In this document: positions 1 through 64,000 of the stretch, one piece after another | How positions within the stretch are numbered: position 1 is the stretch's first letter | How the letters are laid out: every line of letters begins with the position of its first letter | DNA from: Candidatus Babeliales bacterium | Lineage (GTDB): Bacteria > Babelota > Babeliae > Babelales > JBFXEV01 | Reading direction: 5' to 3' | DNA length: 64,000 bases | Assembly: GCA_050179755.1 (NCBI GenBank) | Contig: JBFXEV010000001.1 | Span: forward strand, 1,289,994-1,353,993 | Made by a program: the position numbers and the translations under genes | Notes under the pieces: generated by a model | What the model was told of the DNA's origin: nothing | The model's input: only the letters and a program-made list of their open reading frames with translations | Databases searched by the model: none

Positions 1-8
1 TATCCAAA

Positions 9-506
9 GTGTTTTCCCAACTTGCAAGCAAACTTGCCTATTTAACGCTCCCCCTGATTGGGCTTATTTGGTTCATGCAATGCCAAGTATCATGCTGCAA
101 TACCCCAAACTTTGGATTTCAGCTTTTTTTTATTATTTCAATGGGCTTGCTAGTAGAATTGCTGCTGAGCCCCTATGAACGAATCTTAGAAGTATATGCG
201 CAGTATTGTGAACTTGCTTATGCGTATATTTTTTATCTGGTTTGCTTAGGCGCTCTTTTTGAAATGCTCTTGCATAATTATATTTCATTAATTCCCTTTG
301 TTATAACATTATATAGCATTCGATTGCTCTCTATGGGCATTATGGCATATGCAGTGCATCGTAAATATAGCATTGCATACCCGCTTAAAAAAATTATTAT
401 GCTATTTATATGTAGTATGATAGTAAGTTATATATTCCATCTTATAGCGCAGTATGCGTGCGGAACCGCGTTGCTTACCCTGCTAACCTCATTTTTTGCG
501 ATTTAA
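9..506 (+). CDS. Hypothetical integral membrane protein (possibly 5'-truncated by the window edge)
   Basis: 165-aa ORF with about five hydrophobic segments; frame is open to the window start. Confidence 0.55.
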   Translation: MFSQLASKLAYLTLPLIGLIWFMQCQVSCCNTPNFGFQLFFIISMGLLVELLLSPYERILEVYAQYCELAYAYIFYLVCLGALFEMLLHNYISLIPFVITLYSIRLLSMGIMAYAVHRKYSIAYPLKKIIMLFICSMIVSYIFHLIAQYACGTALLTLLTSFFAI

Positions 507-510
507 AACT

Positions 511-1386
511 ATGCTCAATATATATTACATTATTATTCTCTGTTTATGGCAAAGTTCACTTTTGGCAATGGAATCAACGCCCGCTGCTATCAGCAGAGGG
601 CACGCAAGCACACCAGACGTCTTTCCCACAACAAGATATGATGCCATTAAAGCAGAACTTGAAGCTCAACACCGCTATGAATATGAACTTGAAGACAAGC
701 TGGAACGAGGGCAGATCACGCAAGAGGAATATAATGCATATCATGAAAAGCATTTGAGAGATACGATTTCACAAATATTTCCAAAAGAACCTCACATTGA
801 TGCCGCTAATAACTGTGGCAATACACGGCTCCATTTGACAGTACGCTTTGCTAATGCGGCAACCCCGGACTCGCTTAAAGCGTGCAGAACTTTAATAAGG
901 CAAGGAGCTCACCTAAATACAAAAAACATACTTAAACAAACGCCATTATACCTTGCAGCGGTGCACAAACGATCATTAGCTATTACTACAACATTATTGT
1001 ATCCAAGCATTCAACCAACATTAGAAACCTTATTATTATGCCGAAAAAAAGGACAATTCCCCATCGACATTCGAGTATTACGCAATATTTTGGTGCATTA
1101 TATTATTTTTAATGCAATACAAACACAATTAGCAGTCTTAGAGCCATTACTTACAGAAGTTTTAGAAAGCACAACGCTCTATCGGCCTAACCCTATGGCC
1201 GGTAGAAACGTGCCCGTGATTTACAAAAAAAAAATGGGTGATTTAGTAGAAAAAAATGAAGAATTAAAAGCATTACTTGATCCAAAAAATAAAAACGTAT
1301 TAAAAGATTTAATAACAAAAAAACTGTATGCATCTATAGCCCTTACTCCAATACCAAAAGAAAAAGATGAAACCAAAATTGCTTAA
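511..1386 (+). CDS. Secreted ankyrin-repeat protein
   Basis: Signal peptide MLNIYYIIILCLWQSSLLA|MES; ankyrin motifs GNTRLHLTV and QTPLYLAA; ORF track 496..1386, likely ATG at 511. Confidence 0.75.
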   Translation: MLNIYYIIILCLWQSSLLAMESTPAAISRGHASTPDVFPTTRYDAIKAELEAQHRYEYELEDKLERGQITQEEYNAYHEKHLRDTISQIFPKEPHIDAANNCGNTRLHLTVRFANAATPDSLKACRTLIRQGAHLNTKNILKQTPLYLAAVHKRSLAITTTLLYPSIQPTLETLLLCRKKGQFPIDIRVLRNILVHYIIFNAIQTQLAVLEPLLTEVLESTTLYRPNPMAGRNVPVIYKKKMGDLVEKNEELKALLDPKNKNVLKDLITKKLYASIALTPIPKEKDETKIA

Positions 1387-2641
1387 TATTGCATTATCAC
1401 TGCTTTTTACTATTTCATTGCAAGCCATGGAAGTTATTAAGCGCCCCATATCTGAAAAATATCAAGCAGAAGCAGACAAATTAAAAGATGCCTATTTACA
1501 AGGCAAAGAAAGTATTTGGTACAAAGAAGCAAAAGCAAAAACAACACCATCTTGGTTTACAAAAGAACGCTCAGTAATATTTGCCGAACGTAATACCAAC
1601 TATGCGCTTGTTTTTTTAGGGGAAAGTATGCAGCTAGCAGATCATGCACGCATGCAATCGCTTGGCCTAAAAATGGCATGTTCCAAAAAGAGTCGCTCAA
1701 GGTTGTTGCATCAGGCAGCAGAATCTGGCTATACAGCTTTCTGCCTATTTTTACTCGATGCTCAGATATTACCAATCAATCATCGTAGAAATCATGAGAA
1801 TACGCCACTCCACCTTGCAGCTGTAAATGGGCATCTGGATACCTGCGCATTGCTTTTAGAGCACGGCGCATCAGTTAGTGTGCAAAATTGCGCGAGCCGA
1901 ACGCCTTTGCAAGAAATAGTGCTGCGGCCGAGAACCGATGAACATAGACAATGCGCTCTGTTATTGAGACAACATGGTGCACAACTTGATTTTTTTGAGA
2001 CTATATATGAACTACCAATAGATGTAGATGGTCTGCGTAAAACGAAAAGTGAAAGAAGAACAACCCTGTGTAATAAAGAATTCTCGCCAGCTAATATTTC
2101 TATGCTCAGCATGAGATTTCCCTTTTTGGCATCACTGGGTTTATCTCTTAGTGAACAGGATCTCACTGGCAGAGCCATGCTGCATCATATTGCCAAATAT
2201 ATAGCAAAAACGGTAAATCAACCGCAACAAAAGCTACCTAAAGTCCATATGCCTGACATTCTTAAAATGGTATTTGTAGAACAACAGCTCAATGAAAAAA
2301 GGCGCGCATTAACCGTTGCTGCAATGCATAAATACCGACATGACTCATTGTGGGCACGACTGCCTAGAGACGTCTTAAAAAACCATATCTTACCAGATAT
2401 CGCCCCCCTTATGTATAATGATGAAGCGGGATGCATTAAGCAATTGCTCACACGTTTAAAAGAATTACTAAGTTTAAAAGATACCCAGGGAAAATTACCT
2501 CAAGATTATGCGCCTGACAAACAAGAAATTGGCACTTTTTTTGACCCAGACAAAGTTTCTACCAAAAGGGAAGCTTTTGAGTTTTTTATCAAAGATCAGT
2601 TATTAATAATGGCAGCAAGAAAGACCCTGCTGCAGAAATAA
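1367..2641 (+). CDS. Secreted ankyrin-repeat protein with F-box-like motif
   Basis: Signal peptide ending SLQA|ME; NTPLHLAAVNGHLDTCALLLEHGA; motif LWARLPRDVLKNHILP. Confidence 0.8.
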   Translation: MKPKLLNIALSLLFTISLQAMEVIKRPISEKYQAEADKLKDAYLQGKESIWYKEAKAKTTPSWFTKERSVIFAERNTNYALVFLGESMQLADHARMQSLGLKMACSKKSRSRLLHQAAESGYTAFCLFLLDAQILPINHRRNHENTPLHLAAVNGHLDTCALLLEHGASVSVQNCASRTPLQEIVLRPRTDEHRQCALLLRQHGAQLDFFETIYELPIDVDGLRKTKSERRTTLCNKEFSPANISMLSMRFPFLASLGLSLSEQDLTGRAMLHHIAKYIAKTVNQPQQKLPKVHMPDILKMVFVEQQLNEKRRALTVAAMHKYRHDSLWARLPRDVLKNHILPDIAPLMYNDEAGCIKQLLTRLKELLSLKDTQGKLPQDYAPDKQEIGTFFDPDKVSTKREAFEFFIKDQLLIMAARKTLLQK

Positions 2642-2738
2642 AAATAGAAGGTAAATAACGACGGTATAGATAATCTCTTTAATCCAGAATGCGTTGAACT
2701 TGATGTTTACCGCGTGACAACATGAAAGGTCATCACAC

Positions 2739-3269
2739 ATGCATAAAACTACTTTACCTTTATTATTATCTCTAGCCATTTGCGGCAAACAAGGGCTCTA
2801 TGCAATGGAGCAAGCGCCTACACGCAATCAATCTTTGCCATCATGCGAACTGAGCAGATCTAGGCCTTTAAACAATGTATCTGGTCATCAAGCAGTAGAT
2901 TACCACGCATTAATTAATACCATACTTGTCGATGGTCAGTTATTGGCATGGGCACGCTCGAGCGAACCAACTGCTGCTGCAAAAATTACCGCGCTTATTG
3001 AGCATCAAGCTGATCCTAATACGCGTACACATCTTTCTGGCTATTCTGCGCTACAAACAGCTGCAATGACACCAAATATTGCAAGCGTGAAAGCGCTCGT
3101 TGTAGCTGGCGCTACCGTAGATGAGCGCGTGATAAGCTGTTTAAAAGGAGTGCGCGATGCATCTTATGCAAGCGAACGTAAAGAATCATTAAACGAGATC
3201 ATTGATTATCTTACTCAAATAAGAGATGAACAAGCGAATCAAGCACCAAAAGAGGCAAAGGAAGAATAA
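2739..3269 (+). CDS. Small secreted ankyrin-repeat protein
   Basis: Signal peptide ending GLYA|MEQ; ADPNTR..GYSALQTAA..VKALVVAGATVD. Confidence 0.7.
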   Translation: MHKTTLPLLLSLAICGKQGLYAMEQAPTRNQSLPSCELSRSRPLNNVSGHQAVDYHALINTILVDGQLLAWARSSEPTAAAKITALIEHQADPNTRTHLSGYSALQTAAMTPNIASVKALVVAGATVDERVISCLKGVRDASYASERKESLNEIIDYLTQIRDEQANQAPKEAKEE

Positions 3270-3278
3270 TTGATTATT

Positions 3279-4604
3279 ATGCCAAAAACACGAACATTAA
3301 TTTATTTACAGATTGCCACGTTAGCATTATTAACTTGCAATAATAATATATATGCCATGTTAGTAGCGCGCGCGCACAATGTAACGGTAACACATCGACT
3401 AATTCAACAACGCCCAAATGCAGAAGCTGCACCCGCTGCCCTAGCAGATGCTGGATCACAAAAAGTTCTTTGGCAACCAGAGTTTAGCGCGATAGAGCGA
3501 GGTGACCTGCCTGCCGTTAAAACTAATTTACGCGCATGGCGTTATACGCTTTTACCTTGGCATTACTATGGCCAAGCGGTAGCTGACTGTTTGTGCCATG
3601 CAGCTCGATTTTCTGCAGAAAACACAGGGCCAATCGCAGACTATTTACTCAAACGCGTAGAAACACGTTATATAACCGACCCAGAAACGCTACTGGCACA
3701 TGCAGTTGATCATAATCATACGGGAATTATTAAGTACGTTGAAAAAAAGTTTGGTGAACATTTAACAGCCCATGCACTTGATTGCGTCATTGCCACTGGC
3801 AAAGCGCCCGCTTTTCAAGCACTCTTAAGCGCTGACGTCAATCACGAATCTACGTTCATTTATAGGAATGGCCCAACCGCACTTGAGCGAGCGCTCAAAA
3901 CTTTTAATCCCCACGATACTGCAGAAACTACCTCCGGCCGACTTTTGATTCTGAACAGATTGCTTAAACTTTCTAACGCCACTGCTATTCCTGCGGGATT
4001 TGAAGCGCGCTTATGTGGGCTTCCAGAGTTTACCAAAAATAAAATAGTAGGTCTTTTACAAAAGTACCTTATTCCTGCAAGAGTGTGCATGAGTGATGAT
4101 GCACCCACGATACATGATGCTTCCGTGGGCACGGCGCTCACTGAACAAGATGGCTTAAATCAAGGCCAACCATCATTTTTCATGAGTCCATTGCATCAAG
4201 CTGCTGCTAAAAAAGATTATGCTGCATGTTTGGCAATTCTTACTGAATTTCAAGATCCAATACGGAAAGATGATATATTTCCTAGGGAGGCGTTACTTAT
4301 TACTAAAACAGCAAGTCTTAAGGAAACCAAAGTATATAACGATGCTGTGCAAACTATAGCAGCATTTACCGTTAGAATGACACAAAAATTGCTAGCAGAA
4401 TGCGCTCATTCCAAAAGAAAACGCTTGCAAGTAGATGCTCAAGGTCTTACAGCACAGGATATCGCACGATCAGCAAAAGCCCCGCAAGAACTAATTGATT
4501 TACTTGATCCCTATAAGCACGAGCCACTTCGGCAGGCTATTGGCAAAAAATTAGAAAAAATATTTACAGAAAATGGTCAAAAAATTAAATTGCAATTTAA
4601 GTAA
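3279..4604 (+). CDS. Secreted protein with degenerate ankyrin repeats; paralog of 6330..7436
   Basis: Signal peptide ending NIYA|MLV; SPLHQAAAKKDY; shares PWxYY, LLKRV and ELIxLLDP blocks with 6330..7436. Confidence 0.7.
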   Translation: MPKTRTLIYLQIATLALLTCNNNIYAMLVARAHNVTVTHRLIQQRPNAEAAPAALADAGSQKVLWQPEFSAIERGDLPAVKTNLRAWRYTLLPWHYYGQAVADCLCHAARFSAENTGPIADYLLKRVETRYITDPETLLAHAVDHNHTGIIKYVEKKFGEHLTAHALDCVIATGKAPAFQALLSADVNHESTFIYRNGPTALERALKTFNPHDTAETTSGRLLILNRLLKLSNATAIPAGFEARLCGLPEFTKNKIVGLLQKYLIPARVCMSDDAPTIHDASVGTALTEQDGLNQGQPSFFMSPLHQAAAKKDYAACLAILTEFQDPIRKDDIFPREALLITKTASLKETKVYNDAVQTIAAFTVRMTQKLLAECAHSKRKRLQVDAQGLTAQDIARSAKAPQELIDLLDPYKHEPLRQAIGKKLEKIFTENGQKIKLQFK

Positions 4605-4614
4605 TTGGGAAAAT

Positions 4615-5628
4615 ATGCATGCACTTTTAAGGTACGCTCGATTATATAGAACTTGTAGCATTACATTATTTAGTTTTATACTGGTCATGGCATATGAACT
4701 ACATGCTATGGAAAGAAACCCAAAAAGAGCAATGCTAGATGAGTATCTTGCCACAGAAAGGCATTTCAGATATTCGTTTGATACCTATACTGAAATATTA
4801 TCCGACGCAAAAGCCGGCGAATTTCTTGCAGCTCTTGATACTCAGGGCCGCCCATTACTCCACGAGGCGGCCGAGAAAGATCGAATTAACTTAGTGCTTG
4901 CATTGCTGGAAGGCGGCGCAAATGTGAATGCACGAGATGCGCAAGGTAATACAGCACTTCATTGTGCCGCAGCCCATGAAAGAAATTATGGAACAGTGCA
5001 TCAACTGATTGCTGCAGGAGCGAACGTAAACGCAACCAATACTACTGGGCAAACAGCATTGCATTACGCACAGAGTGCTACTATAGTTTCTACACTTATA
5101 GAATCTGGCGCGGATTGTCCTTTTGAGACATTTGCACAAAATAACGCACAAACACGTGTGCAAGTAACGCCGTTTCAAATGGCTCTTGAACAAAGAAATG
5201 AAAGAATCCTGATAGCTATGCTACATACAGTTTCTCCTCAAGAAGTGAATTCAATAATACCAAAGATCTTAGCGGAAAAAAATAAGCTTGATTTGAATGA
5301 AATAACTTGTATAAAATCTGCACTGAGACTCGATCCTGTATTTATAAACAATTTAGTACACAAGAGACAAGGATTATTGATGCAGCATTGCCCTTTTATG
5401 GCTCACTTAGGTTTTCTACTTTCTCTGAATGCAAGTATTGCAAGAGCTATTAACAGACAAATCGTTGAAGTGAACAATGAGAAACAAAGATTAATTACTG
5501 TTCTTGCCATACGTCACTTCTATAACGATTCAGAACTTGCATTACTACCAAGTGAATTGGTACAAAAGAACCTGTTTCCCTATTTATGCCCTCTTCTCTA
5601 TACATTAAAACAACAACCTCTCAAATAA
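4615..5628 (+). CDS. Secreted ankyrin-repeat protein with C-terminal F-box-like motif
   Basis: GANVNARDAQGNTALHCAA and GANVNATNTTGQTALH; C-terminal LALLPSELVQKNLFPYL; start uncertain (ORF track 4573). Confidence 0.8.
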   Translation: MHALLRYARLYRTCSITLFSFILVMAYELHAMERNPKRAMLDEYLATERHFRYSFDTYTEILSDAKAGEFLAALDTQGRPLLHEAAEKDRINLVLALLEGGANVNARDAQGNTALHCAAAHERNYGTVHQLIAAGANVNATNTTGQTALHYAQSATIVSTLIESGADCPFETFAQNNAQTRVQVTPFQMALEQRNERILIAMLHTVSPQEVNSIIPKILAEKNKLDLNEITCIKSALRLDPVFINNLVHKRQGLLMQHCPFMAHLGFLLSLNASIARAINRQIVEVNNEKQRLITVLAIRHFYNDSELALLPSELVQKNLFPYLCPLLYTLKQQPLK

Positions 5629-5770
5629 AAAAAAGCATTATTAATAACACAATAATAATCAAAATGTAGCATTTTTTTATTTGCGCACAATATTCAATTA
5701 GTGTATATTAAGTAAAATTAAAACAGAGTAATAACAATAATTAATTATAAATTCAAACAAAAGGATTTTT

Positions 5771-6232
5771 ATGAAATCAAAAAATGCTTACGTTAAAACA
5801 TTGTTATGTGGATTTGCTCTCTGCGCAACGAGCAATATTTTTTGCATGGTGCAATTGCCAGTTAAATTACTCGTCGCAAGAACTTTATGCTCTACAACTA
5901 TTCCTGCAGGTTCTGCAACATTGCAAAATCTAAATGAAGAATTGCAACTTTTACACTACGACTTATACAAAGTAAAAGAGCGGCTACGTGAGGTTAAGGC
6001 ATTAATTCAAGCAAAAGAAGAAAGGTACCTAGATAAATCTTCTGAGGCTACTAATGGAGAATGCTGTTCAGAAAAGAATAGAAAAAAAGATTCTAATACC
6101 GTAATTACCTATTATGATAAGCCGCAACAGCAAAAAAAACCAATACGCTGGGATTCAAGCATGGATAGACAATTGCCTGAGGAAGAATGGTCACCATGGA
6201 AAGAGGAACAAGATCGCACAAAGTTTTGGTAA
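5771..6232 (+). CDS. Secreted hypothetical protein with coiled coil
   Basis: AAGGA RBS; signal peptide ending NIFC|MVQ; heptad-rich central region. Confidence 0.65.
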   Translation: MKSKNAYVKTLLCGFALCATSNIFCMVQLPVKLLVARTLCSTTIPAGSATLQNLNEELQLLHYDLYKVKERLREVKALIQAKEERYLDKSSEATNGECCSEKNRKKDSNTVITYYDKPQQQKKPIRWDSSMDRQLPEEEWSPWKEEQDRTKFW

Positions 6233-6329
6233 ATTCTCCAACTAACGTTTGTTGATTTGTATTTTTTATATGAGCTGGTGTATATTACCTATAGTATCCA
6301 TCAGCTTTTTTAACTTTTAAGGATCAACA

Positions 6330-7436
6330 ATGTTCTATGCATTTCTTCTTCTTAGTTTAGCATCTTGCCACCACGCTCACGCAATGCTGGTCAACAGCTT
6401 GCCATCAGCGCCTGCCATGAACGGCACATGCAGTGCGTTTGAAGCGCCAGCATCTTTTGTCTTGCTTGCGCATGGTATCCCATTGAATGCAGGGTCTGGC
6501 GATCTTGCAGAAACTGATTGTGATATAACCTCATTACCGCCGGCATTAAGAAAAGTGGTGCTACAAGACAATGTGCTTAAAGCCGTTGATCGTGGTGATG
6601 CAGACCAAGTTGAAAGCCATTTTTCTCAATTAAGGCATTGGGTGCAACCATGGGATTATTATCGCCAGGGAGTTGCTATTGCATTATATCATGCTGCAAA
6701 ATTGCCACAAGAACAAACTGGTGCCGTTGTGGAATGTTTGCTCAAGAGAGTAAGCGCTACCGAAATAGAACAGCCTGCACTTTTGCTAAAAGCAGCAACA
6801 GAAAATAGACATTTTGCACTTATACAATACGTTGAAACAACGTTTCGCGGTAATCACACTGTTCAACCCGTATGCAAGGCACGCGCAGCCAACGAGAGCC
6901 TATTACACCAAGCTGCACGAGCAGGCGATTATGAAGCCTGCCTTGCTCATATAACACATTGGTCTGGACCAATAAATAAAGATCAAATAGTCCCTGTAGC
7001 CGCTGCCAAAATAATAGAAACAGCTCGTGATGAAAAATCACCAGCAGTTAAGCAAGCACGTATAAAGCTTGCACGATTTGTAGTTACACTAGGCAAACAC
7101 ATAAACACACGCTTTGCAGTAGCACGTAGCATTCGCCTTGCAAAGAATGCGCAAGGCCAAACCGCGCAACAAGTGGCAAAAGCTGCTGGCGCATCAAACG
7201 AACTTATTGCATTGCTTGACCCTCAAAACAAAGAGGTTATTCGCACAGCTATTATGATTGATATTGATAAACGTATTGAAGGTTATGTTGAACAACCTTT
7301 TGATAAACCAGTTGAAACAAAAAGCGCTGAGTCTACACTGAACGGTGACTGTGATAAGCCAGGCTTTAAGCAAGGTGATGTAATTGAGGTTAACGGCAAA
7401 ACCTATGTTGTTACAAAACACGAAAAAGTTATCTAA
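6330..7436 (+). CDS. Secreted protein with degenerate ankyrin repeats; paralog of 3279..4604
   Basis: Signal peptide ending HAHA|MLV; SLLHQAARAGDY; shared blocks with 3279..4604. Confidence 0.7.
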   Translation: MFYAFLLLSLASCHHAHAMLVNSLPSAPAMNGTCSAFEAPASFVLLAHGIPLNAGSGDLAETDCDITSLPPALRKVVLQDNVLKAVDRGDADQVESHFSQLRHWVQPWDYYRQGVAIALYHAAKLPQEQTGAVVECLLKRVSATEIEQPALLLKAATENRHFALIQYVETTFRGNHTVQPVCKARAANESLLHQAARAGDYEACLAHITHWSGPINKDQIVPVAAAKIIETARDEKSPAVKQARIKLARFVVTLGKHINTRFAVARSIRLAKNAQGQTAQQVAKAAGASNELIALLDPQNKEVIRTAIMIDIDKRIEGYVEQPFDKPVETKSAESTLNGDCDKPGFKQGDVIEVNGKTYVVTKHEKVI

Positions 7437-7454
7437 TATTTTTTATTTAAATAA

Positions 7455-7483
7455 CAGATGTAGAGTGTATAACTCTACATCTG
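7455..7483. terminator. Intrinsic terminator-like hairpin
   Basis: CAGATGTAGAGT-gtata-ACTCTACATCTG perfect 12-bp stem just after the stop at 7436. Confidence 0.6.
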
Positions 7484-7487
7484 CTTA

Positions 7488-8639
7488 ATGTGCTCGCAAA
7501 AGCTACTAAAGATATTTCTTATGCATATAAGCTTTCACGCATTGCTCACTGTAACTATGATAAGCACCTTCCCATTAAAAGCGATGGAGAAAAATGAAAT
7601 AGGCAAAATAAAAATTCCCAGTATTTTCAGTATTGCCAATACCAAGCCTGCCAAACGAGCTGAACCTGCATACACAATCCCTGCTCAGCACCAAGAAGCC
7701 TGCACGGCACTTATGGAGGCGCATACAAACAAAAAAAACAGCGTCTGTTATAAACCGGTAGCGACTATATGGAATAGTTGGAAAACAAAACTAGCAACAG
7801 CAATTGAACAGAAAGACTCACAAGCATGCGCAGAACTTCTTGCGCAAAATGGCTTAGCATATGTTGGTCAACAAGATTTATTATTTCAAACACTGCAGAA
7901 AGGCTATTACCCCCTTTGCCATGTATTACTTACTACCAGGCTGGCATCAGCACATTATGAAGACAATAGCCATAAAACACCATTATATCATGTACTTGCG
8001 CATGGCAGCGCACTGCCACCTGGCGAACTTCTTGCTCTATGCGGCCTGCTAAAGCATCATGGCGCTGCTATTGATAAACCATTAAAAGATGGTCGCTGTA
8101 TTTTTGAAAGCCTTGCCAGTAATCTTGATTTACCCATATTCTATTTTATTTTTCCTACGCTCAGAAAACTTGGCCTAAGCCCAGAAATACCTGATGATCA
8201 TGGTGTTACGACCATGCATAGGCTAGCCCGCTCTAAAAATATTAATACTAAAAGTCTTACGAATGCCGTCATTCCCTATCAAATTTATAATGAACGTAGA
8301 ACGCTGCTTACCGTGCTTTTAATACACAAATATCACCCACGTTCGGATATTGGCCGAATACCAAGAGACGTTGTGCGTGCACATATTATTCCCTATATTT
8401 GCCCTTTTGGCCGAAGACTACTTAATAGAACGGTTACTACGCAACTTGTTTTATTACGTAGACTGCTTTCTGCAAAAACCAAGCTTGGGCGCACGCCAAA
8501 AGACATTCTCGATGAAACTGGCATTATGAGACTTCATAATAGCGACTTGCTTGATCCTCAAAAAGTTGAGCAACACAGAAATTCTTTTATTGTAGCCACA
8601 AGATTATTGATGACAACATTAGATGCAGCACGCAAATAG
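7488..8639 (+). CDS. Secreted ankyrin-like protein with F-box-like motif
   Basis: Signal peptide ending PLKA|MEK (start may be 7521); KTPLYHVL; IGRIPRDVVRAHIIPYICP; paralog of 1367..2641. Confidence 0.7.
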   Translation: MCSQKLLKIFLMHISFHALLTVTMISTFPLKAMEKNEIGKIKIPSIFSIANTKPAKRAEPAYTIPAQHQEACTALMEAHTNKKNSVCYKPVATIWNSWKTKLATAIEQKDSQACAELLAQNGLAYVGQQDLLFQTLQKGYYPLCHVLLTTRLASAHYEDNSHKTPLYHVLAHGSALPPGELLALCGLLKHHGAAIDKPLKDGRCIFESLASNLDLPIFYFIFPTLRKLGLSPEIPDDHGVTTMHRLARSKNINTKSLTNAVIPYQIYNERRTLLTVLLIHKYHPRSDIGRIPRDVVRAHIIPYICPFGRRLLNRTVTTQLVLLRRLLSAKTKLGRTPKDILDETGIMRLHNSDLLDPQKVEQHRNSFIVATRLLMTTLDAARK

Positions 8640-8736
8640 CGCACCGACAGCTTTAATTACTTTTAAGCTGCTATATACTAATACCTGGTATTCATCAGCT
8701 TTTTAACAATTTTCTACTTTAAATTTACAGGACTCC

Positions 8737-8787
8737 ATGATTTACATTACGCTTCTTATTCTCACCTTAGTAACACCAACTCAATAA
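8737..8787 (+). pseudogene. Truncated signal-peptide stub MIYITLLILTLVTPTQ*
   Basis: AGGA RBS, ATG, hydrophobic 16-mer then TAA; upstream region resembles that of the gene at 6330. Confidence 0.4.
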
Positions 8788-8794
8788 TTTTTTA

Positions 8795-10081
8795 GTGATG
8801 CATTACACACACATTAAGACCTTCATTATTATTAGTATGCTGCTACACACATGCTTGATTACCTGTATGCAGCAACAAGCGGTAACACCTGGGCAAGAAG
8901 TTGATGCACTTCTAGACGTGTATCGCAATGGCGTAAGCAGCCATTACTATCAAGTGGCCGCCCGCATCAACCAATGGCCGTTAGCTTTAACGACCGCAAT
9001 TTCGGATAAGAATATACATGCATGTTTATTCCGTTTGCCCACATCTAATCTAGAAGAATGGCGCGCCAAAAAGAACAAATCAACATTGCTGCATTTTACT
9101 GCAAGTGTTGGCTATTTTTCCTTTTGCAAGTTTCTTCTTATGACTGGCATACAATGGGATCTGAGCCTGCAAAATAAACGAGGCAAGACTCCATTTTCTT
9201 GTGCCGCCCTTAAGGGCCACATGGACATTTGCGAGTTACTTGTGCGGCATAATCCTGATAATCCTGGATTGCAAGATGATTGGCCACAGCTTGCATCTAC
9301 AATTAAAGCAATACCAGCAATTGTAAGGCATCTTAAAACCGAACAAGTTCAACGCATGCTTGCCCAATCCACATTTTTGCCAGATAATCGTGGATTACAA
9401 GAAGATTGGCAATCGCTTACATGTATAATTAAAGCAATACCAGAAATTATGGGGCATCTCAAAACCGATCAAGACCGACGCATGCTAACACAATCCACCT
9501 TGTTACCTTTTATTCCGTTGCCCGTGTTAATTTTCAAATTGCATGACTTTCTTGAAGCAATTGAACCATTATGGAACAGTTACGTGCATCGCCGGAAGGA
9601 CGTTAACGTCTTTCCTTTGCTCATGCAACACAAAGCAGGTTCTACTAAACAGATCCCCATACTTAGCTGGCAAGGGGCTGAAGAAAGCGTACAAAAGTGC
9701 AAAGATGAATTGCTTTACATTCTGCCTTTTTATCAACTCCATAAAGAGCGCAATAACGCAACTACGCCTACCGTAGATCCATTCTACAAGATGCGCCAAA
9801 CCCAACGTATATGTACACTACTTGCAATTCATAAGCTTCGCGCAGAATCACCAATTTCTTGGCTTACCAAAGATGTTATCCGGTACAAAATAGTGCCATT
9901 CCTCATTGGTAATGATGTTACTGATTGCGTTAATCAACAACTTATCTTATTGCAAGAACTTCTCTCTATTATAGAGTGCCGGAAAGACGCAACTCGGCCT
10001 CTTAATGTTGCTTTTAATCCAAAGCTGGTTGAGCAGCACCGAGAAATAATTACCAACACCACACGTAAACTCATGAACTAG
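8795..10081 (+). CDS. Secreted ankyrin-repeat protein with F-box-like motif and 42-aa internal duplication
   Basis: Signal peptide ending LITC|MQQ; GKTPFSCAALKGHMDICELL; ISWLTKDVIRYKIVPFL. Confidence 0.75.
   Translation: MMHYTHIKTFIIISMLLHTCLITCMQQQAVTPGQEVDALLDVYRNGVSSHYYQVAARINQWPLALTTAISDKNIHACLFRLPTSNLEEWRAKKNKSTLLHFTASVGYFSFCKFLLMTGIQWDLSLQNKRGKTPFSCAALKGHMDICELLVRHNPDNPGLQDDWPQLASTIKAIPAIVRHLKTEQVQRMLAQSTFLPDNRGLQEDWQSLTCIIKAIPEIMGHLKTDQDRRMLTQSTLLPFIPLPVLIFKLHDFLEAIEPLWNSYVHRRKDVNVFPLLMQHKAGSTKQIPILSWQGAEESVQKCKDELLYILPFYQLHKERNNATTPTVDPFYKMRQTQRICTLLAIHKLRAESPISWLTKDVIRYKIVPFLIGNDVTDCVNQQLILLQELLSIIECRKDATRPLNVAFNPKLVEQHREIITNTTRKLMN
9257..9508 (+). repeat. 126-bp in-frame tandem duplication (2 copies)
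   Basis: DNPGLQDDW...QSTFLP and DNRGLQEDW...QSTLLP begin at 9257 and 9383. Confidence 0.85.
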
Positions 10082-10144
10082 TAGATGTGCTTCTTAAAGG
10101 TAGTTGGCACCTCTACAGTAATGAGCTGAAGTAATATTACTAGA

Positions 10145-10918
10145 CTATTGTTTTGTAGGAGAATCAATTTGTTCTTGCACAGCAGCCTTTATCCTAGGAG
10201 AATTTTTTATCACCCTGTTAACGCTTACGGTAATAGCATCACGCAATTCAGCTTCAGGAACATTTGGCAAATAACGCTGTGCCAGCGCTAGTTTTTCGGC
10301 AACAACCTGTGGCACTAATTGAGCTGCAATAAACGCACCCACATCTTTCACAACTCCCCCTGTTCGTCTTATTTTAAATGCAATAATTCCTGGTATTACG
10401 TGTTGAATTTCGGCAGGAGAAGCTGTTGTGAGCATTGCCTTTAAGGCGGGAGCAATAATTTGTGGTTCTTCATGTTGCGAATGTTCTAAAATATTATCCA
10501 ATGGCGTTTTGCCAAAGCTATTTCTCACATTTTTATCAGCACCCAATTCTATCAATTGTACAATGGCATTAGTTGCCAATTGATTGGCAGCATGATGCAA
10601 TGGCATATCGCCTACATTATTTTTGTGATCAATCCTAAGACCAGCAGCAACAAGCAATGGTATTGCATTAAGTTGATTATAGTTATCCCGACTGATAGCA
10701 AGCCATAAGAAACTTGATCCACTCATATCCAAGGTCAAGGTTTTAGGATCAGCACCAGCATTAACCAGTTGCACCACTTCTGTCATATTCTGGGCAGCAG
10801 CGGCAGAGCGTAATTGCTGATTTAGTGTCTTTGGCTGGCCATCTTCGGCCATGGCAGTAACTGATCCAGTTTTTAGGCACATGAAGGTAATTAAGATCAA
10901 CATTATTCTTTTTTTCAT
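10145..10918 (-). CDS. Secreted ankyrin-repeat protein
   Basis: AAGGAG RBS; signal peptide ending SVTA|MAE; GDMPLHHAA and GADKNVRNSFGKTPLD. Confidence 0.8.
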   Translation of the reverse strand: MKKRIMLILITFMCLKTGSVTAMAEDGQPKTLNQQLRSAAAAQNMTEVVQLVNAGADPKTLTLDMSGSSFLWLAISRDNYNQLNAIPLLVAAGLRIDHKNNVGDMPLHHAANQLATNAIVQLIELGADKNVRNSFGKTPLDNILEHSQHEEPQIIAPALKAMLTTASPAEIQHVIPGIIAFKIRRTGGVVKDVGAFIAAQLVPQVVAEKLALAQRYLPNVPEAELRDAITVSVNRVIKNSPRIKAAVQEQIDSPTKQ

Positions 10919-12013
10919 GACAAAACGCTCCTTTAAAAAATAAATCTATTATAATTACCTATTTCCTTAATTACAACATAACATAAATTGATATTGTAAG
11001 ACAATATTTTATTTCTAATAGTACCTCGCCTCGCGCATCATAGCATTTCCTTGATCGGGCTGTTGCGTGATTTAAGGAATGCGCTTACGCATAGTGCCGC
11101 AAAAATTGCTAGTTCCAAAACAGTGGGCCGCCCTTCTTCCCTTTTAAGAGAAGAGAAAAATATATGATGAGAAAGTTTTAGGCATCTTGAAACTGGTAAA
11201 TACGTTTTTTACATACATTTACCATATTCTTAAAAATCAACACTCATTAGTGAAAAGGAAAAGAAAATAGAATCAACGAAAATTACAAAATCTAGTGCGT
11301 GCTTTGGTGCGAGCGCTTTTTTATTTTTACATGACGTGCGATTGGTTTTTATGTTTACGCGCGTTTTATTATGTGGTTTTCAAGAGAGCTATTTTTAATG
11401 TAGTGAATTTTATGCCTCTCTATTATTGAAATTAAACAATAACCTAAACCTATTTTATAAGAATTTAGCATAGTCATATATATACATATACATAGGAATA
11501 TAGAGTACGTATAACTCACTATCTATGTTTATTCTATTCTTATACATAATAGGCCGCTAGGAAGAGTAGGAAGAAGTCTTAGTAGAGAGCGATCGTAATA
11601 GTATATAGAATAATACGTATGTCTTATATATAAATAATCAACTCTATTAATAATCAGACATACAAATAATCATATATATAAACTATATATACATAATATA
11701 CATATATATATATAAATAATCCGATATATAAATAATTAGAGAGTATGTAGCTAGGGCAAGTGGCCCTTAACGGAGTCGGGCGCCATCAGCTCCATCTTGA
11801 ACCCCTTGTAAAGCTTACAAAGCTCGTGCCCCCGTGAAAAAGCTGAGGGGGACTGACGGAGTGCCGGGAGCGCGCAGTCAAGAAGGCTACCCTCCGGAAA
11901 TTCACGCGAAGGCTGGAAGTGCCGTCTCCGCTGCGGCGAATTCGGCCAAGGCTCTTCAAGGGATTCTGGTCCAAATAAATATTACACGACATTTGTGCAA
12001 CCTGCACGAACAA

Positions 12014-12042
12014 AAGCTGGCAAGCTTTCGCCTGCCAGCTTT
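12014..12042. terminator. Intrinsic terminator downstream of 12063..12416
   Basis: AAAGCTGGCA...TGCCAGCTTT inverted repeat. Confidence 0.6.
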
Positions 12043-12062
12043 CTCTACAAATATCTTAGTTA

Positions 12063-12416
12063 TTAATTACCGTAAGTCATACCGTAACCAACCACTTTGC
12101 CACTTGCATCATGATATGCAGTGCCCTGTAATTTACCTTGGAAATATTCACGCGTCATAGTAGTAGCCGTAGGATATTTCAATTTCACACGATCAATTTC
12201 CGCGCGAATCGCAGGAGTTAAATTTTCATTATGATCAACATTTACTAATGTATAAACAACTTCAGCATTATCGCCATCAGTTACTATAACGCCAAATTTT
12301 GTACTCGGTTTTACTGGTGTGCCAACGCGCGCATAATCGCCCACCATAGCACAAAGCAAGCCTGTAGACAGTAATACATAAGCAAATAAAGCTCTATTTA
12401 ATTTAGTATTCATCAT
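12063..12416 (-). CDS. Small secreted hypothetical protein; paralog of 12474..12884
   Basis: AAGGA RBS; signal peptide ending LLCA|MVG; shared C-terminal half. Confidence 0.7.
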   Translation of the reverse strand: MMNTKLNRALFAYVLLSTGLLCAMVGDYARVGTPVKPSTKFGVIVTDGDNAEVVYTLVNVDHNENLTPAIRAEIDRVKLKYPTATTMTREYFQGKLQGTAYHDASGKVVGYGMTYGN

Positions 12417-12427
12417 GATTATCCTTT

Positions 12428-12464
12428 TTTAAAGGCTTGCACCAAAAACATGCAAGCCTTTAAA
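12428..12464. terminator. Intergenic hairpin between the two paralogs
   Basis: TTTAAAGGCTTGCA...TGCAAGCCTTTAAA 14-bp stem. Confidence 0.5.
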
Positions 12465-12473
12465 CAGCAAAAA

Positions 12474-12884
12474 TTAGTTTGTGTAATATATATCTCTGCT
12501 TAAATCAAATACCGGCTTGCCAGATGTTGTGTCATAAAATACCGTCATACCTTTAACGGTGCCAACAGTTTGAACGCCCGTACCCAATAGTGCGCGTTGC
12601 GCATCTGGATTTTGTTTCTTTAATTGAAGTAACGTCTTTTTAACTGAATCAGTAATTTTAGCATTGCCTTCAATATCATTAAGATCATAAAGCGTCAATA
12701 CACCATGCTCAGTATAAATAGGGTCACCATAGCTAGAAAACGTAATTGAACCAATCTTTTTTAAGTGCGTAGTTGGCGCAAAGGTGCGTGTTTCTGCAGC
12801 CTTAATTTTTAACTCTTGGGCAACGATTGAGTTGCTTACAATCAAAGTTAACGCGGCAAGCGCAGCTGTCATAAATTTATTCAT
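12474..12884 (-). CDS. Small secreted hypothetical protein
   Basis: GAGGAG RBS; signal peptide MNKFMTAALAALTLIVSNSIVA|QE. Confidence 0.7.
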   Translation of the reverse strand: MNKFMTAALAALTLIVSNSIVAQELKIKAAETRTFAPTTHLKKIGSITFSSYGDPIYTEHGVLTLYDLNDIEGNAKITDSVKKTLLQLKKQNPDAQRALLGTGVQTVGTVKGMTVFYDTTSGKPVFDLSRDIYYTN

Positions 12885-13129
12885 GAAATACTCCTCATTT
12901 GTATGTAATTATATATAAGCCAAAATCACCCGACTTGGCCATTCCTCACTCTCATTGTAACAATTTAGTATCATAATTATCAATAATCTTTTCTGTTTTG
13001 ATTTAATAGCCGCATTCCGCGCGCATTACACGACAATTAAGCAAAACCAAAACAACCCCCCTTCTCTTTAAAAAATCTCCAAAATAACCCATCATGTATA
13101 ATGAGCTTGCCATAAGCATTTTATCAACC

Positions 13130-13156
13130 AAATCTGAGTCAGTTACTATAAGATTT
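13130..13156. promoter_or_regulatory. HAIR-like imperfect palindrome (candidate HspR operator)
   Basis: AAATCTGAGT-N7-TATAAGATTT just upstream of the dnaK -35; HAIR consensus is CTTGAGT-N7-ACTCAAG. Confidence 0.4.
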
Positions 13157-13169
13157 TTTACAGTAGTTG

Positions 13170-13198
13170 TTGACATTTCTTTACAATACAGCTATAAA
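13170..13198 (+). promoter_or_regulatory. Sigma70-type promoter of dnaK
   Basis: TTGACA-17 nt-TATAAA. Confidence 0.7.
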
Positions 13199-13299
13199 TT
13201 ATAGAGCATTGCAAGTCCCTCCACGCTTGGCTTGGCTGGATGTCCGGGATTGCTCACAAAACTAAACAAAAAACAGTATGTTTTTATCAAAGGATATGT

Positions 13300-15180
13300 A
13301 TGGGAAAAATTATAGGAATTGACTTAGGAACAACCAACTCAGCTGTCTCCTTTATGGAAGGCGGCAAGCCAAAAATCATCCCAAGCAAAGAAGGCACTAA
13401 TACTATACCATCAATAGTAGCTTTCACCAAAGATGGCCAGCGCTTAGTAGGCACCGTGGCAAAACGCCAAGCGGTCACTAACCCAGAAAATACCATCTTC
13501 TCTGCAAAGCGCTTTATTGGTCATAAATATGATGAAGTGACCAATGAAATCAAAAACATGCCATATAAGCTGACCAAGCGCCCTAATGGCGATGTGGCAA
13601 TTATTGCACAAGGTAAAGAATATACGCCGCAAGAAATCGCAGCTGCCATCTTGGGCCTTATCAAGCAAACAGCAGAAGACTACCTCGGTGAAAAAATCAC
13701 TGAAGCAGTAATCACCGTACCAGCATACTTTAATGACTCACAACGCCAAGCTACCAAAGATGCTGGCCGGATTGCAGGCCTTGACGTAAAGCGTATTATT
13801 AACGAACCTACGGCAGCAGCGCTTGCCTATGGTGCTGACAAAAAGAAAGAAGGCACTATCGCAGTGTTTGACTTTGGTGGTGGTACGTTTGACGTATCTA
13901 TCTTAGAAGTATCTGATGGCGTGGTGGAAGTGAAATCGACCAATGGCGATACGCATCTTGGGGGTGATGACATTGACCAACGCTTGATTGATTACTTGGT
14001 AGAAGAGTTCAAAAAAGAACAAGGCATTGATCTTAAAAAAGATCCTATGGCGCTCCAACGGCTTAAAGAAGCTGCTGAAAAAGCTAAAAAGGAACTTTCA
14101 ACGCTTTCTGAAACCGAAATTAACCTGCCATACATCACGGCAGACCAATCTGGCCCTAAGCACTTAAATATTAAAATAACTCGTGCAAAGCTTGAAGCAT
14201 TGTGCAGTGATTTATTTGCACGCCTTCTTGAGCCGTGCAAAAAAGCACTCAAAGATGCTGGCCTTTCAGTAGATAAAATTGATGAAGTAATCTTGGTAGG
14301 TGGTTCAACCCGTATGCCTAAAGTACAAGAACTAGTGAAACAGTTCTTTGGCAAAGAACCAAATCGTTCAGTAAACCCTGATGAAGTGGTGGCAGACGGT
14401 GCAGCAATTCAAGGCGCAGTACTTGCCGGTGACGTGACTGACGTATTATTACTTGATGTAACACCATTATCTTTAGGTATTGAAACTTTAGGTGGCGTGG
14501 TGACTAAGCTCATTGAGCGCAATACAACTATCCCTGCCAAAAAGTCACAAATATTTTCCACAGCAGAAGATAATCAAACATCTGTGGAAATCCGTGTGTT
14601 CCAAGGTGAGCGTGAATTTGCAAAAGACAATAAAATGCTTGGCCAATTTAAGCTAGACGGCATCCCTGCAGCGCCACGCGGCGTACCACAAGTAGAAGTA
14701 ACGTTTGATATTGACGCCAATGGTATCTTGCACGTTTCTGCAAAAGATAAAGCATCTGGCAAACAGCAAACTATCACTATTACTGCGGGCAGCGGTCTTT
14801 CTGAAGCTGAAATTAAGAAAATGGTTGATGATGCCAAAGCACATGAAGCTGAAGATAAAGCAGCTCGTGAAGTGGTTGAAGAACGCAATAAGCTTGACGG
14901 CATGATCCTGCATGTTGAAAAAACTGTTACTGAAAACAAAGACAAACTCCCCGCAGAAGAGGTTTCTAAAGTAGAAGCTGCACTTGAAGTGGCAAAACAA
15001 GCACTCAAAGAGCATGCTGATAATAAAGAAGCGCTCAAGAATGCGCATGATGAACTTATTAAAGCTTCTCATAAAGTTGCTGAGATTTTGTATAAGCAAG
15101 GTCAAGGCGAGCAAAGCGCAGGAGCAAGCGAAGAAGGACCAAAAGAAGGCCCTATTGACGCTGAAATAAACGAACAATAA
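13300..15180 (+). CDS. dnaK: Chaperone DnaK (Hsp70)
   Basis: [45 protein letters not shown] at 13300 after AAGGA. Confidence 0.98.
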
Positions 15181-15196
15181 AGCTTGATTCCATAAA

Positions 15197-15226
15197 AAAG
15201 GTGGGAATCTTTCGATTCCCACCTTT
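15197..15226. terminator. Bidirectional intrinsic terminator
   Basis: AAAGGTGGGAATC-tttc-GATTCCCACCTTT between convergent genes. Confidence 0.8.
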
Positions 15227-15260
15227 ACTTCAATTACCTAGTATGAGAGGGGGTTTATTA

Positions 15261-16646
15261 TTATTTTGCTCCCTGGCTCTTGAGAAAATCTTCTAATGAC
15301 TTTTGTTTATTGTAGCGAGCTTTGAATAAGGGCGTTTCCTTATTAACATTGGGTGCATTTACCGTAGCTCCTGCCTTAAGCAATAATTCAGCAGCGCGTA
15401 AACAACCGTAATAAGCAGCCTCGTGCAATGGCATGTTGCCATATGCGTCGGGTTGATTGATTGTTTTGGTTTTTTCATTAATAAAGATAGCTACCAACTG
15501 TGTTAAATCACAATTACCTGCAGCTATGTGCAAGGGCGTTTTCTTTTCTTTAATTAACTTTTGCTCAAGTTGTGGCAATATTTCTTTTTCAATAATGGTG
15601 AATATGCCTGTTTGGTTAGCAAACTTAGTTGCATTATCATCAAGGCCAATGCGCTGCATTAATTCATTTTTCAACTGCATAAATATAGCAAGCTGTTCAG
15701 ATTTATCATATGTACGAATAAAGCCAAATATAAAGCTTGTAAGCGCTACGGCATACCAGCGCTTCAGCAGCTCTTTGTTGCCTTGAAAGAAATCTGGGTT
15801 ACCTCGTTCCATTATGCGAGGTGATAACACAAAGAGTTTAGACAAGTCCTCACTGATACTTCTTGGTTCTTCAAGACTTCTTGCAAAGCCTTCATTATCG
15901 ATCAGGGTAACTAAGCGAGATTTTGGATCATAAAAAATGTTACCTGCATGCAAATCTTTATGAATAACTGTTTTATTCAGAGCACCATATTGCTTATAGA
16001 ATCTGGCCATTGCTGCACCAAGATCATAATACGCCTGGCTTGCAAGATCCATTGCTGCTTGACTAGATTGGCTTTTAACTTGTTCCATTACCGATTGTAA
16101 TGAATTACCTTTTGCTTTTGACATGAGAACTAAGTAATGATCTCTTTTGCCATCATTGTATTTTAAATACGTTCGCGCCAGTATTAAACTTAAATTATTC
16201 TTTTTCTCTGGATGAATGTACGGCTCTAGCCTAAGTGAATTATATGCGCGCTCAAGACGCGCAATTTCTTCTTTTGGCTTCATGGTATATTTAATTTCTT
16301 TCAAAATATACTGATTGCCATTTTCACTTGTAACCATGAAAAGTTGTTCATTTGCCCAGTGGGCAGTTTTAGCTACGTCAAGCATTGAGCGAGCTTTGGC
16401 TATTTTTTTTAAGCTTTCAGGAGCTTCACCTTTTTGGGCTGCATGTTCCAAAAAAAGTTTTACAGAACGGCTGTTACCTTCTTTATCGTCAACTTTAAAA
16501 TGCCCAGTTTCTTTAGCAAACTGTATTTTGTCTGATGGCTCAATAGTATATATGGGTCGTTTTAGCGGCTTGGGGCTTTGCGGAGCCATTGCAAGCACGG
16601 ATGGAATAAATAGACCTATTAATAACAACTTGCTATATGTATTCAC
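15261..16646 (-). CDS. Secreted protein-kinase-like / ankyrin fusion protein
   Basis: GTG start at 16646 with GGAGA RBS; signal ending SVLA|MAP; YILKE, HKDLHAGNIF, LIDNE kinase-fold motifs; C-terminal TPLHIAA, MPLHEAA, TPLFKA ankyrins. Confidence 0.75.
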   Translation of the reverse strand: MNTYSKLLLIGLFIPSVLAMAPQSPKPLKRPIYTIEPSDKIQFAKETGHFKVDDKEGNSRSVKLFLEHAAQKGEAPESLKKIAKARSMLDVAKTAHWANEQLFMVTSENGNQYILKEIKYTMKPKEEIARLERAYNSLRLEPYIHPEKKNNLSLILARTYLKYNDGKRDHYLVLMSKAKGNSLQSVMEQVKSQSSQAAMDLASQAYYDLGAAMARFYKQYGALNKTVIHKDLHAGNIFYDPKSRLVTLIDNEGFARSLEEPRSISEDLSKLFVLSPRIMERGNPDFFQGNKELLKRWYAVALTSFIFGFIRTYDKSEQLAIFMQLKNELMQRIGLDDNATKFANQTGIFTIIEKEILPQLEQKLIKEKKTPLHIAAGNCDLTQLVAIFINEKTKTINQPDAYGNMPLHEAAYYGCLRAAELLLKAGATVNAPNVNKETPLFKARYNKQKSLEDFLKSQGAK

Positions 16647-16956
16647 GGAATCTCCATTTTCTGCTTCATACCAAATTCTGGTAAAAATCACTTCTACTCA
16701 TAATAAAGCATAACAATTTTAAGCAGCAAAACGCCATAGTTAACCCTATTGACGCTGAAGATTCAGAAGAATAAAAGCATTTTACGTGAAACTTGCACAA
16801 CTTAATCAGCGTTTGTTCGATCTGCAAAATGTACAAGAAGATTTGCAGAATATACACATAAGAATTCTTTCTTTATTGTACTGCCAGTAATCAATGTTAA
16901 TAATGGCACAGAAGTTTCAAAAGAGTAATTTTATGGGGACCACAGGGTCCACTTTT

Positions 16957-17853
16957 TTAAAATCGTATATAACCTTGCTTTAACTCTTCTTGATAAAAAA
17001 TCACCAAGCCAATCACCACTACAAATAGTGAAAAGAAAAAGGTAAGCGTCACCTGCTCACCCAAGAAATACCACCCAAAAATAGCCGCATACAAAGGGCA
17101 TAAAAATCCGGCAAATGACATAAAAGTTGCCGTATACGTGCGCAGGAGATAGCCATATAAATTATAATAAATTAAATTAGCTGTAATTATGACTGCTATA
17201 GTAATTTTTAAAAACTGCGCCCAGTCACTCACGGGTACCGGATTCCATGCTTCAAACACGCCCGAAGTCACTAATGCAAGCAATCCACCACCCATCATAC
17301 CAATGCCATTGATAGCAAGCGGTGAATAACCATCTTTAACTAGCATTCGCATTACAATCCAACCAACTACGGCAGCAAATACCGAACATATCATCAAAAA
17401 TTCACCCCACGATATACAGCATAAAGAATCACCGGGCGCTTGCACTAACAATTCTGGCACAAATCCTACAAATCCAATAAGTAACCCTAGCCATTTTTTA
17501 GGCGTCATATGCTCGCTAAAATAGAAATAGGAAAATAACGCAGTAATAAATGGTGATAGATTATAAATAAAAGCACCTCTAAATGAACTCATATACTGCA
17601 GCGCAAGCAAATCAAATACATACGAAAAATAAATATGCATAAGCACAATGAGTGCAAATTTGCCGTACTCTTTTTTGCGCACTGCAAGCATATATGGATT
17701 GCGCCAGTAGCAATAAGCAAGCAATACGGCTCCTGCTAGGATCATGCGAAATGCCACAAAAAAAATAGGTGCGGAATATGCAAGGACCGCTTTTGCAAGC
17801 GTAAAACTAATGGCAATAAACGCGTAAGAAAGAAGAAGGAGTAATAATTTCAT
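16957..17853 (-). CDS. DMT/EamA family transporter
   Basis: About ten TM helices; PIFFVAFRMILAG, LSPFITALFSY, FLGEQVT. Confidence 0.9.
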   Translation of the reverse strand: MKLLLLLLSYAFIAISFTLAKAVLAYSAPIFFVAFRMILAGAVLLAYCYWRNPYMLAVRKKEYGKFALIVLMHIYFSYVFDLLALQYMSSFRGAFIYNLSPFITALFSYFYFSEHMTPKKWLGLLIGFVGFVPELLVQAPGDSLCCISWGEFLMICSVFAAVVGWIVMRMLVKDGYSPLAINGIGMMGGGLLALVTSGVFEAWNPVPVSDWAQFLKITIAVIITANLIYYNLYGYLLRTYTATFMSFAGFLCPLYAAIFGWYFLGEQVTLTFFFSLFVVVIGLVIFYQEELKQGYIRF

Positions 17854-17873
17854 TTTAATAACTTTTAATTGTC

Positions 17874-18095
17874 CCGCTCAGAACCCTTCGATACATCCGT
17901 CATTTGCCTATTGCCCATAATATAATCACGGTCATGGAAACTTAAAGTACAACACATAAATGATGGACTACTCAGGGAGTGGGTTGTATAATAATACATT
18001 GAATAATTTTTTACTATAACTTTTTTCACCGCTCACCCTGAGTGATTCTACGTAGCAAAGCGAAGTAGAATTGTATCGAAGGGTCTTTGAGCGGT
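17874..18095. repeat. Inverted doublet of long-form REP-like elements (17874-17983 and 18028-18095)
   Basis: CCGCTCACCCTGAGTG-[hairpin]-GTATCGAAGGGT...GAGCGG and its reverse complement. Confidence 0.75.
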
Positions 18096-18104
18096 ATTCA
18101 AATA

Positions 18105-18141
18105 ACAGACCCGTCACTTTCCAAGAAAATGACGGGTCTGT
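18105..18141 (-). terminator. Intrinsic terminator-like hairpin
   Basis: ACAGACCCGTCA...TGACGGGTCTGT. Confidence 0.6.
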
Positions 18142-18162
18142 ATAACATTTTTACTGGATATC

Positions 18163-18390
18163 TTAGCAAACGTCGCAAGAATCGCAGCCAACCATTGCCC
18201 AAACGAACATTGCAAGGCTTACAAGACCAGAAAGTGCAACCAACCACACTGCAGCGTCATGAAGACCTGCTGGCAAGTAACCCATTAAGTCGTGACCACG
18301 AGCTGCAAGCCCGTAGTTAAGCGCTGCAAGGCCTGTTACAACCCACGTTACCATACCCACTAATCTAAGGACTGGAGATTTATTCATCAT
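18163..18390 (-). CDS. Small membrane protein, DUF378-like
   Basis: Two TM helices with GLAALNYGL..G.DL motif; GGGAG RBS before ATG at 18390. Confidence 0.6.
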   Translation of the reverse strand: MMNKSPVLRLVGMVTWVVTGLAALNYGLAARGHDLMGYLPAGLHDAAVWLVALSGLVSLAMFVWAMVGCDSCDVC

Positions 18391-18614
18391 AAAAATTCTC
18401 CCTTTTAAGTAAAAAATTGAACGACAATACCACATCTAATCAAAATTTTGCATATTTTTGCAATAAATGCAATAGTTTGAACAAAAAAAATTTATCTAAC
18501 TGACTGATAAGCCTTTTCATAAGGTTTTTTTATAGACAAGAAACTAGTTGCACGATATCTTTTTTTAAAGCAAACTGAGAAATATATCTTATAAATTCAA
18601 GGAAACACCCACTC

Positions 18615-19727
18615 ATGAGTATTGCCGCAGGCCTTGTAGGGCTCCCCAACGTAGGAAAATCAACATTATTTAATGCACTCACCAAATCTTCAATCCCTGC
18701 TGAAAATTACCCATTTTGCACCATTGATCCGCATACGGCAATCACTGAAGTGCCAGATCCGCGATTACAAAAACTTGCAAACATTTACGGCAGCAAAAAA
18801 ATTATTCCCTCCACCGTTTCATTTGTGGATATTGCAGGGCTTGTTAAAGGCGCTGCAAGTGGTGAAGGTCTTGGCAATCAGTTTTTAAGCAATATTCGTG
18901 AAGTAGATTTAATCTTGCACGTACTGCGTTGCTTTGAACATCCTACTATTTTGCATACCACCGGCAAAATTGATCCTGTTTCAGATTATGAAACTATTAT
19001 TGCCGAACTTATGCTCAAAGATTTAGAGTCGATTGACAAGCGTTTGCAAAAAATTGCAACTCAAATGAAAGCTGCGCAAAATGACGTTAAGCTTAAAAAA
19101 AGCTTAGAAGCAGAACAAGCATTGCTTACCAAAGTAAAAACTGCCATTGACTCGGGCGATGAAAAAAAAGTGCGGGAGCTCATGATTGGAGCGCCGAGCG
19201 ATAGCTTGCCATTATTATCTTCAAAAAACTATTTAATTATTGCAAACATTTCTGAAGAAGATATAGAAAATGACGCGTATACTAAAAATCCTCACTACCA
19301 AAAAGTGGTAGAGCGCTTTGGCAAAGATAAAGTGATTCCTGTATGTGTGCGCTTGGCATCCGAGCTTTCGCAAGCTAGTGAAGAAGAGGCAAAAGAGATT
19401 ATGCAAATGGCGGGCCTTAAAGAACATGCATTAGATAAAGTGATCCGTGCAACTTACGATCAACTTGGCCTTATTACGTTTTTTACGTGTGGCCCTAAAG
19501 AAGCTCATGCGTGGCCAATTAGAAAAGGCATTACGGTGCGACAAGCGGCTGGTGAAATTCACTCTGATTTAGAGCGTGGTTTTATTTGTGCAGAAGTGTT
19601 TAATTGCCAAGATTTATTTACGCATGGTTCTGAAGTAAAGCTTAAAGAGGTTGGCAAGATTAAAACTGAAGGCCAGGATTATTTGGTGAAAGACGGCGAT
19701 CTGTTAAATATAAAATTTAACGTATAA
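18615..19727 (+). CDS. ychF: Ribosome-binding ATPase YchF
   Basis: GLVGLPNVGKSTLFNALT, ENYPFCTIDP, DIAGLVKGA, GLGNQFL, AAGEIHSD. Confidence 0.96.
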   Translation: MSIAAGLVGLPNVGKSTLFNALTKSSIPAENYPFCTIDPHTAITEVPDPRLQKLANIYGSKKIIPSTVSFVDIAGLVKGAASGEGLGNQFLSNIREVDLILHVLRCFEHPTILHTTGKIDPVSDYETIIAELMLKDLESIDKRLQKIATQMKAAQNDVKLKKSLEAEQALLTKVKTAIDSGDEKKVRELMIGAPSDSLPLLSSKNYLIIANISEEDIENDAYTKNPHYQKVVERFGKDKVIPVCVRLASELSQASEEEAKEIMQMAGLKEHALDKVIRATYDQLGLITFFTCGPKEAHAWPIRKGITVRQAAGEIHSDLERGFICAEVFNCQDLFTHGSEVKLKEVGKIKTEGQDYLVKDGDLLNIKFNV

Positions 19728-19760
19728 AAATTACAGCTATCTTATTCAAAAATGTAATTC

Positions 19761-19788
19761 ATGGATACTATGAATGAGTAGTATCCAT
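19761..19788. terminator. Hairpin between convergent genes
   Basis: ATGGATACTA...TAGTATCCAT. Confidence 0.5.
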
Positions 19789-19793
19789 TGGTT

Positions 19794-20897
19794 TTACCGA
19801 GCATCAGATTCTTGAACGTCGGCTAACCCTACGTCCTTTGCCTCTTCTTTCACGCCTTTTTGTAATCCTAAAGTTTTGTTCCAAACCCTATTAAAACTTT
19901 GACGTAACAACTTTATCCCCGCTTCTAATTGCTGCTCTGTTATTTGCGGATTATATAGTTTGGCCCGCGCCACTTTGCCTGTTACTAATTGTTTAAACAA
20001 TTCCTGTATAATAAGCCTTCCCACATCTTTGCTTTGACCAGTATGTTTTCTTTGTGCAAAAACTCTGATTGAGGGGAAAATATGCTGAATCTCTTTAGGT
20101 GTCACAGTAAAAATAAGCGCATTAAATCTATCTGGCTTTTCTTGAATTATAGGATATTGTAGAGCAGTTTTACCATCATCCCTCGCAGCATTTACATCAG
20201 CACCAGCTTCAATAAGCTTTTGGATATGCGGAATATAGCCACCATCAAGTGCATTAAATAGAGGAGTTCTGCCTCCTTCAATAAATCCGCTCCGCTGGGT
20301 TGTCGCATCAACATCTGCTCCGGCGCTTAAAAGAACATCCATTGGATCTAGATCATTCCATTCTCCACGATAATCCTTTTCGGGATTAAAATTTGCAGCA
20401 AAGTGAAGTGCGGTAGCACCATATGTATTGGGAGTTTCTGTCTTGGCACCGTTATCTAAAAGCATTTTTACCATTGTTCCTTTTCCCAAACTTGCCGCTT
20501 CCTGCAAAGGCGTTTTATCCATGCTCGATCTTGCTTCTAACTGATAGCCACCCTCTTGCAATACTTGAGCCAGCGTTTCTGCAGTACCTTCCCTAATAGC
20601 ATTAAGTAAACGTTGATTGTACGCAAACTGCAAAGGAGTTTGACCAAACTCATTAGGTTTACTTGCATCAACTCCCTGCGACATAAGTTTTTTTACCGTA
20701 TCCACATCTCCCTCAAAACTTGCAAATCTTAAATCGGTTAAATCATTCTGTTCGCGCTGTCGCTCGGCGCGCTGCTCAGCAGCAGATTTTGACATAGATC
20801 GCAACCACGTAGTGAACCGCTCCATCGCAAAAGCCGTAAAAATGCCAGTGTTTGCTAGTAATAATGCCAGCCCTAATTTCTGGATATACGATTGCAT
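19794..20897 (-). CDS. Secreted ankyrin-repeat protein
   Basis: AGGAGG RBS; signal ending TAFA|MER; GQTPL, KTPLQEAA, GATALHFAA, GRTPLFNA, GKTALQ repeats. Confidence 0.88.
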   Translation of the reverse strand: MQSYIQKLGLALLLANTGIFTAFAMERFTTWLRSMSKSAAEQRAERQREQNDLTDLRFASFEGDVDTVKKLMSQGVDASKPNEFGQTPLQFAYNQRLLNAIREGTAETLAQVLQEGGYQLEARSSMDKTPLQEAASLGKGTMVKMLLDNGAKTETPNTYGATALHFAANFNPEKDYRGEWNDLDPMDVLLSAGADVDATTQRSGFIEGGRTPLFNALDGGYIPHIQKLIEAGADVNAARDDGKTALQYPIIQEKPDRFNALIFTVTPKEIQHIFPSIRVFAQRKHTGQSKDVGRLIIQELFKQLVTGKVARAKLYNPQITEQQLEAGIKLLRQSFNRVWNKTLGLQKGVKEEAKDVGLADVQESDAR

Positions 20898-21079
20898 GAG
20901 TTAATCCTCCTATAATCCCTAGTTAATTTATAATAAGTGGGCTCTAATTGCCTTTCCCCATACAATTAGTATAGCAAAAAAGGCCCTAATAATGCCACAA
21001 TTTATTTCTATTTGAAAATATATAGATTTTCTACAGAGTAAACTAGTAGAAAGACAGTAAACAGACAATAAAAGGAAAT

Positions 21080-21110
21080 ACCGCCTACAAAGAAGTACTT
21101 CATAGGCGGT
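21080..21110 (-). terminator. Terminator-like hairpin
   Basis: ACCGCCTA...TAGGCGGT downstream of the stop at 21129. Confidence 0.45.
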
Positions 21111-21128
21111 TTAATTACCTCAATTTAA

Positions 21129-23528
21129 CTATTGTGGTTGCGCAAAAGATCCTTCAAGCGCCGCTTGTACGCGCTGCATCAATTCAATAAACGGTGCACT
21201 CTGCACATCAATGCCTTGAGCTTTGCGCACAAAATCAGTTAAATAATTAATAACACCTGCTGCATTACGCTCATTGATTAAATTAGTAAGCGGAGCAAGA
21301 CTTTCATAAATACCCATAGATGAAGAACCACGGCGCGTTGCACTGAGTTGTTCTGAATAATAACCCGCTTTTGCAACTCCTAAAAGCTGCTCATTCGTTT
21401 CAACATCAAGAAGCACAGGAGCAAGCGATAGATCAAGTAGCGCCCTTCCAGCCTCACTTGAACTTGCTGCCGTCGCTTTTAAAGCACTCACCGTTTTTGC
21501 GGCTGAACCTTTGGGTGAATAATATTTCATTGGACTAGTAACCGCATTGAGTGACTCAATAAGCATCGCAAGATTCTGCTTCACTTTATCAGGATCCTCT
21601 TTAATAAGCTGATACCGTGCTGCAAAATAGTCAAAAATCCGTAACAAAATACCATACGGTTTTATAAGCTCATACATTGATTCAACAGTTATGCCATTAT
21701 CAATAAGAGACTTTTTATTTTTTACTGCCCTATTAATGGCCAAATACACATCGCGTGGTGTACGATACAAACTACCCAAAACTTGTACTAATTGATCATG
21801 TAATACTGGCATTGATTCTGATGCAACTAAGATACGCTCCTTAAATTGCGTTGGCACTTTTCGCGCATCAACAACGATCGCAATAACTTGTTTATCTTGC
21901 GCATCTGATTCAACTAAATCTCTCAGCCGATTTAACAAATCTTGCGGCATGTTTGGTGCAAGCTCTGTAAGTCCACTTACAATCTTGGCAGCATCAAGAG
22001 ACGATTTTGCAAGCTCTGTTTGTAAACCTTGGAGCACCGATGATTCGCGCTCACCCAATTGCCCTTGATATACATTAGTAACAGATTTTAAAAGAGTTTG
22101 TAATTGCGTTAGCGATGCTACTTTTTGTAATCTATCTCGCACAAAATCAGGCAAGCTCATAGTGATGACCGGCTTAGTATTTGCAAGCTGCCATGTAAGT
22201 GCAGATTTAAGTGAATCATTATGTATCTCATTTTCAAAAAGTGTTAAATCAAATATGTGGCGCGCTGCATTACGTTTTATTTCTACTGCACCGGTTGCAG
22301 GTTGCGTTACAAATTCACGAGGATTAAAAAGGAATACAAGTAATGGTGATATTTTCTTGCCTTTTTGCACGCCACGTTGCGTGGTGCCCTCTAAGCCTTT
22401 CCATAACATATCACCAAAGAGTATAAATGCAGGCTGTATACGCAAAAAGTTAAGTGATCGCGCAAGTGCATTTAAGGCATTCTCAGGTGCAAGCGTGGCC
22501 GCTTTATCTTTAGTGAATTGATCCCATACTGCAAGGAATGCCGCATCAGAGGATTGCTGCGCTGCTTCAGTTACGTTCTCTGATCCTTTAACAGCCGGCG
22601 CTTGTCGCTGAGCCACAATGCTTGAAACCACCAATAACTCTATATCACGGACTGAAAGCCTTTGCGGCGCAAACAAACAAGCTGCAAGAGGCGTTATAAT
22701 AGTCTTAAAAAGCGCATCAGGCCGCAATATCATTCCCGTAAACGTTTCATAGAGTTCTTGCAAACGTGCATTTGCATTTGCCTTATCAACTGAAAAGTCC
22801 TTTTGAAGCAGTGCAAAAAGACCCGTTTTTTCCTGCATAAGCGCATCAAGCTCTGCACGCTTTAAAAATTGTTCCTTATTACGCAAATCTTTTAATGCTT
22901 TACCAACTATTTCTTTAAAACGGTTGCTATTAAGATATTCTGTTGTTGCAAGATCTTTAAGCATTTCTAAAAATACTGCATCTGATCGATTTTTCTCATC
23001 ATCCGTTTTTTGCGCAAGTTGCTCTGGAGTAAGTACTGGCAATACGGGAGCTGCAACGGGTTTTGGTTTTGTGCCGATAAACGCAGGCGGCAAACCGGGC
23101 GCCGGTGGCGGCGCAATCGGAGCAGCTGACGGAGTTGGAGGCGCTGGAATATCGCTTGGCTCAGTCGGCTCAATTGGCTCAGTTGGTTCTGACGCAGGAC
23201 TTGTTACCGATGAAGGAGTGCCAGGTTGTGCAGTTTTTGGTTGCTCAAAAATTTGTGCTAAGCGTGCACGTTTTTCATCATCAGAAAGAATTTGGAATGC
23301 TGCACGCTCATCGGGCGTTAAACTAGCCAAAAATTGTGCCATTAATTGTTTAATAGGATCTTTTACTTTTGGCGGCTTTGGAGCAGCCGCTGGCTTGCCA
23401 GCCAAATTATTTTCTAAAGTCTGTAAGTTTCTTACTAAAGACTCAAGCCGATCTTTTAACCTATCTTGCATCATGCCAAGGCTAGCTGATACCCAAAAAA
23501 AAAGACTTACTAGTACATAGTGCTTTAT
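21129..23528 (-). CDS. Large secreted hypothetical protein with Pro-rich region; probable ATA start
   Basis: 781-aa ORF from 23474 extends in frame to ATA at 23528, 5 nt after AAGGAG, adding the signal peptide IKHYVLVSLFFWVSASLG|MM. Confidence 0.65.
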   Translation of the reverse strand: MKHYVLVSLFFWVSASLGMMQDRLKDRLESLVRNLQTLENNLAGKPAAAPKPPKVKDPIKQLMAQFLASLTPDERAAFQILSDDEKRARLAQIFEQPKTAQPGTPSSVTSPASEPTEPIEPTEPSDIPAPPTPSAAPIAPPPAPGLPPAFIGTKPKPVAAPVLPVLTPEQLAQKTDDEKNRSDAVFLEMLKDLATTEYLNSNRFKEIVGKALKDLRNKEQFLKRAELDALMQEKTGLFALLQKDFSVDKANANARLQELYETFTGMILRPDALFKTIITPLAACLFAPQRLSVRDIELLVVSSIVAQRQAPAVKGSENVTEAAQQSSDAAFLAVWDQFTKDKAATLAPENALNALARSLNFLRIQPAFILFGDMLWKGLEGTTQRGVQKGKKISPLLVFLFNPREFVTQPATGAVEIKRNAARHIFDLTLFENEIHNDSLKSALTWQLANTKPVITMSLPDFVRDRLQKVASLTQLQTLLKSVTNVYQGQLGERESSVLQGLQTELAKSSLDAAKIVSGLTELAPNMPQDLLNRLRDLVESDAQDKQVIAIVVDARKVPTQFKERILVASESMPVLHDQLVQVLGSLYRTPRDVYLAINRAVKNKKSLIDNGITVESMYELIKPYGILLRIFDYFAARYQLIKEDPDKVKQNLAMLIESLNAVTSPMKYYSPKGSAAKTVSALKATAASSSEAGRALLDLSLAPVLLDVETNEQLLGVAKAGYYSEQLSATRRGSSSMGIYESLAPLTNLINERNAAGVINYLTDFVRKAQGIDVQSAPFIELMQRVQAALEGSFAQPQ

Positions 23529-23651
23529 GTTTTCTCCTTAAAAATTTATTTCTAGTTTAAGTATAGACACCTGGAAGTTCGAAAGACAATAATCAATATA
23601 TATATGCCTAAAACAGAAGCTCGACTAAAAGTTTCAAGGCATTATCACGTG

Positions 23652-23885
23652 GCCGCTTACTCCGTCTACGTGTATCCGCGCACGCTCATCCTGAGCTTGT
23701 CGAAGGACAGGCTCGGCACAATACGCCGGACTTACATTACGGAGTGAGTTTACCCTGAGCTTGTCGAAGGGCCGCGGCGGGGCGCACGACTTTTTGCCTG
23801 TCCTTCGTAGTCAGCCAAGCCTGATGGCCTGGATTTGACGTAGGAGGAGCAAGAAAAAGGCTTTTGCCTGCGTGGAGCGCCGTGC
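23652..23885. repeat. Composite cluster of REP-like palindromes
   Basis: CCTGAGCTTGTCGAAGG at 23690 and 23754, plus TCCTTCGTAG...CGTAGGAGGA; GC-rich non-coding sequence. Confidence 0.7.
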
Positions 23886-24023
23886 AAGATGGAAAAACAG
23901 TATGAGTGTACGACTTGTACAAAAACAATACTATACCCTGCAACCCGCCACTCCCTTGTGTTCTCCTCCATAAAATATGCTATACTAAAACTATCTAATA
24001 TTATGGATATAAGGAATTATAGC

Positions 24024-24485
24024 ATGCGCCGCAAAAAAGGCTTTTTTTCAATCTCAGCCGTTGCACAGATGTTTTCAGTGCACCAGCAAACTATTAGACT
24101 CTATGAAAAAGAAGGCCTCATTACCCCTAAGCGTTCTGACGGTAATACGCGCCTTTTCTCTGAAGAAGACATCAATCAACTCGAGCAAATCATCTATCTA
24201 ACCCATCAGCTCGGCATTAACCTTGCAGGGGTAGAAATGGTCTTAAAACTTCAGGATAAAGTTAAAAAGCTTCAAAAACAGATGAATAAAATCTTAGATG
24301 CAACACACGAAGAACTTGAACAAGAAAGTGGAATTTCAAAACGACTTGCCACTACTACGGCTAAACAACTTATGGAAATGAAGCAAGTTGCCATCAAGAA
24401 GCCTAAAAAAGCCGACGAACCCGTATCTGAGCCTATTGATATTGAGATTGATACCGAAGGTTGGAAAATAGAGTACGATCAATAA
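24024..24485 (+). CDS. hspR: MerR-family heat-shock repressor HspR
   Basis: ISAVAQMFSVHQQTIRLYEKEGLITPKRSDGNTRLFS...LGINLAGVEMVL; ATG at 24024 after AAGGA. Confidence 0.88.
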   Translation: MRRKKGFFSISAVAQMFSVHQQTIRLYEKEGLITPKRSDGNTRLFSEEDINQLEQIIYLTHQLGINLAGVEMVLKLQDKVKKLQKQMNKILDATHEELEQESGISKRLATTTAKQLMEMKQVAIKKPKKADEPVSEPIDIEIDTEGWKIEYDQ

Positions 24486-24498
24486 TAAAAGGAGTACT

Positions 24499-25365
24499 AT
24501 GTGGAAGAATCAATTTAAAACGGCCGTATTGCTGGCTAGCTTGAGCGCTATGCTCATGTTCCTCGGTAATCTAGTAGGCGGGACAGAAGGCATGACAATG
24601 GCCTTTTTACTTTCTCTTATTATTAACGGCATTACCTACTTTTTCTCCGATAAAATAGTACTCAGCATGTATCGCGCCAAAAAGCTAGATCCGAGCCGTT
24701 ACCAAAACATCTATGCAATGGTAGATGAACTTGCAAAATCAATGAAAATTCCTATGCCCAAACTCTGGATCATAGACACTCCTATGGCCAACGCCTTTGC
24801 TACCGGCAGAAACCCGAGCAATGCCTCTGTTGCGGTAACGAGCGGTATTTTAAATATTCTTGATGAAGATGAATTACGCGGCGTGCTTGCACACGAGCTT
24901 TCTCATGTGATTAATCGAGACATTTTAGTAAGCACTATTGCAGCAACTCTTGCGAGCACCATTGGCTACGTTGCCCAAATGATGCGTTTTACTGCTTTTT
25001 ATGGCCCCTCTGATGATACTAAAGACAGAGTAAATCCTCTTGGCACACTTGCCGCTATTGTACTTATGCCTATTGCCGCATCACTCGTGCAACTTGCCAT
25101 TTCCCGCTCACGCGAATATTTGGCAGATGAAACTGGTGCTGACACCACTCATGAGCCACTTGCACTAGCTTCTGCTCTTGAAAAACTTGAGCAAAATAAG
25201 TCTTTTGCACATCTTAATCCAAATGATATGGGTAAAGCTTCTACTGCAAGCCTCTTTATTGTAAACCCCTTTTTGGGCGGCGCGATCATGAATTTGTTCT
25301 CAACGCACCCGCCAATGGCCCAAAGAATCGCTCGTTTGAGAGAAATGTCACGAAAAAGATTTTAA
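24499..25365 (+). CDS. htpX: Zinc metalloprotease HtpX
   Basis: ANAFATGRNP, LAHELSHV (HExxH), ISRSREYLAD, FSTHPP. Confidence 0.95.
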   Translation: MWKNQFKTAVLLASLSAMLMFLGNLVGGTEGMTMAFLLSLIINGITYFFSDKIVLSMYRAKKLDPSRYQNIYAMVDELAKSMKIPMPKLWIIDTPMANAFATGRNPSNASVAVTSGILNILDEDELRGVLAHELSHVINRDILVSTIAATLASTIGYVAQMMRFTAFYGPSDDTKDRVNPLGTLAAIVLMPIAASLVQLAISRSREYLADETGADTTHEPLALASALEKLEQNKSFAHLNPNDMGKASTASLFIVNPFLGGAIMNLFSTHPPMAQRIARLREMSRKRF

Positions 25366-25432
25366 TTAGATAAGAAAACAGTATACACTTAAGAGGAATA
25401 GAAAATCAGCCAAACACGCGAGGAGGATTCCT

Positions 25433-25897
25433 ATGCCTGGCAACGATCCTTTTGACACACCACCTGAGCAATTAACATTGTCGTATGAACTACTGTACCT
25501 ATTACAATGGATAATTGAAAACGAACAAGAAACTTTAAAGGTATTTATACAAGAGGCGGTGCGGCGCCAACAAGCAGCCGAGCGCCATCAAAAGGAGCAC
25601 GTATACTATACACAAGACGATGAACTGCAACAGAACATTGTAGATTTTTTTGCCGTCCTTGATGCATTGCTCTATGAAGCAGTAGAAGAAGAATCAGTAC
25701 ATAAAGCAACACAAAAGAACTTATTGCCTTCTCTCAATCAAATTGATTCAGCGATTTGTGACACAGACACGTTACAATCGACGGTGGAGGAAACAACTGC
25801 GCATCTTGATGCTCACCCTGAGCAAAATGCAAAGGATGTTCTTCATAAAAAGCTGTTGCAGCAATGGGAGCCGGACGAGCAAACTTTGGCAAATTGA
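25433..25897 (+). CDS. Hypothetical acidic protein
   Basis: GAGGAGG RBS; 154-aa ORF. Confidence 0.7.
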   Translation: MPGNDPFDTPPEQLTLSYELLYLLQWIIENEQETLKVFIQEAVRRQQAAERHQKEHVYYTQDDELQQNIVDFFAVLDALLYEAVEEESVHKATQKNLLPSLNQIDSAICDTDTLQSTVEETTAHLDAHPEQNAKDVLHKKLLQQWEPDEQTLAN

Positions 25898-25920
25898 TAA
25901 ATAAATAAAACCTATTATCT

Positions 25921-25955
25921 CCGTTCATTCTGAACTTGTCGAAGGACATGAACGG
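25921..25955. repeat. Short-form REP-like element
   Basis: CCGTTCATTCTGAACTTGTCGAAGGACATGAACGG between convergent genes. Confidence 0.7.
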
Positions 25956-25956
25956 T

Positions 25957-26568
25957 TCAAAAAAATCCTAATCTTTCGAGTGCCTCACGCACTTCAAACA
26001 TGGGTAAGCCAAGAATTGTTGTATACGAACCGTTTAATGACTTAAGAAACTGTGCGCCATATCCTTCTATGGTAATGGCGCCAGCAATTTTCAGATAATG
26101 CGGCACTTCTTTAAAATATTTCGGAATCCATTCATCGGGCATATCAAATTCATACGTAGCACTCACAAATTGCATTACACGTTCTTCAGTAACCCACGCA
26201 CCATTTTGCTGTTTTTTACGATCCAAGCAAAATGCAGTTCCCACATACCCACCTCTACGCAGTGCTTTAATTTTTTTAATAGCGTCTTGCGTGTCACTCG
26301 GTTTGCCATGAATAACGCCATCGATATCAACACCCATGGTATCAGCAGTTAACACAAAGCAATGCTTTTGTTGCTGAGCATCTTCTGGCAAAATAACATG
26401 CTCCATTTTATAAAGTGATATTTTTTCTATCACTTCTTGCCACGGCAAGTTCCAATCACATTGTGTTTCATCGGCTGATTGAGTAACTAATATAAATGGA
26501 ATTTGCGCTTCTTTTAAAAGTTGCTGGCGAGCGGCTGATGTTGAGCCTAAAAAAAGTGTATGTGGCAT
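25957..26568 (-). CDS. maf: Maf-family nucleoside triphosphate pyrophosphatase
   Basis: LFLGSTSAARQQLL, TADT, IHGKP, GSYTTILGLP. Confidence 0.88.
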   Translation of the reverse strand: MPHTLFLGSTSAARQQLLKEAQIPFILVTQSADETQCDWNLPWQEVIEKISLYKMEHVILPEDAQQQKHCFVLTADTMGVDIDGVIHGKPSDTQDAIKKIKALRRGGYVGTAFCLDRKKQQNGAWVTEERVMQFVSATYEFDMPDEWIPKYFKEVPHYLKIAGAITIEGYGAQFLKSLNGSYTTILGLPMFEVREALERLGFF

Positions 26569-26679
26569 AAAAAATCTCGTTAAATTTTGTTAGATATATA
26601 AGTAGAATAGCAATTTAAACAGTAAATTAAATAGTTTTTGCATTTCGCAATCCACATTATGTTTATATTCAAAGCAAAA

Positions 26680-26710
26680 ACCGGAAAACATTATAACAAT
26701 GTTTCCCGGT
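26680..26710 (-). terminator. Terminator-like hairpin
   Basis: ACCGGAAAACATT...AATGTTTCCCGGT. Confidence 0.55.
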
Positions 26711-26739
26711 CACTAATTCTTTACAAGCTATTAAAATAA

Positions 26740-28860
26740 CTAACAAGCATGCATTTTCAATTTAGTATAATCCACTTTCGCTGTTGGCAAAGATACAGTT
26801 GATGGCACGTCTGGCAAAGTTGAATAAACCACGGCGCCGCGGAAAATAGTCAACTCGACTGCTGAATTTGCTACTGGCTCTAAATCTAGTACATCATTGG
26901 TTGCTTTAAACCGTTTGGCAAACGGGAACCAATTAGTATCCCACACCACTATATCGGCAGATTTACCAACTTCTATAGTGCCAATCTCACGTTCAAGCAG
27001 AATCTGTTTTGCAGTATTTCGCGTATAAGATGCTATCAATCTATCAAGCGGGTAAATACGCTCATCGTCTAGATCTCCCAAATTAGGCTTTAATGGGCCG
27101 ACTGGAATTGGCTCAGTAACCAAATCTTGTGGAAAATCAGTATAAGAATAGGTATGAGCAAGATCGGTAGTATAGGGGAATTTAACTTCATCACCATAAT
27201 TTGAATCATATACGCTTTGTGACAATAAACGTGTCATCCCCGTAAAAGTATGTTGATTATATTCTGGTAGCGCTACTGGAAAGTCACTGCCAGTCGCCAC
27301 ATTAATACCAAGATCAAACATGCTTTGGAATGGATATTGTTCATGGTACATTCTATTAAAACCTAGGCGAGGATAATAAAATGCACTCGTAAAAATGTCT
27401 ACCACTGGCCAAATAGGTGTTATACTTGCAGTAACTCCAAGTTGCGCCATTTTGGCAACATACTCATCGCTAATTAATTGCAAATGTGCCATTGCAGGCC
27501 GCATATTCTTTGATACCCCAGCACTTTGCAATGAATCTACTGCGCGCTTTGCAGCACCATCACCAATAGTATGAACGTGTATTTGAAATTGAGCATTATT
27601 TGCTTGCGCCATTGATGCAGTAAGATCTGAATTAGCCCAGAAATCAAGCCCACGATAATTTGTAGTACAATTACAACAAGGAGATGGTGGAAAAAAAGTG
27701 TCACAATACGGCTCAACCAAGAGCGCAGTCCCTACTTCACCACCTTCAAGAATACCGTCAACAAAAAATTTAACCGTATTCACTCTAAATAATGCATTTG
27801 GATCATTGTATTCAATTTTAAACTGTGCGGCCAAAGCAATTTGTTGCGCTGGAGTCAACGCAGCTTGAGATAAATCTGCAGGGTTGATATACCACGAAGC
27901 ACGTACTCTGCATGGCAAAAGTTCAGTCTGTGCCAATTCATTCACATAATCCTGATACGTTTTTTGCAAGGATATAGTTCCATATGCAGTATTCATTGCA
28001 TCAAATAGTGTAGTAACTCCCAGAGAATTATAAAATGCCAATAAACTGAGATAAACTTCTTTAAATAATTCTTTATCAACAAGAGGCAATGCATTTGTTA
28101 CTAACGTGAGAGCATTTTCATTTAACTGACCGGTTGCCAAATTTTCCAGTGGATCACCTGCAGGATAGCGCTCAATCAAGCCATTTACCGGTTGCGTTGG
28201 AAAAGGATACAGTGTATTTAGATCGAGCAATGCAATAAATTGAGAATTTATCCAATAACTGTGTCCATTCTGTTCAAATATTGCCGATGGTCGATCTGGC
28301 ACAGCGGCATCTAAATCTAAAGCGGTAGGCGAAAGCACATTCCCAGTATCTGCTTGAAAGAGCGCACGATTATAATTATATCCTAAAATAAAATCTAGCT
28401 CCGGATTTTCATCTGCAAATCTCTTGATGTTTGCAAGCATTTCTGCCCCGCTCGTTGCTGTAGAGCCATCTTCATTAACCAAAACATCTACACCCACCGA
28501 TACAACTGTAGCAACATAACTGGGGTGCGAATGAGATTCTACAAAACCAGGCAACGTCATCCTGCCATCTAAATCTATAACTTGCGTATCTTTTCCAATA
28601 AACTTTCTCGTACATTTATTTGAACCAACAGCACAAATCTTGCCATCCTTGATTGCAACACTTTGCACTACTTCATTGTTTACACCAGTATAAATAAATC
28701 CATTAATGAGTACCGTATCGGCATTGCGGCATTTTGATGTACAACAGCTGCTTCTATCGCGCCAACTCTCCGTCGTTTTTGATTGCATAGGTAGAAAAGT
28801 TACACTGAATATAAGATTACACAACATAAGCGGGGTGCTTAAAAAATTAGAATACTTCAA
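26740..28860 (-). CDS. Metal-dependent amidohydrolase (Amidohydro_3/YtcJ-like) with N-terminal signal
   Basis: LPGFVESHSH, KFFVDG, HVHTIGD, AHLQ, GSDFPV, GTIEVGKSADIVV. Confidence 0.88.
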   Translation of the reverse strand: MKYSNFLSTPLMLCNLIFSVTFLPMQSKTTESWRDRSSCCTSKCRNADTVLINGFIYTGVNNEVVQSVAIKDGKICAVGSNKCTRKFIGKDTQVIDLDGRMTLPGFVESHSHPSYVATVVSVGVDVLVNEDGSTATSGAEMLANIKRFADENPELDFILGYNYNRALFQADTGNVLSPTALDLDAAVPDRPSAIFEQNGHSYWINSQFIALLDLNTLYPFPTQPVNGLIERYPAGDPLENLATGQLNENALTLVTNALPLVDKELFKEVYLSLLAFYNSLGVTTLFDAMNTAYGTISLQKTYQDYVNELAQTELLPCRVRASWYINPADLSQAALTPAQQIALAAQFKIEYNDPNALFRVNTVKFFVDGILEGGEVGTALLVEPYCDTFFPPSPCCNCTTNYRGLDFWANSDLTASMAQANNAQFQIHVHTIGDGAAKRAVDSLQSAGVSKNMRPAMAHLQLISDEYVAKMAQLGVTASITPIWPVVDIFTSAFYYPRLGFNRMYHEQYPFQSMFDLGINVATGSDFPVALPEYNQHTFTGMTRLLSQSVYDSNYGDEVKFPYTTDLAHTYSYTDFPQDLVTEPIPVGPLKPNLGDLDDERIYPLDRLIASYTRNTAKQILLEREIGTIEVGKSADIVVWDTNWFPFAKRFKATNDVLDLEPVANSAVELTIFRGAVVYSTLPDVPSTVSLPTAKVDYTKLKMHAC

Positions 28861-29059
28861 AATAAATTCCTTTCTTTAATAAACTTACTATTACTTAGAC
28901 TATTGTTAGTATATACATAACCGAGGAACCAATGTCAACAAATTGCCCTTCGCAGGTAGCGCCCATAAAATTGATTTATACGAGCGTAAAATATTGCTTC
29001 ATCATCACCCCTTATGCAAAACTAAAGATAAGAACTACATTTAAGCATAGGAGGTTATC

Positions 29060-29878
29060 ATGCAAACAAAAAATTATTTTTTTCTTTTCACCCTATTCTC
29101 TTTTATAATCCAAACAAACACCGCACAACCACAAAAAAAAGCAATCGTCATTGGTGCAACTTCAGGCATTGGCAAAGCCATTGCGCAAGAACTAGTTAAA
29201 AATAATTATATTGTGGGAGTAACTGGCAGACGAGTAGGCTTACTTGAAGAACTCAAACAGACTTCCCCAGATCAGATTATTATACAAGAAATGGATGTGG
29301 AGCAAGTTGACCTCGCGCGCATGCAACTTAGTAATCTTATTACTCAATTAGGCACGGTAAACGTGTTTGTATTCAACAGCGCAACATGGCCAAAAGGCCC
29401 ACAAGATTTAACCGAAGATAAAGAAATTAATTGGAATTGTTTGCAACGAATGATGGATGTAAATGTTGCAGGTTTTGTAGGGCTTACTGAAACGATCTTA
29501 GATCAATTTAGAAAACAAGGGTATGGGCATTTGGTTGGCATTTCATCTGTTGATGCGATCCGCGGTTGTGCGGCAATCCCAATATACTGTGCATGCAAAA
29601 GCTTTATGTCTATATACCTTGAAGGATTGCGCAATAAATTTATTCAAACAAATACGCCGATTAATGTCACTGAAATTAGACCAGGTTGGGTGCAAACATC
29701 ATTTGAAATGGGGCCAGAAGCATACTGGGTTTCTACGCCAGAAGTTATTGCACCGCAAATTGTTGAATCAATTCATAATAATGAAAAAGTTGCGTATGTT
29801 ACGCGGCGTTGGAAATTAATTGGTTGGTTGCTGACTATTTGCCCTGATTGGATTTATAATAAAATGGGTGGGTTTTAG
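29060..29878 (+). CDS. Short-chain dehydrogenase/reductase with N-terminal signal-like segment
   Basis: IGATSGIG Rossmann motif, ISS, YCACK (YxxxK), RPGWV; GGAGG RBS. Confidence 0.9.
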   Translation: MQTKNYFFLFTLFSFIIQTNTAQPQKKAIVIGATSGIGKAIAQELVKNNYIVGVTGRRVGLLEELKQTSPDQIIIQEMDVEQVDLARMQLSNLITQLGTVNVFVFNSATWPKGPQDLTEDKEINWNCLQRMMDVNVAGFVGLTETILDQFRKQGYGHLVGISSVDAIRGCAAIPIYCACKSFMSIYLEGLRNKFIQTNTPINVTEIRPGWVQTSFEMGPEAYWVSTPEVIAPQIVESIHNNEKVAYVTRRWKLIGWLLTICPDWIYNKMGGF

Positions 29879-30567
29879 CTAAAACTTAGTTCCTCTATTG
29901 GCCTGGCAATGATCTGCAGCCATGTTTCATCACAAGAAAGAAACAAAATCTCATATCCTTGTTTTACCAATAAGGCCCTAATTTTTTCTTCATTCCAATA
30001 ACAATAATATCTTGGCAAACCCACTTTTTCAGTCGACCATTCTTCCCCTTCTCCATATTTTACAGAAAAAGATAAAATGCCATTACGTTTAAGACTTTGA
30101 TGTATTTTTGCAAGTACTTCAGCCATTTCACTAGGCTGAAAGTGTAAAAATACAGCATTAGCAAAAATTAAATCATATGTTTCATCAAATTGGTCTGTGA
30201 GAATATTAAATAAGCGCGCGGAATATCCATTTTTACATAACAAATCAACAAATCCTTGAGTAGCATCAGTGCGATCTACCATAAATCCAAATGATTCTAG
30301 ATAGTTGGCATCACGCCCAAAGGCTGACCCAATTTCAAGAATAGCTGCTCCAGGTCTCAAAAAACTCACCGTTGTATCCATCCAATCTTTAAAACAACCA
30401 GTTACTTAATTAGTAGTTCCGTTCTGATACTCATCAACGCGAGATTCGTATGATTGCAAAGTAATATTATTATTTGACACAGATTGATCCATCTCGTTCT
30501 CATAAGATTTCGCTGTTAAAAAAATAATCATTAACAAAGACGTTAAATATCTAAAATCTATTTTCAT
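29875..30567 (-). pseudogene. Class I SAM-dependent methyltransferase with in-frame stop
   Basis: ILEIGSAFGRDA, YDLIFANAVFLH; frame continues upstream to ATG 30567 through a single TAA at 30406-30408. Confidence 0.7.
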
Positions 30568-30722
30568 CATTCTAACTCTGTCTATGCATATCTAATGACG
30601 TGATTAACTATAAATACTAAAATTATTCCACTAAAGAACAAACTTGTCTAGTTATTTCTCTATAGTTAATAATACATTCTCATGGAAATGACTCGAGCTA
30701 CCATTGCGCAGTGCGTATTAAA

Positions 30723-30778
30723 AAAATTTGGAAAAGAAGCAAAAAAAAAGAGTCACTATCAAAATTGATAATGACTCT
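30723..30778. repeat. Direct-repeat copy 1 of the tRNA-Gln downstream terminator
   Basis: AAAATTTGGAAAAGAAGCAAAAAAAAAGAGTCACTATCAAAATTGATAATGACTCT is nearly identical to 32195-32249. Confidence 0.85.
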
Positions 30779-30849
30779 TATATCTATAACACTTGGAGTT
30801 GCAAATAATCTAGTCTCAGAGCACGAATATTACGGGGCAACGAATCAGT

Positions 30850-31614
30850 CTATGGTTTGTTTCTCACAGTTATCTTCATATGCTGATAATGACTTGTCGA
30901 ATCAGCTCCATGTTCTTTTAAGTATTGCGCAATGCGCCATTGTGAATTCATAACAGCCAAGTCATTTGGCGTTATTTCAACACCCGCAATAAACGTTTTA
31001 GCATTAACATCATTCTTATATTTTTCAATTAATAACTTAACCACATGCTCAGCACCATAAAAGACTGCAGATGACAATAAGGAAAATTGTCCTTGCTTCA
31101 TAGAGATAGGACCAGTTTTTGCGCCATGTTTAAGTAAAAAATCAGTCGCTTCCACATTATCAAACGCTATAGCCTGATATAAGGGTGCTTGGCCATTTGC
31201 ATTGAGTTTATTTACATCAAAACCTTCATCAATAAGTAGCTGTAAAAAAGGTACTTTATTATTAAGTGCAGCAATATCCATGACATTTGCACCAGATTGA
31301 TTTACTTGATTTCTATCAACACCTTTTTTAAGCAATAATTTTCCCGTGTTTACAGCACCTCTATCCGCCGCAATAAATAATGCATTTGTAAGGTGAGGAT
31401 CAAATTTCATTTTGAGTAATCCAGGGTATTCATCAAGCACTTTTGCTAACTTATCTGCATTGTCTTGATCGATTGCTTGAACCATTCGATCAATAATCTC
31501 TTTACTAATCGTTTCGCTTTTTTTACTAGGCTGCGCAGGCTTTTCCATTGCAAGAACGCTGCCGGTCTCAATTAATAGTATGCTAGCTAAAGCTAATATA
31601 TATTTTTTATTCAT
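30850..31614 (-). CDS. Secreted ankyrin-repeat protein
   Basis: GGAG RBS; signal ending SVLA|MEK; NALFIAA, GANVMDIAA, GQAPLYQAI. Confidence 0.85.
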   Translation of the reverse strand: MNKKYILALASILLIETGSVLAMEKPAQPSKKSETISKEIIDRMVQAIDQDNADKLAKVLDEYPGLLKMKFDPHLTNALFIAADRGAVNTGKLLLKKGVDRNQVNQSGANVMDIAALNNKVPFLQLLIDEGFDVNKLNANGQAPLYQAIAFDNVEATDFLLKHGAKTGPISMKQGQFSLLSSAVFYGAEHVVKLLIEKYKNDVNAKTFIAGVEITPNDLAVMNSQWRIAQYLKEHGADSTSHYQHMKITVRNKP

Positions 31615-31726
31615 ATTACTTCTCCATAAAAACCAGGTTAAAATATCAGAGATAGGGCTTTTTGCCCTTCTCTATCATAATTTAACACAAATAGAATAGT
31701 GACATCAACAGTCTTGTGAAAATCAG

Positions 31727-32040
31727 CAGGGCAAACGCATTTAAAAGCGTTTATTTAAGGGATTATTCATACCGCTCACCCTGAGTGATTCTGCTAAGCG
31801 TTAGCGATTCAGAATAGTATCGAAGGGTCAACGCGGGAAAATGTTATAGCCCTGAAAACTTAATAAAAATTAAATTAACAATGCGCTCTTTAAACCCTTC
31901 GATACATTTTTCCTAACGGAAAAACACTCAGGGTGAGCGGTTTTTATAAGATATTAGTCAAATGTTCGATATCAAGAAACAATCGAATTTTAAAAAAGCG
32001 AATTACCTTTATCTACGCAATTTTAAATGCGTTTGCCCTG
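31727..32040. mobile_element. 314-bp non-autonomous MITE with ISAs1-like ends carrying an inverted REP pair
   Basis: Perfect 20-bp TIR CAGGGCAAACGCATTTAAAA (31727-31746 / 32021-32040); 9-bp direct repeat GAAAATCAG at 31718-31726 and 32041-32049. Confidence 0.85.
31771..31941. repeat. Inverted doublet of long-form REP-like elements (31771-31836 and 31884-31941)
   Basis: ACCGCTCACCCTGAGTG...GTATCGAAGGGT and reverse complement. Confidence 0.8.
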
Positions 32041-32194
32041 GAAAATCAGGGAAAATACGATACTGTGTTTGATTTGATTTTTAAACGAAACTTTTTCGAA
32101 TTAATGACCTCAATCCTAAGGTAGGCAAAAACATATAAAAAGGCAAACGCCTTCATATATGTTATGTGAGCATTCACAAAAGATTACGTGTTAC

Positions 32195-32249
32195 AAAATT
32201 TGGAAAAGAAGCAAAAAAAAGAGTCACTATCAAAATTGATAATGCCTCT
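32195..32249 (-). terminator. tRNA-Gln downstream terminator (direct-repeat copy 2)
   Basis: AGAGTCACTATCA...TGATAATGCCTCT hairpin followed by a T-run on the minus strand. Confidence 0.7.
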
Positions 32250-32262
32250 AATAAAATCAATG

Positions 32263-32337
32263 TGGCTGGGGCGGAAGGGATCGAACCTCCGAATGTCCGG
32301 ACCAAAACCGGATGCCTTACCACTTGGCTACGCCCCA
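32263..32337 (-). tRNA. tRNA-Gln(UUG)
   Basis: TGGGGCGTAGCCAAGTGGTAAGGCATCCGGTTTTGGTCCGGACATTCGGAGGTTCGATCCCTTCCGCCCCAGCCA; anticodon TTG; encoded CCA. Confidence 0.96.
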
Positions 32338-32359
32338 ACAAAATTTTTCAAGATGCTTA

Positions 32360-32647
32360 TTACTTACTCGGGGCTTTTTCTAACTTATCAAATTCCTCTA
32401 CCACCATTTTTTCAATAAGCGTACGGGTTTCTGCGTTTAACGGATGTACAATATCACGGAATGAACCATCTTGCTTTTTGCGGGAAGGCATCGATATAAA
32501 TAAGCCTTTTTCTCCCTCAATAATTTTCACATCGCGTACAATAATCCGAAGATTTGGTTCCCCGCTACTGCCAATTACAAACGTTGCATAGCCTTTAAGC
32601 CTTCCAGTATCGCGTACCGGGTAGACCTTTACTTCAGTTATTTCCAT
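32360..32647 (-). CDS. spoVG: SpoVG family nucleic-acid-binding protein
   Basis: MEITEVKV...KIIEGEKGLFISMPSRK..DGSFRDIVHPLN. Confidence 0.92.
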   Translation of the reverse strand: MEITEVKVYPVRDTGRLKGYATFVIGSSGEPNLRIIVRDVKIIEGEKGLFISMPSRKKQDGSFRDIVHPLNAETRTLIEKMVVEEFDKLEKAPSK

Positions 32648-32749
32648 GACTGCTACCTTTGGCTTTAGTTCCTACTCTGACCATCCAAGAATTTACTACG
32701 TCAAATCGGGATGAGCGGGAATATTAAAATCCCCCCTCTTTCGCCATTT

Positions 32750-32778
32750 AATGTACTAATTGAAAAAGGGTTTGTCAA
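32750..32778 (-). promoter_or_regulatory. Sigma70-type promoter for spoVG-tRNA-Gln
   Basis: TTGACA-17 nt-TACATT on the minus strand. Confidence 0.55.
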
Positions 32779-32785
32779 ACTTTTT

Positions 32786-33694
32786 TTAAGGTTTAATCTT
32801 TTCAATCGCCCGTAATTTAGCTGACCGCGAGCTGGGGTTTTCTGCAAGCTCTTTTTCCCCTGCCACCACCACGCGCTCAGTCAAGACCACAAACTCTGAA
32901 TTTTGCTCTTTTTCTCTCTCTCTAAAGTACTGTTTTACCAGCCTATCTTCAAGTGAATGAAAGCTAATGCACACGAGCCTGCCTCCAGGGGCAAGTAACC
33001 GAAGTGCAGCAGGCAAAAGAGCCTCAATTTGTTCAAGCTCATGATTAACCGCGATCCGCAGCGCCTGAAAAATTTTAGTAGCCGGGTGAATTTTACGCCC
33101 TGCCCGTGGCGTAATTTTCTCAAGCAAGTCTGCAAGCTGCTTGGTTGTTTTAAACGGCTTTTTTACTCGTTCTTTCAAAATAGCATCTACTATATGCCTT
33201 GATTTATATTCTTCGCCATACACGGTAAATATATGTTGCAATTCTTTTTCACTCGCATGATTTATTATCATAGCAGCAGTAGTCTTCTGGTGAGAAGGCG
33301 ACATGCGCATATCAAGCGGCGTGTCTATTGAAAATGAAAATCCTGGCCTGCTTTTAATTTGATACTGTGAAGTGCCAAAATCTGCCAAAATACCATCAAT
33401 ATGCGGCAATGCCAACGGTTTTAATTTTTGCTCAATCTGTGCAAAATTACTCCACACAAATTCCAGCCTATCTCCAAACTCTTCTTGCAGTTGTTCTCCA
33501 TTTAATTCAAATGCTTTCAAATCCCAATCCATTGCAATTACTCTGCAGGTTGGCTCTTTTAGAAGGATCGCGCGCGTGTGCCCGCCACCACCAAACGTAC
33601 AGTCTACATATATACCATTGGGTTGAGGATTAAGATAGGTAAGTACTTCTTCTACTAAAACGGGAATGTGATAGGTTTGTGCTGATGTATTCAT
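32786..33694 (-). CDS. rsmH: 16S rRNA m4C1402 methyltransferase RsmH
   Basis: HIPVL, DCTFGGGGH, PLDMRM, FQALRIAVN, ISFHSLEDR, RSAKLR. Confidence 0.96.
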   Translation of the reverse strand: MNTSAQTYHIPVLVEEVLTYLNPQPNGIYVDCTFGGGGHTRAILLKEPTCRVIAMDWDLKAFELNGEQLQEEFGDRLEFVWSNFAQIEQKLKPLALPHIDGILADFGTSQYQIKSRPGFSFSIDTPLDMRMSPSHQKTTAAMIINHASEKELQHIFTVYGEEYKSRHIVDAILKERVKKPFKTTKQLADLLEKITPRAGRKIHPATKIFQALRIAVNHELEQIEALLPAALRLLAPGGRLVCISFHSLEDRLVKQYFREREKEQNSEFVVLTERVVVAGEKELAENPSSRSAKLRAIEKIKP

Positions 33695-33760
33695 ATTTTT
33701 TAGTGTACCAGAGAAGCATAAAAAGGCGAGGATTCTTGTTCAAGAACCCTCCCGAACTAT

Positions 33761-33930
33761 CCGCTCGATATACCTTTCGATACATTCTTCTTCGCCTCGA
33801 GGCTCGAAGAACACTCAAGGCGAGCGGTTCTAAGACGTTTTTAATTCCGCTCACCCCTAGTGGTTCTCCCCCCGCTCGTCCTGAGCTTGTCGAAGGATAG
33901 TAAAGTAGGATTGTATTGAAGTCTTGAGCG
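33761..33930. repeat. Inverted REP doublet; second unit has a short-form element nested in a long-form element
   Basis: 33761-33827 reverse long form; 33847-33930 long form containing CCTGAGCTTGTCGAAGG at 33880. Confidence 0.75.
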
Positions 33931-33937
33931 ACTCAAT

Positions 33938-35368
33938 TTACTTATTTAAACCCACCTGCGTGTCTTTGCTTACTCCGGCGGACAGGCAAACTTCTTTTAC
34001 AAGCTGATCCAACTCAATAGCGCGTGAGCCTTTAACCAGCACTAACGAATTACCGTCAAGCTGCTTTAAAAGAACCTGCTTTGCTTCTTGCCAATTAGGC
34101 ACAAGCTCCACGTTCACACCAACTGGTATTGTTTTTTTGGTCCAAGCAACTTGCGTACCCACCAAAACTACTGATTGAAGTGATGGTATTTTGCGCAAGA
34201 ATCTGCCAAGTTGACGGTGCCAAAAGGGGCTAGTTGCTCCAAGCTCTGTCATATCACCTAATACTGCAATTTTTGTAGCAAGCGTGTCATAGCGTTCAAA
34301 GGCAAGCAATGCAGCCTTCATGCTTTCAGGGCTTGCATTATAAGAATCATTAATCATCATGCCTTTGTTGCCTATAAGCGGGCATGGATCAAAACGACCA
34401 GAAATAGAAATGTTTTCTTGAATACCTTGTACAATAATAGGTGCTGGAATATTAAGCAAATATGCACAAGCAGTTGCTGCAAGCGCATTATCTACCACAC
34501 CCTTAAGATGTGACGTTAATTTTACCTGATATTTCTCTTTATATAATTTAAGCACAAAATTAATATGCTGGCCGCTTTGATTTACTTTACGAGCTTGCAC
34601 TTGATTAGTTGTTTTTTGGCCAAACTTAATTACTGGATGATTATATGCTACATGTGAAAGCAATTTCTGATCACCATTCACTATGCCAATATTGTGCTCT
34701 TTAAAGAATGCAAATATTTCACGCTTTTCAGACGCAATATCAGAAAGAGAACCAAGGCCTTCCATATGACAGTGGCCTATAGCAGTAATTACCGCAATTG
34801 TTGGTTGTGCAATGGCAACAAGACGCCGCATTTCACCACGTTTATTAATACCAAGCTCAAAAACGGCAACTTCATGCTCAGAGCGCATACGTAATATATT
34901 TAATGAAACACCGATAACTGTATTTTGATTACCATAGGAAGCAAGATAATTTTTACCAGCAAGTGAAAGAATATGCGCAACACGTTCTTTTACCGATGTT
35001 TTACCAAACGATCCCGTAATACAAACTACTGGAATGTTAAATTGCGCACGCCATGCAGTTGCCAGAGCAAGTAATGCTTCTAGCGTATTTGGCACCACCA
35101 TAACACATAATTTTTTTAAGATGCTTGCATCAATTTTTTTTAAACAATCTTTTTTTGATTGCTCAATCATTAGGCCAGCCGCACCCTGCGCAATAGCTTG
35201 CTCAATAAAATCATGGCCATCAACCTTTGCACCTTTAAGTGCAATAAAAATTTCTCCCGCACTTATTTTACGGGAATCTACGCCAAATGTTTTTAAAATT
35301 GGAACTGGTTGATACAAAAAATTTATACCCGGTACCGCTTTAACAATAAATTCCTCATTCAAATGCAT
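33938..35368 (-). CDS. murF: UDP-MurNAc-tripeptide:D-Ala-D-Ala ligase MurF
   Basis: DSRKI, DGHDF, ITGSFGKT, INDSYNASPES, LGDMTELG, VKGSR. Confidence 0.92.
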   Translation of the reverse strand: MHLNEEFIVKAVPGINFLYQPVPILKTFGVDSRKISAGEIFIALKGAKVDGHDFIEQAIAQGAAGLMIEQSKKDCLKKIDASILKKLCVMVVPNTLEALLALATAWRAQFNIPVVCITGSFGKTSVKERVAHILSLAGKNYLASYGNQNTVIGVSLNILRMRSEHEVAVFELGINKRGEMRRLVAIAQPTIAVITAIGHCHMEGLGSLSDIASEKREIFAFFKEHNIGIVNGDQKLLSHVAYNHPVIKFGQKTTNQVQARKVNQSGQHINFVLKLYKEKYQVKLTSHLKGVVDNALAATACAYLLNIPAPIIVQGIQENISISGRFDPCPLIGNKGMMINDSYNASPESMKAALLAFERYDTLATKIAVLGDMTELGATSPFWHRQLGRFLRKIPSLQSVVLVGTQVAWTKKTIPVGVNVELVPNWQEAKQVLLKQLDGNSLVLVKGSRAIELDQLVKEVCLSAGVSKDTQVGLNK

Positions 35369-35408
35369 GCATGTTCCCTAATGTTTTTGTGCTAGCTTAT
35401 ATCTTTAA

Positions 35409-37751
35409 TTAATTCTTAATAACTTTTCTCATTTTAGAGCCATCAGAAGGCATAATAAGGCCATCGGCTTCTAAAGTTTCCATAATGCGTGCTGATCTAT
35501 TATATCCTATTCTAAAGCGTCGCTGAAGTAAGGATATAGAAATCTGATCTGTTGATTTTACAAAACCAAGCACTTCTTCGTATAATGCATCATCTGCTTC
35601 AAGAAGCGAGCCTTTTTTTAATGGGAGCTCTTCTTGAATATCAAGATAGTGTGCAGGTTGTTGCGCACGAATATACTCAACTAATTTACTTACCTCTGCA
35701 TGGCCCACATATGCGCCATGTACACGCATAAGTGATGACGATGCGCTCAAAAATAGCATATCACCTTTTCCAAGTAACTTTTCAGCGCCTACGCAATCTA
35801 AAATAGTTCGCGAGTCAACTTTGGATATCACGCGAAATGAAATTCTACTCGGGAAATTAACTTTAATCAACCCTGTAATAACGTCTACCGATGGTCGTTG
35901 AGTTGCCACTATCATATGAATTCCCGCTGCACGTGCCATTTGTGCAATGCGTGCAATAAGCGCTTCAACTTCTTTTCCTGCAGTCATCATTAAGTCAGAA
36001 AGCTCATCAATCATTACTACAATATAGGGCATTGGTTCAAGATCATCTTGCATGGTACATAATTTTTGATAGGCAAGATGATTGCGCACGCCCACGCTCG
36101 CCATAATTTCATAGCGATCTTCCATAGTACGCACTACCCATTGCAAAACGGGACTTGCTGTTCTTGGGTCAGTAACTATGGGGAAAATAAGATGGCCAAT
36201 GTCTGCGTATGATGCAAATTCTAAACGTTTAGGATCAATTAATATCAATCGTAACTGCTGCGGCGTACACCGAAACAGCAAACTCATGAGCATAGTGTTT
36301 AATGCTACTGATTTACCAGAGCCCGTTGATCCTGCAACAAGCAAATGGGGCATATCAGCAAGATCAACAATTACCGGATTGCCCACTATGCCGTGACCAA
36401 GAATGAGTGGCAAATGACCGGCAAATTGTGCGTATGCTTTAGATTGTGTAATGGCAGACATGTGCACGGTTGCTCGATCTTTATTGGCAACTTCAAAACC
36501 TACCACAGATCTTCCTGGAATGGGTGCAATAATACGAATACTAACTGCCTCAAGCGCCATGGCAAGATCATCTTCAAGCGCCAAAATTTTACTTACTTTA
36601 GAATCTATATCCGGCTCATATTCAAACAATGTAATTACCGGACCGGGTTTAATAGCAACCACGTGCCCCGTAATGCCAAAGCGTGCTAATTTTTGTTCGA
36701 GCATGCGCGCACGGTGCTCGTGGAGCGCTTCATCATCTGCCGATTGCTTTTCTTGCTTTGAAGTGCCAAAATGCACAGGATTTGGCATAATATATTTTGT
36801 TTGTTCTTGATGCTGCACTTTTGTATCTCGCGCAATATGCACCAAGGGCGTTTGAATTTCTTTTCTTAGTTCTTTAAGCGCGGGCATTGCAGGCGGAATA
36901 ATCGCTCGCTCAAAAAGTTCAGTTTGCTCATCATAAGGTTGCCCTTGCACCGTGCGCCAAAATTGATTATCGGTGGTATCATTCACCACGTGCTCTACAA
37001 GCTCGCCAAATTCAAGTGGCACCGTATCGCGTTGTTCATCAATAAGTTTTCCTGAGAGCATGCTGCCTATGCGCTGCAAACATTTTCTAATTGCTGCGCA
37101 GCAACCGCTCAAACACGCAAATAAAAAACGCACAACCCGCGCGCAATACTGCTCGGCATATCCTACTGTTGTATCGTTAACCACATAACTTAACGCATGG
37201 CCTACTTTACGTAGTGGCCCCACCCATGCAAGGCGCGAAAGCAATACGCAACTTATGAATATAAACACATGTAACGAAAGAAAAACAATTGTAGGATCAG
37301 CAATCAGCAAAAATAATTTATAAGACATTCTGCCACAAATACCACCTGGCGCTACTACATAGAAAGGATCAAGTGCATAACTATGAAGCAATGCGCTAGT
37401 ACAAACAAGCAACATGCCCGCGGCAACAAAGCGATCAAATTCTGTACGCCAGGCAACGCTCGTTAAAAAAAAATACGCAACAAAACAAAAAACGAAAGGG
37501 ATAAGAAAAGAAGCAGAGCCAAAAAAATACATTAAAAGAGCGGCAAGTTGTGCACCAAACGCACCAAGCATATTATGTCGCTGAGTGACTTGAGAACGCA
37601 CAAAAAACCAAGAGGCGTCTTTGCTATCATATGAAAATAATGACAACGCAATAATAATTGCTGCACATAACAATGTTCCTGCTATCAAAAGCGCACTAAG
37701 CGAGTAACTTGCAATACGTATAGAACTATTTTGTTTTTCATATAACTTCAT
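35409..37751 (-). CDS. ftsK: DNA translocase FtsK/SpoIIIE
   Basis: N-terminal TM helices; PHLLVAGSTGSGKSV, DELSDLMM, ATQRPSVDV; gamma domain LLQRRFRIGYNRSAR. Confidence 0.95.
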   Translation of the reverse strand: MKLYEKQNSSIRIASYSLSALLIAGTLLCAAIIIALSLFSYDSKDASWFFVRSQVTQRHNMLGAFGAQLAALLMYFFGSASFLIPFVFCFVAYFFLTSVAWRTEFDRFVAAGMLLVCTSALLHSYALDPFYVVAPGGICGRMSYKLFLLIADPTIVFLSLHVFIFISCVLLSRLAWVGPLRKVGHALSYVVNDTTVGYAEQYCARVVRFLFACLSGCCAAIRKCLQRIGSMLSGKLIDEQRDTVPLEFGELVEHVVNDTTDNQFWRTVQGQPYDEQTELFERAIIPPAMPALKELRKEIQTPLVHIARDTKVQHQEQTKYIMPNPVHFGTSKQEKQSADDEALHEHRARMLEQKLARFGITGHVVAIKPGPVITLFEYEPDIDSKVSKILALEDDLAMALEAVSIRIIAPIPGRSVVGFEVANKDRATVHMSAITQSKAYAQFAGHLPLILGHGIVGNPVIVDLADMPHLLVAGSTGSGKSVALNTMLMSLLFRCTPQQLRLILIDPKRLEFASYADIGHLIFPIVTDPRTASPVLQWVVRTMEDRYEIMASVGVRNHLAYQKLCTMQDDLEPMPYIVVMIDELSDLMMTAGKEVEALIARIAQMARAAGIHMIVATQRPSVDVITGLIKVNFPSRISFRVISKVDSRTILDCVGAEKLLGKGDMLFLSASSSLMRVHGAYVGHAEVSKLVEYIRAQQPAHYLDIQEELPLKKGSLLEADDALYEEVLGFVKSTDQISISLLQRRFRIGYNRSARIMETLEADGLIMPSDGSKMRKVIKN

Positions 37752-37870
37752 GTATGTACCTCATGACACTATTTTTACTACCACTCACACTTTTTTTAAT
37801 AGTATTATTTAGTATATCGATATCACAGAAAAAATGAATGCAATCATTGCAAGGCACATGGTATACCACT

Positions 37871-37940
37871 CGCCGTCGCTCTCAAAAAGAGAGCTATGGC
37901 GTAGTGTCACGCCGTAGTCCTATTAAGGCGAAGCCGGACT
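37871..37940. repeat. Second REP-like palindrome family
   Basis: CGCCGTCGCTCTC...GAGCTATGGCG and CGCCGTAG...GGCGAAGCCGG; related GC-rich motifs near 23800 and 42575. Confidence 0.45.
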
Positions 37941-38780
37941 TCAAAAAAACGCAACAATACTCAAAGCTAAAGCGTACCACCCAAGCATCCACACACGATC
38001 TGTTCTCACCAAATACTGCATTAACCATAACCCAAAAAAGCCAACTATGCTTGCAATAATCATAAGAGAGCTATCACCTATTGTTATCATGCGCATGCCA
38101 TCTGATTTTTGCAAATCATAGAATCCTTTTATAAAACCTGCAACGCTAATAGGCCATTCAATTAAAAATGAAAGCTCAAATGCTTTTTGTGGCCGCATAC
38201 CAAGCCATCGTGCAGTGGTATACGTAATGCCAAGACGTGAAATACCAGGAAGTAATGCAAGCCCTTGCACAAAACCAAGTGCTGGCGCGGTGGTAATTGA
38301 CCACCCGCCCATATAATTACGTGGTGCATACCGCAAAGAAAATAATAATGCCGTAGTAATTGCATAACCAAGCCATAGCGGAAACCATGCAGTGCCTAGC
38401 GCACTCACTAAAAAATAAAGAACTGCAGTAACGCTCACCGTGATAAAACCAAGAAATAACATTTTAAAAAATTGCTTCCACAAACGTGTAATGTGCGTAA
38501 GCAAATACCACCAACGTGGCAAAAAAAATAATGCAACAAGTAGTGCTATGGGCAAATGCACTACGTGATCCAATGCTGCAGGTACAGTTTCTACAAAAGA
38601 TACGTTACATACTTTTTGTAAAATCGCTGCACATAACAACACGTGACCAGAGCTACTGACAGGCAAACCTTCGAGCGCAATTGGTAGTACCGTAGCACAT
38701 ATTCGATAAAATGATAACATCAAAAGCATCTCCATACTTAATAATTTTCTTGAACTTTCTACGTAGCATAACAAAAACAA
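37941..38780 (-). CDS. uppP: Undecaprenyl-diphosphate phosphatase (BacA/UppP)
   Basis: EGLPVSSSGH and QGLALLPGISRLG motifs; true start probably about 38720-38735. Confidence 0.88.
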   Translation of the reverse strand: MFLLCYVESSRKLLSMEMLLMLSFYRICATVLPIALEGLPVSSSGHVLLCAAILQKVCNVSFVETVPAALDHVVHLPIALLVALFFLPRWWYLLTHITRLWKQFFKMLFLGFITVSVTAVLYFLVSALGTAWFPLWLGYAITTALLFSLRYAPRNYMGGWSITTAPALGFVQGLALLPGISRLGITYTTARWLGMRPQKAFELSFLIEWPISVAGFIKGFYDLQKSDGMRMITIGDSSLMIIASIVGFFGLWLMQYLVRTDRVWMLGWYALALSIVAFF

Positions 38781-39002
38781 AACTAATGCGCGAGCAGTTT
38801 AAAATATTCCAAAAGATACTTTACAAGTAAGCTAAGACCTGGTAAAACTTTACAACGTGCCTTGAGCAGAAAGATGCAAAAAATGCACTCAACTTATTAG
38901 TACAACGAAAGGAGCAACAAGCACACACTTGCCATGATCATGGCTTACAACATCAATCATATTCATAATATTAATATAAGTTTTTGTGATCAGGAGTACC
39001 AC

Positions 39003-40688
39003 ATGAAACAATTTTTAAAACAGCTGTTAAGCATTGCGCTTGTAACAAGCGTATTTGCAATGCACGCAATGGATACCACAAATAGGCGCATATACGGACA
39101 CCCTTATTTTCAAGGTCGTTCACAAGGCGAAAACTTAGCGCGTAGATTAGTAGGCAACGCGCACGAACTCTATCGCTGCGATTTTGATTGCATTAACGGT
39201 GTGCTTGCAATTATTCCAGAATGGAGCCAAACCTCTAATCGTGATGAGCTGGGAGAATTTTTCTCATTCCGCGTACCAACAGTTCCTAATGCAAATAGCA
39301 TGAGTTTTCGTGGCAGCTTAGCTACCAATCCGCCATATGCACCCGCCAATACCGATGTGCTTGCAGAAAACTTTTTACTGCCAAGTACGTTTGATGGCAT
39401 AGCAACGCTCAAACCTCAAAAACAAGACTTTATTGCAGATATTAACTTTCGCCTTAACTTAGACGAATGGCTGTGTGGTCTTTATTTTGAAATAGATATT
39501 CCTATAAACTGGACGCGCTGGAATATGCATTTAGAAGAACGCCCTACAGCGCCACAACCAGGCGATATAGAGATTGTCGCTTCATTTACTGTTACCCCAG
39601 TAGCCCCATTTGTAGCGGAAGCACCAGTAGAAACAATTATTGAGGCATGGAGAGGCAACACAAACGGGCAATTAAGCTTTTTATCTTCTACAACCACCCT
39701 TGCTCCCAATCCAATAAGTATTACCATTCAAGAGATGATCTATGGTAAACTTGATGGATCACAAAGTAAGGCTGGTGTTGCTGATTTAAACTTTATTCTT
39801 GGCTACAACTTTTTCTGCAACGACTGCTACCACTTTGGTGCAAATCTACGCGCCACTGCGCCTACCGGAACACGGCCAGACGCCAAGTATTTATTTGAAC
39901 CAATAGTTGGTAACGGGCGGCACACAACGCTGGGCTTAGGATTAAACGGTCATGCAATCTTATGGGAAAATGGATGTGACCAATCGTTTAGCTTATGGTT
40001 TGACAGTGCGGTATATCATTTATTTAATGCAAAACAAACGCGTACGTTTGATTTAATTGGCAATGGTGTTGGTAGCAGATATTTGCTCTTTAAACGCTTT
40101 GCGCCAGATGAAGATGATGTGCCACAATTCACAGGAACCTTGGTGCCTGGACCAAATGTTACCACTATTGAAACCAAAGTAAAAATAAATGTTGCTGGTG
40201 AAGCAGTATTAATGTTTGATTATCAACGCTGTGGCTTTACCTTTGATGTGGGTTACGGCATTTGGGGAAGATCAAAAGAAAAGATCACGGCAACAAGCAG
40301 TATCGAACCAAGAACATTTGGTCTTCTTGGCGGCACCCCAATTGATAATGACGTTCCTAATTCAGACGATCCAAATCCAAATTTACCGGCAAATCGCACC
40401 AACAGTACGGTAAGAATCAATGGGCAAAATGCTTCAGCAGTTGGCGATGGACCAGCAGATGCTCCAGCAGTACCAGTATTTATATCTGTTGCAGATCTTG
40501 ATCTTGCGCGCGGTGCTGCACCATCAGCTCTTTCTCACAAAGTATTTACCCACCTTGGTTATACGTGGGAAGGCTGTGATTACTCGCCATTCTTTGGTGT
40601 AGGTGGTGAAGTTGAATTCTCTGGTAAACACAACAGTGCATTCAATCAGTGGGGCGTGTGGGCTAAAGGTGGCTTTGCATTCTCATAA
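39003..40688 (+). CDS. Exported protein, putative outer-membrane beta-barrel (paralog 1 of 4)
   Basis: AGGAG RBS, ATG 39003; signal peptide; C-terminus WGVWAKGGFAFS; shared RSQG, GNGxH, GSRYLL and GPNxTT motifs. Confidence 0.7.
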   Translation: MKQFLKQLLSIALVTSVFAMHAMDTTNRRIYGHPYFQGRSQGENLARRLVGNAHELYRCDFDCINGVLAIIPEWSQTSNRDELGEFFSFRVPTVPNANSMSFRGSLATNPPYAPANTDVLAENFLLPSTFDGIATLKPQKQDFIADINFRLNLDEWLCGLYFEIDIPINWTRWNMHLEERPTAPQPGDIEIVASFTVTPVAPFVAEAPVETIIEAWRGNTNGQLSFLSSTTTLAPNPISITIQEMIYGKLDGSQSKAGVADLNFILGYNFFCNDCYHFGANLRATAPTGTRPDAKYLFEPIVGNGRHTTLGLGLNGHAILWENGCDQSFSLWFDSAVYHLFNAKQTRTFDLIGNGVGSRYLLFKRFAPDEDDVPQFTGTLVPGPNVTTIETKVKINVAGEAVLMFDYQRCGFTFDVGYGIWGRSKEKITATSSIEPRTFGLLGGTPIDNDVPNSDDPNPNLPANRTNSTVRINGQNASAVGDGPADAPAVPVFISVADLDLARGAAPSALSHKVFTHLGYTWEGCDYSPFFGVGGEVEFSGKHNSAFNQWGVWAKGGFAFS

Positions 40689-40739
40689 TAGTTACTTAAT
40701 GCATTTGTATTCTTTATAAAAGAAAACAAATGAAAAACC

Positions 40740-40781
40740 AGAAGGGGCTTTGTCATCTTTAAAGAAATGACAGGCCCCTTC
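40740..40781 (+). terminator. Intrinsic terminator-like hairpin
   Basis: AGAAGGGGCTTGTCAT...ATGACAGGCCCCTTCT. Confidence 0.65.
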
Positions 40782-40850
40782 TTCTAAAGAAATATTTACG
40801 GTACAATAAAGTGAGAATTAAAAAACTAGTAAGAAAGCAACGCGAACAAC

Positions 40851-42482
40851 ATGAAACAAAATAGAGTATTAATGTGTGGCATTTTCTCACTCTATGCCAT
40901 TCTTTTTCATGTACCACAGACAATTAAATGTACTACTGTTGGTAAACCATTTTTAGCAACGCGCTCTCAAGGCAATAATTTAGTGCGCCGTCTTGTAGGT
41001 GAAATTCATGAATTGCTGCATTGTGGTAACACATGCAGGAATGGCATCATTTCTATAACTCCTGAATGGAGCCAAAATTTTAATACAAATGGATTAGGAA
41101 CTTATTTTTCTTTACGACCGAGCGCAAGAAATCAGGCAAACAGCATGAACTTTCGCGGCAGCCGAGCAGAAAATCCGCCATTCAGCCCAGAAAACACCAA
41201 CGTACTCGCTGAATACTTTTTGCTTGCAAGTAATTTTTCTGGCAATGTAACGTTGCACCCACATATTGAAAATTTTGTTACCGATATTAACATGCGCTTG
41301 AATCTCTATAATAGATTACCAGGTCTCTATTTTGAAATTGGCGTTCCTATCACCTGGACTCGCGCACACGTTGAACTTAAAGAAACGCCACCGGCAAATC
41401 CTGGAACCAATTTAGCAATACTTGCATCTAACAACCCTATCAACGCACCATTTGAAACACCTGCTCCTTTTTTTACCATAACAGAAGCATATAATGGAAT
41501 TCATGAACAACAAGAATTCATCTTCACAAGCCCTGGCGTTGATCCAATAACAATCACCATAGAAAATTTAAACTTTGCACGCATTAACGACAAACAAACT
41601 AAAAGTGGTGTTGCAGACGTTGAACTTGTGGCAGGATATAACCTACTTTGCAAAGAAAAATATCATTTTGCAGTCAACGCACGCTTGACGGTGCCAACCG
41701 GAAATCGTCCCGAAGCAGTATACGTATTTGAACCAATACTGGGAAATGGTCATCATCTACAAATCGGTGGCGGCATAAATGCACACGCAGTTGTGTGGCA
41801 TAATGGTTGTGATAGATCATGGCGCATTTGGTTTGATAGCGCCCTTTACTATGCATGCAGCACACGCCAAAAACGCACATTTGATATACAAGGCAGCGGC
41901 ATTGGTAGCAGATATTTATTATTGAAACGATTTGATGCTGCCGGCAATTTTGATAATGCTTTTATGCCAGGTCCAAATATTACCACGCTTGATGCAGACG
42001 TGAAAATAGGATTAACTGGCCAAGCAGTACTTTTGGCAGATTACCAACGTGGAGGGCTTACTGTAGACTTTGGCTACAGCATTTGGGGTAGAGAAAAAGA
42101 AAAAATTACCCTTGCACAAAATATTGTGCAAGGCACGTACGGCATTTGGGGTGGCACGCCCATTGATAATTTAATACCAGATGCAGCAAATCGCACAAAT
42201 AGCCAAACAACTATTAATGGTGTTAATTTTGTGACGGCCACTAATCCCGTATTTGATATGCCAAGTCCGCACACACTCTCTAATGCAAGCATTGATATTG
42301 CAAGCGCAGAATCTCCTGCAGCATGTTCCCATATTCTTTTTGCACATGTTTCATATGCATGGCGAAAACGCCATATTACACCGCTTATTGGCGTTGGTGG
42401 ACAAGTTGAGCTTTCTGGAAAACAAAACAATGCATTGAATATGTGGAGCGTGTGGATGAAAATGGGGTTAGCATGGTTTTAG
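40851..42482 (+). CDS. Exported putative beta-barrel protein (paralog 2 of 4)
   Basis: Signal peptide; same conserved blocks; ends WMKMGLAWF. Confidence 0.7.
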   Translation: MKQNRVLMCGIFSLYAILFHVPQTIKCTTVGKPFLATRSQGNNLVRRLVGEIHELLHCGNTCRNGIISITPEWSQNFNTNGLGTYFSLRPSARNQANSMNFRGSRAENPPFSPENTNVLAEYFLLASNFSGNVTLHPHIENFVTDINMRLNLYNRLPGLYFEIGVPITWTRAHVELKETPPANPGTNLAILASNNPINAPFETPAPFFTITEAYNGIHEQQEFIFTSPGVDPITITIENLNFARINDKQTKSGVADVELVAGYNLLCKEKYHFAVNARLTVPTGNRPEAVYVFEPILGNGHHLQIGGGINAHAVVWHNGCDRSWRIWFDSALYYACSTRQKRTFDIQGSGIGSRYLLLKRFDAAGNFDNAFMPGPNITTLDADVKIGLTGQAVLLADYQRGGLTVDFGYSIWGREKEKITLAQNIVQGTYGIWGGTPIDNLIPDAANRTNSQTTINGVNFVTATNPVFDMPSPHTLSNASIDIASAESPAACSHILFAHVSYAWRKRHITPLIGVGGQVELSGKQNNALNMWSVWMKMGLAWF

Positions 42483-42491
42483 TCTATTTAT

Positions 42492-42681
42492 CGCTCATAT
42501 CCTTCGACAGGCTCAGGAAGAGCGGGATAAAGCAATTTACATTGAGTATGATCAATGAGAATAAACAGACCGCTTACGCCTATGCCAAGGCTCCGGCGCA
42601 CAAGCATCTTGATTGTTCTTCGCCCGCTCATCCTGAGCTTGTCGAAGGATGGCTAAGAAGAATGTATCGAAATATAAAGCG
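42492..42681. repeat. REP-like inverted doublet with nested composite
   Basis: Reverse short form 42492-42524; long form 42570-42681 containing CCTGAGCTTGTCGAAGG at 42632. Confidence 0.7.
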
Positions 42682-42704
42682 AGCCAATAATAAAGGATAA
42701 CAAC

Positions 42705-44426
42705 GTGAATAAACTATTAAAACAACTTCTTACACTTGCGCTCATTGCGAATGTAATGAGCATTTACTCAAGTCCCTTTAATAAAAGAGATACGTATGGC
42801 AAACCTTTTTTTGCAGCAAGATCACAAGGTGATAATTTAGCACGTAGATTAGTTGGTGAAGTAAATGAATTAGTGCCTTGTTTTTGCGGCATGAATGGCG
42901 TACTTTCAATTACCGCAGAATATACTGAAACCTTTCATGACAATGCTATTGGCAGGTATTTTTCATTCCGTCCACCTATCCCTGAACTTTGCCCATGCGA
43001 TGATCTTTGCGCACCCGACAGCACGTCTAGAAACAGTACAAGCATTGAGCAGCCTGATACTAATAGAATGTTTTTTAGAGGATTGTTTACCGATCCTGAG
43101 CCCTCGCCAGAAAATACCGATGTAATTGCAGAAAACTTTCTACTAGCAAGTACATTTAACGGCGAAGTCATACTAAAACCTAAAGTAACCAACGTCATTT
43201 TAGATTTTAATTGGCGCATGAATTTAGAAGGTCTTCGTGAAGGATTATATATAGATGTGGGTGTTCCAGTTGTATGGACACGATGGAATATGCACCTTGA
43301 AGAAATCACGGGCCCACAACCAGGTAATATAATAATACCCGCTTCGGCCGTTTTAGTAGAACCGTTTGAGGCGCCTGCTCCTGTGACAACTATAATTGAT
43401 GCGTGGCGAGGCCAAACTGATACCACTCTCACATTTGAAAGTACCACAGCAGGTCAAGCCCCCATTGATATCACCATAGAGCCAATGCTCTTTGCAAGAA
43501 TAAACGGGCGCCAGAAAAAACGTGGGATTGCTGACGTACATTTTGCTCTGGGCAGAAATTTTGTATGCACCGAATATAGCCATATGGCAGTAGACTTACG
43601 TGTAATTGCACCTACTGGCACAAGACCAGAAGGCAGATTTGTATTTGAACCAATTGTTGGTAACGGCCATCATGTGGGTGTTGGTGGTGGTATGTCTGCA
43701 CACACTACTTTATGGCAACGGGATTGCCCAGATCGTGCTATGAACATTTGGCTTGAAGGCGTCATTTATCATCTTTTTAAAACAAAACAACGCCGAACTT
43801 TTGATCTAAGACCGCGTGAAGGCATGTGTGACCCGCTGAATGAGCAAACTCGCAATATTGGCAGCAGATATTTACTCCTCAAGCGATTTAATCCCGATGG
43901 TACATTTGCCAACGCGTTTGTTCCTGGCCCCAACGCAACCACTCTTAATGCAGATGTAGCTATTAACGTTATGGGCGAATTTGTGGTGCTCTTTGATTAT
44001 CAATGGTCAAACGTATCATTTGATATTGGCTATAACCTCTGGGGTAGAAGCCAAGAAAGTATTACCATCACTGACGAAATCCCCGAAAACACGTTTGGCA
44101 TATTGGGCGGCACACCAATTGATAACAATGTTCCAGGTGCTGCAAATCGAACAAATAGTGAAGCAAGGATCAATGGCATAGGCTACTCGACTTCTGGTGA
44201 TGTCCCAGATCCAGTTTTTCTGCGTACATGCGATCTTGATTCAAGAGCTGCTCAAGCGCCAGCTGCACTCACCAACAAAATATTTGCTCATTTAGGATAC
44301 ACCTTTGAAGGTTGTTATTATGCAGTATTTATGGGAATAGGTGGCGAGGTAGAATTTTCAGGCATAAGAAATAATGCGTTTAATCAATGGGGCGTTTGGG
44401 GTAAATTAGGCTTTGCGTTTATGTAG
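42705..44426 (+). CDS. Exported putative beta-barrel protein (paralog 3 of 4)
   Basis: AAGGA RBS, GTG start; ends WGVWGKLGFAFM; Cys-rich insert LCPCDDLC. Confidence 0.7.
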   Translation: MNKLLKQLLTLALIANVMSIYSSPFNKRDTYGKPFFAARSQGDNLARRLVGEVNELVPCFCGMNGVLSITAEYTETFHDNAIGRYFSFRPPIPELCPCDDLCAPDSTSRNSTSIEQPDTNRMFFRGLFTDPEPSPENTDVIAENFLLASTFNGEVILKPKVTNVILDFNWRMNLEGLREGLYIDVGVPVVWTRWNMHLEEITGPQPGNIIIPASAVLVEPFEAPAPVTTIIDAWRGQTDTTLTFESTTAGQAPIDITIEPMLFARINGRQKKRGIADVHFALGRNFVCTEYSHMAVDLRVIAPTGTRPEGRFVFEPIVGNGHHVGVGGGMSAHTTLWQRDCPDRAMNIWLEGVIYHLFKTKQRRTFDLRPREGMCDPLNEQTRNIGSRYLLLKRFNPDGTFANAFVPGPNATTLNADVAINVMGEFVVLFDYQWSNVSFDIGYNLWGRSQESITITDEIPENTFGILGGTPIDNNVPGAANRTNSEARINGIGYSTSGDVPDPVFLRTCDLDSRAAQAPAALTNKIFAHLGYTFEGCYYAVFMGIGGEVEFSGIRNNAFNQWGVWGKLGFAFM

Positions 44427-44507
44427 TCTACTGACAAACCTAAGTAATTATGGTACAACATTAAAAAGATAAATAATTGTAATGCAGCATAAGGAGATTA
44501 GTAACTC

Positions 44508-46019
44508 ATGATAGCCCAACCCATTCGCATACTCACCTTGTTGAGCATTACCTGCTTATTGTCAACAACGCTCTTGGCAGTAACTGGTCGTTCTCAATTT
44601 ACCATTCGTTCACAAGGCATGAATATGCCACGCAACATGGTAGGCATGGAACCTTATGATTATTGCCTAAAGGACGGATTTCCTTGTTTCTATTTTGGCA
44701 TAACACCCGCATTCTCTCAATCATTCTCCGATGATAATCTTGAACAATATCTTTTCTTTAACGGCACTAATACCATGACGTTTGGACCATTAGGCGATCG
44801 CGAGACAGACGTTTTTGCACGTAACTTTTTATTGAATGATGACTTTCGCGGCAATGTGACCATTAAGCCTGATATACAAAGCATGGTGCTTGATCTGCAG
44901 TTTCGCATAAGCCTTAATAAAATAGCATGCGGCCTTTATTTAGAAACATATATTCCTGTAACATGGTCCCAATGGGATTTGCATATGGAAGAACGTGTGC
45001 GTTCTTCAGGAACTTTTGTTGAAGCAAATAAACTCGGCAATGCTACTCGAGAAAATTCATTCTTAAAAACTATTATTCGTGCATGGCAAGGTGACACCAT
45101 AGATGTAAACACGTTCCCTGCCGTACGAAACGACATGGACTTTGCCACCGTCAATGGAAAAAGATCAGAAATAGCGCTGGCAGATGTTTATTTAGGATTA
45201 GGTTACACGATAATAAAAAAACCAGATTGGCAAGTTGATTTGCAACTTCTGTATATAGCGCCTGCTGGCAAACGACCAGAACCGCGCTATTTTTTTAATG
45301 CACAAGTAGGTAATGGCAAGCATAATGCTATTGGTGGCGCGCTGCATACGTATCATAACGTATTTACCGGCGACGATACTGCTCTCACCGGTGTTTTTGA
45401 TATTCGCGCATATCACTTTTTTGGCGCAAGCCAACGCAGAACCTTTGATTTAAATGCCAACGGGATTGGCAGTAGATACTTATTATTCAAACGCTTCAAC
45501 CCAGACACTGGCACTCCTACGGGAGAAATTGTTTTTGGACCAAACGTAACCACCCTTGATTGTAATGTGAGCGTAGGCGCCGTTGCAGAAGCTACCATGA
45601 TGGCAACCTATGATTGGTACAAATGGCAATTTAATGTTGGGGCCAATGCATGGATACAATCAAAAGAACACATCACCCTCAAACAAGACATTCCTGCTCG
45701 TACGTTCGGCATTCAAGGCAATACCAATAGCAACGCCAATCAAACAGCCAGCCAAACGCTCATCAACGGGCAAAATGCAAATATGTTTGATCCTTTAGGG
45801 TTTCCTGTTTTTATAGGAACTGCCAGCATTAATCTTGATTCGGCCAAAACACCCACTGCAACCTCATATATGCTTTTTGCACATGCATCCCGAACCTGGA
45901 AAAACAATCCTCTTGAGCCGTTTGTGGGCATTGGAGGCGAGCTTGAACTATCGGCGTTCTCCAATAAGGCACTTGAACAGTTTAGTATATGGTTTAAAGC
46001 CGGATTTAGTTACGCGTAA
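44508..46019 (+). CDS. Exported putative beta-barrel protein (paralog 4 of 4)
   Basis: AAGGAG RBS; signal peptide; ends SIWFKAGFSYA. Confidence 0.7.
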   Translation: MIAQPIRILTLLSITCLLSTTLLAVTGRSQFTIRSQGMNMPRNMVGMEPYDYCLKDGFPCFYFGITPAFSQSFSDDNLEQYLFFNGTNTMTFGPLGDRETDVFARNFLLNDDFRGNVTIKPDIQSMVLDLQFRISLNKIACGLYLETYIPVTWSQWDLHMEERVRSSGTFVEANKLGNATRENSFLKTIIRAWQGDTIDVNTFPAVRNDMDFATVNGKRSEIALADVYLGLGYTIIKKPDWQVDLQLLYIAPAGKRPEPRYFFNAQVGNGKHNAIGGALHTYHNVFTGDDTALTGVFDIRAYHFFGASQRRTFDLNANGIGSRYLLFKRFNPDTGTPTGEIVFGPNVTTLDCNVSVGAVAEATMMATYDWYKWQFNVGANAWIQSKEHITLKQDIPARTFGIQGNTNSNANQTASQTLINGQNANMFDPLGFPVFIGTASINLDSAKTPTATSYMLFAHASRTWKNNPLEPFVGIGGELELSAFSNKALEQFSIWFKAGFSYA

Positions 46020-46277
46020 CGTAACAGACAGGGAACACAACCTGTTATTCTACAAAGCCACAGGGGGCCTTATTCAAAAACAACCCTATCTGTAATATAA
46101 AATTCATAAAAAACAATACGCTTCCATGCATAGCAAAAACATGATCCAGTGCGGTTTTATGAAAAAACAAGGTTAAACCCTTGATATTTAATTACTATTT
46201 GTGCGATATTGATAGTGAACATGAGCGCCATGATCAATGTAAGGAAATAGTAATAACAATAATCAAAAGGAGAAGCC

Positions 46278-46628
46278 ATGAAAAAGCTTTTATCTCTTGT
46301 AGCAGTTTTAGCATTACTTGCATCTTTTGATGCTTTCGGTGGTCGCTGCGGTCGTCGTTCATGTGCTCCAGCATGTGAAACACGTTGTGCAGCTCCATGT
46401 GAGACAGTATGTGCTCCAGCTTGCGAAACTCAAGTTTTAGAAACAGTAAGACAATGTGAACCTAAACCGGTTTGTCGTACTATCGTTTGTTCAGAACCTA
46501 AACAGGTTTGCACAGAGCAAAAGATTGTTCGCTGCCACTGGGTTTGCCCACCTAACTGTCAAGAATTTGCATCTGAAGAAGCAGCATCAGCTGCTAACCG
46601 CGGCTTGGAAGGCACAAAAGGCTACTAA
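46278..46628 (+). CDS. Small exported cysteine-rich protein (14 Cys)
   Basis: AGGAG RBS; signal peptide; CxxxC periodicity CAPACETRCAAPCETVCAPACE. Confidence 0.8.
   Translation: MKKLLSLVAVLALLASFDAFGGRCGRRSCAPACETRCAAPCETVCAPACETQVLETVRQCEPKPVCRTIVCSEPKQVCTEQKIVRCHWVCPPNCQEFASEEAASAANRGLEGTKGY
46362..46433 (+). repeat. 24-bp coding tandem repeat, 3 copies
   Basis: TGTGCTCCAGCATGTGAAACACGT / TGTGCAGCTCCATGTGAGACAGTA / TGTGCTCCAGCTTGCGAAACTCAA. Confidence 0.75.
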
Positions 46629-46653
46629 TCCCGGTTTCGATCTAGACTTATGT

Positions 46654-46688
46654 TGTTCCCCCGAACTTATTGCAAGTTCTGGGGAACA
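46654..46688. terminator. Bidirectional terminator
   Basis: TGTTCCCCCGAACTT...AAGTTCTGGGGAACA between convergent genes. Confidence 0.7.
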
Positions 46689-46696
46689 ATGTTTAT

Positions 46697-46939
46697 TTAC
46701 TTAACTTTCATTAATGCATCAGCCGCCTGATTGACCGTATCAATATTCATGGTCGCCTGTTCAGGAATGGTAATATCAAATGCATCTTCAACCTTCATTA
46801 ATATCTCCATCAAATCAAGAGAATCTGCGCCCATAGCTTTAAATGATGCGTCAGGATTTATATTGTGAGCATCAACTTTAAGCACTTCGGCAACAAGTGC
46901 GCGTATTTTATCGGTGGTTTCTTGACGTGAAAGACCCAT
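46697..46939 (-). CDS. acpP: Acyl carrier protein
   Basis: MGADSLDLMEILMKVEDAFDITIP with the phosphopantetheine Ser. Confidence 0.9.
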   Translation of the reverse strand: MGLSRQETTDKIRALVAEVLKVDAHNINPDASFKAMGADSLDLMEILMKVEDAFDITIPEQATMNIDTVNQAADALMKVK

Positions 46940-47900
46940 ATGTTTCCTTTAATTTCTCAGGTTGTTGCGCCAAAACAATGATCGCAAGTTCATCAATATC
47001 GTCTTGTTTATTAATAGTGTATATTTGTTTGTGTGGCCATACAGCCTTGATTAAATGAGTAAGTGTACTGCCAGGGCCTATTTCAAGCACCACGTCCCAG
47101 AGCGCAACATGCACCATAAGTTTATCCCAACGCACAGGGCTTGTTATTTGATCGAATAGGGCAGAAGCCAATAAATCACCTTTCACGCGAGCAACGCCGT
47201 CAACGCAAGAAATAAGCGGTATCTGTGCATCTTTAATATCAACTTTTTCACCATACATTTCAAGCGTATCAGTAATTGGTTGCATAATTGCCGAATGCAT
47301 GCCACCATCAAGAGCGCGGTCAGTTACTTTTGCGCCAGCTTCTTTTGCAAGCATACCAACAGCATCAACTGCTATTTTATGCCCTGCAATGATTGCTGCA
47401 GTAGGACTTATATATGCGGTTATGTTTGCTTGCTGCTTGCCAGATGATGCTTCTTTGCAGTATTGCTTAAGTGAGCGAACATCACCGTGCTCTACATAGA
47501 TACAGCGTAATGTATGCGTATTCAAGATCGATTGATAGAGCTGCGCATATTTAGTAAGAAAATAAAGGCCATCTGGAAAACTAAGACTCCCTGCATATTG
47601 AAGTGCAGCAAATTCGCCCAGACCAAATCCTGCAACAGCTACTGGCTTGATTCCTTGCTGCCTGACAAGCGATCCAATAGCAGAACTCATAAGGAATAGC
47701 GAAGCATAAGCATGCTCTATACGTGCAAGTTCATGATCAGAAGAGGCAAAACATAATTTTACAAAATTGGTATTAAGACAGTGAGACGCTTCTTCAAAAT
47801 ACTCTTGCATGAGCCGTGAACTATCATATAATTCCTTGCCCATCCCCACGTGTTGACTGCCGAACTCCGGAAATAATAATCCTACTTTCATGATGCTCAT
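46908..47900 (-). CDS. fabD: Malonyl-CoA:ACP transacylase (FabD)-like protein with degenerate active site
   Basis: FPEFGSQHVGMG, AGFGLGEF, GGMHS, PVRW, EIGPG; GHSxG is replaced by GFGLG. Confidence 0.8.
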   Translation of the reverse strand: MSIMKVGLLFPEFGSQHVGMGKELYDSSRLMQEYFEEASHCLNTNFVKLCFASSDHELARIEHAYASLFLMSSAIGSLVRQQGIKPVAVAGFGLGEFAALQYAGSLSFPDGLYFLTKYAQLYQSILNTHTLRCIYVEHGDVRSLKQYCKEASSGKQQANITAYISPTAAIIAGHKIAVDAVGMLAKEAGAKVTDRALDGGMHSAIMQPITDTLEMYGEKVDIKDAQIPLISCVDGVARVKGDLLASALFDQITSPVRWDKLMVHVALWDVVLEIGPGSTLTHLIKAVWPHKQIYTINKQDDIDELAIIVLAQQPEKLKETYGSFTSRNHR

Positions 47901-47926
47901 CTCTCTTTTCTTTTGGCTTTACCAAC

Positions 47927-49333
47927 CTATAACGATGACGCAAACTCTTGTATTCGCTTAATTGAAGTTTCTTTACCTAAAACACTCAATAAGTCAAAAA
48001 CGCCTGGACTTTGTGTTTTACCCAAAAGAGCTAGCCTTATGGGTTGCGCAATTTCAGGCATTTTTACATCTGCCTCTTTTGCAAGCTGTTTACAAATACT
48101 TTGTACATGCTGTGCATCAAAAATTGCACTTGCTTTTATTTCATCTATAAATTGAGAAAGTACTAGTGCCGTTTTTGGCGTAATATACTGCGCGCGATCA
48201 ACATCAGTAAGCGGCAACGGCCCCTGTGCAAGCAATATGATCTCATCAACTAAAGCTCGCAGCGTTGAAGCACGCTCTTTATAAAGACCAATAAGCACTA
48301 CAAGTTGTTGTTTGGTCCAAGGAACACGATCAAAAAGATCTTTTTGAATGTACTGCACTATATAGGCAAGCAGCAATTCATTATCAGCAGCGCGCATATA
48401 AATGCCATTAATAGAATCTAATTTTTCCGGATCAAAAACAGCTGCGCTTTTGCCAATACCTTTAATACTAAATAACTCTATAAGCTCTTGCCTGGTGAAT
48501 ATTTCTTGGTTACCATGAGACCAACCAAGTCGCGCCAAATAATTGCATAACGCCTCAGGTAAATAACCATTGGTTTGATAATCAAGCACCGATGTTGCAG
48601 CATCACGCTTACTCAATCTACCACCAGATGCTCCCATAATAAGCGGCAAATGAGCAAACTGAGGAGGTTGCCATCCAAACGCTTGATACAGCACTATCTG
48701 TTTTGGGGTATTTGAGATGTGATCCTCTCCGCGAATAATATGCGTAATTTCCATATCATGATCATCAACAACTACCACAAAATTATACACGGGCGCTCCA
48801 TCAGATCGCGCGATAATAAAATCATCAAGCTGCTCAAGAGAAATGGTGATCGGCCCACGAATAAGATCTTCAAACGTAATCGCTTCTTGATGCTCAATTG
48901 GCAATTTAATGCGTACCACATACGGCTTACCCGTGACATCAAAAGTAAATTTCTGAGCTCGGCAAGCGCCATCATATTTCATATACGTTTCTTTAGAAGC
49001 ACCAAGACCTATAGAGCAATAGCAACGATACGCTTTACCTCGTTCTACAAGATCATTAATCATTTTTTGATGATGCTTAATACGCTCAGATTGAATAACT
49101 ACTGGCTCGTCGGGCGTTATATCTGTCCAACGCAATGCTTCTAAAATTGCATCTGTATATTCTTTACGTGAACGCTCAAGATCAGTATCTTCAATACGAA
49201 GCAAAAACTGACCATTATTATGACGTGCAAATAAGAAATTAAACAATGCAGTCCGCAAGCCCCCAATGTGTAAATGCCCCGTTGGTGATGGTGCAAAACG
49301 CACACGGATAGAAGATTGTGGTAAAGATGACAT
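47927..49333 (-). CDS. gltX: Glutamate--tRNA ligase
   Basis: RFAPSPTGHLHIGG, RIEDTD, IRGEDH, LSKR. Confidence 0.96.
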   Translation of the reverse strand: MSSLPQSSIRVRFAPSPTGHLHIGGLRTALFNFLFARHNNGQFLLRIEDTDLERSRKEYTDAILEALRWTDITPDEPVVIQSERIKHHQKMINDLVERGKAYRCYCSIGLGASKETYMKYDGACRAQKFTFDVTGKPYVVRIKLPIEHQEAITFEDLIRGPITISLEQLDDFIIARSDGAPVYNFVVVVDDHDMEITHIIRGEDHISNTPKQIVLYQAFGWQPPQFAHLPLIMGASGGRLSKRDAATSVLDYQTNGYLPEALCNYLARLGWSHGNQEIFTRQELIELFSIKGIGKSAAVFDPEKLDSINGIYMRAADNELLLAYIVQYIQKDLFDRVPWTKQQLVVLIGLYKERASTLRALVDEIILLAQGPLPLTDVDRAQYITPKTALVLSQFIDEIKASAIFDAQHVQSICKQLAKEADVKMPEIAQPIRLALLGKTQSPGVFDLLSVLGKETSIKRIQEFASSL

Positions 49334-49359
49334 TTGTTTGCAACCTTTATGATAGTATA

Positions 49360-50037
49360 TTAAGCAAGACGATCAATTTGTTCTTGAGCAAGACCTGCCC
49401 ACACCGACTGCGCTACCGGCTCTTTGCTTTCTTTATAGGTAGTAACTAATTGATCAAATACTTTACGCGCTTGATCGGTTTTACGTTCTTGCGCATATGC
49501 TTTACCTAGACGATATAATGCTTCATCATGCACTAATGATTTTGAATCTTGAGCCAATTTTTCAAGTGATGCAAGGCCTTCTTTGCGAATAGCGTCATCT
49601 TGCGTATTTAACTCTAAGCGAGCAAGTTTAAGAGCATAAAAATCAGTGAGCGGTGCTTTTTTAGGCATGCTTGCCAACGCATTCTTTAATTGCTCTCTAC
49701 CTTGATCAATTTTACCTTGCTCAATAAATGCGCCTGCTTCAATTGCCAAAAAATAAGGAGCAAGATCTGAACTGCTGTGTTGGTGGTATGCCGTGCGCGC
49801 AGCTACCTCTACGTCTTGCCATGCTTCTGGCCTTGTTCCAGCGCGGGTGACCTCTGCAAGCACTTCTGTAAGCGTAGTATGCGCTCTTGCATCTTGTTCA
49901 ACACGGTAAACGCGCACATAATAATATGCGCCAATAAGTATTGCACCAACAAGAGCTGCTGCTACCAATGATTTCATATTACGCTCAAGAATATCTTGAA
50001 TGTGGTCTAGTGAAAAATTTTGATCAATGCCTGTCAT
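49360..50037 (-). CDS. Membrane-anchored TPR protein (YfgM-like)
   Basis: Single N-terminal TM helix followed by TPR-like helices (EALYRLGKAY..ARKVFDQL). Confidence 0.65.
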   Translation of the reverse strand: MTGIDQNFSLDHIQDILERNMKSLVAAALVGAILIGAYYYVRVYRVEQDARAHTTLTEVLAEVTRAGTRPEAWQDVEVAARTAYHQHSSSDLAPYFLAIEAGAFIEQGKIDQGREQLKNALASMPKKAPLTDFYALKLARLELNTQDDAIRKEGLASLEKLAQDSKSLVHDEALYRLGKAYAQERKTDQARKVFDQLVTTYKESKEPVAQSVWAGLAQEQIDRLA

Positions 50038-50204
50038 GAGAAACTCCGTAGTCCTTTATTTACATTTGATTAACAGATACTGAAGGAAAGGTACCATAGC
50101 TTAACAATTTGCGCAAGAAAAAAAATACTAAAAAAGTATGCCACCACAGTATAAAGCCGTAGTGGCATTTTTCATTTTTCAAACGCAACTGCACGCTCAA
50201 AGAT

Positions 50205-50468
50205 TTACTCTGATGCGTCAGCTTCTGGCGATTGTGCAGCTTGTCTTTGTGCAAGTGCAGATTGTGCTACTTGTCGAACCGCACCACGATCGGTTTTAGT
50301 TCTAATAACTTTTGCACCTTTATAAAAGCCACAGTTTTTACATGCAGTATGCGGCGCTACAGCTTGGCTGCATTCGCCACACGTTGCAAATGAAGTAACT
50401 TCAAGGCCCCAATTTGCATGTCTTGAGTCTCTACGCGCCCGGGAGCGCTTCCGTTTAGGTACTGGCAT
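50205..50468 (-). CDS. rpmF: 50S ribosomal protein L32
   Basis: MPVPKRKRSRARRDSR, CxxC..PHTACKNCGFYKG. Confidence 0.95.
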   Translation of the reverse strand: MPVPKRKRSRARRDSRHANWGLEVTSFATCGECSQAVAPHTACKNCGFYKGAKVIRTKTDRGAVRQVAQSALAQRQAAQSPEADASE

Positions 50469-50586
50469 AGTAAATAATCTCCGAAATTCAGTAAAAATAC
50501 GTATTTTCTTAAGTTTTTATACCCGTTTAGTATAGCATGGAGAGGGCATATGAGCAACGATTTTTTACATAAAAAGCTAGGTCCTG

Positions 50587-50666
50587 CCGTCCCTCGATAC
50601 AATTCTACTTGGCTATCCTTCGACAAGCTCAGGACGAACGGAGGGAGAACCACTCAGGATGAGCGG
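50587..50666 (-). repeat. Nested REP composite (near copy of 33847-33930, opposite strand)
   Basis: Reverse complement reads CCGCTCATCCTGAGTGGTTCTCCCTCCGTTCGTCCTGAGCTTGTCGAAGGATAGCCAAGTAGAATTGTATCGAGGG. Confidence 0.75.
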
Positions 50667-50682
50667 TGAAATGAAGCTTAAT

Positions 50683-51804
50683 CTATATATGCCATAATCC
50701 AGCGTAGTTTTGCTGCACCCGCCCGGCCATTTGCAACTCAAAGAGCCTTGTTTGAACCTCAAATATATCAATTGAGAGTTTATGAGAAAGCTCGTCAACT
50801 GAAACTGGCTTGGCACATAATGCCACCAAACTATCTGTTTGCGGGTCAGCTTTTTTTACCGGCATGGCCAGGAGGCCTTCCTCTTGAGCCATTTGAGCGT
50901 CAATAGTCATTTGAGTAGGCGCATAGCTAAATATTGGCAACACGTTCAAAATATCCTCATGCGATTCCACAAGCGTTGCACCCTGGCGCAACAAGTTATT
51001 GCACCCTGCAGACAGTAAATCATCAATAGGCCCAGGAATTGCAAAAACCTCTCTGCCCTGCTCCAAGGCATAATTTGCCGTGATAAGCGCACCGCTCTTT
51101 TTGGCAGCTTGCACCACCAACGTGCCTTGCGCAAGGCCCGAAATTATACGATTTCGTGCCGGAAAATGCCCTGCATTAGCGTTCATGAGCAAGGGATATA
51201 CGCTCACAATAGCCCCGCCCGTGCGTACAATATGGGGAAACAATTCAATATTATCTTGGCGCGTTATGCGCAATAACCCGCAACCCATAACGGCAATGGT
51301 AGGAGTAGTACACGCAACAGCAGCATTATGCGCCATTGTGTCCACGCCACGCGCACCGCCACTCACAATTACCATGCCCCGCTCACAAAGCGGAGGAATC
51401 ACGCGGTCAATCACGCGTTGTGCATACTTATGCCCATCCCGTGAACCCACTACAGCAAGCGATGAAGGCATAGTTGGTAAGGTGCCACGCACATAGAGCC
51501 CAATAGGCGGCAAATGAATTTCTTTAAGATGTTCAGGAAAATGGGGATGCACAAATGACACCCAAGATATGTTATTATCTTTTAAAAGTTGTAATTCACG
51601 CTCAAGCACAGCATGAACTGATAACCCTTCTACAAGGCGCTGTGCTGTTTGTTCACTAAAAGCACAGCGCTCTTTAAAATCATGCGCAGTATATGTATAT
51701 ATTTCTTGAAGTTTATCTGGCCCCAAGCACGCAATCAAGCGCTTTGCTATAGCAGGGCCTAGACCATCAATGAGATTAAGATGAAGTAAAATTGACTCGG
51801 GCAT
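50683..51804 (-). CDS. dprA: DNA-processing protein DprA
   Basis: AVVGSR, VSGGARGVD, FPARNRIISGL, SGALITA, GREVFAIPG. Confidence 0.93.
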   Translation of the reverse strand: MPESILLHLNLIDGLGPAIAKRLIACLGPDKLQEIYTYTAHDFKERCAFSEQTAQRLVEGLSVHAVLERELQLLKDNNISWVSFVHPHFPEHLKEIHLPPIGLYVRGTLPTMPSSLAVVGSRDGHKYAQRVIDRVIPPLCERGMVIVSGGARGVDTMAHNAAVACTTPTIAVMGCGLLRITRQDNIELFPHIVRTGGAIVSVYPLLMNANAGHFPARNRIISGLAQGTLVVQAAKKSGALITANYALEQGREVFAIPGPIDDLLSAGCNNLLRQGATLVESHEDILNVLPIFSYAPTQMTIDAQMAQEEGLLAMPVKKADPQTDSLVALCAKPVSVDELSHKLSIDIFEVQTRLFELQMAGRVQQNYAGLWHI

Positions 51805-51812
51805 ATGGCGCC

Positions 51813-54509
51813 TTAGAACACCATAGTATCATCATCTTCTAGTACATCGTCTTCAACTTCTTCTTCCTCAGCCTCTTCATCTTCATCGTCATAATCATCA
51901 TCATAACCTGGTTCATCAAAGACAACTTTAATATCATCTTCACGCACCGGATCAAGTTCCAGTGGCTGCACCGAGTCATCAACAGCATCTGCTTTTACTG
52001 CACCGGTAACATGCTTGGTGCCAGAACCGTCATGTTGATCATTATTTTCATTATCATGATTAGGCGCTTCTTCTTCAAATGCCACAATTGCTGCAAGCTT
52101 TTGATCTTTATCAAGTTTAATTAAGCGAACACCTTTTGCTTGACGGCCCATCGTGCGAATTTCTGCTGGTGATAAACGAATCATCTTACCAGCTTCATCA
52201 ATGAGCAATATATTTGATTCTTCTGAAACTGCAGCAAGCCCAATCACCAGGCCGTTACGCGTATCCGTTGGAATAGTACGCACGCCATAACCACCACGAT
52301 GCGCTACGCGGAAATCTTCTGGTTTTACACGCTTACCATAACCACCAGACGTTGCAAATAAAATATCACGCGTATCATCTGCAGGAATAATTTGCATACC
52401 AATAACATAGTCATCTTTACGCAAACGAATACCTCGCACGCCGGCAGCTTGCCTGCCCATAACACGCACTTCATCTTCTTTAAAGCGAATACCTGCTCCT
52501 TTAGCGGTAGCAATCACAATAGTATCCGTACCAGAGCTTAATGCACAGAATACTAATTCATCACCTTCTTTAAGCGAACAAGCGCGAATTCCGGTAGTTC
52601 TAATTTTTTCAAATTGATCTGCTTCAGTACGCTTAATCACGCCATTTTTAGAAAGCATTACCAAGCTCTTGCCAGCAAGATCACGCGCACGCAATAACTT
52701 AACTACTTGCTCACCTTCTTGAAGCGGCAATAAGTTAACAATTGCACGGCCTTTTGCCATACGGGATGCTTCTGGCACTTCAAATACGCGCAAGTTATAT
52801 ACACGGCCCAAGTTAGTGAAGAACAAAAGATCATCATGAGTCAATGCAACAAACACATCAAGCACCATGTCATCGCCTTCATCAAGCGCTGTCATTGCCA
52901 TCTTGCCTTTGCCACCACGATGTTGCACGCCATAAGTGCTTAACTGCACGCGTTTGATATATCCTTTACGTGTGAGTGTTACCACCACGTCTTCTTCTGG
53001 AATCAAGTCAGCTTCAGTAAGAATATCAATTGGACCTTCAATACGCGTTCTGCGCTCATCGCCATAAAGCTCACGCACTTCGTTTAATTCTTTTTTAACT
53101 TCACCAATTAATACTGCTTTATCTTGAATGATAGAATTTAAGAACGCAATTTGTACTTTAATTTCACCAAGTTCACTACGTATCTTTTCTTGCTCAAGGC
53201 CAGTAAGGCGTTGCAATCTCATTTCAAGAATTGCTTTGGCTTGCTCTGTACTAAGTTTAAACCGCATATTCATTGCTTCAATAGCAATTTCAGGCGATTC
53301 AGATTTTTTAATAAGAGCCACTAACTCATCAATATTATCAAGCGCTATCACAAAACCGTGCAATATATGCTCACGTTGCTTTGCTTTTTCAAGATCATAA
53401 ATAGTGCGCTTATATACTACTTCCTGACGATGATACACAAACTCACGAATAAGCTCTCTGAGTGAAAATATAATAGGCTTATTGTCAAGCAGGCCAAGCA
53501 TCAAAATAGTAACGTTTTGTTGCAAAGTAGTAAATTTATACAGCTGATTTAAGGTAACTTGAGGAATCTCACCACGCTTTAGTTCAATCACTAAGCGCAT
53601 ACCTTTTTTATCAGATTCGTCTCGAAGGTTAGAAATACCTTCTATAACTTTATTTTTAACAAGATCAGCAATTTTTATTATAAGTTCGGCTTTATTTACT
53701 TGAAACGGAAGCTCCGTAATAACAATTGCAGAACCTTTTTTAGTTTCTTCAGTTTGGGCAACACCACGCAAGGTTAATGAACCTCGCCCTGTTTTATAGG
53801 CCTTTACAATGCCCGCACGCCCACAAATAATGCCACCCGTAGGAAAGTCTGGGGCTTGCACAATTCTTAATATTTCATCATCAGACACATCTTCATTTTC
53901 AAGGAACGCCAAACAGGCATCAATAATTTCCCGTAAATTATGAGGAGGAATAGAGGTTGCCATACCCACTGCAATACCAGTAGTACCGTTGACCAACAAG
54001 TTTGGCAAACGGCTTGGCAAAATAACCGGCTCAACCGTTGACTCATCAAAGTTAGGTACAAACGGCACAGTCGCTTTATCTAAATCGGCCAAAATTTCTT
54101 GGGAAATTTTTTGCATGCGGATTTCCGTATAACGCATGGCAGCTGGACTGTCTCCATCTACCGAACCCCAGTTACCTTGCCCATCAAGCAATGGATAGCG
54201 TTTTGAGAAATCTTGGACCATACCTACCATAGAGTTATAAACAGCACTATCACCATGGGGATGATACTTACCAAGCACGTCACCCACAATACGCACCGAT
54301 TTATGATAAGGTCTATTATAATGAAACCCAGATTGGTTCATGGAATAGAGAATCCGGCGGTGTACTGGCTTTAAACCATCTCGCACGTCCGGGAGCGCAC
54401 GACTCACAATAACCGACATAGCATAGTCTAAAAACGAATTCTTTAATTCATCTTCAATAAGTATTGGTTCTACCCGCTTATTGTTTATTTGATCTTTGGT
54501 CGCCGACAT
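51813..54509 (-). CDS. gyrA: DNA gyrase subunit A
   Basis: [29 protein letters not shown], GyrA-box QHRGGKG, acidic tail. Confidence 0.97.
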
Positions 54510-54714
54510 GGTTTTTATTCCTTTAAAATTGCAATTTTAAGATGCTCTTAGTATACCTAAATTTACTTATTTTCACAAGCTGCATAGTCAAACATATCAT
54601 CCACCTACCTTGCAAAATATAAGCACTGCCGACACTCAGATGAGGCACAACACTAAGGGGTTGCAAAGATAACGGTAGGCTGGCATAGTGATAATGATCA
54701 AACAAGGAATTACC

Positions 54715-55017
54715 ATGATAAAAAACTATCTATTCATTATGCTAGGCGCAACTACCTTTACCGCACAAGCCATGAATCGCACTGAGATACAAGCACTTGA
54801 GGAACATATTGTTTATTTAAAAAGAGAACATCATTATCGTCAATCTACAGCCAATAGATTATCTACAGAAATTCTTGCGTGTTATAACGAGCGAGTTCAA
54901 GTAGATATAAACGACTTAAAAGAGCAACGTACCGATCATCAAGCTATAGCCAACCGATTATCACAAGAAATTCTTGCTGCCGCTGCACAGCTTGAAAAGA
55001 GAAAGCAAAAAAAATAA
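54715..55017 (+). CDS. Small secreted coiled-coil protein with internal repeat
   Basis: AAGGA RBS; signal ending TAQA|MNR; ANRLSxEILA occurs twice. Confidence 0.65.
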   Translation: MIKNYLFIMLGATTFTAQAMNRTEIQALEEHIVYLKREHHYRQSTANRLSTEILACYNERVQVDINDLKEQRTDHQAIANRLSQEILAAAAQLEKRKQKK

Positions 55018-55406
55018 TGAAAGCACCTATCTATATAGTAATCTATGCTGCTACGAGCTTCTTATGCAACATCAATGCTATGGAAAAGGAATTTGCACTA
55101 GCAGATATCTTTTCTCTTGTAAAACAAAAGCAAACACACCAACCTTTTATCGAAACTTTTTTTGGTCATCAATTACCCAGAGAGAAACCTCTAAGAGAGA
55201 AACGATTCATCGAATTACAAAATCAAATACATACTGAAGCTGGCGTACTGGAAGTACCAGAACTTGCAAAAATGAGCGTATTACATCATCTCTGGCTTGC
55301 TAACGCCAAAGCAGAACTCGAATATCTTAATGCTGCAAAAAATGAATGTACTGCAAAAATTCAGTCATTCACTACCTTCTTGCAAGGCGCAAAGGAAAAC
55401 ACGTAA
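55017..55406 (+). CDS. Small secreted hypothetical protein
   Basis: TAATG coupling with the upstream gene; signal ending NINA|MEK. Confidence 0.65.
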   Translation: MKAPIYIVIYAATSFLCNINAMEKEFALADIFSLVKQKQTHQPFIETFFGHQLPREKPLREKRFIELQNQIHTEAGVLEVPELAKMSVLHHLWLANAKAELEYLNAAKNECTAKIQSFTTFLQGAKENT

Positions 55407-55552
55407 GTTACTTAGTAAGATATGCCCATGACTAATTCTGTATGTTCCTGCTTTTTAAGAATTGGGCCAATAACATGACGAACAAAACAAAGTAACAACA
55501 ACAAATAAATCATATACATATACTGCCTCTTACATTTAAGTTTCTATTAAAT

Positions 55553-56410
55553 TTATTTTTTTTTAGAACTTTTATACATAATAGCCCATGTAACAAGCGC
55601 TCTGTGCTCAGGCCTTTCAAGAGAATAACCAAACTGATGAAACGCCAGAGTTAATTCTTTTACATACACAAGCAGGGCCCACTGCAAAATTCTCCCACAA
55701 GATTCACATGGACCTTTTTCCGTATGTTCATTTTCGCAACAAATATCCATAAGAGACTCTCTTACAAATGTTTTCACGTTTGCTTTGCAGCCACCGCACA
55801 TTATATTGTTTGAGAAACATGCATTATTACGAGAACATGCATGACAAGAATCCGGAGTTATCGGTAATGCTACAAATTTTTTGTGTTTCATTGAAATATT
55901 TACGGGGAGCGCTTTAACTTTAAATAAACAAGCCGTTAACGCCCAATCTTCATCTGACATATCATGCGGCGTCAATTTATCAATACGCACCTTACATTCG
56001 CCAAGACATTGCCATACAGATAAAGGGTTGGTCAGGCAATTATTATGTCGAAAAAATAACGCCATGTTTAATAGTTTATTTATTAACCTTGGTTTTCCTA
56101 AAATGGTTTGCTGCTGTATAGAAGTAAATGTTTGCGCAAGCACATCTCCAAAAAACTTGTGTTGCTGTTCAATTGATCCTTTATTCAACACACTAGTTGC
56201 TCGTTTTAGTAACCCATCCCAAGATCGATTCTGATCGGCTTGCGAATGAAGACCTTCATTTTGCACCATGGCATCAACCGAACGTGCTAAAACCCCAACG
56301 TTACGTGAAGTTGTTGCAACTCCATTACAAGATGCGCTCATGCCAACTCTATCCATGGCAACAAGATTGCTTAGAGTAATTATCAAAACAAAAACCATTT
56401 TTTTAAACAT
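55553..56410 (-). CDS. Secreted Cys-rich hypothetical protein; paralog of the upstream gene
   Basis: MFKKMVFVLIITLSNLVA|MDR; several CxxC; ALVTWAIMY. Confidence 0.65.
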   Translation of the reverse strand: MFKKMVFVLIITLSNLVAMDRVGMSASCNGVATTSRNVGVLARSVDAMVQNEGLHSQADQNRSWDGLLKRATSVLNKGSIEQQHKFFGDVLAQTFTSIQQQTILGKPRLINKLLNMALFFRHNNCLTNPLSVWQCLGECKVRIDKLTPHDMSDEDWALTACLFKVKALPVNISMKHKKFVALPITPDSCHACSRNNACFSNNIMCGGCKANVKTFVRESLMDICCENEHTEKGPCESCGRILQWALLVYVKELTLAFHQFGYSLERPEHRALVTWAIMYKSSKKK

Positions 56411-56423
56411 AGATAATCTTTTT

Positions 56424-57191
56424 TTATTTATTATTCGATTTATTATTGCCATAAAAAATTGCCCATTTTAAAAGTGCTTTTTCTTCTTGTGTTTGTGGGG
56501 TTATTGCGTTTTCACCTAAACCGATTGCAATCTGCTTTAACTGTACGTAAAGATGATCGCGTAATTTTGTGGTGCAACAGTCACACGCATGCCCGACATG
56601 TTCAGGAGTTGCACAAAAAACGGTATCTTTGCAGCAACGCTCTAATATGCCATTTGTGACTCTTATTTCTATAAGCCTCTTACAGCTTCGGCATATTCCT
56701 GAGGCGATAAGGCATTGTTGGCCTTGATGAGTTGCCCCCACTGCAAGATCTTTAGACAGAGCATACACGTGCTCAATATTTTGGCTTGTGATAGAGCTAC
56801 CTTGCAACGTATCAACATTTTTCTTCATTTCAGCAAGAACTTGCCACAAGGTTACTGATCTTCGACTACTTTCTACAAGCGTATTATCCGTTTGACAAAA
56901 AAGCGCTAATTTAAACAAGCGTTGAGCACGATAATCATCAATACAACCTACATTGCTAATAACATCAACAGTAATCTTTTCAAGAAAAGTCAACGTTTCT
57001 TCAGGCTGCCCTTTAAAAGAGCGCGGGGCTTCACGCACCCAGCCCTGCCACAGTTGTGCGCGGGCCTCATCTTTTTCTTTTTGTGATGCAAGCACCTTTT
57101 TTGCTGAAAAAACATGGCGCGAACTACGATCCATGGCTTGCATAGAAATAGCACTAAGCATCAACATACATATACTTTTTTTGAATGACAT
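56424..57191 (-). CDS. Secreted Cys-rich hypothetical protein
   Basis: MSFKKSICMLMLSAISMQA|MDR; CRSC, CDCC; ALLKWAIFY. Confidence 0.65.
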   Translation of the reverse strand: MSFKKSICMLMLSAISMQAMDRSSRHVFSAKKVLASQKEKDEARAQLWQGWVREAPRSFKGQPEETLTFLEKITVDVISNVGCIDDYRAQRLFKLALFCQTDNTLVESSRRSVTLWQVLAEMKKNVDTLQGSSITSQNIEHVYALSKDLAVGATHQGQQCLIASGICRSCKRLIEIRVTNGILERCCKDTVFCATPEHVGHACDCCTTKLRDHLYVQLKQIAIGLGENAITPQTQEEKALLKWAIFYGNNKSNNK

Positions 57192-57337
57192 ATTAATTTC
57201 CCTAAAGTAACAATAGCGCTGCAGAGTTCTAGTATAACATGGCATGCTGTCGCTTGAATAGGGCATTTCTAGCATTGCATTGGACTATTTACCTTAATTT
57301 GCTAGACTTAAACCATACCATTTGACGAAAGGCAGCA

Positions 57338-59170
57338 TTGAGCATTATGGATCCCAAACAGCTGGATTTAAAACAATTTACTCCTGATAAAATACGCAAT
57401 TTTTCTATAGTTGCACACATAGACCATGGTAAATCTACGCTTTCTGATAGATTACTTGAATTTACTGGCACATTATCAGATAGAACAAAAAAAGATCAAT
57501 TTTTGGATAAACTCCAAGTTGAGCAAGAGCGCGGCATTACCGTAAAAGCTCAAACTGCATCAATGGTGTATACCTACAAGGGGCAACAGTATTTATTGAA
57601 TCTCATTGACACCCCAGGCCACGTAGACTTTAGTTATGAAGTTTCTCGTTCACTCTACGCTTGCCAAGGAGCCCTTCTGTTAGTAGATGCTGGCCAAGGC
57701 GTGCAAGCCCAAACAATGGCAAATTTCTATTTAGCTTTTGAACAAGATCTTAGCATTGTACCCGTTATTAATAAAATTGACCTTCCCACTGCACAAGTCG
57801 AGCGTGTTTCCAAGGAAATGTTCCAGATCTTTGACTTTGAAAAAAAAGAACTTATTATGGCTTCTGCCAAAAAAGGGATTGGCATAACCGAAATTTTAGA
57901 TGCAATCATTGAACGCATGCCTGCCCCCAAAAGTACTAACGATACGCCGCTCAAAGCCCTTCTTTTTGACTCATGGTATGACGAATATAAAGGAGTTATT
58001 TGTTTAGTAGCGGTGCACAACGGCTCACTTGCAAAAGGCGACATGATTGAACTTGCGCATACCGGTAACGAGTATGAAGTGCTTGAATGCGGCCTTATGT
58101 ACCCAGATCAAGTTCCTATGCAAGCTCTCTATGCAGGTCAAGTAGGTTATGTAATCACCGGTATGAAAACGGTCAAAGAAGCACAAGTTGGTGATACCAT
58201 ATTCCATCGCAAGCAAAAAGGAACGCCGTTTCCTGGCTTTAAAAAAGCAAAACCCATGGTCTTTGCAGGTATTTACCCTGTTGAAAGTTCTGAGTTTGAA
58301 TTATTGCGTGATGCTATTGAAAAATTAACACTGAATGATGCTAGCGTGACCGTTGAAAAAAAATCATCTACAGCGCTTGGCATTGGCTTTCGCTGCGGTT
58401 TTTTGGGTCTTTTGCATATGGACGTATTTAAGCAGCGGCTTGAGCAAGAATATAATATTTCATGCATATCCACCGCGCCAAGTGTATTATATAAAGTTAC
58501 TTTAAAAAGTGGGGAAGTGCTTAACATTGAAAGCCCGTCAGACTTTCCTGATGCTGGGCGCATTGAATTTGTGGAAGAACCTATTATTAATGCTACCATT
58601 ATTGTACCGCAACAATATCTTGGTCTCATTTTAACGCTGTGCAAAGAAAAACGTGGCGAACAAATAGAAATGAGTTATCTTTCTGAAGAGCGGCTCATTT
58701 TGAAATATCGGCTACCGCTTAATGAAGTGGCCTCAGATTTTTATGACGAACTAAAATCGCTTAGCTCTGGCTATGCAAGCTTTGACTATGAAGAAGCAGG
58801 GTTTCAAATTGCTGATTTGGTTAAACTTGATATCTTGCTCAATGGCCAGCCCGTTGATGCGCTTTCTACTATTGTGCATGATGATAAAGCCTATTATATG
58901 GGCCGAGAGCTCACACAGCGTTTGCGCAAAGTTATCCCCCGCCAATTATTTGAAGTGGCAATTCAGGCTGCCATTGGCGCAAAAGTTATTGCACGTGAAT
59001 CAATCAGCGCCTTGCGCAAAGACGTTATTGCAAAATGCTATGGTGGTGATATTACACGTAAACGTAAATTACTAGAAAAACAAAAAGAAGGTAAAAAGAA
59101 AATGAAGCAAGTGGGTACGGTTCGCGTGCCACAAGAAGCGTTCATGGCAATTCTTAAAAAAGGTGAATAA
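57338..59170 (+). CDS. lepA: Elongation factor 4 (LepA)
   Basis: [61 protein letters not shown]. Confidence 0.97.
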
Positions 59171-59183
59171 AGGAGCACAAACC

Positions 59184-60275
59184 ATGAGTCAAGAAACAAA
59201 TAAATTAACACCTCAACTGCATGTTTTTGAGGGGAATATTTATATTTTTTATGCTTTTGACGTTGGTGATGAAATTAATTTAGCGGCGGTTGAGAAATTG
59301 GAACCAATTTTTACCCGCCCCCTCAATATAGCAAAATATTTTAAGAATTATCATTTACCACTTTCCATTGAATTACCTCACCCTCATTCAAGCGGCAAAT
59401 GCATAAGTGTAAATCTTCATACGTTTGGTGTAATTTCACTTATGTATAAAATTCCATTTGAAGATACCTTGGAAAATCTAAAAAACGAACTTTTGGAAAT
59501 CGATCATGATTATCAAGAACAAAGCGTGGAAGATGCACAAGCTGTTTTTAAAGTAATTAAAAAATACGTTAAACAACCTAACTTTTTCAACTTAAGAACG
59601 TCATATGTGGTCATTCAAGTTGATCAACAGCCAAACACGCTTGACGTTTCACAATTAAAAGAAAAGTTTGGTGGCGTAATTGCCTCACTGTTACGATTTG
59701 AAAAAGAATCACTTTCTGAATATCAAAAGAATGATATTTTAGAAGGTGCTCATGGGTATTACCGCGGTGATCTTTCAGTCATCGATACTGAAGCTGCTTT
59801 TATTTATGATGAAGAATATGAAGAATTACTACCACTCTTTGAATTTGTAAATATACAACAACTTCAATTGCAATACTTTGACCGTGTGCTTGATAACCAA
59901 TTATATTCAGCATATCAACAAGAAGTGCGCAAAACACCGCTCAAAACATATTTACCAATTATTGGTACTGCAATGAAAGACCCCGTCTCTCAACTTGCCA
60001 TGCTCAAAGTTGATATTTCAGCAATCATTGAGCGCTTAGAAAGCAGTATTAAGCTTGCTGGTGAAACGTATATTTCTGAAACGTATTCGATGCTTAATAC
60101 CAAGCTAGAACTTGATAGCTGGCGCGCTTCCATCAATAGTAAACTAAGCATTATTGAAGATATTCACATGATCTACCGGCATAAAACCGATGCCGTGCGC
60201 GAGGATATCTTAACGGTGCTTATTATTATATTGATTACCATAGAAGTGGTTGTTGCTCTTATGGGGCAACGGTAA
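59184..60275 (+). CDS. Membrane protein, possibly RMD1/DUF155-like
   Basis: AAGGAG RBS; YAFDVG N-terminus; C-terminal single TM EDILTVLIIILITIEV. Confidence 0.55.
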   Translation: MSQETNKLTPQLHVFEGNIYIFYAFDVGDEINLAAVEKLEPIFTRPLNIAKYFKNYHLPLSIELPHPHSSGKCISVNLHTFGVISLMYKIPFEDTLENLKNELLEIDHDYQEQSVEDAQAVFKVIKKYVKQPNFFNLRTSYVVIQVDQQPNTLDVSQLKEKFGGVIASLLRFEKESLSEYQKNDILEGAHGYYRGDLSVIDTEAAFIYDEEYEELLPLFEFVNIQQLQLQYFDRVLDNQLYSAYQQEVRKTPLKTYLPIIGTAMKDPVSQLAMLKVDISAIIERLESSIKLAGETYISETYSMLNTKLELDSWRASINSKLSIIEDIHMIYRHKTDAVREDILTVLIIILITIEVVVALMGQR

Positions 60276-60280
60276 ATAAC

Positions 60281-61393
60281 CTACTTCAACTTAGCCTTTG
60301 CTTCTGCTTTGTCAAAACTTGTTGCAGCACGAAGTTTTGCTTTTTTGGCAAGCACATTGGTTGATTCTATTGGATGAGATTGCATATGGTGTAATGCTAG
60401 TTGTGCAAATAAAGCCGATATGCTGCGTTCTGTAACATCTTCCTCTAGAGTAAGCATATGCTCACAAGAGTCGTGAGGGCAGATTACATTTTTGCGCTGG
60501 TTGTTAATTTGCACCATCATTTGCTTGAGCAGCTCATCCTGCATTCTTAATAATTGCCCTTGCGCTTGCACATCAGCACACTCAGGTGTTAAATGTGGAA
60601 TCTTTGTAGAAAGATACAGTGCAACCACTTCTTCTCTTGATTCAGATCTAAATAGCGTTGCCATATTAGAATTTTCAGGATGCGGTGAAACAATATACCA
60701 TGCTCGTGCAGGCTCATGTTGCACACCCTGTGTTTGCCGTGCGTTATTTTCATGTACTGCAGAAACTGCTTGAGGCAAGGGCACCACAGCAGCTTGAGGC
60801 AACTGATATTTATCAAAAAGCTTACGCGCTGTTTCTTTACTTCTTGCAATAAGTTTGGTCATATGTTCATATAATAATGGTTGGTGTTTTGCGCCTAAAA
60901 ACCAATGCTTAAACATATTACTCAAAAGCTTTTTTTCACTGACTTCACTTTGAAGCACCACGTCACAATCGGGGCATTGCATACAATAAGGCATTAAGTC
61001 AGTTTTGCGTTCACGCAATGCATCATTATCCTGCGCTTGCATTAACGCTTTAATTTCAGCAGCGACAGTGGGAAGTGTAACCCCACGACTTCGTACTAGT
61101 TGACTCATATACGTTAACATAAAAGCTGTGCGGTCAACTGAAGCATTTATTGTGGTACTGTCTATAGGATTTACTGCATAGTACATATTTTTTTGTACAC
61201 TGTTTTGAGTCATAACTCTAGAATATTTAGGGCCATCTTCATCAGCTGAGGCAGCTGATTGTTCAACAGGGCTTATCGGACGGCCTCTTTTGCCACCAAG
61301 AATATATTCTTCATCACCATCACTATCCATCGCATGACAATAAGGAACCACAAGCAACAACAACAACAACAATGTACATAAATATTTAATCAT
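60281..61393 (-). CDS. Secreted protein with two C2H2-like domains
   Basis: MIKYLCTLLLLLLVVPYCHA|MDS; CPDC..HWFLGAKH and CPHDSC..HHMQSH. Confidence 0.65.
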   Translation of the reverse strand: MIKYLCTLLLLLLLVVPYCHAMDSDGDEEYILGGKRGRPISPVEQSAASADEDGPKYSRVMTQNSVQKNMYYAVNPIDSTTINASVDRTAFMLTYMSQLVRSRGVTLPTVAAEIKALMQAQDNDALRERKTDLMPYCMQCPDCDVVLQSEVSEKKLLSNMFKHWFLGAKHQPLLYEHMTKLIARSKETARKLFDKYQLPQAAVVPLPQAVSAVHENNARQTQGVQHEPARAWYIVSPHPENSNMATLFRSESREEVVALYLSTKIPHLTPECADVQAQGQLLRMQDELLKQMMVQINNQRKNVICPHDSCEHMLTLEEDVTERSISALFAQLALHHMQSHPIESTNVLAKKAKLRAATSFDKAEAKAKLK

Positions 61394-61394
61394 G

Positions 61395-62408
61395 CTAGTT
61401 TCCTTGTTCAATTTTTTTGCGCGCTTGTTCAAAATCGGGTGCAATCGAACCAACCAGAGTTTGAAGGCAGGGGCTATCTTGTTTATGAAATGCTGCATAA
61501 TGCACGAGTAATTCTTGCACTATGCTCTCAAAATTCGGTGCACCTACTTGATACATACAACCTTGCGCTGGGCACACCAAGCTTGTAATTATACTCCCTT
61601 GGACCATGCATTGTTTTTTTGTTTTTAAAACTAAATCTTCTTCTATTGGTTTAAAAGCGTCTAAGTGGCCTTCTATTTTTTTACTGTTTAAATATGCTTG
61701 TAGCACTTCTTCACGAGAGTCTGCAAAATAAAAATCATATATACCCTCTTTTAGAGGAGGCGTTACAATAAAGCAACGTTCAGGTGACGCTTTTAATTTT
61801 GCGCGAACATTTCTTGTTGGTTCTTCTGATTGCAAATGCTCCGACTCTTCTATTTCTTCATCTTCATTATCTGCTACATTGCGATCACGCTTTTTCTCAA
61901 ATAACAAAGGCTCTTGCTTTTCAGATTCTTCATGATCACTTGGAAATGAAACAACCTTAAACGATTTTCTCTCTTTATGCTTACGCTTGGCTTCAGCATG
62001 GGTTTCTGCCAATAATGCCGTTGCATATGCATGAAGATCTGGCTGATGTCTAGCTGTAGTATACCAATGCGCCAGAAGGGTGGATGTTAACCCTTGCTTT
62101 TTATTTTTTCCAGATGTTAATTTTGAAGTACATTGAGAATCAGGGCAAGTAATAAGCCATTTACTTGCCGCTATACTTTGCCTTCCATGCTTGTTACAAT
62201 ATTTTTGAATTTTTGCCCTCTCACTATCAACATCTAATTCAGAAGCGTGCAATACTGTATTCAACATGACTTTTTGCAATAATGCACCTTTGTATCCGTA
62301 TGTAATAATCTCTGTAGAATCTTCTGGATCAACTGCATGCCACATGCTAAAAGCTGAAATTGGAACCATACAAAAAATTAACCATATTCTTAAGATTTTG
62401 TTTGACAT
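61395..62408 (-). CDS. Secreted protein with two C2H2-like domains (paralog)
   Basis: Signal ending SAFS|MWH; CPDSQC..HWYTTARH and CPAQGC..HYAAFH. Confidence 0.65.
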   Translation of the reverse strand: MSNKILRIWLIFCMVPISAFSMWHAVDPEDSTEIITYGYKGALLQKVMLNTVLHASELDVDSERAKIQKYCNKHGRQSIAASKWLITCPDSQCTSKLTSGKNKKQGLTSTLLAHWYTTARHQPDLHAYATALLAETHAEAKRKHKERKSFKVVSFPSDHEESEKQEPLLFEKKRDRNVADNEDEEIEESEHLQSEEPTRNVRAKLKASPERCFIVTPPLKEGIYDFYFADSREEVLQAYLNSKKIEGHLDAFKPIEEDLVLKTKKQCMVQGSIITSLVCPAQGCMYQVGAPNFESIVQELLVHYAAFHKQDSPCLQTLVGSIAPDFEQARKKIEQGN

Positions 62409-62444
62409 GCATCATCCTTGCTCTTTAGTAAAGCATCAAATAAA

Positions 62445-63227
62445 TTATTTTAAGGCTTGTAATTTTGCCAAAGCTTCCTCAAAACTAGCTGCAATACGTT
62501 TTTCAATTTGTTGATAGTAATCAGAGTCTTGCGCATGCTCTATTAACTGATGCAATACTATTTTAACGCGTAATTGCGTAACTGACAATTGCAATTCCAC
62601 ATGATTACAATGTGGGCAATTTATACTATATTCATTACCGTTTTGTACTATATGTTCATTCACTACTGTTTCACTTTTTGCACGTAAAGTTGCATATTCT
62701 TGTGAAGTGGCATTATCTACCACGTATGATAGATATTTTGCAATAAGCGCTGCACGAGAATAATCAATAAAAGCCAAGTGCCTGTGCAGTTTTGGCTCAA
62801 AACACACTAGATATAAAGGTTGATTGCTGATTTGTGCATGCCACTCCGCAAGCAAAGCATCTAGCTTAGGATCATCAAGTCCAAGCGCATCTAACTCCTT
62901 ATCAAATGAACTTCTTACTAAAGGTAGACCAATGCCATTTGAGGATGCTGCAGCATTAGTAAGTTCGTCTTGTGGGCTGAGCTCAGGCATTACAAGAACG
63001 GGAGGTGGCTCAGGAAGCCTATAGATGGGTTGAAAAACATTACTTGCCTTTACAAATGGCGCCATTGGCGCAACTGTTTGCTGGCATTTTTTTGCTGCCT
63101 CCCACGGTATACGCAGAATTAATCTTTTTTGTGCTGGCTCGATAGATGCGTTACAATCTCTCTGCATGCAAAATAAATGCGTATGTACATTAAAAAAAAG
63201 CACTACTGCCGTTGTTCTCTTATACAT
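62445..63227 (-). CDS. Secreted protein with one C2H2-like domain (paralog)
   Basis: Signal ending HLFC|MQR; CPHC..HQLIEH. Confidence 0.62.
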   Translation of the reverse strand: MYKRTTAVVLFFNVHTHLFCMQRDCNASIEPAQKRLILRIPWEAAKKCQQTVAPMAPFVKASNVFQPIYRLPEPPPVLVMPELSPQDELTNAAASSNGIGLPLVRSSFDKELDALGLDDPKLDALLAEWHAQISNQPLYLVCFEPKLHRHLAFIDYSRAALIAKYLSYVVDNATSQEYATLRAKSETVVNEHIVQNGNEYSINCPHCNHVELQLSVTQLRVKIVLHQLIEHAQDSDYYQQIEKRIAASFEEALAKLQALK

Positions 63228-63255
63228 GCGAAAGTCTCATACCTCTCAATAAAAA

Positions 63256-63999
63256 TTATGTTATTCCGTATAATTTCTTTAAAGCTTCTTCAGGTGACGT
63301 GCAAATGCCTGCAGATACGTTTTGATACCACTCTGAATTTTTGCAATGCGTTACCACAAAATGTGCAAATAACTGAACTATCAAATCTTTTGCACATGGT
63401 GCAACTTCAGTATGGCTACATAACAAGCCACCCGCGCTACATTTAATTGCATACTCGGTTCCCTGCATAAATAGAGGTAGCGTATTTACTTTTTTATGCA
63501 AATGAGCCTGCGCATGGCGCCAAGTTTCTGCATTTACTTCATTAATACAATAAATAAGAATATTTTTTAGCAAGTCAGGCTTGCTATCTGCAGAGAATAT
63601 ACGCACATTTTTAGTCATATAATTATATGCTGCCATACAGTAAATTGAAGGAAGTGCGGGTGGCGCAGCAGATAATTGATCATTATAAGAAGGAGTATCC
63701 AATAACTGAAGCCCTTCCCAATCTAAATACCCTCGGTTCCAAAAATCATCGTCAAAAGCAAATTCAGTTTGAGACGCCACTGCTTGAGGCACTGGTTGTG
63801 GTAAGCCTCCCGCTGTAATTCTAAAACAATCAGGTGGCATCGGAGCATCACTCGCTGCAAGAATCGCATCCACTTTATTTTTTTTCTGAGTTGGTTGCTG
63901 AGCCTCTGGTTCTTCAACAGCTGACTTAAGTTGAGCAAAATATTTTTCTCCGTCAATAATGCCTGCTTCTTGCAGCGCCTGGCATCTCGGCTTTTCGCT
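63256..63999 (-). CDS. Paralog of the C2H2-like family, 5' end beyond the window
   Basis: Frame of 63256..63873 stays open to the window end; CSAGGLLC..HFVVTH. Confidence 0.6.
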   Translation of the reverse strand, partial: SEKPRCQALQEAGIIDGEKYFAQLKSAVEEPEAQQPTQKKNKVDAILAASDAPMPPDCFRITAGGLPQPVPQAVASQTEFAFDDDFWNRGYLDWEGLQLLDTPSYNDQLSAAPPALPSIYCMAAYNYMTKNVRIFSADSKPDLLKNILIYCINEVNAETWRHAQAHLHKKVNTLPLFMQGTEYAIKCSAGGLLCSHTEVAPCAKDLIVQLFAHFVVTHCKNSEWYQNVSAGICTSPEEALKKLYGIT

Positions 64000-64000
64000 G

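Follow-up and report, generated by a model that had tools for sequence, protein, structure and literature searches.

The window, a stretch of 64,000 nucleotides from the 1.5 Mb genome of an uncultured protist-parasite bacterium (Babeliales/Dependentiae), contains 23 ORFs in which a small residue at the predicted end of a Sec-type leader is directly followed by Met. The original prediction listed 22 such hexapeptides, each of which occurs once in the window, at the ORF implied; the 23rd case, in a beta-barrel-like ORF (VFA/MHA; the slash marks the predicted cleavage site), lay beyond that list. The ORFs are given below with the residues flanking the site and the codon of the Met at +1.

496..1386, plus strand: ORF, SSLLA/MES, ATG 568-570; weak ankyrin match
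1367..2641, plus: ankyrin ORF, ISLQA/MEV, ATG 1427-1429
2739..3269, plus: ORF, QGLYA/MEQ, ATG 2805-2807; weak ankyrin match
3270..4604, plus: orphan ORF, NNIYA/MLV, ATG 3357-3359; paralogue of 6330..7436
4573..5628, plus: ankyrin ORF, YELHA/MER, ATG 4708-4710
5771..6232, plus: orphan ORF, SNIFC/MVQ, ATG 5846-5848
6330..7436, plus: orphan ORF, HHAHA/MLV, ATG 6384-6386
7488..8639, plus: ORF, FPLKA/MEK, ATG 7584-7586; related to the ankyrin group by BLAST
8795..10081, plus: ankyrin ORF, CLITC/MQQ, ATG 8867-8869
10145..10918, minus: ankyrin ORF, GSVTA/MAE, ATG 10850-10852
12063..12416, minus: small orphan ORF, GLLCA/MVG, ATG 12345-12347
15261..16691, minus: ORF, PSVLA/MAP, ATG 16587-16589; ankyrin repeats and a weak protein-kinase match
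19794..20897, minus: ankyrin ORF, FTAFA/MER, ATG 20823-20825
21129..23537, minus: 781-aa ORF starting MMQ, ATG 23472-23474; in-frame hydrophobic leader ending VSASLG upstream
30850..31614, minus: ankyrin ORF, GSVLA/MEK, ATG 31546-31548
38934..40688, plus: beta-barrel-like ORF, TSVFA/MHA, ATG 39060-39062; without Pfam match
54688..55017, plus: small orphan ORF, FTAQA/MNR, ATG 54772-54774
55017..55406, plus: small orphan ORF, CNINA/MEK, ATG 55080-55082
55553..56452, minus: Cys-rich orphan ORF, SNLVA/MDR, ATG 56354-56356; paralogue of 56424..57275
56424..57275, minus: orphan ORF, AISMQA/MDR, ATG 57132-57134; alternative site AIS/MQA three residues earlier
60281..61498, minus: orphan ORF, PYCHA/MDS, ATG 61328-61330; same-genus orthologue retains MCHA/MDS
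61395..62408, minus: orphan ORF, ISAFS/MWH, ATG 62343-62345; orthologue retains PVQC/MWY
62445..63227, minus: orphan ORF, THLFC/MQR, ATG 63165-63167

In 21 of the 22 listed ORFs the leader is canonical: it starts at ATG, GTG or TTG, its n-region carries positive charge, its core is hydrophobic, and positions −1 and −3 hold small residues. The Met lies, as had been proposed, exactly where the −3/−1 rule puts signal peptidase I (SPase I) cleavage, the sites being rule-based predictions (−3/−1 rule plus hydrophobicity) from a crude predictor that is blind to the +1 residue. The exception is the SLG/MMQ gene on the minus strand, with the in-frame hydrophobic leader GENIKHYVLVSLFFWVSASLG. From the preceding stop to the Met its frame contains no ATG, GTG or TTG, but just an AGGAG box with an ATA codon after it; the orthologue in a same-genus genome (G001) has a full, ATG-started leader ending TSFG/MMQ.

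The Met is absent, as claimed, from ORFs 40851.., 42705.., 44508.., 46278.., 29060.. and 12474... The beta-barrel-like ORF 38934..40688 is the sole carrier among four tandem paralogues, and its same-genus orthologue lacks the Met. The description of the carriers as unrelated stood in part: the 23 ORFs form 14 BLAST groups, but the largest consists of seven ankyrin proteins.

Frequency in the genome and restriction to one subclade

The +1 Met pattern is confirmed as real and far above chance, and is much larger than the window. With the predictor blind to +1, Met occupied this position in 111 of 362 strict and 186 of 745 loose signal peptides genome-wide, against a background Met frequency of 2.42% overall (binomial p ~3e-87 for the enrichment). 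The identical pipeline returned Met at +1 in 1/67 cases in 1.44 Mb from 79 non-Dependentiae genomes and in 0/13 in 150 kb of E. coli K-12. A small residue precedes the Met in ~169 ORFs across the genome, and since these form 140 BLAST components, with 127 singletons, the pattern does not belong to one family. By prediction, about half of the proteins with an export signal in this genome and its closest relatives, mostly fast-evolving ones of host-interaction type, begin with Met after the cut, typically with an acidic residue next. The original prediction had concerned the window, and missed both the genome-wide extent of the rule and its confinement to one subclade of the order.

When the 169 ORFs are lined up at the Met, they display a positive n-region, a hydrophobic core with a mean Kyte-Doolittle value of 2.1-2.9 at −15 to −8, a polar c-region, small or aliphatic residues at −3 and −1 and a charge of −0.42 at +2. 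The +2 residue is Asp or Glu in 88/169 (52%) and another residue in the other 81. Met-Asp/Glu/Asn/Gln, the substrate type of NatB, was borne out genome-wide as the prevailing start (115/169), as expected from the window.

Canonical Met and non-Met signal peptides stand at 12:23, 19:15, 18:23 and 9:8 in four related genomes, which together with this genome (G000) form one DnaK clade (support 96/92). Six other Babeliales genomes have no Met at this position, with counts of 0:8 to 0:21; relatives were sampled at 100-200 kb each (600 kb of G001 for the orthologue analysis), and related genomes are non-independent. A strong form of the rule is limited to a single well-supported subclade, made up of three families. 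In sister lineages, each of which gives more than 140 ankyrin matches, the exported ankyrin proteins would begin with Lys, Leu, Ala, Gly, Val or Ile after the predicted cut; since these lineages export them without Met, the tag is not needed for the lifestyle. At the cut-offs used, Met-class genes with a G000 homologue number 0/21 for G016, 2/20 for G011 and 0/11 for G029. No clade-specific reader protein was found, and the copy number of signal peptidase does not track the rule (one copy in G011 and G029).

Carriers of the Met and its retention in orthologues

As had been suggested, the Met tells effector-like proteins apart from the envelope housekeeping set: matches to ankyrin (E<=1e-5) occur in 14/91 Met-class and 0/92 non-Met signal-peptide proteins, and WD40 matches in five and one, respectively. 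The non-Met class includes BamA, thioredoxins, an M16 peptidase, SpoIID, FtsH, DivIC and glycosyl- and methyltransferases. Sorted by reading, the 79 ankyrin ORFs of the genome comprise 53 with a small residue followed by Met, 13 in which a different residue follows a signal or anchor, 10 without a signal and three that are ambiguous. What the rule marks are proteins of the ankyrin, WD40 and orphan kinds; envelope housekeeping proteins seldom carry the Met. The class has exceptions both ways: the Met is found on one BamA (G019), on one of the window's beta-barrel paralogues and on a G001 SDR, and RING, MavL-like and phospholipase proteins lack it. Signal-peptide paralogues at 30-60% identity agree in class in 44 of 48 pairs. 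Orthologues share a median identity of 38% in the Met class, 62% in the non-Met class and 74% among the remaining ORFs, by which measure Met-class genes are young or fast-evolving.

The same-genus genome supplied 34 reciprocal-best pairs (median identity 44%, ~0.27 around the site); a small residue followed by Met in signal context is present in 23 of these 34 Met-class orthologues, as against 3/40 orthologues of the non-Met class, and internal Mets are retained in 80 of 212 cases (38%). Under strict automatic alignment retention is 19/34, marginally above that of internal Mets (p = 0.06). The +1 Met appears to outlast internal Mets in these diverged orthologues and, being kept above them at ~44% identity, appears to be selected. 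State flips between same-genus orthologues also occur, for example LFA/MEAEQKKG and NTA/QPQKKA in an SDR.

Start codon, host-like terminus or sorting mark

The preferred reading, tentative and held with less than even confidence, is a post-cleavage sorting tag. Ordinary Sec-type signal peptides would be cut by SPase I after a small residue, and in one Babeliales subclade exported, fast-evolving proteins of host-interaction type would be selected to expose an N-terminal Met, usually with Asp or Glu next. The Met would probably have been the original start codon, with the leader added upstream later, and would now persist within an N-terminal tag of two residues. On the bacterial side this tag would be read once the leader is off, and it may serve as a sorting mark that sets proteins leaving the periplasm (through type II secretion, in vesicles or along some unknown route) apart from resident envelope proteins with other +1 residues. 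Exported and resident Sec substrates would need to be distinguished, since no secretion system but type II is reported in a cultured member of the phylum (excerpts of PMC4378268). The sorting role, cleavage at the bond before the Met and selection as the reason for its retention are what we infer from sequence. Against the sorting tag, two residues carry little information, and the type II system is generally regarded as recognising its substrates by their fold rather than by a linear tag; the 81/169 proteins without acidic +2, the class exceptions, the state flips and the other +1 residues of sister lineages also count against it.

That translation also begins at the +1 ATG and yields a signal-less cytoplasmic isoform, as the original prediction had allowed, or that this ATG is the sole true start, with the leader an artefact of gene calling, is very improbable. 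An ATG always restarts the reading frame and the SLG/MMQ gene may now begin at its Met, but Shine-Dalgarno cores lie at 3/169 +1 ATGs (the internal-Met baseline being 3.2%) and at 85/169 signal-peptide starts. About half of genuine starts lack such a core (198/450 have one), so its absence alone is not decisive; a start-context matrix, however, gives a median of −3.9 at +1 ATGs against +3.1 at leader starts, with scores above 0 in 14% of the former, as at internal ATGs, and in 80% of the latter. No −10-like composition precedes the +1 ATGs, and a full n/h/c leader architecture is not expected of untranslated DNA in ~169 genes. This lack of start-codon context makes an alternative start unlikely, but the proposal of a fossil start codon fared better: it is plausible as the origin of the Met, given the SLG/MMQ gene and ankyrin paralogues without signal peptide that start at the aligned Met. 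As a complete account, in which the Met is a functionless old start codon of genes that recently acquired their signal peptide when they were extended or fused at the upstream end, and in which the contrast between clades stems from the frequent birth of such genes, it is unlikely, though a live rival. It explains Met specifically without extra machinery, and fits the young or fast-evolving nature of the genes, the state flips between close orthologues, the gene 21129..23474, which starts MMQ behind a leader that lost or never had a canonical start and that is complete in G001, and six signal-peptide-less paralogues whose initial Met aligns with the +1 Met (weak, repeat-protein alignments). 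It leaves unexplained the acidic +2, as residue 2 of 395 non-exported ORFs is Lys in 17% and Glu in 4% and the ankyrin array without signal peptides starts MQ or MK, and the retention of the Met where neighbouring positions are ~27% identical. The concordance of paralogues and the exported ankyrin expansion of sister lineages, which left no Met, also argue against it.

Host mimicry is doubtful, but likewise live. The cut protein would show a host-like Met-Asp/Glu/Asn/Gln terminus in the protist cytosol, evading N-degron pathways and perhaps being acetylated by host NatB, and the effect would be on host-side stability or function. The prevalence of these starts agrees with this, as does the scarcity at +2 of hydrophobic residues (12/169, against 43/185 in the non-Met class), Met-hydrophobic termini being a degron type, and of small residues (19/169 against 67/185), behind which Met is removable by Met aminopeptidase. 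Mimicry accounts for Met in particular and for its effector-like rather than envelope carriers. On the other side, Ala, Ser, Thr and Val are stabilising too and would serve equally, in sister lineages, with their many exported ankyrin proteins, the predicted cut would leave Lys, Leu or Ile in front, residues that are destabilising in the classical N-end rule, and NatB works on nascent chains. That signal-peptide ankyrin proteins of the phylum reach the host cytoplasm is assumed in published work (excerpts of PMC4378268), and for the proteins discussed here such delivery is an assumption only.

Comparison with known systems

Dependentiae have very large predicted secretomes, reaching 44% of CDS in one genome, and in another 79 of 126 ankyrin proteins have signal peptides; type II secretion is the sole system detected (excerpts of PMC6561590, PMC4378268, PMC4776705). 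In term searches of these three papers the words methionine and cleavage were absent, and the +1 Met pattern and its clade restriction were not found described in the secretome literature searched.

One close likeness is to the Q-rule of Bacteroidetes, in which the +1 Gln of SPase I substrates is converted to pyroglutamate; in both, a lineage favours one residue right behind the Sec/SPase I cut, a preference that only comparative genomics brings to light and that presumably acts once the leader has been removed (excerpts of PMC5837995, PMC10653852). The Q-rule is described there as phylum-wide and as covering most SPase I substrates, whereas the present rule is subclade-wide, covers about half of the substrates, from a particular functional class, and concerns Met, not Gln (21/362 at the blind +1). 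Unlike for the Q-rule, no modifying enzyme was recognised here: the two M24 peptidases of the genome are without signal. Exported GNATs are a lead only.

In the Lol "+2 rule" of E. coli, the residues after the lipoprotein cleavage site decide between retention and onward transport. The lipoprotein export signal of Bacteroidetes is likewise a short, often acidic motif right after the cleavage site, and decides whether a protein stays or moves on to the cell surface (excerpts of PMC5080379). The substrates of both are lipoproteins, which signal peptidase II cleaves at the Cys of a lipobox, whereas Met-class proteins have no lipobox, those with Cys at −1 having Trp, Phe, Leu or Thr before it; the sorting role proposed here is drawn from sequences.

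In Plasmodium, also an intracellular parasite, the cut made by a secretory-pathway protease at the PEXEL/HT motif exposes a new N-terminus, and it is this end rather than the signal peptide that labels proteins for delivery to the host cell (excerpts of PMC3567231, PMC4740378). PEXEL belongs to a eukaryote with a dedicated protease, plasmepsin V, and a longer motif (same sources), whereas the cut here is predicted at an ordinary bacterial signal peptidase site.

Methionine after the predicted signal peptidase site

ORFs in the genome under study (G000) were called by a simple longest-ORF rule, giving 1,513 non-overlapping ORFs, and leaders (signal-peptide segments) were sought with a crude finder of our own, which looks for a charged n-region and a hydrophobic core of 8 residues and then takes the best −3/−1 site, ignoring the residue after the cut (+1). 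All cleavage sites are rule-based predictions, and class sizes vary with the chosen thresholds. With sites picked in this way, the +1 residue is Met in 111 of 362 strict leaders and 186 of 745 loose ones, against 2.42% Met among all residues (binomial p ~3e-87). Two classes of ORF were defined: a Met class of 169 (a small residue and then Met, at most 13 residues past the core, the residues between being uncharged and those that follow hydrophilic) and a non-Met class of 185 (strict leader, no Met near the site).

The 169 Met-class leaders have, as judged by prediction, the features expected of Sec-type signal peptides cut by signal peptidase I: a positive n-region, an h-region of about 8–15 residues, a small uncharged −1, a small or aliphatic −3 and no Pro at −3 to +1. 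Mean charge in the n-region is +0.14 to +0.32 at −22 to −16, and mean hydropathy in the h-region is 2.1–2.9 at −15 to −8. Position −1 is Ala (50%), Gly (19%), Ser (14%), Cys (11%) or Thr (5%) and position −3 is most often Ala (27%), Leu (25%), Val (12%) or Ile (9%), frequencies that are partly set by the class definition; the predictor that ignores +1 reaches the same −1/Met site in the 111 strict leaders. Two TIGR02227 matches above cut-off represent the signal peptidase I gene in G000.

The residue after the Met (+2) is sharply acidic, with Asp at 29% and Glu at 23%, followed by Gln (9%), Lys (8%) and Asn (7%). No wider N-terminal motif was found at +3 to +25 beyond a modest excess of Pro, Ser and Gln, and k-mer enrichment upstream of 12–22 Met-class genes (at most ~3-fold) gave no convincing common promoter or regulon motif. 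A nucleotide-level cause, such as an SD-like GGAG or a Kozak-like context, was considered and rejected: GAG makes up 15 of 39 Glu codons at +2 versus 24% genome-wide, GAC 14 of 49 Asp codons versus 18%, and GCC 20 of 85 Ala codons at −1 versus 12%, with a mild excess of C-ending codons ahead of the +1 ATG and G rare (8%) at the nucleotide preceding it. Since codon use is only mildly shifted, the signal lies mainly at the amino-acid level, and flanking-codon bias is too weak to account for it. The class is not one expanded family, because its 169 ORFs form 140 BLAST components, 127 of them singletons; they are scattered along the chromosome and form clusters in places, the window being one such cluster.

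The window sits on a single 1,525,295-bp contig (G+C 39%). Each of the 22 hexapeptides in the original prediction occurs exactly once, in the expected ORF, and in 21 the Met follows a leader with an ATG, GTG or TTG start and a classical n/h/c layout. In the 22nd, SLG↓MMQ (↓ marks the predicted cut; Met codon 23472–23474, minus strand), the leader is in frame, with no canonical start between the upstream stop and the Met:

23475–23537, minus strand: start-less leader ...IKHYVLVSLFFWVSASLG, in-frame and hydrophobic, upstream of ORF 21129..23474 (MMQ start)

An AGGAG box lies a few bases ahead of an ATA codon in this leader, and the orthologue in G001, a genome of the same genus, has an ATG-started leader, MKRFYVLIWTLLSVSTSFG, followed by MMQ. 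The G000 leader either uses a rare ATA start or is a signal peptide lately lost through start-codon mutation. A 23rd case was found in the beta-barrel-like ORF 38934..40688 (VFA↓MHA), and the ORFs said to lack Met at +1 (Met+1) do lack it. The description of the carriers as unrelated holds in part: the 23 ORFs fall into 14 BLAST groups, one of which comprises seven ankyrin proteins.

Further features of the window were observed as follows.

38934–46019, plus strand: four tandem paralogues of ~500–580 aa with a beta-barrel look and common N- and C-terminal motifs (...RSQG.N..RR.VG..., C-terminal aromatic residue)
1367–2641, 4573–5628, 7488–8639 and 8795–10081, plus strand: ankyrin ORFs whose C-terminal ~60 residues have a common motif, ...R.P.DV...I.P(Y/F)(I/L)...
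15261–16691, minus strand: exported protein in which a region weakly resembling protein kinases (Pkinase E=3e-4, short of the cut-off) is combined with C-terminal ankyrin repeats
60281–63999, minus strand: four tandem paralogous orphan genes with a common CxxC...H...H stretch, e.g. CPDCDV...KHWF...KHQP

The four barrel-like paralogues have no Pfam match; homologues occur in G055 and G056, two other genomes of the order, at 28–29% identity, and they may form a phylum-specific outer-membrane protein family. By eye, the four ankyrin ends resemble the F-box/PRANC ends seen in ankyrin proteins of poxviruses and Legionella, and the orphan stretch a C2H2-type zinc finger; both assignments were dropped, Pfam giving no support even at E ≤ 1 (noise-level matches only for the zinc finger). 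At least three of the four orphan paralogues have a leader followed by Met, and the fourth exits the window, its full genomic ORF reading ...STVLC↓MDS. Sequencing runs matching window positions 400–10300 are three DNA metagenome runs of one study, with no RNA run among those listed.

Protein classes and distribution within the order

Pfam searches covered proteins of the window and of 200-kb samples from four relatives: 91 of the Met class (22 and 69, respectively) and 92 non-Met proteins with a signal peptide (7 and 85). As originally proposed, Met+1 separates an effector-like set from an envelope set: ankyrin repeats at E ≤ 1e-5 occur in 14 of the 91 versus none of the 92 (17 versus 0 with the Met-class limit loosened to 1e-3), and WD40 repeats in five versus one. 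Most Met-class proteins have no Pfam family; the other domains found are PLA2_B, PLD, PEBP, endonuclease/exonuclease/phosphatase and SDR, the exceptions being SecD, a membrane protein and false call, and one Omp85. The non-Met class contains Omp85/BamA, thioredoxins, an M16 peptidase, SpoIID, DivIC, FtsH, SecF, glycosyl- and methyltransferases and an amidohydrolase, together with some effector-like proteins (RING finger, MavL-like, PLA2_B).

Across G000, 145 Ank_2 matches fall in 79 ORFs, the N-termini of which, read by eye, show a small residue then Met in 53, a signal or anchor with another residue in 13, an ambiguous start in 3 and no signal in 10. These last ten form a tandem array outside the window (G000:C1:1396453-1408234) with starts MQ.. 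or MK... An exported Met-processing enzyme was sought and rejected, the two M24 peptidases of G000 both lacking a signal. There are ten Acetyltransf_1 (GNAT) matches, none in the Met class; about eight of them begin with either a signal peptide or an anchor in the membrane. For a periplasm, exported enzymes that depend on acetyl-CoA are unusual. Examples on contig C1 of G000 are:

255642–256166: Acetyltransf_1 match
421974–422666: Acetyltransf_1 match
589744–591090: Acetyltransf_1 match
1070786–1071397: Acetyltransf_1 match

The same scripts were run on 1.44 Mb from 79 non-Dependentiae genomes, where the blind +1 residue was Met in 1 of 67 leaders and the classes comprised three Met-class ORFs (one with a polar +2) versus 57 non-Met. 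In 150 kb of E. coli K-12 it was Met in 0 of 13, and the sole Met-class call, inside the FhuA leader, is false on our own reading.

The 60 genomes taken from the phylum all belong to the order of G000, and 100–200 kb was sampled from each of 18 genomes of this order.

Table. ORFs with Met followed by a polar or charged residue : non-Met ORFs, by genome
G001 12:23; G016 19:15; G011 18:23; G029 9:8
G019 8:24; G005 3:13; G018 3:7; G030 3:12; G015 2:4
G055 3:26; G046 2:27; G006 1:16
G056 0:21; G013 0:15; G060 0:14; G024 0:8; G002 0:11; G021 0:14

In a maximum-likelihood DnaK tree rooted on E. coli, G016, G000 with G001, and G011 with G029 form one clade (support 96/92), and this clade coincides with the set of genomes whose ratio is close to 0.5 or higher, as far as a single-gene tree and related, non-independent genomes can indicate. 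The contrast does not stem from missing effectors elsewhere, because Ank_2 matches exceed 140 in each of G056, G060 and G055; their ankyrin proteins carry leaders with a predicted +1 of Lys, Leu, Ala, Gly, Val or Ile. G055 has an exported ankyrin family (loci L045, L128, L138 and L142) with leaders ending ...(V/I)(M/I)S-MYA-(A/F)QE, in which the Met may lie at −3 instead of +1, the site being ambiguous; this family inflates the G055 Met-class count (12, of which 3 are canonical). A specialised second signal peptidase as a requirement was rejected, copy number (1–3 over 31 genomes) failing to match the pattern: the pattern-bearing G011 and G029 have one signal peptidase I copy and the pattern-poor G030 and G018 have two.

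Origin, maintenance and possible role

The residue could be a second start codon, a relic of leader acquisition, or a selected part of the exposed N-terminus. An SD core (GGAG, GAGG or AGGA, 5–17 nt upstream) precedes 85 of 169 Met-class leader starts and 198 of 450 long-ORF starts versus 3 of 169 +1 ATGs, the baseline at internal Met codons being 238 of 7,503. Because half of real starts lack an SD core, a 20-nt context matrix was trained on 148 unambiguous starts versus internal ATGs. Median scores were +2.1 for held-out starts, +3.1 for Met-class leader starts (80% above 0) and −3.9 for +1 ATGs, of which 14% scored above 0, the same as internal ATGs (14%); no −10-like composition precedes the +1 ATG. 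Dual initiation, proposed originally as the source of a cytoplasmic isoform, is therefore very improbable.

Another early suggestion, that the Met is the fossil start codon of genes that later gained a leader, is attractive because it accounts for the residue being Met, and it fits the SLG↓MMQ gene, start-less in G000 with a full leader in G001. It leaves unexplained why +2 is acidic in 88 of 169 Met-class versus 35 of 185 non-Met ORFs; in 395 non-exported ORFs the second residue is Lys, Ile, Asn or Ser, and Glu accounts for 4%. It also sits poorly with retention. From 600 kb of G001, 364 reciprocal-best pairs were obtained, 34 with a Met-class G000 member (median identity 44%, ~27% over the 24 positions around the site). 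Unsupervised alignment kept Met+1 in 19 of the 34, compared with 80 of 212 internal Mets of the same proteins (p = 0.06), several misses being register errors; an alignment-free search for a small residue then Met in signal-peptide context in the orthologue succeeded for 23 of 34 versus 3 of 40 non-Met proteins, and our own reading of the printed pairs gave 25 of 29 evaluable. Pairs classified in both genomes were Met–Met in 12, Met–non-Met in 2, the reverse in 1 and non-Met in both in 16. Signal-peptide paralogues in G000 belong to the same class in 80 of 96 pairs (44 of 48 at 30–60% identity). Their aligned identity is 0.29 at +1 versus 0.15–0.25 nearby, a noisy measure in which ankyrin repeats align out of register and to which no weight is given. 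Two state flips count against maintenance: the window SDR reads NTA↓QPQKKA and its 76%-identical G001 orthologue LFA↓MEAEQKKG, and the barrel beginning at 38934 has the Met in G000 only, not in its G001 orthologue. Met-class genes evolve fast by sequence comparison, with a median orthologue identity of 38% versus 62% for non-Met and 74% for other ORFs, and for Met-class genes from more distant relatives the cut-offs used hardly ever gave a homologue in G000. Given the acidic +2, the retention in G001 and the paralogue agreement, Met+1 now appears to be maintained, apparently under selection, and a pure fossil is unlikely.

What emerges is a clade-specific, class-specific and apparently selected two-residue N-terminus, exposed by predicted ordinary signal-peptide cleavage. 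Its role is quite possibly, though short of an even chance, that of a post-cleavage sorting mark, which would be read on the bacterial side: one cell holds two near-equal classes of Sec substrate that differ in a binary mark and in function. A NatB-type eukaryotic N-terminus keeps its Met and continues with Asp, Glu, Asn or Gln, and the predicted N-termini of 115 of 169 Met-class proteins have this sequence (versus 65 of 185 with such a +2 in the non-Met class), few members of the Met class having hydrophobic or small residues there. Mimicry of such a degron-silent end on the host side would best explain both the choice of Met and this +2 spectrum, but is weakened by the sister lineages and seems rather unlikely; an explanation not thought of here is quite improbable.

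In support of the sorting mark, the Lol +2 rule places sorting information directly past the cleavage site. The lipoprotein export signal of Bacteroidetes (PMC5080379) and, in Plasmodium, the PEXEL N-terminus (PMC3567231) are described in the passages cited as doing the same. The Dependentiae papers report very large secretomes, and the sections cited name a type II system as the only secretion system for the phylum (PMC4378268, PMC4776705).

Significance and relation to known systems

It is doubtful whether the Met-Asp/Glu that signal peptidase would expose serves as a true code for second-step export or host targeting, read by a putative receptor that would have arisen in one Babeliales subclade. 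If it does, a two-residue rule would define the entire effector set of uncultured parasites from sequence alone, and would indicate that proteins leave the diderm periplasm by a new route. The pattern bears on the route by which hundreds of eukaryote-like proteins that depend on Sec reach the hosts of Dependentiae. A simple mark divides the secretome of one cell, with housekeeping proteins in one half and fast-evolving ankyrin, WD40 and orphan proteins in the other. In practice, candidate effector lists could be drawn from uncultured genomes by sequence only; the pattern-bearing subclade and its pattern-free sister lineages offer a natural contrast for phylogenetic profiling of the reading machinery; and in annotation the +1 ATG invites mis-called starts that would hide signal peptides.

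The signal peptidase II lipobox, [LVI][ASTVI][GAS]C, does not describe these sites: Cys precedes the Met in 11%, the residue ahead of it is mostly Trp, Phe, Leu or Thr (LWC, IFC, LFC, ITC), and one case is compatible (LAGC↓MEP). To our knowledge, glutaminyl cyclase would not act on Met. An export code of this kind would amount to a bacterial counterpart of the PEXEL N-terminus in Plasmodium, or of the lipoprotein export signal in Bacteroidetes. Of the phenomena described so far, the Bacteroidetes Q-rule comes closest, as set out in the cited portions of PMC5837995 and PMC10653852; under it, most signal peptidase I substrates have Gln at +1. Here the blind +1 is Gln in 21 of 362 versus Met in 111. 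The present pattern differs in its residue, in its restriction to one functional class and a narrow clade, and in that no modifying enzyme is known for it. The main texts of the principal Dependentiae genome papers (PMC6561590, PMC4378268, PMC4776705), in the portions available, mention neither 'methionine' nor 'cleavage', and the main-text literature searched held no description of Met+1 in this phylum. With the Q-rule as its nearest relative and no earlier description found, Met+1 belongs with the known rules, each specific to a lineage, on which residue follows the signal peptidase site, and would be a second case, after the Q-rule, of lineage-wide selection at that position.
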